This document shows, piece after piece, positions 1-64,000 of a stretch of DNA of 64,000 nucleotides. A model generated the notes under the pieces. That model was not told the origin of the DNA. It saw nothing but the letters and a program-made list of their open reading frames with translations, and made no database searches. The DNA is from Carcharhinus amblyrhynchos (lineage: Eukaryota), in NCBI GenBank assembly GCA_965287045.1, contig OZ336885.1, positions 66,278,001 through 66,342,000 of the forward strand, read 5' to 3'. The first letter of the stretch is position 1. Each line of letters opens with the position of its first letter. The translations under genes were made by a program, and so were the position numbers.

Positions 1-500
1 GTCCAAATTAGGGAACGTAAAATTTGAAAACACAGCGATGGAGGTTAGCATCGTCTCTGGTAAAGCGTGCACATGATTGTGGTATGTTCACACATTTAGG
101 GGAATGTCGGCTGTTGGTGGTATCCAAGATCGGCACGTTCAGCATATTTATATGGTTGTTTTAAAGTATTTTTGCGCGATATTTATTAGGCTACCATTTC
201 AATTCAATCCCTAATTGTTATTTAGGAGCTACCTGTGAGCGCACTCTGCGACGACTGCAGTCAATGGGCCCATTATTATTAGCGGGACATATGCAAGTTT
301 TCCAATTTGGGGCTATTCATGTTTTGATATTCTGTCTTATTGAAAACACTGCTATGTGGGCAGACCAATCCGCGTGCGACACAGTGCCAGTTCACTTATA
401 GGTGAATTGAAATGAATGTGTCTCCATTGAACACTTCCTGAGTAGGTGAAGTTGTGCAGAAAGAGCTTAAGTTTTGGGCTATGTGTGCCAACCTAGAGAA

Positions 501-1402
501 GTAAGAAGTCTCACAACACCAGGTTAAAGTCCAACAGGTTTAATTGATAGCAAACGCCACTCGCGTTCGGGGCTCTACCCCTTCATCAGGTCAGTGGGAA
601 GTTTTGATCACAAAAAGGGCATATAAAAACCCACACTCAGTTTACAGAATACTGATTAGAATGCGAGTCTTTACAGGTAATCAAGTCTTAAAGGTGCAGA
701 CAATATGAGTGGAGAGAGCATTAAGCATAGGTTAAAGAGATGAATATTGTCTCCAGCCGCGACAGTAACTGAGATATCGCAAGTTCAGGCAAGTCATCGG
801 GGTTACAAATAGTGTGACATTAACCCAAGATCCCTGTTGATGCCATCCTCATGTGCATGGAATTTGGTTATCAGTCTACTCAGCGACTCTGCGCTGTCGT
901 GTGTCGTGAAGGCAGTCTTAGAGAAAGCATACCCGAAGATCAGAGGCCGAATGTCCCTGACCGCTGAAGTGTTCGCCAACGGAAGAGAACAGTCTTGCCT
1001 GGTGAGTGTCGAGCGGTGTTCATTCATCGGTTGTGGTAGTGTCTGCATTGTCTCCCTTCTGTGTCATGCCTCGGGACATCCTTTCCTGCAGCGTATCGGG
1101 TAGACAGCGTTGGCCGATTTGCAAGGGTATGAACCGTGTGCCTGGTGGATGGTGTTCTCACGTGAGATGGTGGTATCCGTGTCGATGATCTGGCATGTCT
1201 TGCAGAGGTTGCTATGAAAAAGATGTGTGGTGTCGAGGTCACTGTTCTCCTGAATGCTGGGAAGTTTGCTGCGGACAATTGCCCCTTTGTGGTTGTGCGG
1301 TTGTTTGAAGGCAATAAGTGGGGGTTTGGGTTTGGCCTTGGCGAGATGTTCGTCTTCAAAAATGGCATGTTGAAGACTCCGGAGAAGATGTCGTAGTGCC
1401 AC
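501..1402 (-). mobile_element. Penelope-like retroelement, 3' fragment (GIY-YIG endonuclease region plus terminal repeat), decayed
   Basis: Minus-strand frames give PLIAFKQP...CKTCQ...NAVYPIRCRKGCPEA*...ETMQTL..MNEHRS...GINRDLG, the typical PLE GIY-YIG region with stops/frameshifts; the terminal segment 508-590 is homologous to the arms at 33368-33640. Confidence 0.85.
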
Positions 1403-3461
1403 ACTTAAAATGAAAGTCTATGAACTTGAAACTGTCAATGTACAAGGAAGGGAGTATGATTTGAATGATCACTAATGCATAAAGAAATTGTGACATCAAG
1501 ATAGGGAGGGTTGTGTGATTGAATGGTATGGTTCAGTTAGCAGTAGACAGTGGTTAGGCAACGGTGACATTCGGAGAGACAAGATAGAGGTGAAAGATCA
1601 TCAGTTGTTGAGTTTGATAACAGTGAAACCGACACGTCTGCCGTCTTGCCTGCGCCTGAAATAAAACAGGCGTTTATTTTGCTTTTGTTTTCTGTACTTT
1701 GTCAGTAGAGTTGTATAATATGCCATTTAAAGACGTTATCTAGATGTGTATTCAATATTGCCAGAATTCCCGCTGACACTCTCTTTTCATGCAGTAGGTT
1801 GCAGTCTCCCGCCACGCCCTACATAACAGCATTTTCCATGTATCCACTCTAAATCTGTTGCCGGTTAATTTACTTCCATAATTTGTATCTGTTGATCCCT
1901 CAGCTAACAGGAAACTCTTCCTACCATACACTTACATGTATTACCAGTTAAAACGCCTGTCGTAATGTAGGAGATGTTCTTAGTGAAGCAACATCTTGGC
2001 AAATTGAACTGGTTCCCTTCCTAACGCAAACGCATTATTTTTGTATACAATGCGTTGCCCTGAACGGCACACAGTACTTTTGTGGTGGCCTAAATGTTGT
2101 ATAGCGCCATCATAACTTCCATGCTCAGACAGTCTGTGCCTCAGCAATTGAAATGCAACCACCACATATAACAATTTTGCTGCCGTCAGATGTGAATGGT
2201 ACAGTCCTCAATTTGGGATCAAAGCCTGAGCGTCTAAAGGAATTAACGAGTTGTGGGAGCTGGTTGAATTGACATTATTCGTGGATTGTTTTCATTAGAG
2301 TGGCCTTAGATATATGTTGATATTCAACTGTGGACAGATATACTGTTACAAGCAAAGCGCTAGTTTGCTGGAGCAGTTGCACAGTGGTCCAGTTGAATGC
2401 AACTGAAACATTTTTTTTTTCACGCCAGGCAGTATCGTCATTGCATTGAAAGAATCCATCTGCAATTAAGGCTTCTGTCAAAAAATAGTGTATCAGGACG
2501 TCAGTGTTAATTATCGTATCCGCCCGTAAGGGAAGAAACTCTGCTGCATCCCGTTGTTAAGCCTACAGACGGAATGATAGATGTTTATGTCATTACTTAA
2601 GGACCCAGGGAAACGGCATTGCAAACCAGTCAGCTGCATTGCTCTGTCAAAATCAGAAAGGATAAATGAATTCGGAGGGACAACCTAGCACAAAATACAT
2701 AACGAAAACGCCAATGCACAGCATGTCATGCCAACTCTTGAAATTACTCCTGAGAAATAACCTGTTTTTTTTGACATAATCATTTGTGTTGTCCTATCAA
2801 GTAGACAATCAATAGCATGATTTGCTTACACTTACTTAAACATACATTGCAAAGGTTTGACGGAACACGTCCCATACTTTTGACATTTCACTTTCATTCA
2901 ACTGTACATCAACGGCTGGATACTTGCCACTCCGTTCACTTTCTACTTTGAACATGCTTCCCAAAGTATGCATGTGTCAATATGTCACTTTATCTGGTTA
3001 TGTGAAATATTGATTAAGGTGATGGCATATTTCAATGAAAGTCTTTTATTTCGTCGACAGTGCATTCACTATCAGTGTATGAAGTCAGATTGGTGTAAGG
3101 AAATGTTGGTGCATGTAATCTATTTCGATAACATTGTCAATGTGCAGGGATCTACCCAGGGAACAAATAATGTTTCTCCACAGCAAATATTGCAGGTGTA
3201 TCATACAACTCCATTGATGTCAACTTCGACTTGACACCCGGGCTAATCAACAGCAAACAGGACTATTCGACCAAGGAAACACGCTCACGCAACAGCAGAC
3301 GGTTTGTTTCAAAATCATTAGAGCTCCTCCATCAGGCCACCAGTTCCACACGCCAATCACAAAGAGCTTGAAATAGTTTTGCCTTGCGGAAAATGCCCCA
3401 GATATCATCAACGCCATCACTCGGTGTCTCACTTCCATCCTAGATGAGAGCACAGCATAAT

Positions 3462-6400
3462 CCCTGATGTTGCTCGTCCATCATCGTTGATGAGGACCTC
3501 GACACCATTAGCCATTTTGAGGCTGGATGCGATGTGTCCGAAGATGACTGATCAGGCCAATTCGGGCACAGAATTACCTGGCACATATTGAACTGACTTG
3601 TGTAGGCACTGTAGTTGTTGCGCTGTGGCTCTGGACTTCCGCAACTCGCGCTTAAGTTGTGCTTCAGCAATGCACCTTGTTTCAAAGCTTGACAGCCCTT
3701 GTGGATGAGGCAGCACCAGGTAGGGCGGTTTTGCGCCAGCGTTTCCCTGTTCGTGTCTATGTCAAGCGACTTCAGAGAGGCCTTGAGTGTGTCTTTGTAA
3801 CGTTTCTTCTGCCCTCCATACGAACGTCTTCCAGCAGAGATTTCCGCAAAAGGAAGCTGTTTGGGTATGGGCTCGTCTGGCATACGGATGACATGAGCTG
3901 CCCACCGGGTCTGTGTTTTCATCAGCAGTGTGTGGACTGGTGGTAGGCTTGCTCTACAGAGAACTTCAGTGTCTGGTACTTTGTCTTGCCATCTGTTGCG
4001 TAATGTTCTGCGAAGAAAAGTCATGCAAAAATGACTGGGCTGTCTTGCATGCCTTCGATCACAGTCCACGTTTCACAGGCATACAGAAGGGTAGTGAGTA
4101 CCACGGCGCTGTAAGACCTTCAGTTTTGTTGTTGGGCTGATTCCTCGATGTTCTCATACAGTTGAGTGCATTCTACCACTGAACTTGTCTTTACTATTCT
4201 GCAGTTAACTTCTGCAACAATAGTCACTGCAGGGAGAGGCTGCTGTCATAGTAATTGAACCGGTCCACTGCCTGTAGTTTCTGCCCTTTGATCGTGATTT
4301 TGGGTTCTGTGTACGATGAATGAGGAGCAGACTGGTGCATGATTTCTGTGTGTTTAATGCTGATGGTGAGTCCAATGTTGTCACAAGCCGTGGAATATTT
4401 GTCCATACTGATTTGCATCTCTGGCCCTAAGCCAGTAAACAGGGCGCAGTCATCGCCAAAGAGGAAATCTGTCAGAACAGTCTCCTTCACTTTGGTAATA
4501 GCTTGAAGCCTCCTCAGGTTGAAAAGCTTTCCATCCACTCTGTACTTGATGCTGATTACAGCAACACTGTTATGGAAGGCATCATTCAACATGGCAGTAA
4601 ACATCATGCTGAACAGTGTGGGTGCGAGCACACCGCCCTGTTTGTTGCCATTGGTGATTGGGAATGCCTCAGAAGTTTCTCCGCCATCCAGTACTTTGGC
4701 CATCATGTCATCTTGGAACTGGCGTACCATCTGAATGAATTTGGTTGGGAGGTGGGTGGGGGGGGGAGGTGGGGGGAAGTGAAGCAGCCAAACTTTGACA
4801 TGATCTTCCACAGGCCGTGTTGGCTGACAGTGTCCAAGGCTTTCAAGAAATCAACAAAAGCTGTGTAGAGCTCGCAGTTCTGCTCCTGACACTTCTCCGG
4901 AAGTTGGCGTGCAGCAAAAATCATGTCAGTAATCCCGCGACCTTTGTGGAAGCCACACTATGACTCTGGAAGCAGGCAAATCTCCAGACTAGTAACCAGA
5001 CGATTTAGCAGGACTCTCGTGAGGTTTTTTTTTCCTGTAATGGAAAGCAGCGAGATTACTCGGTGGTTGTCGCATACTTGCCGATTGCCCTTCCTCTTGT
5101 CGAGGTGTACCGTGGAGGCATTTTTAAGTTCCTGAGGAATGTATCCTTGCTTCCAAAAGGACTGGAACAACTCGGTGAGCTTTTCGATAAGTACAGGACC
5201 AGCAGCTTTGTAGATCTCTGCGGGTATGGCATCTACCCCTGGAGCCTTGCCACTGGATAGCTGGCTGACAGCTTTTGTGACTTAGGCTACTACCAGTAGG
5301 TCATCCATGGCGCTTTTGATATCGGCCTGGGGAATCCTGACTATTGCTCCATCGATAATACATGATAGTCGGTTGAGGATGGCTTCTGCAGGACCTGAGC
5401 CCTCTCTGTGTTGTACCATCTGTACTCAGGAGGGGAGAACTCCCGAGAGATTGAAGTTCGTAAATAGTGTTGAGGTCTTCACTGTTTCACGTTGTTTCTG
5501 TAAGTGTATCCCTGTATCTTATCTGCCTTGGCTCTGAACCAGGCTTCCTGCATTTTACAGTTTATTCTGGACTGTCCTGCGAGCACTGATAAAAGCATTT
5601 TTCTTGGCAGTTGGTGTTGGGTCATTCTGACAGACCCAATGAAGACAAGTAGAGCTTATATCTCCTCATCATTTTCATCGAACAATTCATGCTGCTGCGG
5701 GTAGAGGATCCAAGCACCATCAGTGCAGATGAGTGGACAGCATCTCTGAAGCGTTTCCAAACATCCTCAGCGCTGCCTGCGAGGTGAAGCTCAACAAGCT
5801 TGAGCCTTCAGCCAGTGCTGACGTTATGCTGGGGTTCTTTAGCTTGGCCACATTGATTATTTTCATAACCTTGCTTCCTTGCGGTTGCCTCTTGGGTCTG
5901 ATGCGGAGCTCATTTTGGAGACAATGAGTCTGTGATCTGTCCAGCATTCAGCATTACACATGGCCTTGGTCACTCTGACATCTTGACAATGCCTTTTCTC
6001 CTGACAATGGCATAGTCGATAAGATGCCAATGCTTAGAGTGGGGGTGCATCCAGGAAGCCTTGATACGGGGAAGCAGACGTAAGACTGCGTTGGCGATGT
6101 GGAGATCGTGTGCTGCACACGTTCTCATTAAGAGTAGCCCATTACTGTTACATTTGCCCATTCCATGCCTCCCAATGACCCCGTGCTAGATTGCAGAGTG
6201 GCACCCTACTCTTGCATTGAAATCGCCAAGCAAGTTCAGCTTGTTGGTACTGCTCACTGCTGATAGTACTGGTGTCTAATTCTTCGTAGAACTTACCTTT
6301 CATCTCACCCGGGTTGTTCATTGTGAGGCATAGGCTCTGACGATGGTGGCTTAACTTCTGTTCCGTAGCGGAAGTTGTAATATCATAAGCCGGCCGTTCA

Positions 6401-7495
6401 CACCCTTGGGTAGACTATCAAGTTTCCAAACAAGGTGACTCCTGACGGTGAATCCAACTCCAGCATCACGACGCTCATCGCTGCCGCGATCGCTCCAGAA
6501 AATAAGCGTATCCACTCCAGTTTTATTCAACTGACCTACGCTTGCAAGATGAGTTTCACTCAGGGCTGCAATGTCAATGTTGCATCTTGCAAGCTCTCTG
6601 GCAACTAAGGCTGCTCTTCTCTCTGGTCTGATTGCTGAAGGGTTGTCCAAAAGCGTGTGCACGTTCCAAGTGCCAATGGTGAACGGTGTCACCTTGTGCT
6701 TTATTTTGTTTGTTCGGAAGCAAGATGGGATCACCGCCAGCCGTAGTAAACTGGTCAGGGTGTAGTGAAGCAGCCACTGTTTAGGGCATCTTTTCTAGCC
6801 CCTCCCTCATTCTACGGAAGTGAGCAGTGCGTTCCTGAAGAGGACTGCTCAGTCGCCCAGGTAGACGCCGATTCTCAATGCTGCTTCCGTCGCAGAAAAC
6901 AACCATTAGACCTGACGCGCCTGTGTTCAGATCCATGACTACAGCTCCGAGTGTATCCACAGCTGTTGCTTCGTCGCTCGTCTATCGTCACAAGACTTCA
7001 AAGGTTGAACAGAATGATGATGATGAAGATGACGATGGGGGTGTCGAGACTAGCACTTGATTTGGATTAAAGTAAGGAAAAGCTGTGCAGGGTCAGCCTC
7101 ACTCTCTCTCCCCAAGTCCCATCTGCATCCAGTGGCAAGACAAGAGTCAAGACTGCTGGAGATGTGACTAGGCATAATGGATGAAGAGGACGTTTTCTGT
7201 ATCTTGTCCTGCCCTTCGCGTTCCACTATGCTTGCAGAGACTGTCTTCTTCACTGTTGGACCTTCTATTGATATCGTCTACTCAATCCACCGGAGACTGT
7301 CTTCACGCGCTGGGATAAATAACTCCCTATTTCACTGAGGGTTGAGTCCCGCCGGTTACCCTCACCTGGTTTAGCCGACTTGTCAAAGCCGTTGCCTGGG
7401 GTGCGGCCGCTGTCGCATGCAATCAGCCACGGGGAGCCACAGGCAAGGCCTGAGTGCAAGGTGGGGACAAAGAGTGGACAAACTGTCAGCTGGCT
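3462..7495 (-). mobile_element. Near full-length RTE-clade LINE (APE endonuclease plus reverse transcriptase), frameshifted
   Basis: IGTWNVHTLLD..RPERRAALVARELARCNIDIAALSET (APE N-terminus), [92 protein letters not shown]. The 5' boundary is uncertain (7040-7495 may be 5'UTR or a second piece). Confidence 0.92.
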
Positions 7496-10400
7496 GTAGT
7501 GTTCTATGTTCTATTGAGAGTTATAGATAGGCCTGGTAGCTATGGAAATGATCAGCACAACCTATGGGCCGAAGGGCCTGGTTCTGTTGCAGTGTTCTAT
7601 GCTCTATGTTCTATTAAACCACACCGAAAAGGACGCGACATGACCACCAGAGGTACCACCCCTCCCGGACATCCCATACACCCTATAATCCCTGATAAGA
7701 TGAACTCGAATGATTGTAATTAGCATCTGCCACATATTGCTGCGTGCCGCAACCCTTGTACTAAATGAAAACAAAAAAAATGCTTCAGATCAAGAACATC
7801 AAATTTTCTCGACATGCTATCAGAATCAACAAAATCTACTTCAAACTGCAACTTTGTGTTGGATACTTCCACCACTCCAGCATTGCCATTACATCCAGAG
7901 GTCAACATTGGTTCAATGGGGGTTGAAAGGGTGCATGTTAGGAGTAATAACAGGCATATTTAAAGACGGACTTTCACTCTTTTGAAGGGACGACTCAAGA
8001 TTTTTCGCTTTCCAAACATCGGATAATATTTGCAACTGATGCGTCTAACTGAAAGCACAAACACGGATTACGATGTTTTACTCTATTATCCTGTGATATC
8101 TTGCCACGAAGGCTGATGGGACAGTCCAAAAACAAATGGCAGGAGAAAGAGGCACATATATTATCCACCTCATTGATGAAGGTATGAAGCATAATGTGCA
8201 CAACCGAATAGAGAGCTGTTTGTTATGATTTTCAGCACGAAATCTACACGGAAGATCAATCTCGGCTTCTGTGAAGGTCCAGGGCATCACAGATATGGGA
8301 TTTCAAGCGGTCAGATTACTGCAACTGATAGCAAGGAAACGACCGAACGCACTGGATATTTCAATAACCACCGAATGACTATAGACTGGATATATTATTG
8401 GAGGCATAATTTCCAGAATGAGTTGCATTTCGGATCCTCCTCCATTAACACGGAAACATCGAATTTTCACCATAATGTGCAAAATTACTGAAGTATGCTG
8501 AACGAAGGGCAGCATCAACTGGCAAATAACTATTCCATTAAGCGAATCGCATGAGCCATTTTTGTTTTCTCGAACTTGTTTTCATAAAAGTGCCTTGAGG
8601 TGGTTCGTACATAATAATGAATAAACGTTGTGTCCACCTCTGACCTCATTACAGTCAGAAATGGACACAGAAGCTTGAGGCATAATTTAAATCGAGATTA
8701 ACTGTTCTTCACATTAATGGAAAGTTTTAACGATTTTATTTCCAATGACCCATAGCAGAACGAAAGCGAATGTTTGGCTATAAATGCGACTTGTTGGACT
8801 CTCACCATGCACAAATGAAGTTGACTGTCGAGAACCGCTTCACAGTTCTGCCTTTGCTGAATACTTCACGCCATATCATCTCCAGTTGCTTCATCAAGGA
8901 CCTTCCATTTCTTCTAAATTCACTAATACGGATGATTTCCAAACTTTCGTTCATTAAGTGCTCTTCATCTTCGTGCTTAGCTTGTTCTGAGGATGTGAAT
9001 ACATTGACACTGTGCATTCCCAATTGTCCTTGAACTGTAGTTTTTTTTTATCGGAGTGCATTTAAAGTCAGGCACATTTCATTATGTCTGTATCTTAATT
9101 CTGGATCATGTAAAAGCAATATATTTCGTTCCCCAAATAAACGGTATCAGGTGGGTTTCTTATGGCGATTTTTTGTGGTTTCATGATCACCAGTAGGCAT
9201 TTAATGCCAGTATATTTTAACTTCAACATCACCATCTGCTTTGGAGGGACTTGAATTCTCTTCGCTATGTCCATTATCCTGGATCTCTTGATTACCAATT
9301 CAGAAAAAAAAATCACCGCCTTCTGCGGTGAACCATGGACATTTCCGATTTTTCATCTAAGCGTTAATTCAGGATATACAAGTATCCATATCTGTGAGGT
9401 GCACGGTAGCAGAGAAAGGAAATAAAGTTCAATAACTTGCATTCCCACAGCTCCAAATACACCCAAATGTATCGAGAGAATCCACGACTGTTTTGGCACT
9501 CCTTCCAGAATCAACGCACAGAGCAGCAGTGTCTACCATCTGCAAGATTACTGTGAAAGATCTCCAGATTTATTTGAAAACACGCCAATTGTGCAAATTT
9601 ACCAATCAGGACGCAGTTCCGGCGGAGGAATAGGAGTGTCCCCTCGATACCAAACGCCATGCTGACTTGGACTAGATCCAATTTTCTTCATTGTTTTTTG
9701 GGTCTATATCATGATTTTTTTTGTCAAGAGCACGGCAGGTGTTACCTGCAAAATACCCTGCAGCATTTACGGAAGCACGTTTGCCATATCTGCTCAAGTT
9801 GTATAACGAGTACTTGTTCCGTAGAAGCGACGCTTAAGTGCTGAGAACGAGTGTTGATTGAAATACATTTGCTTTTTTTTCACCGTAGTAGTGTTCGAAT
9901 ATTTCACCGCCTTGACAATGCATGGCGAACTGTGGGTGCGTCAAAGTCGGAGGTTAATATATATTTTTGGAGAGGGCATTATAAAGAAAATTGAGTAATC
10001 TTTGGAATGCAGAGCAAGTTGCGGACATTCCCGGATGACACATTTCCACTAACTTCCGCAAACCAGCGCGTAGGTAATGCTTTAAAAAAAATCCTGTCTG
10101 TTTAATTGGAAGTTTTTCCTGGTGTTCTTAGCCAATTCTCCAGTTGAAACAAATATCTCGATTTCGGTGGAACATTTGTGGGGACATTGGTGAAAATACA
10201 TGTGCGAACTTTATACCATGTGCTCCCACAACATTCAAAGGGAATATCACTTACTGATTCAGGGTAAATATTGCGTGAGTTGTATTGTTACTAAATACAT
10301 GTAATACGGATACGAAGGGATCAATGATATCCATGTGCTCTGTAAAATAGAAAATCTATACCCAGGATCCTAGCTTATTGCTAGTGGCATCCAAGTGGCA

Positions 10401-10646
10401 ATTTGTCTTGCGTATTTCGAAAGCACTTTTGCCTGAAATTCACTTTGACTTGTGGCTTCTAACGTCAGAGTTCATTTAAGGATATATTTGATTCATTTTC
10501 TCTGCAGTTGTAAGCAGCTTTCTTTTCTAAAAAAAATGTTTGTTGCCGATCATTGGATTTTATTTTATTGCTGCTTAAAATGGTTTGAATGGAGATTTTT
10601 GAAAAATCTTACTTTGGGCCTCATACGTTTCCTGGGAGTCATAGAG

Positions 10647-11245
10647 TCATAGAGGTTTGCAACATGGAAACAGGCCCTTCGGCCCAACTTGTAAATGCTG
10701 CTCTTTAAAAAATAAACCGAAGCTAATCCCAGTTGCCCGTATTTGGCCCATAGCCCCCTATACGCATCATATTCATGTAACTATCTAAGTGCTTTAAAAA
10801 AAATTGTATCCGCCTCTACTACTACCTCTGCCAGCGTGTTCCAACACTCACCACCCTGTGTGTGAAAAAGTTGCCCTTCTGGACCCTTTTGTATCTCTCC
10901 CCTCTCACCTTAAACCTATGCCCTCTAGTTTTAGACCCCAGTACCTTTGGGAAAAGATATTGACTATCTAGCTGATCTGTGTCCCTCATTATTTTATAGA
11001 CCTCTATAAAATCACCTCCCAGCCTCCTACGCTCCAGAGGAAAAAAAATCCAGTCTATCCAGCCTCTCCTTATAACTCAAACCATCAAGTCCCGGTAGCA
11101 TCCGAGTAAATCTTTGCTCACTCTGTCTAGTTTAATAATATCCTTTCTATAATAGGGTGACCAGAATTGCACACAACCTTCAAAGAATGGCCTTACCTGC
11201 GTCTTGTACAACTTCAACACGGCATTCCAACTCCTGTATTCAGGA
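10647..11245 (-). mobile_element. CR1 (HER1-like) LINE 3' fragment
   Basis: LYKTQVRPFFEGCVQFWSPYYRKDIIKLDRV is the CR1 ORF2 C-terminus; (agtcatag)2 tail and aggcccttcggcccaac 3' motif. Confidence 0.88.
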
Positions 11246-11329
11246 TAAGATATAAGATAGGTTTGTGCTCTTATCACATGATCCAAGCACTCTTTAAAAG
11301 TCTGCATTATAATTCACATTTCATTACAG

Positions 11330-11344
11330 AACGTCTGAAGGAAA
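11330..11344 (+). CDS. micro-exon 1 (15 nt): (E)RLKE
   Basis: ttcacatttcattacag|aacgtctgaaggaaa|gtaagt; first residue assumes an upstream exon ending in G. Confidence 0.7.
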
Positions 11345-14300
11345 GTAAGTGAATGCTTGTTATATTCACTCCACTTGTAAATCGAGAGGAAGAAGCAACA
11401 GATGAAGACAAATGGAATGGAAGTACACCTTGAAAATGTTGACTGCCCTATTAAATGTTAATTCAAAGTTTCATGCGACTGCAAGATTCTCAAAGTGCTA
11501 GCGTCTCTCCGAGTTTATAACTTCATGGCCGGGGAGTGTGTGTGTGTGTGGGGGGGGAGGGGGGGGGCGGGGGGGGCTGCAGGTTGCGGGGTGGTTTGAA
11601 GAGTTGACTTCGGTAGGCACGCCAGCATTTGCTATTCATTCCAATGTTTTCGCATTGCTGAGGGCAGATTTCAGTTTTTGTTTTCTAGATACGTACAGCG
11701 CTATCGATGAATTGTTAACTCCCCTCGAAGACATGAAATCATCATTTTTTGTTGATAAACATCCGATGTTTTAAGCATTGATGGTTCTTTCACAAGAAAC
11801 TAATCCTGCAGTCAAGATCTCATTAAGCTTAATTAAGCCAGGTGCCGAAATTTCACTCAAACCGATATTCCCCCAGCGTTTGCCTGATTAATTAAGGGAC
11901 TCGGTGATGTCATCATTTACTGATTTGAAGAGCCTCAGACTCAGTTAAGTGATTTCTACATCTATTTTTTTCTACAGTGCAAGTTTAGCTGTACAAACAT
12001 ATGAGACCGAATGCCACATCGTCCATTTTTATTCGATTTTGTAACATACCACAACATCCATAGAATCTTTGCAGTGCAGATAGAGGTCATTCAGCCCTTT
12101 GAGTCTGCAGCGATCGCAGTCACACCAGGCCCTATTCCCGTGATCTCACGTGTTTACCCGGCTGGACCACTGTCACGAAGGTCAACTTAGCATGACCAAT
12201 CAACGTAACTCGCACATTTTTGAACTGTGGCAAGAATCCCAAGCACCCGGAGAAACCCACGGAGACAAGGGAAAAATGTGTAAACTCCACACAGACAGTA
12301 ACCATCGACCGGAATTGAACCCGGATGTCTGGCGCTCTGAAACAGTATTATTAACCATTATGCCATAGTGCAGCCTGAATCCCTTTGCTGCAAAAACGTA
12401 AAATAAAGTTTGCACTAAGGATACCCACATTTGTCAATAATTGTGACGGGATTTCGACAGCCCAAACGCACGGAAAATTAATATCTTAACTATTTGTTCA
12501 CTGTGCAATCCTGTTGTTAAAACGCAGAACGCAAATATTATTCTGCGGAATATCATGCACCCCGTATGGAATCGCATTGTACTATGTAACAGATATACCC
12601 ACGACTGGGTCTAAGACCGCAGGTTTTTGTCCTGAGAAATATTCTGTCAAAATCAAATGGCCTTGGAAGAACACGGCATCTCAAAACATCAAGTGGTGGA
12701 TTAAGATCGCCTTTTCTGTAAAATAACAACACGAGTGTTGTCTGGTACTATCAGGATGCTGCCATGCATCCTTACATCCAGCAAAGTTATTCCGTTTTGA
12801 TATAAATTCCAATGCCAGGTATGAAGTTGCACTTCCTAATGCTGTTGCTGCTTACATCGAACAACTTGTCTGTTCAATAGCTTGAAGTCAGCTGAATACT
12901 GAACGCAAAACGCGTACCCTTACTAATAAAACTGAGAATACAATCTCCAAAGTCTCATGTCATTATGAAATTGGCTATCAACTGGTGAACAATCAGGGCT
13001 GTGCTGAATACTACACTGACAAGAATTTTGGTATCATTAGTCTACTCGTGTGTATCCAGCCCACTTTGGTATCTTTGCGTGATCGATACATATACACAAT
13101 CAGAGATTAAGCCCATATAGATTTAACCAAAATTCTACAACATAATATTTGAAGATAATATTATTAGAATTCACGTTCAGAGTGGGTTTTTGTAGCTGTA
13201 TGTTTTTAGAAAGTGTGAATGTTCCTTCTCTTGGAATGCAACATTATTGTATCTCTGCTCGTGGGTGCAACATGAAGATTATGGCGAAATGTTACTATTT
13301 CCATGGATATAATTCTGTTTCATTTACTCAGCTATTATTAGACCCACGTTCATTTTATACATGACCTTTATTTTGCAGAAAAAGACTGACATGAAGCATT
13401 TCATTACTTTTCGTTGTCTGCAACATCAATTTCATTGCCTTAATTGCATATGTGTTTTTTTCTATAAAAATCGTATAATGTTTGCTAATTAGCATACGTA
13501 TTCATAATTGACTGTTGCATATCTGAAACTTCTCATTATTAAAGTTTTATTACCACTGATGCCAAAATTAGTATGTATTTCGGATATAAAACACTACACT
13601 TTTTTGACATTAGAGGTGCATTACAAATCACAAAAAGAACATTCATTTTAAGTACTGCTATGTGCGTTAACGATTGTAGGCTAAATTCTGGCAGAAAATG
13701 GGACATGCCATTTTGCAGACACATCTGCGGCTCTTTGTACGTCAATTTCTATTTTACCATTTACATTCGACCCGGTTACTAACTTCCATTCTCTGCCAAT
13801 CGAAACAGAATTGTTTGAAGCAGCAAAGTGATATTTAATATCATAGAAATTGGATACTGTTTATGGATGAAAAATCGTTTCAAGCTTCTGAAACAGTTCT
13901 TGTTCTTTTGGACTATCGTATGACACCCAATCATTGTCTGCGTAACCTTAAACGGCAGAGTGAACAAATTCAGACAAATGTGAAAAAGAAAATGCTTATT
14001 CTCACAGGTGCAAAAATAAAGAATGGGTTCGCCTGTCATCGGACTGTGAACTGTGTTGCCCTGAGATTCCCTGCTATTTCCCTTTTATTCCTTCTATCAT
14101 GTGCCTATGAAGGAACATGGGGAAGTAATAAGTAATGCAGGAAGCCTTATCTATTCCTGGCAAATAAGATAGTGCTCATATTCTGAGGTCACTGAGATGG
14201 CTTGAGCAGGGGTACCTGTAATTACACTGCAATTTTTTTTTAAGGCCCGGGGAAGCCTGTTCCAAATTCATCGTGGCAACTGGCGGAATTTTTCTGGAAT

Positions 14301-17300
14301 AAAAAGAAACGGGCTGAGTAGTGAGCGCTCCGACACGTCAATCAAAGTTATGTCACAGCCCTTGTTGGAAGTATGCCCTTTTACAAATGAAATCTGCCAT
14401 TCGCACTTGGACCGGCTGCACGTGAGCACAGGCCCATAATATGTCTTTGTCTCGTCCTGCCTTGTGGCATTGCATTGAAAGCCATTCAAGTTAAGAGTAC
14501 CAGAATAGCCAGAAAAACAAAACGATTCCAGATACCGCCACACTCCATGAAGAAACAGAAATATATATATACTGTGGAGGAGATTGAGGTACTTTACTTT
14601 TCCACAATTAGATGAAACTGACTTTCACGATAGGATGACATACCAACTCGACTTTATTATGTGTTAATCGATTCATCCAAAAATGCTTTACTGTTCGCTA
14701 ATTTACAGTAAACAAGGGGGGGGGGGGGGGCAGTAACAAGGCAATCACCCCACATGACATTTAATTTTTTTCTTAAGATTTCTTTCTGTGGCTGTGAATT
14801 ATGGTCCTGCCATTGCCAGATAACGACATAACGTTGCACGATGCTCTGCCTTCCCATTCTGCTTTTTGTGTGAGGCTGTTGATGGTGTTATTTGTACTGT
14901 TTTGAAATTGCCACCGTTAGTGTCTGCTCTGAAATTTCACGGAACGATATCAGCAAAAAACTCGTCTCAGAACGGAAATGGGGAATTCAGAAATGTGCAG
15001 AAGAGAATGGAAAACACAACACAACCGCGTTGTAATTAATCAAGTTATTTTATGTTATTATTATTTTATATTGCAGGATCCAACGATTGCGAGGAAAAAC
15101 TACAAGATTTAGGTGCAAAATATTTTTTAAGCCTGTACAGAATATTTTACTCTAAGGTTATTACACTCAAAAGAATGTTAACATACAAAGAACATTTGAA
15201 ATCTTCGGTTCAAATTTCAATTTCTCTTGATATATGTTGGAATGTATCCGAACATAATTTCGCTCATTTGAATATTAACCATTGTACTTCAACTTGAATG
15301 GCAGTGGAGGTAAGGAATTTGAGGATGGACACGTCTATTAGGTCCAACCTTTCAACTGCTGAAATGATGGGGCCGTTTAATGCTGCACTTAGTTCAAAAC
15401 GTGCCATTAAAAAAATAAACAAAAACTGTTATCTCCAGGCGGCAATTCAGCAATATTCAAACTATTAACTCTTTGCAGTATCATCCTGACACTGGGCGCT
15501 AAGCATCGTCATGGCTTAAATATCGGCCAGAATGTAGAATTGGCCTATTTTAAACAAACACAGGAAATTAAATGAGAATGTGATACAGAGATGCAAGAAC
15601 ATAACTTAGATACACTTAACGAAAATTTAGTTCTCTCCTTACCGCTTTTGGCAGCCCTCTACAACAACAAATCATCCAGTTACAATTGTCGAATCCTTCA
15701 GATCAGTAAATCAGAAGCTTATTTTTTTCTAGTCAGTTGAATATCCAATGAGCTTGTGAAGGTATCAACTTCATATGGCTTTGTTGCATTCGCAGAGGTT
15801 GCAGTACAGAATCTCATAATCACAGTTTTTTGTCCCAGCCAGTCTAAATCGCCAAAAAAAAAACCTGACCTATCTACCAAATCCGATGTACCAGCCATTG
15901 CCACAGAGGATTGAATGTTCTGACCTGTCGAGTGTTAATTCCAAGATCTTTCAAAGGATTAGAGACAACACGGCTCCTTGGCAGCTCATTCCAATTCATC
16001 ACCACGCCGTGCTTAGCAATGATTTTCCTCATATTATGGCGAGACCCTGTCTCATATTTTGTTACTGCGTCACTTCATGAAAGGCCCTTTAAATAAAGGG
16101 AACAGCTGCTCCCTTTTCAGACTGTCGACGACTTTTATAATCTCACACACCTCGGTCAGATCCACCTTTTTTTTTCCTGGTCCAACGAAAACAATCCAAG
16201 ATTTTCCAACCTCGCTTCATAACTTGAATGCCCCATTATAGGCAGCATTTTTTCGAATCTCCTCTGCCCTTCTTCTTTTGCGATCACATTCTTCCTGAAT
16301 GGGGCGATCGGACCTGCACACCATACTCCAAATGTAGCTTCAATGTAATTCATTACAACTCCAAGACGGTCTCCTTCTTTCTGTGGTGTATGCCTCGACT
16401 ACATAAGCGAATTGTCGCATGTACCTTTTTCACCACCACTAACATTGCCTCCGCCTTCAAAGATTTATGGACAAACACACCAAGGTCATTTGTTGTTGAG
16501 AATTTCCGAACATCATGGCACGCATTCAATACTTCCACGCCAAATTACTCCATCCAAGGTGTAAGAGGTCACATTTTTCAGGGTTAAATGCTGTTTGCCT
16601 CTTATCAGCCCGTTTTACAAACCCGCCAATATATACAAAGAACAAAGAACAAAATCAGCCCGGAAAAGAGGCCCTTCGGCCCAACGAGTCCGCGCCGCCA
16701 TCTCGACACCACCAGTCCCCCTCTCCACCCACGACCCCTGTCTAATGTTTTATGGCCATCCAGATTGAGGGAATCTAATTTGGGGACAATTTATTCCTGC
16801 CAATCAGCCTAACAGCACACCTTTGGGGTCTGGGAGGAAACCAGAGCACCCGGAGAAAACCCACGCAAGCACGGGGAGAATGCGCAAACTCCCACAGACA
16901 CCGGCCCAAATCCATGTGTCTGCACAGCAATCAGGGATAGTCACTGAGCTGTCGTCATGCCCAGTATCTTGTCCAGTTTAGGCACACACTAACGACAGGA
17001 AGCACTAGGCCAATCTCGAACAACCAAGAGCAGCCCCAGTACGACCCATCGGGTGTATGCCCCTCGTTGGACACGAGGCGGACTGACTTAAAACCTGTGA
17101 ATGAAAAGAGAAAAAACATTATTATCATACCATATCCATTTACATTACCAGGGACGCCCCAATGCTTATCCCCTTAAAATAAGTATATCGTCATGGTTAA
17201 CCACCTGGCTGTTCGTCATTCATCAACTTACAAATTCACCCTCCACCATCTGAATAGTCATATAAATTCTTTATATGCATGATCTATAACCAAGAGGGTT

Positions 17301-20300
17301 GCACAGATGACTCTCATATACCACTCATGCAGCCTTGCTTCATGACGCTGTCTTCCACAACGAAGCAAACTTCTAATGCAGACCCTCCACGTCCCTCAGG
17401 GCATCCACTCATTTGCCTTATTTATAACTGTTTCATGTGGGAGCTTGTCAACGGTAATGCTTAAATTCATACCTAATACGTCCATTGCACTACACTCGAC
17501 TATACAACTTGTCAACTGCTCAAAAAAATCAATGTTTTTGCAGTTTCAATCTGTCTCTTAAACAAAGCCAAATTGACTAGCCCTGGCATCTCCATGTGAA
17601 GATAAATTGTCTCCTTCAAAACTGTCTCCAATAGTTTTCGTATAAATTGTGTATCTTTTTTTCTGTAGCTCTCTGCTCTTTCTGCGCAGTCGCAGCCCAT
17701 CTTAATAGCAAAGAAAGATTTGCTTTTCTCAAGTTCCTCTGGCGCCTCTCCCATGGAAGGGAAGGAGGTTTCCAAATGGATGAAAGATCCTGCAATCTCG
17801 CCCCTTGTCTCCTATGACAGACTAGGACACAATGCTTCGGGCTTGTATTGTCTATTTTCATTTCAATTAGCTTGGCTGTGAAGGAATGTGAAGTATTGAT
17901 TCAACATTCGATTGACGCACTGCAAATACACCATTAGATTGCCCCATTTGTCCCAAATGGGCCCTAAATATCCCAGATAATTTTCTGTCCATTGATAAAC
18001 TTAAATAATATCTTATGTCCCCATCTTTACTAACCAAAGTTTTCCCGTGTTCTGCCTTTGTTCTGCTTTTTTGTGTGTGTGTTTTTATAGATCTACCCTG
18101 AACCTTTGGTACTGCTCTAATGCTTTCTTTGATCTGCTCGCCCAGCACAAACTAAAAGCCTATTTTACTCCGGAATGTTCCTGGTCATACGTGGTTTCTG
18201 GGCTTCAAACTCGCTATACATGTGAGAGGAACCTTCTGGACCTGCAGCCTCCGAATTTCATTGTCAACAAACACACTGTTCTTTCTCAGATGTTTCCACA
18301 ACAGTTTTTCGTAGTCTACCTTGGCCGAATCATGCAACAACATCATCTCTCCTCGCCTCCAAAACCTTTAAACTTGCAACTTGGCCATTGTAATATCGAT
18401 AAATAGCTTCAATTATATAGTGTTCTGGTCGCTTTCACCAGCATGCTCACCCACCGTCACCGTAACCACCTGTCTGGCTTCATTCCCCAGAATCAAGTCT
18501 AAAACTGCACCTTTCTTTGTTTTCATTCCTCCACATTTGAACAAAAACAAATATTGTTGTTCACATTTTAAGAAATCCAACATATTGAAGTTCATAACAG
18601 TATGCATATGATAATTAATTTTGGAAAAGTTGATATGATGTACCAATAAGTCCCCGACTTTTTTTTGTTTGCACACATCGCCGATTAATGCACATATTTT
18701 CTCCCCAAATTCCGCTGATTGTTTGGGGACTGCCATTTTTATGTCTGATCATTACCAACAACACTTCAGTCGGTGCAACATCCAAGTTATCGTCTCTCCT
18801 CAGCGCAGTTGACAAACGCCTTAATGAATAATTCAACACTTAATCTTTTTTTTCCACATTTCGCTTTTTGATTATAAAGCCTGGAATGTTGAGCTCCCAA
18901 TCAGGCTTGCCTTTCAGTTCTGTTTCTATAACGGCTCATATATCAGGATTTCACGTGTTGAGTAGACCTTTTACTCAGTCATTCTACGTGTAATATCCGT
19001 TATACAGTAGATGTTCAGCATTATTTTGTTCCTTTGCAACATAATGTAGCTACAGTCTCTCTTTCTTGATTGTTTTCCTTCATCGTGAAGCGCCCATGTT
19101 CTGCGAAGACTCTGTCCTCTTCTTCTACTCAGTCTGTCTGAAAGAATGTTCATCCCGCTGTGATTCAAATAAAACATTTCAAGCTTCTGCACGACCCATC
19201 ATCTCGGAGACTGCCCCCAAGATCAGTAATATAAATCGCTCCACCTTGCACCAAATCTTAAGCTATAGATTCATCTACATTATGTTCGAATTCACTTGCT
19301 CGCTAACACGCAGCACTGGAAAGCGTGAGTTCCGGCTCTTTACTCTGTTGTCTAACTCGCAAATTACTGGTCCAAAACCTCCTTCTGCGTATCTCATTGG
19401 TACCAACATGGACCACGACCTCTGATAATTTTATTTATTAACGTCACAAGTATGCTTACATTATCACTGCAAAACTGTCAGGGTGCCCTCTAGGCATTCA
19501 GTTGCATGCTGGCCCCTGTCTGCAGGGATGCTACACAGGATCCTGGAGTCACATTGACGGTCACAGTACTGTCTGTACACAAAACTGAATCTCCGATTCC
19601 AAGCCGGGCCAGAGTGGACACGTAAGCTACATACTTGTTTGTCAAGGCCGACCAGATGGTGACGTATTCACCTCATTCCTCAAGTCAATTTGCTGCGATG
19701 GGACCACTTCTCTAAACGGACTGTCCACGACTATCTGAGACTCGCAGATGCTTCACGGATTTTCCAGCCGCCCGTCAACCTCTGAAACGAAAGCTTGCAG
19801 GAGCTCTATCTGGGCATAATCCACGCACAGATGCTGTCCCCAAGCATTGGAACATTGCCTAGCGCAAGATCAAATTGGATATTTGATATCACCTCTCATT
19901 TAAATTTAAATCTTTATCCTTAGAATGTTTTTTTTTAATGTATGACTTTTTTATTGCTAGATCCTTGGTATTGCAGCATTACAAAATACAGTGCACCATG
20001 ATGATTTTGCTTATTTCAACAGAAGAAAAAACGAATTGTCATCTCAGCCGTTTTATCTTTCCAACAATCAGATGATTTCCTCCCCCCCCCCCCCCCTTCC
20101 GTAATGCCCATTTGATCTCTGAAATCTGCTTCATTGGGAAAGACAGAGACACAATGCAAATGTTACCAGACTGGAAACATTGAAGCTTAGACCAATGATC
20201 AGAGTACACGGCTTCAACCACTCCATGTCTGCAGGCAATTCAACCCATTTCACGAAACTTGGTGCGAATGAATGAAATCAGTCTCAATAATCATGACTGT

Positions 20301-23300
20301 GCAGATATCGCTGAATGTCATAAAAACATACCGAGTGTGCTAACACCTTAAGGGAAGTGTTAGCGTGAGTGGGCGAAACGACCACTACTGACTCAGGGTG
20401 TAGTTCAATAACGGCGCAGCTTCATTTTCCTTTACGTCGACAGAGGTGCAGTCAGGACATACAATCGGAGTGTCCCAAAAGCGCTCTAAAGGTCCGCCGC
20501 AATGGGCTATAGTTATACCTGAACTTCGGTGTAGTATGAGATTCAAATGCTAACACTTTATTTACAGTATTCGACTTTAGCCATCCTGTCTCGATGTTTT
20601 CGAGTGTAAGAACGATTGTTTTAAGTGTGTGTTAATCGTTTTTGTCTGATTGGTTATTAATAGTCTAGAATCTCTGGGGTTTGAACAATGGGTGTGTGAT
20701 TGATCTCAAAGAGTTTGAGGGGCCAGGGACGTTTCCTTAGCTATGCTAATTTTTAGATGTCTCCATAGATTGTTTGACTGGTTTAACAGTGGTGGGGTGG
20801 GGATGTGTTTTTTTTTAAATTTAGTTTCTGTAGGTGCCATCCTGTCCAGCTTCCCTTGTGTGCTAGCCCTCATTTGCATTCTAAAAGCATGTTCTTGCCT
20901 ACTAACCTGTGTCTGTTACTTTGTGATTTTCACTGGAGAGGCTCTGAGTGTAATTTTAGCCTGCTTCCATTTTGTGTGCCCAATTTCATAAAATTTGTTG
21001 TCCAATAACAGAAGTAAGTAATACCCCCTTAATTTGTTTGGCCTCCATGTGATTCCAGACACAGAGCAATGTGGTTAACTATTGACATCATACGCAAATA
21101 GCCAATCAAACAAATGTAATGACAATTACGCTGAACAACACGTCAGAATGAGGGCCACCTGCCCATGGACGGCTCGAGGAAACAAAGCATCCAAGTACAA
21201 CAAATGCAACGATTCAATTCTAGCCTGGTCACTTAAACTCCTTATACTTTCAACCGTTCACCTTGCATTGTTAGTAATACCTAAGGCTGCAAGACATAGA
21301 TTAATACTTCCATCTTGATTAATTTTAATGTTTTGTTAGCAGAAGATTAGTTCGAACATTAAATCCTTCTATTGCCCAACCTGCATTGTTTTATATTTTG
21401 GGATTTATTAGAAAAGAAGATGAAAGACAAAGAAACAGGTAGATGTTTTAATTCGATATCTGCGTAACGGAACACAAGTTATTATTCAATTAATCTGACT
21501 TTTTTTGTTTCTAAAATTTTAGTTTCACTAAAGATTTGACAAACATCCCAGTTAATTTTGGGATCCAAGGGCAGCACGTATGTGTTCCCAAGGTTCAAAG
21601 TAAGCAAATGTTTTTGCTTCCATGAAGACAAAACAAAAAAAAATAGTTACAAATGCATGATAATCAGCGGAGAACCAACACTGAGTGTCCTACGGCTGTT
21701 GTCAAGATTATATCAGAGTTTCCATTAAAGTTGGATCAACACGTGAGAACTAAAAGTTAGATTAGATTTGAAATTGTTGTCAGCTAAACCGATATTCAGT
21801 GAAAATTATTGCTTTGCATGCTGTCCATACAAACTATGGTATATATAAATGTTTCAGAATAATAGAACGGAGCCTAGAAGATAGTGCTATAGCTATAAAA
21901 AACGTGCAAAGAGGATCAGTTCAATATCTGAGGGGTCCTTTCAAAAGTCTGACAACAGCGGGAAAGAAGCGGCTCTCCCGAAATTAGGATCAACACATCT
22001 TATTGAATTGATGGACTGCCTGTTTCTTGAAAACAGAAGGCTCAGGCTTGTAATCGGTTTAAAATGATGCCTTCTCACATACGAGGCAGAAATAAATACG
22101 TGAGATTGAAGTTAGTAAAACGTCTGGAAGAAATGAATTTAACATAGCCAAGTCATCTTTTGGGAAATTTGAAACTGAGCGTTATTGAAGGGGAAATTCA
22201 TCTTGTTGAAGCGTTGTTTCTGCAATTCATTTGTTCAGTACTCATGAATAACAAACAATAAATGGATCCCTCTGCTGTGCAACACTTCAACCCACAGAAC
22301 CATCCATTGTCCAATCAAAGTCAGGCTGGCTGCTTGTATTGAAATAAAGTTTACCAGTTAATTATCATTTGTCCATTAATTGGCACATTCCTGTGGTAAA
22401 AAAAATACTGTTCGCTCTCTGCTTGATAAGCTATAAGGACCTGTGGAGTAATATTGCAAACCGTCCGAATGGGAGGAAACGGTGGGGGGTGGGGAGGGGG
22501 GTGGGGGTGGTGTAGTTCATGGCATGTATCTTTTGACAGCAATGGCATAGTCACATTATTCGTTCAGAAATGAACTGCGGAGACAGCTTTTCTCACTGAA
22601 ACACGGAAACGTAGGAAATAGAGGCTGGAAAAATTATTGCGCTCTGTTCTTCGAGCCTGCTCCTCCATCCTTTGCTGATCATCAAACTCCATATCCTGAA
22701 GCTACCCGCCCAAAATGTCCCCAATCACTTTAGCCCAAAGAGCTGTACCTATTTTTTTTGAGATATTGCGCAGACAGTTGGTCTCAACTGTGTTTTGCAG
22801 GAGTTAATTCCCTAGATTCGTCCTTCGCCAAATGCAGGAATTTCGACTCATCTTCGTCCTGAAAGGTTCATCCCATATGTTCGAAGGAAGAGCCCTAGTT
22901 CTCGACTCCCTCACCATCAGGGATGTTCTTTCTAACTCCATCTTGTCTAAATTGTTAAAAATTTATAAGATTCCAGGGAATAAGAATGAAAATTCTATGG
23001 GATTAGGATTATCCCCTAATTGATTGAGTCTCCCCTCATGCGACTGATGTCCATCACAGGAATCGATTGAGTGATGCAGGAGGGCATCGAAGCCTTGCTG
23101 TGTATCCACGTTCTCAATTTCTACCAGTTCAAATAATAATCTGACTTCATATTATTGCCACTGAATTGGACAAGATCACATTCATCAAATGTATACTGCA
23201 CCTGTCGTGCATATGTCCATTCCGTCTTCCTGTCCAAATCTCAATGAGGTATTTATGCATCCTCTTCACAGATCACCGACTTAATCAAAATAATATCGTC

Positions 23301-26300
23301 TGAAAATTCGGAGATACTACATTTAGTTCCCTCTTCCAAATCATTAATATATAATGTGAACAGTTGGTGATCTCTGTGGCGCAATACATGTCAGAGCCTT
23401 ACAATTGAAAAATAAAATGCATTTGTGCAAGCTGTTTGCATCTTGCATGTTACCCAGATTCCTATCCATTTGAAGACGCAACCAGTAATCCTATGCACAT
23501 TAACATCACATAGTGTTCTGCAATGTCAGACATTGTTGAAAGCCTTCCAAATGTCTAAATAAACCACATTCACCGATTGTCCTTTGCCAACACTACTGCT
23601 TTAATTCTCAAAAAAATCCAACTGATTCTTCAAGCATTTCCATTTCGTAGATTCAGGCTAACTTTGATTATCCCGCTGCTTTCCACTTGCTGAGCTGCGA
23701 AATACTTAACAATAAATTGCAGCCGTTTCCCGAGTTCTATCGTCATGCCACTGATCTATGCATAGAACATAGAATATTAGAACATAGAACATAGAATGCT
23801 ACAGTGCAGAAAGAGGCCCTTTGGTCCATCGAGCCTGCACCGAACACAATCCCACCCAGGCCCTAACCCCATGCCCCTACATATTCTACCCACTAATCCC
23901 TCCAACCTACGCATCCCTGGACGCGAAGGGGCAATTTCTTAGTATAACCAATCAACCCAACCCGCACATTTTCGGACTGTGGGAGGAAACCGGAGCACCC
24001 GGAGGAAACCCAAGCAGACACGAGGATAATGTGCAAACTCCACACAGTTTTAACAGAAATCCATTCCATAGAACATATAACATAGCATCCTACAGTGCAG
24101 AAAAAGGCCCATCAGCCCATCGAGTCTGCACCCAACACCGAACTATAATCCCCTATCTTTTTTTCTACTTCTACCTTGAATTACGGGTTAATATTAGCTA
24201 CATTCCAATTTGCACAACCGGTCGAGAATACAAATATTGCTTGATAATTACCACCAAACAGTCTTCTATTTCGAGGGTTTCTTCCTTATATACTCTGACA
24301 GGAAGATTCACAGGCGCTGGAAATGCATCCAGTTTCAATGCTATCAATAACTGCAGAATATTTTTTCCACTAATGCTCATTTCCTTCGGCACCTCACGAG
24401 AACTTTTTTTATTTCTCTCTCAGAACGTCACACACATTGTTAATGCCTTATTTTGTCAAGATAGAAGTAAAGATTCAAATTTCCTCACTTATTTATTGTT
24501 CCGCAAACACAGCTACCTCTTTTCTGACTTTAAAGGGCCTACATTCGTTTTTTTTTGTGCGTCTTTGTTCCCCGTGCATACCAATATGAATGTTTAAGTT
24601 AATTCTTATGCTCCACTCTAGCTTACATTTATGCACTAGTTGACCATTCTCAACCGATCAATTGGCCCTCCTTTGCTGAACATTAAACTATTGCCAGTCC
24701 TTCATTCAATTGTTTCAACCGTCTTACCAATTTGTTGTTTTTTATTCTTTGAATTATTGCTATCACTACTTTCCATTATATGCCATTGATTGGCCACTGT
24801 TTCCCGACAACTATTGCGACAAACAGAAATAATCAACATCCTTGGACCCGTGTCTTGTATCTTTAATGCATGCCCTTGCCGGCGCACTGCCCTTCCTTTC
24901 AGTCATGTGTGTCATTCCAACATATCCAATTCGTGCCTCATACCACCTTAGTTGCATTCATTGTGATTCAGAAATCCGGTATGAAGACCAAGAATCACTC
25001 CTCGACAAAGAATTCTATCATCTTATGTTTACTCTGACCCAAGTTTTCTCTTACATCAAAATTTCCAACTGATAAATTGTCATTGCACAATACACATAAA
25101 GGTGCAAAATGTGCAAATCGATCAAACAGATTTAATTGAAAGGAAAAACTAAGCTGCATTTGGCAATAAAGTGCACAAACCTAAGGAGAAATTGAAATCA
25201 TTTGCATTCATGTAACGTCATGAACTATGAGGAGAGCAAGAGACCCATATATACTACAAATATCAATGATGAGCGTAGGCTTGAGAGGCCGACTCGGTTG
25301 CTCATACTCCTATCACACCTGTTTATATGTCATTCTGCATGGGCCAAATGGTCTCATCCATAACCATTTTGCAAAAGAAGTGGAGAATCATAGCTGGACT
25401 TCTGTTTATTTTTTGCGAATGGAAATATACTGTGAACAGCCAGGATGCGCATAATGACCAATCCCGGTCAGCTAACAAATGGTTGTTTTTTTTTTAGTGA
25501 ACGCGTTGTATTCGGAGACAAAACATATTCTGTTTCTATAATAATGCTCACGATTATTATCTTTATACTTTTTTTACAGAACTGATTAAAATTCAAAATA
25601 ATTTAGAAGACTTAGGTGGGAATGTGATAACTATTCTCAACTTTTTACTTGTTTGCTCTTGAGAATAAAGGCTAACGTCAAAGTTCCCCGTATTATGGAA
25701 AAAAAATGTTCCGGTATATTTTCCGTGTCTGCTACTCAGGAGGCGATAGCGTCAGCATTGTTCTACGTCTCATAGTTACACGTCATCTTTCTGTATTTCA
25801 ATGTAAATGTGAGTACCAAAATCTATACTTACCAAACTAGCGATGCCCAGATGGCGAGGAAAATATTTTATAAATGTTTTAAGCCAAATTACATACTCTG
25901 GCGTGTCGTTGAGCAAGCACGGATCACACTAATATGTAATTGTTGAAAAAGAAACACCACGTTGCAACTTCAATTTCAAATGACACTGATAAATTAATTA
26001 ATGTGCAAACCTGAAATGTTGTCATTGCTTGTATTTTTGTTTTATTGTTGTTGGCACAAGTTACAACTTATGATCTGTTTAACTTGAAACTTCCATCTTG
26101 AAACTTATGTTACATTGTTTAGCGAGGTTTGAACGTGCATAAATGATCTATTGGCGATGGGAAATGTTTTAGACTGATGGGATTCGCACAGGTTGGTGAA
26201 GTACAGATAGAAACTGATCTACATGGGGCTTAGTTTCTAATCCCACAATAACAGGAAATTATACCCAAATTCAAAAATCATCTGGGATACAATGTTAGCC

Positions 26301-29300
26301 CAAGTAATCGTGGCTGTCAAAATATTTACGATTGCCATTAAGTCCTACCTTACTCACTATTTCCCTAATGAGAACGAAAATCTAGACCCTACTTAGTTGG
26401 TCTGATCGACGCTTGTGTGCGGATCGACAGCAACTTGATTTGTTCTTTGCTGCCTTGGAACTGCGGGAGCAAACTGATCAGTTCACAGGCAAGAGGCATG
26501 CGCAAGAAATTATGACCTTTCCAGAGAGGGTCACCTCGCCCGAAATAATAAAGCTATTTATAGAAATGGGACAGTTGTACTTCGGCGCAGCGTTTTGATT
26601 TCTTAAGAATTAGTAGCAAATCCCATGCAAAAGCTTTTCAACCCATTGATAATGCAATGCCATTTTTTTCAACAAAGGGCCAATTCAAATCTCACAGTGT
26701 CACATACCACTAATTTGGGTAAAATGACGATCCAAGCTCTTTCAATTAGTGAACATGACCGGTTTGTTGGTGGGGCAAAATCAGAAAATTTTAAATCACT
26801 CTTCTCATACCCCATTATGAAACCAGAGAGACCATTGGCAGCATGATTTGTAAGTGATGCTCAGAGTAAAAACGATACAAAGGGAGCGTCAAGAGTTGGG
26901 CAGCACAGAGCAAAACATTTATTCTATCGTATGAAAGTGAATTTAAATGGTAGTGTCTTATTATCCTACGTCCTGACAATTTTAAAAGCAATGGCCGCAG
27001 AAAACATTCCCTTTCACTTTTTTAATTACTTAATTTCCTACTTAACAGAAGAACAAATGAAAGTAAAAGTAAAAGGTGATTGAATTAGCATTTTCCTTCC
27101 TCTAACAGCAAAGTGATTAATTTTGTCGTTCTGTTGTTTTTTTTTGCAACCTGATTTTGTCACTATTCGCCGGAAATCCTCCCATCCAAGCCTCAGTGCC
27201 ATAGACTTAGTGTGTGGTGTCTTGAACTTGTGGGAATAAAGACAATGCTCTCAATAAGACATTCAAAATGGTAACGATCGACAGCGGCCCGTGTTACTAG
27301 GCTGGTAGCGCAACGGTTTAAATAAATTATCAATGGCATAGATATAAATTTGGTGCCAGCATCAATTGTATTTTAATTGCACATTCGAAAATGCTCGCTT
27401 GTCGTTGGAGAGAGAGGAAAAAACAATTTGTTCCAGTAGGTAAGTCAATGATCCATCCATCCCTCTGGCAGTTTTGTTAGGTTAAATCCAAAGAAACGCG
27501 CTGACCAATTAACCTCCTTTTCAAATCAAATGTTTATGCATCTCTATGTATTTGACAAAGTTAATATGCATTATGATAAATGTACACACTCCGTCAATGC
27601 GCAACAGACACACTCGTATTTTACCAAACAAAGATCAGATCATTTAAAGATACTCCTTATGCAATGTAGCCAAAGAGCCATGGCGGACATAATGTAGCAA
27701 GCAATGATGTGGTGGACAAACAAAACCGTTCTAATTCTGTACCTCTTTTTACATTTTTACATATACGTTTAAGCTTTGACGAAGGACTGGACTCGAAACG
27801 TCAGTTCTTTTCACTCCATACAAACGCTATCAGTTCTGCTAAGATTTTCCAGCATTTTCTCTCTTGGTTTTACATTTCTAAAGGTACCTAGTTGAGCTGA
27901 GAACGAATAAATGTCGTGCAATTGTATCCTCAGTCGCTGTGAACTATTGTTTCATCATAGCTCAATTTCTCTGAACAATGGTAAGTTTGATCCATTTACT
28001 CGAGGTGGAATGCAGTGGTGGCGATTCACGGCAAGTTAAGGAGATTGAGGGGTTTGACTTTGGAAAATAAGTTGCACAATATCGACATACACTTCCGAGA
28101 GTTTAAAAAAATGAGAGGGGATCTATTGAAGGTGTAGACGATAATAAGTGAGAGTGACTGTCTGCATCTGGGGTGGATGTTTCATTTGTTGAGCAGTCCA
28201 TAAAAATAGCTTGGACATTTAGGATAACTGATGGCGGATATAAAACAATGATGAGCAGAGATTAAATTTCTACAAGAGTTTTAACTCTACGGACATCACC
28301 ACCGCAGATGAGGTGAATACCCTGCGGACCTTTCTTTTTTCTAAGGCTTTGAAGGACTATCGTTAACGAGCAGGTCAGTGGAGTTCATGTGGCTCTAAAA
28401 TCACCGATGATCACCTTAAATGACAAAGCAGCTTCAGTGGGGTAAAGTATCTATTTCACCTCCGAGATCGTATGGTTTGTATGATCGTCAGTCTGTTAAC
28501 ATTAGCTGTTGGACACATTTTGATTTTGGAAATTTGTTAAAATATTTCCCTAGATACTGCTGGTATAGCCTGGTATGATGATTTACAAAGGCAACACATT
28601 TCCGGGACAGTGTTTCTTTTCAGGATTGTAAAAAATAACGTTGAGCCAACATCATTATTAAGGTAATATCTAAGGGTTGCGCTTCAAAATTCGGCCGATA
28701 TTTACAGGACCATTCCGAACCGAAATGTCATTTGGCACTATTACTTCAGTCATTGGCCTGCATGCCATGAAAATTGTTACACTGTGTCAAGCATTGATCA
28801 TTGCTGGAGTTTTAGCAATCCTGACAGGATATTGTTCTTAATTAGACGGTCCGTCTGTCACAGTAAATATATATAAAACATGTTTATGTATATCTGAAAT
28901 TGGGGCAAGTCCATGTTATCCCTTCAAGATAACAACCCGATGCAAGTATCCCAGGCACTCCATTCCACTCGCACTAATTAACAGTCTGTTTACTGATTTG
29001 CATGCTGGTTTCTGCCAGGAACAAACATCGTAACACTTTTGTTCCAAAGGTAGACAAAACAAAATGAATTGATAAGTCGTAGTGATGTGTGGCCAGTGTT
29101 AGAGCTATGAACGTCAAAGTAATTGAAAAACATGGTAAGCTGAGCGGGGCATTCTTCAGTGTTTGGACTTACAAGCATCGCAATAGAATTCCCGTCTTTG
29201 TGGGAAGCCCGAAGTCGAAGCCGAAGTGCATCGCTAAAGGAAATTCTCAAAATCGTTTTCCAGCGTGAGGCATATTCAAATGTTTTATCAACTACAATGT

Positions 29301-32300
29301 TTTATCAAAACCTTCACGTTAGCATATGCTTGAAAAGCGGAGATGTTTGATTAAGGCTACAAAACGCAAACGATGCTGAACTTTCTGGTATCCATATACA
29401 AAGCAAGTGGGCAGCATGGCGAATTCGCGCAGTATTGGCAATTGTCATCTGAACACTACGCCTGCCATTGTAAACACCAGGCAATTGCCATCCTGAACAA
29501 GAGAGAATGTAATGTAGGAGTGCGGTTTCATTCGTTTTGTTCAGCTCTCCATCACATAAAACCTATTATTGTCTATGTTGGCCAAGCATATTAACGGATT
29601 CAACCATCTAAATATTAATTCGACAAGAAAGTGTTCCGACCTTTTCGGTAATAACCTGTCGATAACCTACAATGCGTGCTACTGTGGTGTGATTGATTAA
29701 TCCGCAACATGATTGCAGGTTCAACAGCAGTCAAAAAGTTTGAGCGCACCAGAATAATCATATCTATTGACCTGCGCCACATTCAGCGCTATCAAAATGC
29801 TAGCCTGTTCTTTAGGTGTGCAGATGGAATGCATTACGCAAAAATAACGCATTCCACATGTTTGCCAATGTCGCGAGTTCCGTTTCGAAGGTAAATATGG
29901 CAAATAGACATACTGTACGGAACATTTCTCCTTGCTGTCATACAATTCCTTTTGGAAAAATGTCCTTCCATGTTGCTGAGACAAACTCATGGAAATGCCA
30001 TCCTGCAAACGTTTGTTGCAGCTACAGTATTCGAACTTAATCTCCATAAAACCTGCTCATCTTCATGTTCTAGAAGGGAATTGTGTACGGATAAATAATC
30101 TGGATAATACCAAAATACTGCGAACACTTGACATGCAAAAAGGCACAGAAGATGTTGGATCAACTCAAAAGGTATCGCCACATCTAAGAGAAGAAATGCG
30201 TTAGTAGAACTATAATAATAGGATCCGAAATAATATTGTTTCTTTCCGCAGATGTGGGGCAAGTTTATTCCAACATTTTCTGTTTCGCTGCAATAAATTC
30301 TGAATTTGTTTTTTTATAGTTCTTTCAAAACAATTGTGAAGTAGAACTTTATGCATTACCTCCGAAGGAACTCTGAACATATTTTCTCACATTTCCGAAT
30401 AAATTCAACTTTCTGTTCATAAAAACAGCATTAAGTGCATTTGTTCATCTTGCAAATGTTTTGTATAAAACCACAATTCAAGGCACTTGCAACACTGCGA
30501 TCCCTCGAGCGGCTGTTGCAACAAAAATGCTTCAGTAACGGTGTCTGGTGGGCATCAGTGATTCGCTGTCTGAAGAGTTTTTTGCAAAGCTACTGGGGAA
30601 ATCGGGTAAAATTAAGAATTCCAAATCAATAGGTTCGATAAAATGTCTGTATTCCCTGCTTCTTTTTTTTAGAATTTGACGACCTACAGCAAAAGTTCCG
30701 TAAGTACTGGATAACCCTGCCTCAACCCGAAGGTGATTTTTTTAATTGAAATAAATTCCATGTTTTCTCGAATGAACGATCTGGTTAAATTGCACCAACC
30801 ATGGCCTTCAGCAAATGTCCGAGTAATATACGTGAAGAAGAATATAGTTTACAAGGAAGTCTGAACAGGTTGACTATCATTATTGGAACAGCGTGAACGT
30901 TGAAGGGTGACCTAACAGGGGTTATCTGAATTTGTGCAATTATTCCTTGAAGTAAGACAGGACGAGGGGCTTTTTTTCTAAGATAGCGTAAATGTTTCAA
31001 TCACTAATGAACTTATTGGAATTTTAAAATAGCTATTTCCATACATGATTATGAAAATGACCAAATTAGTACGTTCCTGGGAATCAATTGATTCCTATGG
31101 ACCTTCCAAAATATTTTCTGTACACTTGTTTTTACTTTTGAGCTTCTGGGGATTCCCTTGAATGTTTGCATAAGATGTGCACGCTATTGATGTTTTTCTC
31201 TTTTAATCCGCAGGTGCTTCGGTCCGCCTTGTTGTCCAACAAGGGGCATACGCGCGGTGGGTCGTGCGAGGGCTGCTCTTGGATGTTTCGAGAGTAGCCT
31301 AGTGCTTCACGTCGTTAGTGTACACTTAAACTGCACCAGTTGATGGGCAACACGATAGCTCAGCGACTATCACGGTTTGCAGTGCAGTTATATGGATTTG
31401 GGCCAATGGCTGTGGGAGTTTGCGCATTCTCCCCGCGCTTGCCTGGGTTTTCTCCGGGTGCTCCGGTTTCCTCCCACACCCCAAAGATGTGTTCTTAGGC
31501 TGATTGGTGTAACAAATTGTCCCTAATTTAGTCTCCCCTCAATCTGTTTTCCAGTGTGCAGTTCCATAAGCGTAGACAAAGGTCATGGGTGGAAGAGGGA
31601 ACTCACAATGTTAAAATGGCGGCGCGGGCTCGTTGGGCCGAAGGGCCTGTTTCCCGGGTTGTGTTGTTCTTTCTTCTTTGTTCCTTGGTTTTAAAAAACA
31701 TCAGTTGGGGAATGGCAGTTAAACTTCACGTTAAATTCCCACTAACGTCGATGAACAATGTATAAAAAATAATGATAATAGGGTACATTATGGCAACAAA
31801 AGTTGGAGGTCCAAGGCCTAATTTCAACACGCTTCCTCCTGTTGTGAAAGGTTAATTAACTGTGTTACTGCACTGAAATTAGCAAATCATCCCGAAATTA
31901 AATGAGATCTGCTTTAATAGGATGGCAGCTTCCCTCGACTAGACATTCAGCAGAATTTCCCATTGCCCAAACGAAAAGCAAAATAAACTTAGAAACATAG
32001 AATAGTACAGCACAGTTCAGGCCCTTCGGCCCTCAATGTTGTGCTAACGTTTGTCCGAAACCAAGATCAAGCTATCCAACTCCCCATCATTCTGGTGTGC
32101 CCCGTGTGCCTATCCAATAACTGTTTGAAAGTTCCTATAGTTTCCAACTCCACTATCACAGCAGGCAGTCAATTCCACACCCCAACCACTCACTGAATAA
32201 AGAACATACCTCGGACATTCCTTCTATATCTCCCATCATGAACCTCAAAGTTATGGTCCCGAGTAATAGCTACATCCCCTGGGGAAATGGTCTCTGAACA

Positions 32301-35300
32301 TCCATTCTATCTATCCACCTCATCATCTTATAAACCTCTATTAAGTCCCCTCTCATCCTCCTCCAATCTAAAGAGAAAAGCCCTACCTCCCTCAATCTTT
32401 CCTCATAAGATCTATCCCCAAACCGAGCAACATCCTGGTAAAATTCCTTTGCACTCTTTCCAATGCTTCCACGTCTTTCTTATAGTGAGCTGACCAGAAC
32501 TGCACACAATATTCCAAATATGATCTCACCAAGGTCCTGTACAGTTGCAGCACAATCCCACAGCTCTTAAACTCTAACCGCCTGTTAATAGTCACTAACA
32601 CACTATAGGCCTTCTTCACGGCTTTATCCACTTGAGTGCAACCTTCAGAGATCTGTGGATATGAATCCCAAGATGTCTCTGGTCCCCCACATTCATCAGA
32701 ACCCTGCCGTTGAACTTTTAAGCCACATTCTAATTTGTCCTACCAAAATGAATCACCTCGCACTTACCAGGGTTAAACTCCATCTTCCATTTTCGGCCCA
32801 GCTCTACATCCTACCAATGTCTCTTTGCAGCCTACACCAGCCCTCCAACACATCCACTTGTCCACCAATCTTGGTGTCATCAACTGACCAAAATTTGCTG
32901 ACCCACCCTTCAACCTCCTCCTCCGATTCATTGATAAAAATCACAAATATCAGAGAACCCAGCACTGATTCCTGTGGTACACCGCTGGTAACTGCTCTCC
33001 AGTCTGAAAATTTTCCATCCACCACCACCCTCTGTCTTCTATGAGACAGCCGGTTACTTATCCAATCGGCCAACTTTCCCTTTATCCCACACCTCCTTAC
33101 TTTCCTCATGAGCCGACAATGGGGAAACTTGTCAAACACCTTACTAAAATCCATGTATACAACATCAACTGTTCTATCTTCATCCACACAATTAGTTATC
33201 TCCTCAAAGAATTCAATCAAATTTGTGAGGCCGGAATTACCCTTCCCGAATCCATTTCGACTATTTCGAATTAAGCTGTGTCCTTCCAAATGATCATAAA
33301 TCCTATCCCTCAGAACCCTGTCCATTAACTTACCGATCACCGAAGTAAGCCTGACCTGCCTATAATTGTCTGACAACACCAGGTTTTAGTCCAACCGATT
33401 TATTTGATAGTAAACTCACTAGCTTTCGAGGGGTTTCCCTCTTCTTCAGGGCTAGGACTTGAACAGCAGGTTAGGTGTAAAGATTCGCATTCTAATCAGT
33501 AATCTGTAAACTGTCGGTGCTTTATATGCTCTGTCTGAGGCCAGACCTCCCCATTCACCTGAAGAAGAGGGAAACCCCTCGAAAGCTAGTGAGTTTACTA
33601 TCAAATAAATCCGTTGGACTAAAACCTGGTGTTGTCAGACTTTTTACAACCTATAATTACCAGAGTCATTCCTATTCCCCTTCTTGAACAGAGGAACAAC
33701 ATTCGCCACTCTCCAGTTTTCTAGCACTATCCCCGTGAATAATGAGGACCCAAGATCAAAGCCAAAGTCTCTGCAATCTCTTCCTTTGTTTTCCAAATAT
33801 TCCTAGGATCTATCTCAACTTGCCCAGGGGATTTATCGACCCTCAGTTTTTTTTTCCAAAGTAGCTAATACATATTCCCTCAGAACATCTACTCCATCCA
33901 GCCAAACAGCCTGCATCACACTCTCATCCTCAAAAACATGGCACCTCTCCTTGGTGAACACTGAAGAAAAGTATTGATTCATCGCATTTCCTATCTCTTT
34001 TGGTTCCATGCACAAGTTTCCACTACTATCCTTGACCAACACTAACCTCACCCTCGTCAGTCTTTTATTTCTCACATAAGAGTAAAAAGCCTTGGGTTTC
34101 CTTGATCCGGCTCACCAAGGACATTTCGTGTCCCCTCCTTGCTCTCCTGAGCCCTTTTTCTAGCTCATTTCTTGCTATCTTGTAACGCCCAAGCGACCCA
34201 ACTGAGCCTTGTTTTCTCATCCTTACATGTGCTTCCTTTTTCATTTTCACAAGACATTCAATTTCTGTTACAGGATATTCAATCTCTTTACAAGACATTG
34301 AAGTCCCATTCAACCTCAAAGGAGATGAGACGATTCCCTCACTCGGTCATTTCCTCTCTGATGAGTGAGATCGTTCCCTCACTCGGCAATTTCCTGCCTG
34401 CCTGACAGGGACATACTTATCAAGGGTACGCAGTATTTGTTTCTTGACCAAGTTCCACTTGTCATTTGTGCCTTTCGTTGACAGTTTCTGTTCCCACCTT
34501 ATGCTCCCTAATACTTGCCTAGTCGCATCATAACGACACCCCCCCACCAACGCCCCCCCCCCCCCCCCAATTATAAACCTTGTCCTGCCGTATGGCCCTA
34601 TCCCTCTCCATTGCAATACTGGCAGACTCTGAATTGTGGTCACCATCTCCAAAGTGCTCTCCCACAAACAAATCTAACACTTGACCTGGTTCATTACCCA
34701 GTACCAAGTCCAATGTGGCCCCACCTCTTGTCGGCCTATCCACATATTGTGTCAAGAAACCTTCCTGCACACGCTGTAAAAAAAACTGCTCCATCCAAAC
34801 TATTCGACCTATAAAAGTCACCCATGACAACTACCCTGACAGCTCCACAACTATGCACAATCTGCTTTGTAATTTCTTCCTCCGCATCTCTATCACTATT
34901 TGGGGCCCTATACAAAATCCCTAACGAAGTGAGCGCTCCTTTCCTATTTCTAACTTCAGCCCATATTCCTCAGAATGCAGATTCCCCTTTTGAACTGCCT
35001 TTCTGCAGCCGGTAATCTATCCTTGATTAACAATGCTACTCCTCCACCTCTTTTACCACCTTCCCCACTCTTACTGAAACATCTATACCCCGGAATTTCC
35101 AACAACCAATCCTGTCCTTGTTCTTACCATGTTTCCGTAATGGCCACAACATCGTAGCCCCAAGTACTAATTCACGTTTCAAGTTCACCTACTGTTTTCT
35201 GGTTGCTCCTTGCATTGAAATAGACACACTTCAACCACCTTTCCGTCTGCCGGTACACTCCTGCGACCTTGATACCCTCCCCAGTACCTCAGTACATTCA

Positions 35301-38300
35301 ACACTGGCTTCTGGTCTATAGCTCATTTTCCCATCCCCCTGACAAACTGTTTTAATCCCTCTCCTTGAGCAGTAGCAAATTTCCCTCCTAGGATATTGGT
35401 ACCCCTCTTGTTCAAATGCAAACGGTCCTGTTCTTATTCGCTTACAGAAGCTGTTTTGCAACAAAAGGATTCAGGTAAATTTAAGAATAACTCTACACAC
35501 TTACTGACATAATGAGAAAAAAAACTGCGAGATATTTGCCAAGTGATGAATTAATATACGGAAACGACTGGGTATCGATGTTTCCTCACTGGCTAGCAGT
35601 CTCCTTCTGGTAACATATTTATATGGATTCTCGTTTCAATCCATCAACTATGGAAACAAATCTCAGGCTGAAGCATTGACACCACAGGGCCGAAAAGATG
35701 CTTCACCAATACGTCCAGTGTTGTTAATTATCCGGATCGCTCACGTGGCTTTCACACATTCCATCACCCCATCCCCGCCTTATGATTGGACTGCAGACGG
35801 ATAGATCACCCCGCTACCCCGTGTAATTTCGAATCCGTTAAACAGAGAAATGAAACACTCTATGTCTAGATTAAAATATGTTGATGCGTACGTAAAACAG
35901 CAGAGTAAACATTAGCATCACCTGACAGTTATAATTGGGTGAGCGTCCATAATCCACTTTCAACGGGTTTTAATATCCTGGGTTCAGAGCAGTTGCAGAA
36001 GACGAGAATATGAAGTGTCAGCTGATCTCCTGGAATAACGATGCAGCTGCATCTGGTCAGGCAAAATGTTGTGTTTTTCAAAGTGATGAAAATTGATACA
36101 CGGATGCAGATGCTGAACTTTCAGCAAGACCATGCAATGTGATCATGACGGGCCTTCCCCTTCAGCACAATTTCCTTGCACAATCGCCAAGTATCTTGAT
36201 GATTTTATTTAATATGTAAAACAAATATCGATCGCAGCCTTGAATATAATCAGCGGCATATCCTCCAAAACATCTGGAAAAGTGAATTGCAACCATTCTC
36301 AGCCATCAGAATGAATGTATTACTCATCATCTGCCTCTTCAATGGTCGGAACCATGTCCGAAACTTGTATAACGTTGTTCTATCCTCCGTAAATTGCCGA
36401 GAAGTTTTCATTTGCAAAAGTGCGGGAATGTGATTTATAAAGCATATTTTATCTGTTTTGAAGAAATAACGGACCTCCAAAGAAAATGCGAACAATTAGG
36501 TGAGCAAAGCATATAAAATGGTAAACGAATATACTTCAAGTTCAATTTATGCGCAATTCGTATTAAATTGATTGAACATCAATTAGCCTGACTGCAAATT
36601 TTGATCCTTCACTATTACATGGGGGTTTGATGTGCTAACGTTTCAGTCGGACAAGCATAGCGTTAAAGTGTGAAGTGGATAGGTCATCAGGTTTGTAACC
36701 TTCATTTCAGCATGGCTGTTTATAATTTTGGAAAAGCGTGAAAGTGCGTGCATGAGTTTTGGTATGGGCTAGGAACTATACGTTTGTGATCAGTTCCAGT
36801 GACATGTTATACAGGTGGTATTACGTAAGCATGAGTTCGGATATTGGAGAGTTTGTACGAGAGAAAGAGGTAACTTCATCGTATTGATTATTGACATCAA
36901 CAATGGTTTGGATTTTTTTTTTCTCCTAAGAATGCATGCCACTCAGACCACGTAATGGCCCGTTTTGGTGCAGTGCACATTGGTGAATCTGCATAGTTTG
37001 TGATATCATACAGAGTTCTGGAAAAGTAGTTTTGGGGACGGATTTATTGTGAAAAGCGTTTGGATGATGCTATTTGGTGGGGACGTATGAGTTATAAAAT
37101 GTCAGTACAGGGGTAGGGAGTGCTACGGTGTGAACTGCATTATGTGGTAATTCCAATTGTGCTAAGGAAGGACAGTTTTTCCATCTGCAATGAGCTACGG
37201 GCACGCGTTGCATTACTCGTGGAAAAGCAAAAAGTTGATATTTGATTGACACAACGATCGGAACGGGGGAAATGAGTGTTGAACCATAGCAAGTTTAGTG
37301 CGCCACTTAACGGTGCGTTATGTTTCTGCACCGCCATCCAGTCGAATTAACCTTTTCCAAGATTTAGTACATAGCCCGGGATGTTAGAGTACACAGAGAT
37401 GCACATACAGACAACTTCTATCTGAGATGAGAAGTTTTACCTCTCCTATCATTTAATGTAGAAAACAAAATCAAACAGCGATCTACTCAAGGCGGAAGGA
37501 AGATTAAAAACATTTTTTTCTTGTTCCCCCACTACCATTATGTCAAGCACTACCATTCCTGGTCAATCAGTGAACATTAAAACATGTTCAATGGGACATT
37601 TTCATCCATTGTTTAAAGACAACACATCATTGGTACCTCTGAAACAAATCTCCACTGTGGCCTGTTTTGAGCCATTGGAAACTACATGAACCTTTCGATT
37701 CCATCCTTGTAACAACAATTTCAATTGTTCAATGTCGATCCTTGCCTCATTTTCTTACCATTTATTAATCTGAAACTAAAAAAAAACTCTTGCAATTTTA
37801 TTTGATAACACTGGTTCCCTCGCCCTAAATATTTCACCCTCGCCCCTGTTATTTATTTTATTCGTTCTCTATTTGTATATATAGGTTTCTCAATAATCTG
37901 GCTTCTCACTAATCACCACCGCAGTGAATGTTTTTATTTATTTTGCTTTCATGTTGTCCCTGATGTTCCTCGTCAGCTACGGAGAACTCGTCCACCCATC
38001 AATATGTTTTGTCTGTTGGGATGATGTTTTGTTGTGTCTATTGAGTTACTCCTAGAAGTTTCGCCGATCCGCGATTATTCATGCGATGTTCCTCTCCCAA
38101 TTAACTCTGGCCAGTTCCCCCGCCCCCCACACTCCCCACCCCCATCCCGCCCCCCCCCCCCCCCCCAACCCACCCAAATGCCTCAGAAAATACATTTATC
38201 AACTTTGATTTGGTAATGAGGCAAACTAGAGAAGGGAGTTTAAGTTAAAGGATCTTTTAGGATGTAGTAAGCATATTATAATATAATTCATTTTGTATTT

Positions 38301-41300
38301 TGCGAGGGTAAGCTGGAATTAAATAGAAATTTTGGATCTTATCCCGAGTCAGCATTTGCAATACCGTGAACACACTTTTACTCCAGAGCCTCTGTAAAAT
38401 GCATCAATTTCAATACTGCGTAGAGCTTATCTTGCTGGACTCCTTGTTCAAATTCTGACTTGCTCTTTCATGTTACATATAGGCTGCAAATTTAATTAGG
38501 GCGGAGTTCCAAAAATGGTGTCTGTTTTACGTTGGGTGGATACTGTTGACGTAATCAGTTTGCGGTTCACTCTGCCCTGTGGGGAAACTGGAATGGATTC
38601 CGAAACGTAATTTTCTTCTCCTTGTCACCAAATCCAGAATTGTCTTTTCCCTAGTGGGCTATATTTCAAGTTGCTCCATAAAAGCCATTGCGTAGATTGG
38701 CATCCACTGCGAATGTGATTTTCGCAGTGCACCGGCATATTGAAGACCGAATCACATACGCATGATGCGCCTTTTTGTAAAGGGGTATATTATTGTGGGA
38801 CATTTGCAAGACTCAGTTGAGCTCTGCATCGTTTCGTATCAATCAGTAGATATATTATTGCTGGACTGCGTATTGGAATGAGCAGACTATCGATTTCAAA
38901 GTCAAATGACTGAGGCACCGTTTCCCAGCAATGCTATTTTCATTCTGGCCAACTCGCTGGTCTTTGCAACATCCTAAAGAAGAGTCAGAGGTTATGCCCA
39001 TGATTTTCATGAAGAAGGGTGAGTAATGGTTCACTCCATCCCCGTTTCAATTAATGCATGGCATGTTGCGAATGCGAGCAAAGGGTGCCTCAGCCTTTGC
39101 TGTTTTGCTCATCCGTCCGATTCACATTTTACAAGCACAATCTAGAGGAGAACATACATTTGCCATTATCTCAATTGCTGGCTGATTAAAACTTGCCTGA
39201 AATCTGCAAGGTATATTTCAAGACTATAGTTCCTGTAGTTTTCAACGTATTGATATAAGTGCATAACACGCACACTCAAGGTATATCCTAATTCCAAGGC
39301 GCGGAGTTTTAGGTGGTTGGAATCATAATAACTTAGCTTCGTTCATATGCAATATTTTNNNNNNNNNNNNNNNNNNNNNNNNNNNNNNNNNNNNNNNNNN
39401 NNNNNNNNNNNNNNNNNNNNNNNNNNNNNNNNNNNNNNNNNNNNNNNNNNNNNNNNNNNNNNNNNNNNNNNNNNNNNNNNNNNNNNNNNNNNNNNNNNGT
39501 GACTGGCGCTTTGGTCTTCATGTCATGCAGACCACAATGCATAAGGACAGAAGTCACGTTCCAAGCATATCAAATTGTGATTAGACATTAGCGGACGTAA
39601 TGTGAGCTTTTTAATGGAACCACAATTAAGAATTGCATATGCAACTTGTATATCACGCAACATAATTATAAAATGAAGCTGTCTGAACATTGGAAGGGGC
39701 ATTGTAAAAGCTATTACAACAAGAAAGTCTGGAAATCGGTTACCCTGAAAGGTGACTCGCTGTTTGGTGTATGTACACGAGGCGGACATAGTGTCGTGTT
39801 TTTCACATACAATTTGGGTGATGGAACGTTATATTGGTTTTTAGAGCCCTGCCTTTTCCAACAGTCAATCTTTGTTTATTCTTTATCAATATCTGACCCA
39901 ATTCTTCATTGATGGCTGACATTGTCGCTATGTGCAGGGAGGGGTTCCAATTTCAGCATCGCACACAGTAATTGAGCTGCGATCCCTTGGCTAGAGGGAT
40001 TCAGAATACCCTGGGATTACAACATTCTTAAGCTATTAACACTGAGTGGATTAATTTAGGATAAGAATCACAAACGGTCTTATACATAAATATATACATT
40101 GCAGAGGTGGTGTTTACATATAAACTCAAATAGCCACTGATAGAGAATTCAGAAGTGCATTTCTGAAAAGTGTGCATTGAAAAAACAGATATCTTGCCAA
40201 ATGGCACAGAGTTCTACAACATCGTGAGAAGTAAGGTGAATCACTTTTGTCATGGCAATAATAAAATATGTATAATTGGCCGAGGGTTACAAAATGTACT
40301 AATAATGATTGAAATGCACTAATGATATTCAGTCCATTTGAGCGGAATGAATCAGTGGGCAGGTTAGCTTACCTTTGGGAATTGTGTAAGTAAATTGCCA
40401 ATGTGATGTAACTTCAGAAAAATGTTGGAAAGCCAAACGTTTGCTGCCCAGTGTAAGTTGAACAATAATTACTGTTTTTTCACCAGAATAGTGTCGCTAT
40501 GATTCTTTCTATTAGCTAGAGTTCAGCTCAATACTTAGCCTGTCAAAAAAAAACTTGTTTTCCCAAACCTAAAACTGTTTTTTGTCCTCTCTCTATCTCT
40601 CCAATCAAAGGATGTATAGTTATATGTAAAATACGGGGACGTGGAGTCCGTATTCGGACAAGCCATGGTATTCACTCATAATCCGATCACGTTCCAGCGA
40701 TTAATGGCCTATTCATCTTCATATAATGAAATGCACTATATTATGATTTTCAAGTAATCTCCTCTTCTCTTTGAAATAGAGAATAGAAGAAACATGCTAA
40801 ATGTTGCATATAATATTCCATTAAATTAATTTCTCTTACATGTGTTTAACTTATTCACAGAAAAAGAAAACAATGGTAAGGAGTTACATCTCAAATCATC
40901 TTGATTGCTGAACGTTAACATACCATATTGAGGAATAAATCATCAGGAGCAAAACCATGTGAGCATGAGATTGTATGTTCCACATAATAAGTGTCTCAAT
41001 TGAAGTGAGCGAACTAGTTTTTTTTTGATCAGAGCTATACTGATTGTACTCTTTCTTCAGTATGTCATTGACATTTCCATGTTTTCCACCGGTACGTTTC
41101 TGCTTGCACTTCATTACTGCATTTGCAAAACTAGTTGCCATAAAGCGTTGACAATATCGTTTGTATTCCAACAGATGTACCTGTATTTCTAAAGTGTATT
41201 TTACTTTCCTGGACGCTAATGTTCATAAACACGTTATTCAACAGGCATTCAATCTATCCAATATCTTAAATTAGTTTATAAAAACCTGCAAAGCCCGAAT

Positions 41301-44300
41301 TCATCCTTCTATTTCATAACCTTTAAGCTGTTTTGAAAAAGTACCCACAAATCACTTCACACACTTGTCTAGTTTAATTAATTGCAGTGAAATATGACGG
41401 CATTAAATTTAAAAAAAACACTGCGAGACCGCTCAAACAAAACAAAAAAGGCGAAGCCAAAGGGGCGAAATGATGGCGCAGCGCTTGGCATTGCTGCCTG
41501 CCAGCGGCAAGAACCTGGTTTCGAATCCCGGCATAGGTCACTGTCTGTGGTTTCCTTCGAGTGTTCTTCTTTTCCCCTGTATTCCACAGATGTGTGGACA
41601 ATGTGGATTGGTTATGCTAAATTGTCCATTGGTGTTGGGGGGACTACTGTAGTAAGTGCATACAGTTACGAGGATAGGTCCTGCGTGAGATAGCAGTCGG
41701 TGAAGACTCGATGGACGAATGATCTCCTTTTGCATTGTAATATTCTACGGTATTGTGATTCTAAGCAATCACAGAATAAATATTAGAACTCTCAAAATTC
41801 AGGGAATAACTATACAGGCTGAATTACAATTGAACGTCAATATATGACTTTTTTTTACTCGCTATAGTGTTGAAGGATATTTAACACATAATGGAACAGA
41901 ATATAACCATGTGCTTCTTGAACAATGGCAGCTCTAGATCGAGTTGATTGTCCAACGCCTGCAACAATGCATTGTTCATTTGTTTGCCAGTAAAACGAAT
42001 CAAGTTAGTACTTAATGTTTCATTTTGCTTTATAATGAATGTGTTAATATATTTTAACACGCCGTTTATTTTAGATTGTCTCAGAGGAATGATGTCAATT
42101 CACACCTTTTCACAGATCAAACTAGATTAACATTTTTTTTCCATTAGTTTATTTTGATAAGGCGCCATGGTGCTCGTGGAGCCTGCATGGCACTACTTAC
42201 GCATTTTTCTCATCATATTTTAGTACTCGAAGCAAAGGAAAAACTTGACGGTGAGGAAATACATGGTCTGTTTTGAGGTTACCCACAATATAGTAAAATG
42301 TATTCTAATTGAACAAGGGCATTCAGAGTTAAACCATCATTGCTTTGTGGCTATGGCATAAAAACGTTGCATACCAGTCCAGAGCAATTGCATATTACGA
42401 GCACTGCTTTGGTAAAAAATGAACATAAAATCAGTGAGACGTTTCATGACGAAAAAAGAATACTAGATCCATCATATCAGTTTGCTCGAATATGTATTGT
42501 TTTTGATTAATAAATACGACCGTGAAACGAATATAACATCGAAAGTGTCCTTCGAAGTATCTTGCATAGAATGCTGGCCAATTGCCAGTCCATCCGTGGG
42601 AAGACTGACGACATGCATTTTGTCCCAGTGATGCAGTTGTTTAATGTTGTGTTCCCACATTTACCTCCAATTATTTCCATGATCCTCCACGAACGCAGTG
42701 GGCGGAAATCACGTTTCATTATCGGTCTTGGTTTTCCGAACATAATACTGGGTCTGAAGATGTTGCCTCTATGCTGTTTTGCGATGGTTTGCAGACTACG
42801 TTTACCAGAAAAGCCACGTATTCAGAAGACAGCCCACGATACTGAAACTGTAATCCAGTAACTGTTAATAGCCACCGCGGTCCATACTCAATTGCATAGT
42901 ACATTCGGAAGGGAGCGAGAATCCGTGCATTATTGGCAAACTTATGCTGGAGCGCCCAAAATTTGCAGATGTGAACTAAATTTCAGCTATCAGGTTAACA
43001 CTTCATTAACTGAAGTTACTATCCTATGCCAATCCCCGCGGCCCGACCTCGCCTCCCCAACCCCACCTCTCAAGCACGACAGTAGCATTATATACAAAGC
43101 ATATGGATAAGCACACGAATGGGAAAGGACTAGAGGGATATGAGGCAACAGTGAAACATTGGGATTAATTGGGTTGTCACCATGTTTGGCCTAGACTGGT
43201 TTGGCTAAACGGCCTGTTTCCATGCTTGTTGCTGAACGTCTCTCTTACTGAAGCAAACTAACTTGTGAATGATAAGAGGCGCCTCATTAGTATTGTTTCA
43301 TCACAGAGTCATGTCCGTGATTCAGAAGTCTCTTCTCATTGACCGTTATTCCTGTGCATTAATCAATGCTTTAAAGTTGCCCAAGCAGGTGGGAATCTGT
43401 GGAACGTATTTTTATAGAGGGCTGTTGCGGCCAGGTCATTGAGTTGTTTAAGACAGAGATAGATAAGTTCTTTGTCAGTAATGGAATAAAAGATTATGGG
43501 GTGAAGGGAGGAGAATGGAGATAAAAGTCATACGAGCCGTATTGAATGGCGGTGTATATTTGATGGGCCGAATGGCCTGATTCAGCTCCAATATCTTATG
43601 GTCTTAAGGTCTTCTAATTTTCGGTGCAGTTGGAGGCGATATCTGCTGTGAAGAAGATAGTTAACATATTCCGCTGGGGGAGGGGCGGGGATGCTTGAGT
43701 AAACGAAGGACATTCACTTGCTCCATATGAAGACCTGAAGACTACCAGAATAAACATTTCGCCAGCACTAATTGTGCTGAGGAATACTTTGCAAAATTGT
43801 GAACGTTTCCTTCATCAGGGAGCAAATGATTTGGCGTGTATTATTGATTCATTATTGCCACTTGCATTAGTATAAGTGAGAAGCATTGATTCTTGCACAT
43901 CATACAGACAAAACACATTCCTAGAGAGGGAAAGGCGACCTTGCGGAATGTGGTTTCTCAGTGATGCCTCGAGTGTATAGAAAGATCAACTTATTACATG
44001 GTATGATGCCAGTAGGGAAGTAACTGTACTGAAGTCTGCTGTCGCGTGGCGTCAGATTTTGTATCTTCCAGATGGAAGAAAGTTGGAAGATGGCATATCT
44101 TGTATCTGTCGGGTCACTAATTATGCAGGCAGTTTTTCCAAAGCAGCCAGAAGTGTGGACTGCGTGAATGGGTTTGTGGGTGGTTTGCACGATTGACTGC
44201 GCTTTGTTCATGAAGTTTGCAGTTTCTTGCGGTCCTGGGCAGAGCAGTAGTTATACGAATCAGTGATTCAAACACAAATAATGATTTGTGTGATGAATCT

Positions 44301-47300
44301 GTTGTTTAGCGTCTTAGCAGACATGACATTTTTCCTGAACCTCCTGAAAAACTGGGAAGATTGGCAAGCTTTCTTAACTTCAATGTCTGCGTGCCGGGAC
44401 TAAGGTAGGTTGTTGGTGAACTGGAAACCCAGAAAGACCGATTTCCTCAACCATATTCACTTCTCCCGTTGATGTACAGATGGGCATGTCCTCCACTATG
44501 TGATCTGAAGTCGAGATTATTTCCTTCATTTCACTGACATTGAGGGAGACAATATTGTTGTTGCATCAGTCCACCAGATTCTCTATCCCTTTCCTATAAT
44601 CTGCCTCATCATTGTTTGAGATCCTTCTCAATACGGTTGTGTCATCAACAAGCTTAAAATTGGAATTGGAAGTGAAATTGGCCACAGAGTCATAGGTGAA
44701 TAAGGAGCGTCTGAGGACAGAGCCTTATGCTCCACCGGCGTTAATATTAATTGTGGAGAATGTTTTGTTATCTGTCCTTGATGATTTTGCTCTATGTATG
44801 AGGAAGCCTATGATGTAGTCGCATTCGGACGAGCCAAGCCCCAGGCAATTGAGTTTGGTAATAAACACTGAGTATAATGGTGTTAAAGATGGAGCCGCAG
44901 TCAATAAATACGGGTTTGAAATAAGTGTGTTTGTTATCCAAGGGTTCCTGCCATGAATGTACAGCCAGGGGTGTGATGTCTGTTGTGGGCCTGTTGCAGC
45001 AATCAGCAAACTATAGTGGAACAAGGCAACCTTGGAAGCCAGAATTGATCTATGCCATGAGTAACCTTGCAAAGCATTTTGTAATGATGGATGTCAGAGC
45101 CAATTAGTGATACATATTAAGACACGCTGCCTGGCATTCCGCCGGTGCAGAGATGATGAAGTCAATTGAAGCAGATAGAAATCTCAGATAGGTGTATAGA
45201 GTGCTTAAAGATGCCTACGAATATCTTGCCAGCTGATCCCAGATAACCTGTGTGGTTATCCGGGTATCCAATCTAGACTTGATGATATTGGCTGCTATTT
45301 ATGATGCGACCATATCGTTTAAATTATTCTAGTAGTGGGCAAAACAAAATGCTTGAAAACCATGCAGTGTATTTAATTTTTAAAGGTGGTCAATCTGTGT
45401 AACTAAGTAAATCTCCTTGTCGCTGCAATAGCACTTTCGGAAGGTGCATCCTCAGCGTCAGATTTTTGGAAAATCGTTGTTCCGTTTTTGAAGGAGAAAC
45501 ATGTATATCTGTTTGTCCAAAATGCAATTGGAACAGGTTATCTGTATGGCTGGAACATTTGAGTGCACAAATTAATATGTTGGATTTATCTCATTTTGAT
45601 GAGGACGATTCTCCTCTCCATTATAATTATTCGTTTTGTTTTTAATTGAAAGTGCCATTGTTAGTCACTCTACGTTCAACCATTCAGAGAGCCGTGCGTT
45701 GTGGTGTAAGTTGGAGGGATAACATCCATTGAGGAAAAGTGGAAGAGCATGAGAAGGAGGAAGCTGAAAAGATGCATGGAAGAAAAGATGCATAATGTGG
45801 GATTTGAGGCAGGGAAGACAGCAGCGTCAAACATTGATGGAGAGAAGAAGCCCAGAACCCTTCAACAGATGTACAACCGAAATTATGCCACATCAATGCT
45901 CTACATGGAGAACACAAATGCCTGCAACTCTACAATTCCGTTAGAAGAAAACACGGGAATTGAAATGTGATTGCAACATCTGAATGTAGATGCTCTCAGG
46001 GGAGATCTGGCACTGGGAGCCATGCGATGCCAGTATCATTGAAGGTGATCATTGTGTGACAGGTTCATTTCAGGCAGTGTGCGGATGTCTCTAGGGATAA
46101 TGCAGTGTCTTGCATATTACTGCATTTTGGACTTCAAAAATTCAATTTTCGTATGTAACAAAGACTTACGCAGGATTACTAAAATCAAATGGAGGAACCG
46201 TGATGATTTGCAGCAATTTAACTATTTTTTTTCTGCATAGTCCAGGGAGCCAGTGCGAACACACATGTAATAATTAAATTTGCACCATGCGAGCTATGCA
46301 ACTTCGAGAATTGTTCTACTATAATGGATTAACGGTTAGGGTACTTTCGTCATGGAGATCCATTACCGTACTTTATGCGGCATGACGGTTTAATCTCGAA
46401 CTTCTCATTATATTGCATCAAACATCATATTAGTAGGTGCGCACTGACAGAAGGTTTTGAAAAGGCGTCTCGTTTATTATCCCATTCTCCAACCGATGGC
46501 AGCAGGGAAGAAGTTGTTTCTGAGTCGGTTCGTCTGCTTCGTTTACTCAGAACTTTGTATCTTCTGCACCAACGAAGAAAGTGAGAGAGTTTCTGGGGTG
46601 TGTCTGGTCTTGATAATGCTGGCTGTTTTTTGCGAGACAGTGGGAAAAGCAGACAGTATCAATGGATGGGAGGCTGATTTGAGTGATGGATAGGACTTCC
46701 TGTGCAGTTTACTGCCGCCTTGGACAGAGCGGAGGCCACACCAAGCAGTGACACAACCGTAAATAATGCTTTCTATGGTGCGCGTTGGTGAGAGTTGTAG
46801 CAGACATGCCGAATCTTCTTAGTCCCCTGAGGGAGTAGAGGTATTGGTGGGCTTTCTGAACTATAGCGTTTGCATGGAGGGTCCAATGACTGTTTGTTGG
46901 TGACCTGGACACCTAAAAACGTGAAGCTCTCGACCGTATCTATTCATCGCCACTGATATAGAACGCGGCATGCCTGCCACTGCTTGTCTAAGTCGATGAC
47001 TATCTAATTCATTTTCCTAACATTGAGGGAGACATTATCGTGGTCACACAAGTTCAACAAATTATACTTCTCTTCCCTGTACTATTGTCATTGTTTTAGA
47101 TCCCACAATAATGATGGCATCAACATATTTGAAAATAGAGTTGGCAAAGAATTTGGCCATACATTCAGAGGTGTATACCCATTTCAGCCACAACATTGTT
47201 CCAACTCTAACTATCTCCTAATCCGTTACTTGTCAATCATTAGAGAGAACGCTGGGGTCACTGGTTAGGGTCGTATGCATTACCCATGAACAATTGCCCC

Positions 47301-50300
47301 TGAGCAAGCAGTGCTGACCGAATATCACCATTGTTGCAGCTCAGTTTTCATACCTTCATCCTATGGTGGGGTGGGGCAGTGTAAGATCCAGAGCTTGAGG
47401 TGATTGACCTAAGAACTGTGAAACAATTTAAATGAAATTAAAATTCAGGATCACATTTGTCTTGGAAGTGAAATTACAGCGGAAATTAATACATAGGAAC
47501 AGAAGTAGGTCGAACCCTCGAACCTGTTCCGCTATTTAATGGGACATTGGTTAATCAGACATTCTGCATGCCAACTTCCCTGCTCCCTCTTTGTAACATT
47601 TGAATACTTATTGATCGAAAATCCATTCAACTCCCCCCTTAATGTGCACAATTTATCTAGCCCCAAAACTGTACGTGGCAAAAAGTTGCAAACACACAAC
47701 CATTTGAGAGAAGACATTCCTCTATTCCCAGTATTAAATTGGCGCCCCTTTATTCTAACAGTATGCCCACTAGTCCCAGACTCACCATTTCAGGGAAATA
47801 GCCTCTCAACATTTACCAGATCAGCCCCTCAAAAATCTTACCTGTTTCGACTACATAACCAATTATTCATCTAAAATCAAATGACGAGAAACCCAAATGT
47901 CTCATATTTGTTAATCGACATTCGGGATCGTGATAGTGAACCTACTCTGATCTGTGTCCAATAATATGTTTACTTTAAAAAGGGGAACGAAACACTTAGC
48001 AGCATTCCAGATATGGCCTGACCAGTACCTTGTGCAGTTGTAGCAAGTGTCCCATCCTCATTTACTCCAAAGCCCTTGAAAGAAGTGCAAACATTGAATT
48101 CAGCTTTCAGATGACCTGCTGTACATATGTGATTGTTTTATGTATTCCCTGCACAAGTACCTCCAAGTTTCGTTGCGCTGCCGATTTTTGCGGTATTTCT
48201 CCATTTAAATGTTTTGTTCTCTCTTCCAATTTGAACAACTTCATATATTCGTACGTTGCACTCGTTTTGTAAACGATCTGTGCTCTTTAATAACCTTTCA
48301 ATATCTCTCTGTAAACGTTGCCCTTTCACTTGCATTTCCATTTGTTATTGTGATCTGCAAATGGGCTGCAGAACGTCAGCTTCCTTCCTCCATGTAATTC
48401 ATATATATTGTGAACAGCTGCGAGCCCAGCACTGATTCTGATCGAACATCACTGGTTACGGGCTGCCAACATGCAGAGGACACTCTTAACTCCAGTTCTT
48501 ATTTCCTGCAGGGCCAATTTTCTATCCATGCCAGTATATATTTTCCAACACCATTGAATCTTATCTCATGACTTAGCATATTGTGAGATACCTTGTCAAA
48601 CCTCTTCAAGATGTAAGTATTTTTAAAAAAAACTGTCTATTAGTGTCACTCCACCCGCTCTGGTGGAAACTTCCTCTAAAATCTCCATTAAGTTAGTCAG
48701 ACAGGAGGTATATTACACGAAAATCTTCTCTTCTATCGAGGTCACTCTTGAAGTAAAAGCACATAGTCCGAATCAAAGGAAAGCGATCTGAATTTCAACC
48801 TGTTCCTGAATATGAATATTTATCTGAAAACGTTATTCAAGTTTAATTTACGTCGTTTCACTACTCCTTTTTAGCAACTTAAAATTATGTAATTTGTATT
48901 TGTTTAAATTGTTGTTTTCTCTTGCATTTTATCATCAGATGAGGAAACGCGAGAAAAAGACTCAGGTAATGTTTTGTATTAAGTGTGTTATATTTCCTGA
49001 ATGTGAGTATGCACTCCTTTAGTTACTTAACTGCATCTGAGGATTTAGAGAGAGACATTTTGCGAGTCCGGGCAATAATCAATTGGCTTACTGGTAAAAC
49101 TTGGAAGGTGATTACCCTTTCACTGTTGTGTGATAGTCCTGCAAAAGGATCCCGCAACTATCGAATCAGGAAAAATATTACGCAGCTACATTATTGTATA
49201 ACAATTTTTGACAAAGGATAACTTGGCTTCCGTAGGGGAAAAAATACACATTTCTAACATTGGACACTCCTAGAGTGTGCCAGCCCTTCTTTAAGGACTG
49301 TTGAGTGATTAGTGATGTTGATAGCAGACCGGTGGAATGGGAATGGGAATGAAATCTATGATCTTCCCGTTCAGAGGTCAACGAAGCGCAGCACACACCA
49401 TATGCTAAAGCAAATGTCGTCCCAATGGCGGGGGAATGTATATGACCACTGGACAGTAGAGAGGTGATATCTCAATGCCTTCACAATTAATCCACATCTT
49501 CCAGACGCACACCGAACTGAGGGTAGTCTTCTTCAGGAGTAAAACGCCTAAATAAAGAGACGTGATGTCCTGATGCCGCTGTTCCTGCAATTCATCAAAG
49601 GGCAAGTGGAAATTTGCAACTTAACAAAGGATAAAAGGGGGAAAAAACAACATATCATGGAGGGTTTTTCTTCGTTCTAAGTGGCGGTGTGACAGCTCGT
49701 CTATTGCAGACAATAAGTGACTGACTGGATGATCCAACATTGTTTGTTTTGAGGGAGGGCCAGGTTTATAGCCACTACTATCGTCTTAACTTGGACATTA
49801 CTTTCACTTCGACTTAATCTCCCTCCTTTCATCAACTATCACGCCCAGTTTCACTCACTTCTGTATGCCAACATAAATCCCTGCTGAACGGGAATGTGCA
49901 ATGGTGGCAGTTTCCACCCGCTGTGAATGGGAGCACCAATGGTACTGAAGCACTGTCTACCCTGACTGGTCAACAGTCTCAGAGAATCAAATAGATGTTT
50001 CTGGTATTTCTACCACGTTTGCAGTTTCATTGCAATGAAGCTCTGATTCTGCCCAGTTAGTTGATTTTGAAATACAACTAGCTATGTGAAACACTTGAGA
50101 GGGAAACACTATTTCTGTTCTGGACAATGAGCAGACAAGATTTGCCAACACGAAGTTTGCCGAATAAATCCGCTTGTTAAGTTCAATGTGCTTGGTGCCG
50201 CGTCAGCAGATTCCCAAGAGCAATATAATTGAGGCAGAAGCCAGACTGTGATTCTTTAATTTAAATGCAAGCAAACCATTTTTTCTTTGTTATTCATCAT

Positions 50301-53300
50301 AGAAATAGCAGCTTTAAATAAGGAACTGCAAGATGCAGGTGAGAATAAAATGACGCAGGAACATGGGAACAACGTTCGTCATTTAATTACAACCCAAGAG
50401 CATAAACTGCCAGTCACTGGAGCAGAGCCTGTTTTGACTCAAATCTTTATGTTTTCCCTTGCAAACTAGATAACTTGCCATTTCAGAATAGTGTGCTAAA
50501 TGTATGTTAAACATCGAGTCTTGATGTCTTTTGCAAATCTAGTCTTGAAAGTATTTTTTAACACATTTGTTCTATTACTTCAATCATCAGCCAGCAAAGT
50601 AAAGTAGTTTTCATCTCACTGTCAATTTCAAATAACTTTCTGGAAACTTTGATCGAGTCAGCTCTCTTTTTTTTTTAATTTCAGGTGATTATAATCTCAC
50701 TTACTCTAAAGGGCATTATTTTTTGTTTTTATTATTTTCCTTTCCTGGCTAATTCTGATAGTTCTTCTTAGATCTCTCGTCATGCCTAACATATGTACCT
50801 GGAAATATTTCGAGGCGTACAGAATAATCAGGTTTCCCGTAATAATTTCTGATTAAACTGTAACGTGACTTCCTGCTTTTTTAATTTCGTTGCAATTTAA
50901 CTATCAACTGTTTCATTTGCCATGATGATAATTTCTGAAAATACTGATAAACAGTAATTATCTATCATTGAATGAACTGTGCTTATTGCTATTCCCATCC
51001 GTTGACTTGTTACTAATTTGGAACGTTGTCAGATCGATACGCCTTGCCTCACAGGAGTGTGACCTTATCATCATACATTGAAAACGCATTGGCAATGTTT
51101 GCATTTTAAGTTACCGAAATGAATATCAAAATTTCTATCCGATTTTATATTTGTGTTCAGAACGAATATTGTCCCATAATTCCATGTGAAGCCGTTAGCT
51201 AATAGTGATAAATTCGATCAATGTGACTAAATGGGGGAGTGGATATATGGTAGCTGGATATGGTGCTTCTGGCTTCTTTTGTGCAGACTGAAAAATCTCA
51301 CACATTCACTTTGCTAATGTTGAACGAGGTTCGGTATGTTTGAATTCTGTAACTTTCAAAGAATATAGAAGATATTTACACGTGTGATCGATGGACAGAT
51401 GCAATTCACGATTAAAACTTGGTCTGTTTTGGCAGCTGGGTTGTAGATTTATTGTCCAGGAAAAAAATGGTTGCATGATCGTTTTAAACACGTAGTTCCA
51501 GACATTCCATTTAGCAACCAAAGTTACTCACAGAAAGAACAATTAGTGCAGCAGACTGCACTAAACACTCCAATGGTCCCTCATGTTTTGCATCATGGTC
51601 CCTTGACTGCATGTGCCCATCTTCTTTAAATTATTTAGTAGCATTGCCACAAGACCCCTTTGCTCAATCGACAACGTAATAGCCACTTTTAATAAAAACA
51701 CTAGCATTTTCCAAATCGAATCGCAGAGAAGGATGTGCATTTATTATTGAGTTTTTAAGTTTCGTGCAATTTGTTACGGGATCCAACTCAGATCATCTGG
51801 CGGTATAAATTTCCTGAGATCTAAACTGACCATTACAGATATATTGACATTATGCATTGACATCCTGGGCATGGCTGCATGTTTGCACTGACTGTCTTGG
51901 TTGCCTTCTATATTTCTGATCTCTGTGGCCAACAATAGATGTGTTCTAGCCACATTTGTTGTCCTGGATGTCATATAATTAGACAAAACCATTACTGCAT
52001 TTCTTTTGTTTCTCTTTTACATTATCCCATCGGTTTTCTGACCTCGTAGGATCTGTACTCATATATATGATGCTTGCTCCTATGGGACACCGATTCTATG
52101 AATACCAAACACGATGTTCACGTTCATGATCGTCACTTTCAACGAATATAGAAAATATTTACACGTGTGATCGATGGACAGATGCAATTCACTATTAAAA
52201 CTTCTTCATTTTCATGATGGTCGACCCTGTTCTGAAAGTAAATGCCTTGATTATTTTTATCCCTGCACTTCACAATTCTATCCGCATAAGTACAGAAAAT
52301 TCACTTGACAAGATAGCGTACGCAGAATATTTCGTTATGATTCTCATGACCTTTTTCATATTTGTCCCCATAATGTGTGGAAGGATATAACAATGTGTTA
52401 GTTGTCATAAAATTCAGAGACACACAGAGCAATCTGAATGTTGGATGAAAAACTGTATTCAATGTTTGGATAATTTCAAACTTAGAAATGTAATCAATGA
52501 TGTGGGGACATTTTACAAGTTTATATAAAGTACATTTTTTTGCAACTTTGGATCAAGAGTGCAATGAAGTTTTGTGAGGATGCATCAATCCTCCTCCGCT
52601 CCAAAGAGAAAAGCCGCAGCTCCCTCAACCTTTCCTCATAAGATCTATCCTCCAAACCAGGCAGCATCCTGGTAAATCTCCTCTGCACTCTCTCCAATGC
52701 TTCCACATCCTTCTTATAATGAGGTGACCAGAACTGAACATAATATTCCAACTGTGGTCTCACCAACATCTGCTATAGTTGCAGCCTAACCCCACGGCTC
52801 TTAAACTCAAACATCCTATTAATAAACGCTAACACACTATAAGCCTTCTTCATGGCTCTATCCACTTGAGTGGTAACCTTCAGAGATCGGTGGATATGAA
52901 CCCCGAGATCTCTCTGCTCCTCCACATTCCTTAGACCTTGTAATCTGCATTCAAGTTTGTCAAACCAAAATGAATCACCTCACACTTATCAGGTTTAAAC
53001 TCCATCTGCCACGATTCGGCCCAGCTCTGCACCCTATCAATGTCTCTTTGCAACCTGCAAGAGCCCTCCACCTCATCCACTATGCTACCAATCTTGGTGT
53101 CGTCAGCAAATTTACCAATTCACCCGTCAGCCCTTTCTCCCAAGTCATTGATAAAAATCACAAAAAACAGAGGACCCAGCATCTACTCCTGCGGCACATC
53201 GCTGGTAACTGGCCTCCAGTCTGAAAATTTTCCCTACGCCAGAACCCTCTGTCTTCTATGATACAGCCAGTTACTTATCCAATTGGCCATATTTCCTTCT

Positions 53301-56300
53301 ATCCTACATTTCCTTATCTTCTTCATGAGCCTACCATGGGGAACCTTATCAAACGCCTTACTAAAATCCATGTATACGACATCAACTCTTCTACCTTCGT
53401 CCTCAAACTTAGTTATCTCCTCAAAGAATTCAGTCAAATTTCTGAGGCAGGACTTACCCCTCACAAAGCCGTGCTGACTATCCCGGATTAAACTGAATCT
53501 TTCCAAATGGTCATAAATCCTATCTCTCAGGACCCTTTCCACTAACTTACCGACCACCCAAGTTATACTAACTGGCCTACAATTACCAGGGTCATTCTTA
53601 TTTCCTTTCTTAAAAGAGGAACAAAATTTGCCACTCACCAGTCCTCTGACACTATCCCTGTGGACAATGAGGACCCAAAGATCAAAGCTAAAGGCCCAGC
53701 AATCTCATCCTTGTGTCGCTTCAGTTAAGAAATCCGAAAGGGCATACTGCTATGGGTCATTTTGAGTTTCCTCCTGAATTTTTTTTCTATATGTATTACG
53801 GATGAGCACATGGAGATGTTTTCAACGTCGGTGTTCTTCCTGTCGATTTCAAGGACTACCAAAACAGGCACTTTGCATCAGATTCAGTGAACTGTCCAAT
53901 GCCTCTGAAGTAATTACTTTGATGTCAGATTGGTATATCAACTACTTTTTTTTAATTATAGACCGCATATTCATAGTTGTGCATTTCTCAATTGTTTGCG
54001 ACAGCTGTTGCCATAATTTGCACCATAATTCACAATAGGGCATGTATGCAATCCTGTGATCCCACATGGGAGAGAAAATTCTTCAGGTGTTATGGTCGAA
54101 TAATAGAATTCCAGTTCTCCTATGCTGAATGACTGAAGTCTACTTACTTTTTCAACTGGCATATTGCACACGCTACCCATATTCTGTGGATCTATCTACG
54201 GGCGTATGTCTCTTCTAATAATGGTTCTTCACGTGTGTCGAACACGTGTTGATGGTTTTCTTGCAGTACGTATGGGAAAACCTGAAATAAATCTCTCGAA
54301 GTGATAATGTTCTTTAAGGTTGCTTGGCTGTTCATGACGTTAATAAATTGAAGAACGTGTAGTATTTCTGTGGACATCTGCATCCTGGGCCTATCAATAC
54401 GTCCTGCAACATTAGGATTGATTGGATAAAGCAGGATTTTTTGGCTCTGTAGACGAGTACCTCATTATGAAGCTGCTGCGATTTCTTAGCATAAAGTTCG
54501 ACCATGCTGCCATTTCAGTTTGAAACGAATCCAAAGGTCATTATCAATGCGGCTGCATGCAAGAACTATTTTTTTTTTCACTGAATGCGTGTGCCTATAT
54601 TTTGTATAATGTAAACAGCACTTGCCGAAGTTTATCCTGAAAAGATAGATTCATTGTCGCTCCTCTGTAGTTTGGGTAATGTCAGGAATTGGGAACGTCT
54701 ATCATATTACAGTTTTGCACTGCATGTGGTTAGCTCAACTCTTAGATATCTTGTGGCATAAACATATTTGGATTTCCATCCTTTCCCAGTTGGAACACGA
54801 TAGAATAATCCCAATCGTTATGCTGAAGCATATTATGGATCATTGCATTACACTGCATGTCAAATCATTTCTTTCTAACCGTGTTTGTTGTGTACAGGCT
54901 GCATCGACAAGGCCAATACAGACCGTCAATGCAATTTTTCCGCACCATTGGCACTATCAACTCTAAAAATTAAGCATTAATTATGTCTGGATATGTCATT
55001 TGTACATAGCCGACAGACACAGTACATCGTCCGTCTTGATTGATCTACTTGTCATCAGCACATGTATTGAATTAATGTTAAGTTCCATAGATGCAAATAT
55101 CCTTATTCGACCGATGCACCCATGTTTGTTGGGGACAATATTTGCTCACGGACGGTCTTAGCTCATGTCCAGCAGAAATATATTTTCTTACAGGGAGATT
55201 TGTCTCGTAGACAACTGGAGTGTGTGTTCCCTACACATTCGCTTAAGTCCCAATAAATCAAGGAAAACGCATAGTCTCTACTTCGACGATTCATTTCCTT
55301 CAGTCTGTTATGTTGAAAGGAGGCAAAAGCTATTTCTGCTTGACCGAATCAACATAGTGATTCCCATTCACGATTTCCGGAAAAAAAGTGATTACCTTCT
55401 TGTTTGAAGAGATCTACATTAATCATTGGCAGCTGGGTCTATCAGGTCACTGGAATCATCTTTGTGCTTGTATTTACGTCGGCTTTCTTTTGCTCTCATT
55501 TCCGATATTTCTGGTATGCCGCACATTTGATTTGTTACACTGAATCTTGTCGCAAATGAAGAAGAACTTGTCCTGCATCAGCTCGCCCAATGTTCCCTTG
55601 GGCCACATCTCGTGTGACTGACTCGGGATGAAAAGCAGTGTTGTCCTTAATGAATGAGTTCCAACTTCTCAGATCACTTGCTTTCGTCCGTGAACCCAAA
55701 ACTGTGCCACTCGTAGTAGCTTCATAATGTGCTTGCATATATCGTTGGTCAACAGAACATTTTATTTGGTTCTGTTGTTTGTAAGAAGCATTTTTTATGA
55801 CTTTCTACTCATTTCCTTATCGAGGAAGTTATTTTCGAAGACGTTAATTGGGATTGAAGTTATAAGCAGTCCCAGCATTCATTTGGACAGCTATAAATAA
55901 AGGATATGGTTCCAAAATAAACCACACGTTTCTTTATCACGGTATTTGCTTACGAATTGCTCAGTACATCATTGTGGTTATTGTGTGTAACTATCAGCTC
56001 CAATTCAAAATTTGACGCAGACAGAGACACAGACACACACGCAGACACACACGCAGACACACACACACACACACACTCACGCACGTATAAATCGATTATC
56101 CTCAAGGTTATTAACTGCTTCACATGCAACTTTCAATTCTTTGAAGTAGCTTCATTGACTGTGTTTGATCCCTTGTTTCAACTGAGTTATTAATTTTCAC
56201 ATTTTCCGCATTTCTAAAAATTTAATCCATAAAAAATCATTCCATCCCATGTATAGGAATATCAAATTCGATCGAAAATCCTTAACCTCCCAAACAAATC

Positions 56301-59300
56301 TGGGATTTTTTGGCCATCCTCCATAGATTCCCTATATATTATATGTATGTTCTAATTATATATGGCATTTTAAGCATCACTGCCACACGGCAGGACTCGG
56401 CAATGAAACGTATGTGTTTGCCCATCTTCCTTGTTTTTCGCTGCAGTTGATGTTCCTGCCACACATCAAAACAACAGCTTTATTCTGCTTGGCTCGTGAT
56501 TGTGTGTTTGTCTGTGTGTTTGTTTTGTATTGAAACTGCAGCTACGAATACTTAAAATGTGCTGCAGAATTATCGCCGAAATAAAGCAGAACTGAGAATA
56601 GATGTGTTGCTTCCGATCACCCCAAATTAGCTTTCCCACACACCAAGTACTCAATGTTTTGTAATCGAATAACGCAGTAGGGGTTCTAGCTCCTGATTTT
56701 TTTTCTATTGTTTTCAATTATGTCGATCAAAGTAAAGGTGCACTGAAAGAACACCCGTCATGTGTCCCTTTAAAGCAACAGCCCACGTTGTCCCAAGAAC
56801 ATTGTTGCACATTGCATACGTATTCTCTGAAAGTGACATCTCCATAGTTTGCATGCGCATCAGTCCGTGTTTGATTACTTCAAATACGGACTGATGCGCA
56901 TACAAATTATGGAGGTGCATGAAGATCGGGAAATTGGTATGACCCGATTTGTGCAGGGGCTGTGACAACTGAGAAAGTTGAATCATCAGCCACGGGTTTC
57001 GGTAAATAAGGCGCAACATGTGTCGTTGTTCGGGGATTGTATTCTGAATGGATGGTTCGTATGAATAGGTTCCTATGAATAAGGGTTAGAGTGTAATCTA
57101 CCTTAGTTGGGAGTTCTGTGAGATTGTTGATGTGTCCGGATGTACGATTTGCCAACGTGTAGATGGCAATGTACGTGGGAATGTATGTACGACCACTGGA
57201 TGATTTTAGTTCAGAATTCTGAGCGTTTCTCCTTTTTGAAAAGCATTTCTTCTGTGTTGGGCAGCAAAAAAAAAATCTCTATGCTTTTCAAACAAACTTT
57301 GAATTGATGCAACATTACTGTTTATCTTGCTCTCCATCAAAAGTTTGAGTCCCTTAATTTCACTTGTGCATTGGCACATCTATGACATCTCACTTTATGT
57401 AATATGGCCAGCTGTTCATTTTTGTTTCTTCCTGCGACTCCGTTCATTTCAGACAATAAAGAATCCCTTTCAACAGTACATAACTTGAGACAAGCTGGAA
57501 AAAAAAGTCAAGCGTTTAAACTTGCAAATACCAGAACATTTCACGCGGAGGTCAGTATAAGAGGAAACAACAATCTATACAGCTCCAGACAAAAAGGTAC
57601 TGATCGCACGATCAGAAAGTTTGATTGACAGAGGTGTCACCATCAGTTAGTGACTGACAGTTACTTGCTGAACAATGTTTGAATCGGTGTGTTGGTGCTC
57701 CATTCAGGTTTCCTACAACGCTCGGCATTTAACAGTCTATTACTCTCTATTATTTCTGGGAAGTCTTGTACCAAAGAGAGTCCACTTAGAAGCAATAGCA
57801 CACTCTTCTAACTGTGTGTCAATTTTTCCTTTCGCCATACATAGAAAGTATACAGATGTGCGCTGATGGTTGCAAGACAGAAAATGTTTTCAGCAATTGA
57901 GAAAATCTATATTTCTTCTTACGCGGACAGGTACTGTAAAGCATGGAAGTGTTGAATCGGTAATTGGATGAATATTTTAAAAAAAATTGCACTTTCAAAA
58001 AAAAGGAAGAAAAAAATAGTATCAGAGAAAACTTACAGTCACAACGGAAATAGGAAGAATTATTCCTTTGTGATGAGATTCGTGTTTTTATTCCCTCATA
58101 AATCGACCTGTACTCATTTACTTATTTTAACAGGAGAACTTTTTCGACAGAAGCAGAAAGGTAATGGATCACGATTATGAGTTTTGTAACATGTACACTT
58201 AAATAATCCCGATGAAACCACTTCACTGCTACATCCCGGTCATTGGATATGCGTGCTCACACTAAGGTTTCCACTTATTTGTTTCTTTTAATAGATGAAT
58301 ATATGTTTGACTGCCTGATATCATCTACATTATAAGTATATTTAAACATGTGTCAAGTCAATGACAGAATTCTATCCCGGAACAGTAATCTAAATTGCAA
58401 AAGGAGGTCGATTTATCAGGGTTCGAATACATAACGTAGACTAAATCACCCGGTTGTATACAAAATAAAGTATATGTAGTTAGCTGACTATTAGGCATCA
58501 TCATTCAGAAAAAAAAATTCATCCATTTAAAATCCAATGATTTTTGAATGTATGTGTTTAGAATGTAGAACGGTATGTTATTCGCAGTAAGGGATGTTTT
58601 AAACTTTATTTATTTAATTTACGAGCTTCCGGGTTTCATACGTGTGTTTTTTTTTAACGTGGTTTTCTAACTCATGAAGTTAAAAGACGGGTCACAAATA
58701 TTGTTTTAAAGATTTTGCAAAATAAAAAAAGGCACTAAAAAAAATGTTGATAAAAGACAGGAGACCAGGGCCCCAATACAGACAGGAATAGACAGATGGA
58801 CTGTTCAGTGTGTTTTGTGCGATGAGAAGTAAATGTGGAATTCCTAAGCTGTCAGCAAGATATATCCGGGAAATTTGAGCAGACGAAACTCATTTGCCTG
58901 CATTTTTTAGCGTGGTTTTCTAACTCATGAAGTTAAAAGACGGGTCACAAATATTGTTTTAGTGATTTTGCAAAATTAAGAAACGGCATAAAAAATTCAC
59001 TTGCTGAAAGACAGGAGACCAGGGTACCAGTGCAGACAGGAATAGACAGATGGACTGTTCAGTGAGTTTTGTGAGATGAAGGGCGAATGTAGTATTCCTA
59101 AGCTGTCAGCAAGATATATCCGGGTGATTTGAGCAGACAAAGCTCATCTGCCTGCTGTGAATATGACAATTGCCATAACAGACAATTGGGATGGTGTTTA
59201 TTTGGAATCATATGGTGAATGCTCAACAATCCACTTGATGAAAATTGGTTTCAAAGGCTAAAGATCTGTAGGTTAGATTTATTTGCTAAGTAAATGTGTG

Positions 59301-60907
59301 GGGTAACAGGGATAGGGGAAAGTCTGATTCATGTATTCAGTCAGAGAAGGAAGCTGCGATTATATTTTCTGATTCCAACTGCATGAACGCAAGCACAAAG
59401 TCTTGGACAAGAAAGAGTTATATATTTTATGGAGGTTTGCATGCGAGATTGAATCATTTCCTCATTTTTTCAAATGGAAGTATTTTCAAACATGTTGTAT
59501 AGCGTTATATCGTTAATGTTTCTCGCTTAATATATTATTTAATATTCGTGCTAAAAGTGATTGGGCAGGCTTTGTTGAATCTATTCAGCAATTGATATCC
59601 AAGGATAGTTAAAAGTTAAACAAAGCTGGGACCTATCAAGCCAGCATATATTCAGGGTTCCGGCTTTGATAGCATTAATACTACCTGGACAATAACACCT
59701 TCACAGTCGCGACCATTTAAAATATGTGCATTTTTTAAACGTTTAATAATTATATGTAGTTGTATTCAAAACGGTGCATGAAGTAAACGCATCCTTACAG
59801 ACCAACAGACATATAATAATCGGGACATTTTAGAACGCAATAAAATCGCTTTCAGAGTTGAATTTACAGCAACTAAAATTTTCCCGCTTATTTCAAGGAA
59901 ATAATGTAAAAATGAGATGTCAGCGAGAACGCGTTGTGCATTTGCCTAAACGAAAATATCCTTTCCGGCAGTAAAATTGCACTGTTGAAATATTCACTGG
60001 GAAAGACAGATTGCGATGCCGAATTTAAGAAAGAAAGGCAAAGTAATGCCCCACTACCCCCTCCCCCGCAACCCCCCCCCCTCCCCCCCGGGCAAATTGT
60101 CACTGCATTCGGTGAACAACCTGATGACGTGAGATCTGGTAGAAGGAGATTTCATTTAAGTAATATATTAATGATTAGAGAGAATTAGGGAACCAGTAAT
60201 GGTTTACTTTGAAAGAATACGCTAGATTCATAATTTAAACGAGTCGTGAATTAATGAGTGGCAATGCAAGAGCTGAAGGTGCTGAGCTAAATGTCAACAG
60301 CAATGCAAGTTGTTCTGCCACCGTGCTAATTTAATCGCATAGTATTTTATGCACCTATGTATGGTTGTGGAAGGCTCCAACTTTTCTTCCATCTGATGGC
60401 TATCCCAGTTTCCCTTTGGTTCTTTTGGTTTTCAATTGGCTTTTGTTCGATAGGTTTCGAATATCAACCCACTGTGCGCGTTATGAAGGCAAGTTCCCTA
60501 CCAATTACCACTCATGATGGGGCGCGAAGTACACATTTGGTGACGGGGCGGGGTCACGCCCATCACAATACAAAACCTGTTTGTAACAAAGCACAGAAAA
60601 GTTACTTTTTCCCTTTATCAAGGAGGACAATGTCATCTAATATTTCATAAACATCATTAGCAGATGCCACAGAAGGTTTCATAGCCATTCGATTTATCCT
60701 AACAGCGTTTAAAGCCACAAAGCCCAAACCATAATTCTGGTGGAGGCTGAACCGATATCTACCATTAAAGCTGAAATAAACGCTGCCAGAGAAGAAGTTA
60801 TTGATTCCTTTAGGAGAAGCAGAGGAGGGAGCTTCATCCAATTACCATTATATGTTTTCATTCTTTTAAAGAAATAGACAACTTGAAATCCCGTCTTGCT
60901 GAATGTG
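11330..60907 (+). CDS. Internal part of an unidentified micro-exon gene encoding a long coiled-coil segment (14 exons, 399 nt, 133 codons; spliced model)
   Basis: 14 AG/GT-bounded exons of 15/27/36 nt, all phase 1-1; the concatenation has no stop and shows a/d hydrophobic heptad periodicity. Predicted from sequence only, no transcript evidence. Confidence 0.8.
12058..12367 (-). mobile_element. HE1-like tRNA-derived SINE with CR1-type tail
   Basis: Core aagcacccggagaaacccacggagacaagggaaaaatgtgtaaactccacacagac shared with copies at 16.8, 24.0 and 31.4 kb. Confidence 0.8.
15077..15112 (+). CDS. micro-exon 2 (36 nt): [12 protein letters not shown]
   Basis: ttattttatattgcag|gatccaacgattgcgaggaaaaactacaagatttag|gtgcaa; donor is weak, but the ending L-Q-D-L matches other 36-nt exons. 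Confidence 0.65.
   Translation, partial: DPTIARKNYKI
15860..19870 (-). mobile_element. Old, internally deleted CR1 LINE (ORF2 C-terminus, endonuclease and probable ORF1 remnants), interrupted by a SINE
   Basis: [16 protein letters not shown]; [39 protein letters not shown]; [27 protein letters not shown]. Confidence 0.75.
16636..16962 (-). mobile_element. HE1-like SINE nested in CR1
   Basis: (aaagaac)n tail, aggcccttcggccca, ggaggaaaccagagcacccggagaaaacccacgc core. Confidence 0.85.
20358..21010. mobile_element. Probable solo LTR (653 bp)
   Basis: Termini tgtta...taaca, flanked on both sides by gaag (4-bp target duplication); appears to split an older repeat whose parts lie at about 20220-20357 and 21015-21090. 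Confidence 0.65.
21412..21438 (+). CDS. micro-exon 3 (27 nt): EKKMKDKET
   Basis: ttttgggatttattag|aaaagaagatgaaagacaaagaaacag|gtagat. Confidence 0.7.
22610..25080 (-). mobile_element. Highly decayed CR1 LINE, interrupted by SINE copies
   Basis: Residual CR1-like text (tcattaatatataatgtgaacagt; gaaagccttccaaatgtctaaataaaccacat; [35 protein letters not shown] resembling the K-S-P-G-P-D-G..P-R-V-L-K-E region). Confidence 0.6.
23761..24150 (-). mobile_element. HE1-like SINE (5' truncated) with (catagaa)n tail, plus a second tail fragment at about 24066-24150
   Basis: catagaa repeats, tacagtgcagaaagaggccc, gggaggaaaccggagcacccggaggaaaccca. Confidence 0.85.
25580..25615 (+). CDS. micro-exon 4 (36 nt): [12 protein letters not shown]
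   Basis: ctttatactttttttacag|aactgattaaaattcaaaataatttagaagacttag|gtggga. Confidence 0.75.
27049..27075 (+). CDS. micro-exon 5 (27 nt): EEQMKVKVK
   Basis: taatttcctacttaacag|aagaacaaatgaaagtaaaagtaaaag|gtgatt. Confidence 0.72.
27770..27880 (+). mobile_element. Short decayed Penelope-related terminal fragment
   Basis: ttgacgaaggactggactcgaaacgtcag resembles the PLE CTGAnGA..GAAACGTC motif, followed by ctgctaagattttccagcattttct. Confidence 0.4.
28090..28485 (+). mobile_element. Old CR1 3' end
   Basis: atgagaggggatctattgaaggtgtagacgataat (RGDLIEV-type CR1 C-terminus) followed by a 3'UTR-like tail. Confidence 0.55.
30673..30699 (+). CDS. micro-exon 6 (27 nt): EFDDLQQKF
   Basis: ctgcttcttttttttag|aatttgacgacctacagcaaaagttcc|gtaagt. 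Confidence 0.78.
31345..31688 (+). mobile_element. HE1-like SINE
   Basis: gggtttctccgggtgctccggtttcctcccacac-type core, gggccgaagggcctgtt tail; reverse complement of the 16.6 kb copy. Confidence 0.85.
31990..35432 (-). mobile_element. CR1 LINE, about 3.4 kb, with most of ORF2 (EN plus RT), 5' truncated
   Basis: RT: [58 protein letters not shown]; EN: [32 protein letters not shown]; C-terminus [18 protein letters not shown]. Confidence 0.95.
33368..33649. mobile_element. Non-autonomous Penelope-derived insert with 83-bp inverted arms, nested in CR1
   Basis: 33368-33450 is the reverse complement of 33558-33640 with 1 mismatch; flanked by cctataatt on both sides; homologous to 508-680. Confidence 0.9.
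35448..35474 (+). CDS. micro-exon 7 (27 nt): QAVLQQKDS
   Basis: ttcttattcgcttacag|aagctgttttgcaacaaaaggattcag|gtaaat. Confidence 0.75.
36464..36499 (+). CDS. micro-exon 8 (36 nt): [12 protein letters not shown]
   Basis: ttttatctgttttgaag|aaataacggacctccaaagaaaatgcgaacaattag|gtgagc. Confidence 0.75.
39359..39498. other. Assembly gap (140 N)
   Basis: Run of n. Confidence 1.
40861..40875 (+). CDS. micro-exon 9 (15 nt): EKENN
   Basis: tttaacttattcacag|aaaaagaaaacaatg|gtaagg. Confidence 0.7.
41462..41763 (+). mobile_element. HE1-like tRNA-derived SINE
   Basis: A-box-like tggcgcagcgcttgg, B-box-like ggtttcgaatccc, body ggattggttatgctaaattgtcc, CR1-like tail. Confidence 0.75.
42224..42250 (+). 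CDS. micro-exon 10 (27 nt): VLEAKEKLD
   Basis: tttttctcatcatattttag|tactcgaagcaaaggaaaaacttgacg|gtgagg. Confidence 0.72.
43095..43615 (+). mobile_element. Two short CR1 3'-end fragments
   Basis: 3'UTR motifs ggctaaacggcctgtttccatgct and tgggccgaatggcctgattcagctccaatatcttatggtctta. Confidence 0.6.
43835..45250 (-). mobile_element. Decayed Rex1/Babar (L2-related) LINE fragment
   Basis: [37 protein letters not shown](PQG-type) RT region; 3' [11 protein letters not shown]. Confidence 0.65.
46490..47190 (-). mobile_element. Second Rex1/Babar-type LINE fragment
   Basis: [34 protein letters not shown]; nucleotide similarity to 44050-44700. Confidence 0.7.
47490..48710 (-). mobile_element. Old CR1 LINE 3' fragment
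   Basis: acataggaacagaagtagg tail; [21 protein letters not shown]; gcccagcactgattc motif. Confidence 0.7.
48939..48965 (+). CDS. micro-exon 11 (27 nt): DEETREKDS
   Basis: cttgcattttatcatcag|atgaggaaacgcgagaaaaagactcag|gtaatg. Confidence 0.75.
50303..50338 (+). CDS. micro-exon 12 (36 nt): [12 protein letters not shown]
   Basis: tctttgttattcatcatag|aaatagcagctttaaataaggaactgcaagatgcag|gtgaga. Confidence 0.8.
51352..52203 (+). repeat. Dispersed direct repeat of about 69 bp (51352-51420 and 52135-52203)
   Basis: actttcaa-n-gaatatagaa-r-atatttacacgtgtgatcgatggacagatgcaattcac-k-attaaaactt occurs twice with 3 differences. Confidence 0.9.
52586..53712 (-). mobile_element. CR1 LINE RT fragment, closely related to the 32-35 kb copy, lacking the 3' tail
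   Basis: [58 protein letters not shown]; [38 protein letters not shown]. Confidence 0.95.
56018..56085. repeat. (CA)n-type microsatellite
   Basis: cagacacacacgcagacacacacgcagacacacacacacacacacac. Confidence 0.95.
56837..56917. other. Long near-perfect inverted repeat (38-bp stem, 5-nt loop)
   Basis: catctccatagtttgcatgcgcatcagtccgtgtttga-ttact-tcaaatacggactgatgcgcatacaaattatggaggtg. Confidence 0.9.
58134..58160 (+). CDS. micro-exon 13 (27 nt): GELFRQKQK
   Basis: tttacttattttaacag|gagaactttttcgacagaagcagaaag|gtaatg. Confidence 0.75.
58658..59155 (+). repeat. Tandem duplication, period 253 bp, 2 copies
   Basis: cgtggttttctaactcatgaagttaaaagacgggtcacaaatattgtttt starts at 58658 and 58911; similarity continues to ...ctcat-y-tgcctgc. 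Confidence 0.92.
60872..60907 (+). CDS. micro-exon 14 (36 nt): [12 protein letters not shown]
   Basis: gttttcattcttttaaag|aaatagacaacttgaaatcccgtcttgctgaatgtg|gtaagc. Confidence 0.8.
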
Positions 60908-63428
60908 GTAAGCATTTTTGGTTCTTATTTCGTTCTTATTAACATTTGAAAAATAAGTTTGAATCGACTGTCGAACTATAAGGTGCTTGATTGTCCATCT
61001 GTACGAAATCTCAGAAGCAGGAAATCCAAAAAAAAAGCTGAATCTAATGACTCTTCAGTGTTGACAGATTTCGAGGGGATGGCAATTCCAAAAATATGCT
61101 TAACACTGTCCGTTTGGTATTCAGCAATGAATAAACGACGTGCAAATTCGAGATAACGTTTTGAATTGTAAAGTTGTGTACACTTCGACAATGTCATAGA
61201 AAGCAATTCTGGCAGTTTAGGAAATACATAGTGAATAACAAAGATTAGAAGGAAGTTCAGGCATTCAGCATCAGAGCAGAAATTCTTTACTGTAATGGGT
61301 TCCACATTCCACCATGCTCCAGTTGCACCACCAAGCATATGGTTTTGATTCGGATTCCAAGACCTGCAGTCCATAATCCGGGGAAATTAAGCGAGGAGGA
61401 CTGGAGGGACAGCTGCACCATCTTTTAGGTGAAATCTTGAAACAAAGTCGTTTATGTTATGTGAAGATGGAGAACAAAATGCCTCAGCAGCATTGTTGGT
61501 TTAGAAAAAGGTGTAAGGATGACCAGGCCTTAACAATATCATTGTTACAACTTGCTTGTTTGACGGCGACCGTTATGTCTCTACTGGCTGTCCCATTTCC
61601 AACTTTACATCATAGATTAAACTTCAAATAATTGCGTATGCATCTTGAAACATCGTTTGAGAGGCCTGACACAATGCATGCACGAGATTAATCTGTTTTG
61701 TGTAACTCGCGGTCACGGTCATTCTTTCTAATACTCGGTCTGTAAAATGGAATAGTAATATCACGCAGCTCTCACTCAGAGTTCCGTGGCGTTGGGGAAA
61801 AGACCTCTAATCACATAGCGGCTGTGACTTGAATTCCACCAATTTAATATGCGAAGCTAGTCTCATTAATAGTAACGATGAATCAATGCTACCTCTATTT
61901 ATGGTAGAAGCTGGTCGTCCTTAATTGATCTGTGTGACTGCGGGATCGACAACATTGAGTTGGAAAAAACCTCCTGAGATTTTAGTTCATTAGAATTAGG
62001 AATAATAATAATAATAATAAATGATAGACTGGGAAGAACTGAGGATAAAGTTTTGCTGCCAGGCATTCGTCACTACGACTTTCCTTGCCAACTCACTTCT
62101 TATATGCGCACAGGTTTCTGCAATTATTGTGAATTTAAGTGACTCCCACTCCAACAACCATGGGTGGAAACGATCCGTTCACATTGTTGTAATGGAGATC
62201 TGTCAATTTCCATTGAATCTGCACTTATCGAAAACTCTGTTACCGTCCTTTTTCCATCAATTCTCATTGTCACGGTGCCTGAAAATAGCGTTATTCCTTC
62301 GACAGAACGTTATTAATGAAAGCTTAATTCTTTTTGAAGCAATATGTCAGGAGTTTACGCACTTCGTTATAAATGAGAAATTCTTCAAGTCGTCTTAGTC
62401 AGCTGGAGAACGTTCATGATAGCCAATTTTCTCACGACTTTCAAGTTATTCTCTTAGAGTGCTGCACTCCACCCCCAATCAATAATCATTAATTTACAAT
62501 GAATGTGAAAATGAACGGGAATAAAAAAAAGTTATGTTTTACTTTAGAAATGGAGCCTACTGTATTGGTGTATTTCGTAGCAATGACATTATTATTATTC
62601 AAAGGCCAAACCGCCATGAAAATAGGACAGGCAACTTAATCAATCAACCTAGTCAAAAATTTAACAAGCTGGCCACTAATATTCATCCTAAATCTTGTCT
62701 TGTCACTTTCTGAATCCATCCATTGGTTGGAGATATATTACAAAAATAAATTAATCATTAAGAAGATCAAGGATAAATGGTGTTGTCACCTGAGCCAGAA
62801 AATTCTAAGGCTGCTATACCCAATGAGAGGATCTATTAATTGTCATCTCATTGATCAACCAGGCAGCACTCATTCGGGCACTGAGTACGATAATAGTTTC
62901 CTGCTCCCAGAAAATTATGCCTTTAGAATTCAAATTAAACACAAGTAGGATTAAAGCATGTTCCAACGAGCTTGATGTTCATACTTCCAAATTGAAGGAA
63001 ATATAGTTATGGGTTCTGAACCACATTACAAGATTTTATTATCCCAAAGTCACACAAAAGAAATGATGTTCTGTTCTCATTATTGTAGTGTGAAATTGAT
63101 TTTATTGGAATACAAAGGGAGGTTGTTTCGTATGTGGTGCGAGCACGTGACTGTTTTTGTTTTTTTTTCCAAACATGTTCTCAAGTTTTAATTAAAACGT
63201 GTATACCATGCATTATAATGTTTTAAATTATATGCGGCTCCTGGATAATAGACTTAATGATTTGTGTATAGGGACTTAATGACCCATAGGAATGCAAATA
63301 TTTCCATGTGATGAGATAGAAACCAATCATGTTTCTTATATTTGGCCATTTACCATAAATAAAACATTTTGTGAATGCACCAAAAAAAAATTCACTCTCA
63401 TTTTGTTTCCATCCTAATTTAAAATGTC

Positions 63429-63484
63429 GTGGTGCCCAAATGAAAGGTGCAATGCTGTGGTGCCCAAATGAAAGGCGCAATGCC
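63429..63484 (+). repeat. 28-bp tandem duplication
   Basis: gtggtgcccaaatgaaagg-y-gcaatgc-y x2. Confidence 0.9.
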
Positions 63485-64000
63485 GCTTTACTCTCTGTGC
63501 AATAGAACGCATGTCCAATCAAACAAAAAAAATCCCCTAATATGATTGCGTCCAGTCTTTGTGACAATGTTTTGTTCCACGTAATACAATTGACACGCTG
63601 CAAATTTGTTATGGTTCCCCTAGCATCTTACAGTGCACTGCTCTTCCTGATTTGCACACAAATAACCAAGAAGCAAGAACAGCCGTATGATTTTGGGTGC
63701 ATTTTTGCTTTCAGATCTCATTGTCTGATGTTTTATTTCAGATTGGCGCCTGTTGCCGACGACACACAACCTCCATATTTTGACTGGCATGGGTTATCAT
63801 CTCTCCATTATGAAATTAAGTTATGTTATTGCCATGATCCCAAACACATGTGAAATAAAGCTTTGAGTTTGGTGCTGGCCTGAAATCTCTAGGCACCTCT
63901 CCACACACAAAAAAAAACGTCAGTAAGTGTCTGTACTCCATCTTGACAATCAGTCGAAAAACAAGAATCAACTGTGTCCCATGAATAGTCGGGAGGTTTT

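Follow-up and report, generated by a model that had tools for sequence, protein, structure and literature searches.

A predicted shark gene of about 200 phase-1 microexons: a putative coiled-coil rod with half-turn exon parity and a terminal B30.2 domain

Introduction

The portions of two accounts of chicken BG proteins drawn on here describe members of the butyrophilin family whose long coiled-coil tail contains cysteines in the coil and is encoded by numerous tiny exons, each with its first codon split (PMC5938342, PMC4046983). In the B12 haplotype these tails comprise 13-36 exons of 21 nt, the number varying between genes (PMC4046983), and they have been modelled as coiled coils in which a true heptad spans two exons (PMC5938342). 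The alternative splicing described there is intron read-through that truncates the tail (PMC5938342). BG proteins carry an IgV domain and a transmembrane segment, and the same passages contrast them with butyrophilins that end in B30.2 (PMC5938342, PMC4046983). In butyrophilins of the BTN/BTNL type, heptad repeats are followed by a terminal B30.2 domain and the number of heptads differs by lineage, as far as the cited sections go (PMC4046983, PMC12841164); butyrophilins are reported from cartilaginous fish in one of them (PMC12841164).

Here we analyze a stretch of 64,000 nt of shark DNA (the window), G000:C16:66278001-66342000, where G000:C16 coordinates denote contig OZ336885.1 of a 2.9-Gb genome. 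Fourteen of the 199 predicted phase-1 microexons of a gene of ~0.9 Mb probably lie in the window; the gene would encode a coiled-coil rod of ~1,900 residues and a B30.2/SPRY domain. The exon size pattern is likely the result of germline duplication of even-numbered exon blocks under register selection and not of paired exon skipping.

Results and Discussion

Microexons of the window

A phase-1 unit scan of the window predicted 14 AG-exon-GT microexons of 15, 36, 27, 36, 27, 27, 27, 36, 15, 27, 27, 36, 27 and 36 nt; the initial exon scorer used general vertebrate donor frequencies. All of the exons and sizes reported by the first-pass annotation were present, although exon 1, at 11330, lies before the span of 15077..60907 that it had assigned to the array. 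Rod exons fall into two classes: g-start exons (36 nt, or a 27-nt truncation lacking three codons) and e-start exons (27 nt, or a 15-nt truncation lacking four codons). Positions below are those of the window.

1..64000 (whole window), + strand: interior of one predicted gene, with microexons on both sides and a terminal B30.2/SPRY exon downstream
11330..11344, + strand: predicted microexon 1, 15 nt, phase 1; shortened e-start type, its own residues giving no class
15077..15112, + strand: predicted microexon 2, 36 nt, g-start class; weak donor
21412..21438, + strand: predicted microexon 3, 27 nt, e-start class
25580..25615, + strand: predicted microexon 4, 36 nt, g-start class
27049..27075, + strand: predicted microexon 5, 27 nt, e-start class
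30673..30699, + strand: predicted microexon 6, 27 nt, g-start class (36-type minus three codons, a stutter); ends in C
35448..35474, + strand: predicted microexon 7, 27 nt, e-start class
36464..36499, + strand: predicted microexon 8, 36 nt, g-start class
40861..40875, + strand: predicted microexon 9, 15 nt, a stammer (shortened e-start type); no class could be called
42224..42250, + strand: predicted microexon 10, 27 nt, g-start class
48939..48965, + strand: predicted microexon 11, 27 nt, class not callable
50303..50338, + strand: predicted microexon 12, 36 nt, g-start class
58134..58160, + strand: predicted microexon 13, 27 nt, e-start class
60872..60907, + strand: predicted microexon 14, 36 nt, g-start class

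Exon 6 has an alternative, stronger-scoring donor after 30732, 33 nt downstream, which would give an in-frame 60-nt form. The extension (30700-30732) encodes an insert rich in aromatic residues and proline, which would interrupt the coil, and it carries a non-synonymous change in one relative. Judging from paralogous exons, we prefer the 27-nt form. Exon 6 and both of its splice sites are identical in genomic contigs of three related organisms, and the exon with its surrounding 82 nt is unchanged in all three, the most distant of which differs by ~19 substitutions in 501 nt (p about 0.04). Five read sets of relatives all behave as genomic DNA, with introns covered and no splice joints.

The window also contains other kinds of sequence. 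Its long open reading frames resemble retroelement remnants or chance frames. A 254-nt tandem repeat in two copies that are 87% alike occupies 58650-59155, in the intron after exon 13. Minus-strand fragments resembling CR1 LINEs, 82-87% alike and ~20.2 kb apart, are located at 32355-35400 and 52588-53700.

Extent and ends of the predicted gene

We scanned a contiguous stretch of 1,064 kb. Over the gene span, an untrained scorer found 77 candidates of 27 nt on the plus strand versus 3 on the minus strand, and 51 versus 5 of 36 nt; after training of a matrix on plus-strand seeds the counts were 184 versus 1, before removal of overlaps. Curation with size-specific score thresholds resulted in an array of 199 predicted microexons, which when joined comprise 1,970 codons with no stop. 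Their sizes are 27 nt (107 exons), 36 nt (73), 21 nt (nine) and 15 nt (six), with one exon each of 18, 24, 30 and 42 nt.

The array begins at G000:C16:65533063, ~745 kb before the window, and opens with nine consecutive 21-nt, single-heptad exons (G000:C16:65533063-65658186) that precede the half-turn exons described below. It ends in a B30.2/SPRY exon at G000:C16:66436397-66436911 (SPRY E=1.7e-12), ~94 kb past the window, so that 904 kb separate the first microexon from the stop codon. A short run of N in one intron of the array may hide an exon. Between G000:C16:65953369 and 65985993 we observed a recent tandem duplication of ~10-kb blocks with near-identical 36-nt exons, two of them identical; proline-containing candidates lie between these exons and this segment of the rod is less coil-like. 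An intron of the gene contains, on the minus strand within G000:C16:66248001-66258000, a frame of 476 codons which we take to resemble the gag of a retrovirus or LTR element.

The first coding exon was not found among the candidates upstream of the array. The best-looking leader candidate was rejected since it sits in the tail of a CR1-like retroelement, and the remaining ones were set aside as unconvincing. A candidate 120-nt exon with a hydrophobic start is located at G000:C16:65492438, 40 kb upstream of the first microexon, and has no paralogous match in the genome. Motif scans of ~250 kb upstream of the first microexon detected neither an Ig nor a RING motif, and a V-set search of the genome placed none of the at least 150 matches listed, which are dominated by other loci, on the contig of the gene. 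The joined protein has 5 N-glycosylation sequons versus 9.2 expected (p=0.09), a difference that is indecisive for a secreted versus a cytosolic protein. Of its 42 Cys, 22 lie at the two d-position columns.

Heptad register and half-turn parity

The hydrophobic residues of the joined protein have a best period of 3.50-3.52. The 3.5 signal exceeds that of exon-order shuffles both gene-wide (0.56 vs 0.26±0.03, p<0.001) and in the window (0.94 vs 0.34±0.17, p about 0.006-0.007), and 27- and 36-nt sizes alternate more often than expected (111 vs 82±6). Core residues are encoded by codons 2, 5, 9 and 12 of the 36-nt exons and by codon 4 of most 27-nt exons; a 36-nt and a 27-nt exon thus form a three-heptad block. 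Exons of 5, 9 and 12 aa correspond to 1.43, 2.57 and 3.43 turns at 3.5 residues per turn, each close to a half-integer.

Of the 154 callable junctions, 125 (0.81 vs 0.50±0.04 in shuffles) join a g-start and an e-start exon. The classes were called from the residues of each exon, blind to order, and the junctions of the 19 unclassed exons out of 190 were dropped. Alternation holds at 64 of 72 junctions in the 3' part of the gene and at all 8 in the window, while 29 of the 154 native junctions break it. Neighbouring 27-nt exons, for which size is uninformative, belong to opposite classes in 31 of 40 cases (p=1.5e-6). Stutters and stammers are the mildest discontinuities of coiled coils. Alternation of the classes therefore makes 36+27 (21 aa) the basic block and 27+27 (18 aa, a stutter) and 36+15 (17 aa, a stammer) its tolerated variants.

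In silico skipping at 83 junctions of the 3' part reduced the 3.5 amplitude from 0.79 in the native order to 0.12 when single exons were removed. Removal of two exons left it at 0.78 for pairs adding up to a multiple of seven residues (59 cases) and at 0.86 for other pairs (24 cases). The first-pass annotation had proposed that pair skips keep the register and single skips break it. That prediction is borne out by the simulation, with the amendment that pairs need not be multiples of seven: the constraint on register is parity.

The pairing arithmetic on which the first-pass annotation had relied fares less well. Adjacent pairs add up to multiples of seven residues at 8 of 13 positions in the window and 113 of 189 gene-wide; among the others, 48 pairs give 18 aa, 11 give 17 aa and 11 give 24 aa. 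Disjoint pairs of this kind cover 12 of the 14 window exons, leaving exons 1 and 6 unpaired, and this coverage is equalled in 29% of size shuffles (p=0.29); gene-wide, 130 of 190 exons are covered versus 119±7 (p=0.077). A proposed 15+27 block is rare, as 15-nt exons adjoin 36-nt exons at 10 of 12 positions and 27-nt exons at 2. The remark that no exon is by itself a multiple of seven codons applies to the window and not to the gene, where 10 of 199 are. The sizes are indeed related to the heptad in that register is kept across exons, yet the rule that operates is half-turn parity.

Frame safety and stop safety

All 14 window microexons are multiples of three in length and in phase 1, and their last base is G (12), A (1) or C (1). 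It had been claimed that no exon ends in T and that no combination of skips can create a stop codon. Both statements are correct within the window (0 of 91 possible junctions), but gene-wide one of the 199 exons ends in T and 87 of 19,701 junctions would be stops. The probability of finding no T-ending exon among 14 is 0.36 with 7% T at donor position -1, and 0.70 when stops in the constitutive reading are allowed for. Since 66% of the exons begin with AA, AG or GA, a T end would mostly create a stop already in the unskipped message. T-ending exons are still rarer gene-wide than predicted by constitutive reading (1 of 199 vs about 5, p=0.039), with the caveat that these exons have a common ancestry and a preference for G donors. 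When donor position -1 was given neutral weight in a rescan, T-ending candidates were as numerous on one strand as on the other (13 vs 13; 6 vs 6) and included only one high-scoring, real-looking exon. Tandem duplication without a frameshift is possible only for symmetric-phase exons, which accounts for frame safety, and the end of a phase-1 exon is donor position -1, usually G, which accounts for stop safety. Neither property needs an explanation from splicing, and the points made about stop safety and 15+27 pairs are ordinary.

Internal duplicates and paralogs

Of 16 best-match pairs of internal duplicates (at least 75% identical), 13 are offset by an even number of exons (p=0.011, the pairs not being independent), and several pairs lie at spacings that are exact multiples of seven residues (21, 42, 42, 140 and 329 aa).

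Among the matches listed, close paralogous B30.2 exons number at least five on the contig of the gene and at least one on C9. Three paralogs examined on the contig of the gene all have 27/36-nt phase-1 exons. A paralog with a 58% identical B30.2 has kept the exon order, 10 of 11 matched pairs being collinear. Between its microexons and those of the gene pS is 0.66 and pN is 0.21, close to the values for the B30.2 exon (0.55, 0.24), though pN is biased low as exon pairs were chosen by similarity. Just upstream of the gene and head-to-head with it, a second 27/36-nt microexon array occupies the minus strand (G000:C16:65310286-65364425). Its closest matching B30.2 exon among the matches listed is ~1.6 Mb off, at 63.74 Mb, and the array may represent an even larger paralog. 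Elsewhere in the genome, well over 100 further B30.2 exons among the matches listed form dense clusters on contigs C9, C41, C46, C53 and C73, which are a large expansion of the TRIM/BTN type.

Relatives in cartilaginous fish

A HMMER search of 1.84 billion representatives matched chondrichthyan RefSeq models from sharks, rays and a chimaera, namely in Callorhinchus, Scyliorhinus, Narcine, Leucoraja, Cetorhinus, Hemiscyllium and Rhincodon. Examples are:

XP_042192744.1, Callorhinchus: family model of 1,697 aa, named 'nuclear-pore anchor-like'
XP_055510696.1, Leucoraja: family model
XP_069775384.1, Narcine: family model
XP_038672306.1, Scyliorhinus: family model
XP_060706632.1, Hemiscyllium: family model

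Like the shark gene, these models combine a coiled coil of 9/12-aa modules with a B30.2 domain of the divergent clade; unlike it, they are mostly much shorter or partial, and they are named automatically after unrelated proteins. TRIM39-, TRIM58- and TRIM69-like are among the names used. Both these annotated relatives and the repeats of the window indicate a cartilaginous fish. SPRY was the only domain in all six family models scanned, which lack RING, B-box and Ig, several of them possibly being partial. Three family models have a hydrophobic N-terminal leader, and two of the six domain-scanned models start with Met followed by such a leader. In a B30.2 tree of 35 rows from top-scoring matches (10 family, 25 TRIM/BTN-type, isoform duplicates left out), the family including the shark gene forms a clade with 100/100 support, apart from TRIM and BTN types.

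Between two versions of the ~1,700-aa chimaera protein, which are annotation versions and not isoforms, 8 of 12 gaps measure exactly 9 or 12 aa, which indicates that the modules are ancient. Word-indexed homologue searches were nearly blank (0/518, 2/529 and 1/36 candidates), and a protein-atlas look-up returned only SPRY-containing clusters, including one of 1,579 aa below the lead threshold of 0.9. We found no description of the family in the open-access literature searched; subscription journals were outside the scope of this search.

Comparison with BG, butyrophilin and TRIM proteins

As in the parts of the BG accounts cited above, the shark gene has a predicted coiled-coil tail of tiny exons, including the nine 21-nt single-heptad exons at its 5' end. 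BG exons are whole heptads there (21 nt, a few of 18 or 24 nt), and single skips would keep the register; in the shark gene 186 of 190 rod exons have half-turn sizes, in two alternating classes. Only 9 of the 199 exons are 21 nt and 180 are 27 or 36 nt, the terminal exon encodes SPRY where a BG tail has no B30.2, no Ig exon was found in the regions searched, and the exon number is ~5 times that of the longest BG tail in those accounts.

The gene resembles BTN/BTNL, as portrayed in the cited sections, in having heptads before a terminal B30.2. This domain matches B30.2 structures of BTN3A1 over its full length; PDB matches were to BTN3A1/A3 and also to TRIM58, TRIM21 and pyrin. BTN/BTNL proteins have few heptads and an IgV-IgC-TM ectodomain according to the same sections, while the B30.2 of the shark gene belongs to a separate long-branch clade and gave no Pfam PRY match. 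TRIM PRY-SPRY proteins such as TRIM58, TRIM21 and pyrin likewise present C-terminal B30.2 heads on a coiled coil; unlike them, the family has no RING or B-box in six of six models, and the upstream motif scans of the gene showed no RING. The shark gene is thus neither a BG nor a TRIM member. Its B30.2 in the family clade and its coiled-coil exons of 27/36 nt in phase 1 place it in the chondrichthyan family of microexon coiled-coil B30.2 proteins.

Origin of the size pattern

We consider it likely that the array arose through many germline duplications of an ancestral block of two exons and three heptads. Gains or losses of odd numbers of exons would shift the hydrophobic face to the opposite side of the helix, half a turn away, and may mostly have been purged, and the transcript would be mainly constitutive. 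Chains may oligomerise as a parallel coiled-coil rod of ~280 nm (1,907 residues at the coiled-coil rise of 0.1485 nm per residue). By analogy with BTN, TRIM and BG tails, such a rod could carry B30.2 heads as avid binding modules far from a putative N-terminal hydrophobic leader, which would be a signal or an anchor.

The splice-tunable ruler proposed by the first-pass annotation, in which neighbours are skipped together in pairs or even numbers and rod length changes in 14-21-residue steps with the hydrophobic face kept, seems quite unlikely to us. All exons are symmetric in phase 1, nearly every skip is free of stops (the 87 of 19,701 excepted) and in silico the 3.5 signal survives two-exon skips (0.78-0.86) and is lost on single ones (0.12), but duplication history predicts every one of the features cited for the ruler equally well and pairing in the window is at chance level (p=0.29). 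Introns that follow 36-nt exons have a median length of 2.1 kb and those that follow 27-nt exons one of 3.4 kb (p=0.03). This modest difference hints weakly at coupling of 36+27; the same medians mean that kilobases separate paired exons. Isoform models of three relatives (n=11: 5 Narcine, 3 Scyliorhinus, 3 Callorhinchus) have four internal gaps, of 6, 9, 9 and 9 aa, when measured against the longest form with differing N-terminal starts left out. All four are the size of a single module and none that of an exon pair; an older chimaera model adds one gap of 7 aa. As these are computational RefSeq models of shorter paralogs with some gaps in linker-like stretches, they weaken paired skipping without refuting it. 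The ruler is thus unsupported, since duplication suffices to explain the pattern. We hold a parity code for splicing to be just as improbable: as every rod exon is a half-integer number of turns, only even skips would be tolerated, and inclusion of neighbouring microexons would be coupled across kilobases. The resulting rods would stay in register, differ in length by 14-21-residue steps along ~280 nm and thereby determine the reach of the B30.2 heads.

The gaps in the relatives' models, where single modules of 6-9 aa are absent, could also reflect functional skipping of single exons, regulated or noisy, with half-turn flips serving as hinges or partner switches that diversify the rods. The existence of alternative isoform models indicates that splicing in the family is not purely constitutive, and at 1% skipping per exon over 199 exons a calculation leaves 13.5% of transcripts complete, with skips that would escape stop-codon surveillance. 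Alternation is, moreover, already broken at 29 of 154 native junctions. We nevertheless find this possibility unlikely, as the strong alternation and the conserved exon order point to genomic selection against flips, and the gaps are few and partly in linker-like regions. It is very improbable that the microexons resemble spliced exons by chance or are left over from a dead gene. The exons are predictions, and the candidate search did not yield a start exon, but such an origin is at odds with the strand asymmetry (184 vs 1), the absence of stops over 1,970 joined codons, the intact SPRY exon, the collinear paralogs with pN<pS, the unchanged exon 6 and its 82 nt in three related organisms (p about 0.04) and the homologues annotated in sharks, rays and a chimaera. 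Our preferred explanation remains the duplication of even-numbered exon blocks under register selection.

Significance

If the predictions hold, a gene of ~0.9 Mb with ~200 microexons represents an extreme of the butyrophilin/BG design of a "heptad-exon tail plus B30.2", and a family of cartilaginous fish proteins sits in databases under misleading names. Under the half-turn rule any skip is safe for the frame and would almost never make a stop, yet an odd skip would flip the hydrophobic face of the coil. The pattern of skipping would therefore tell high-fidelity splicing, pair coupling and noise apart for 200 microexons.
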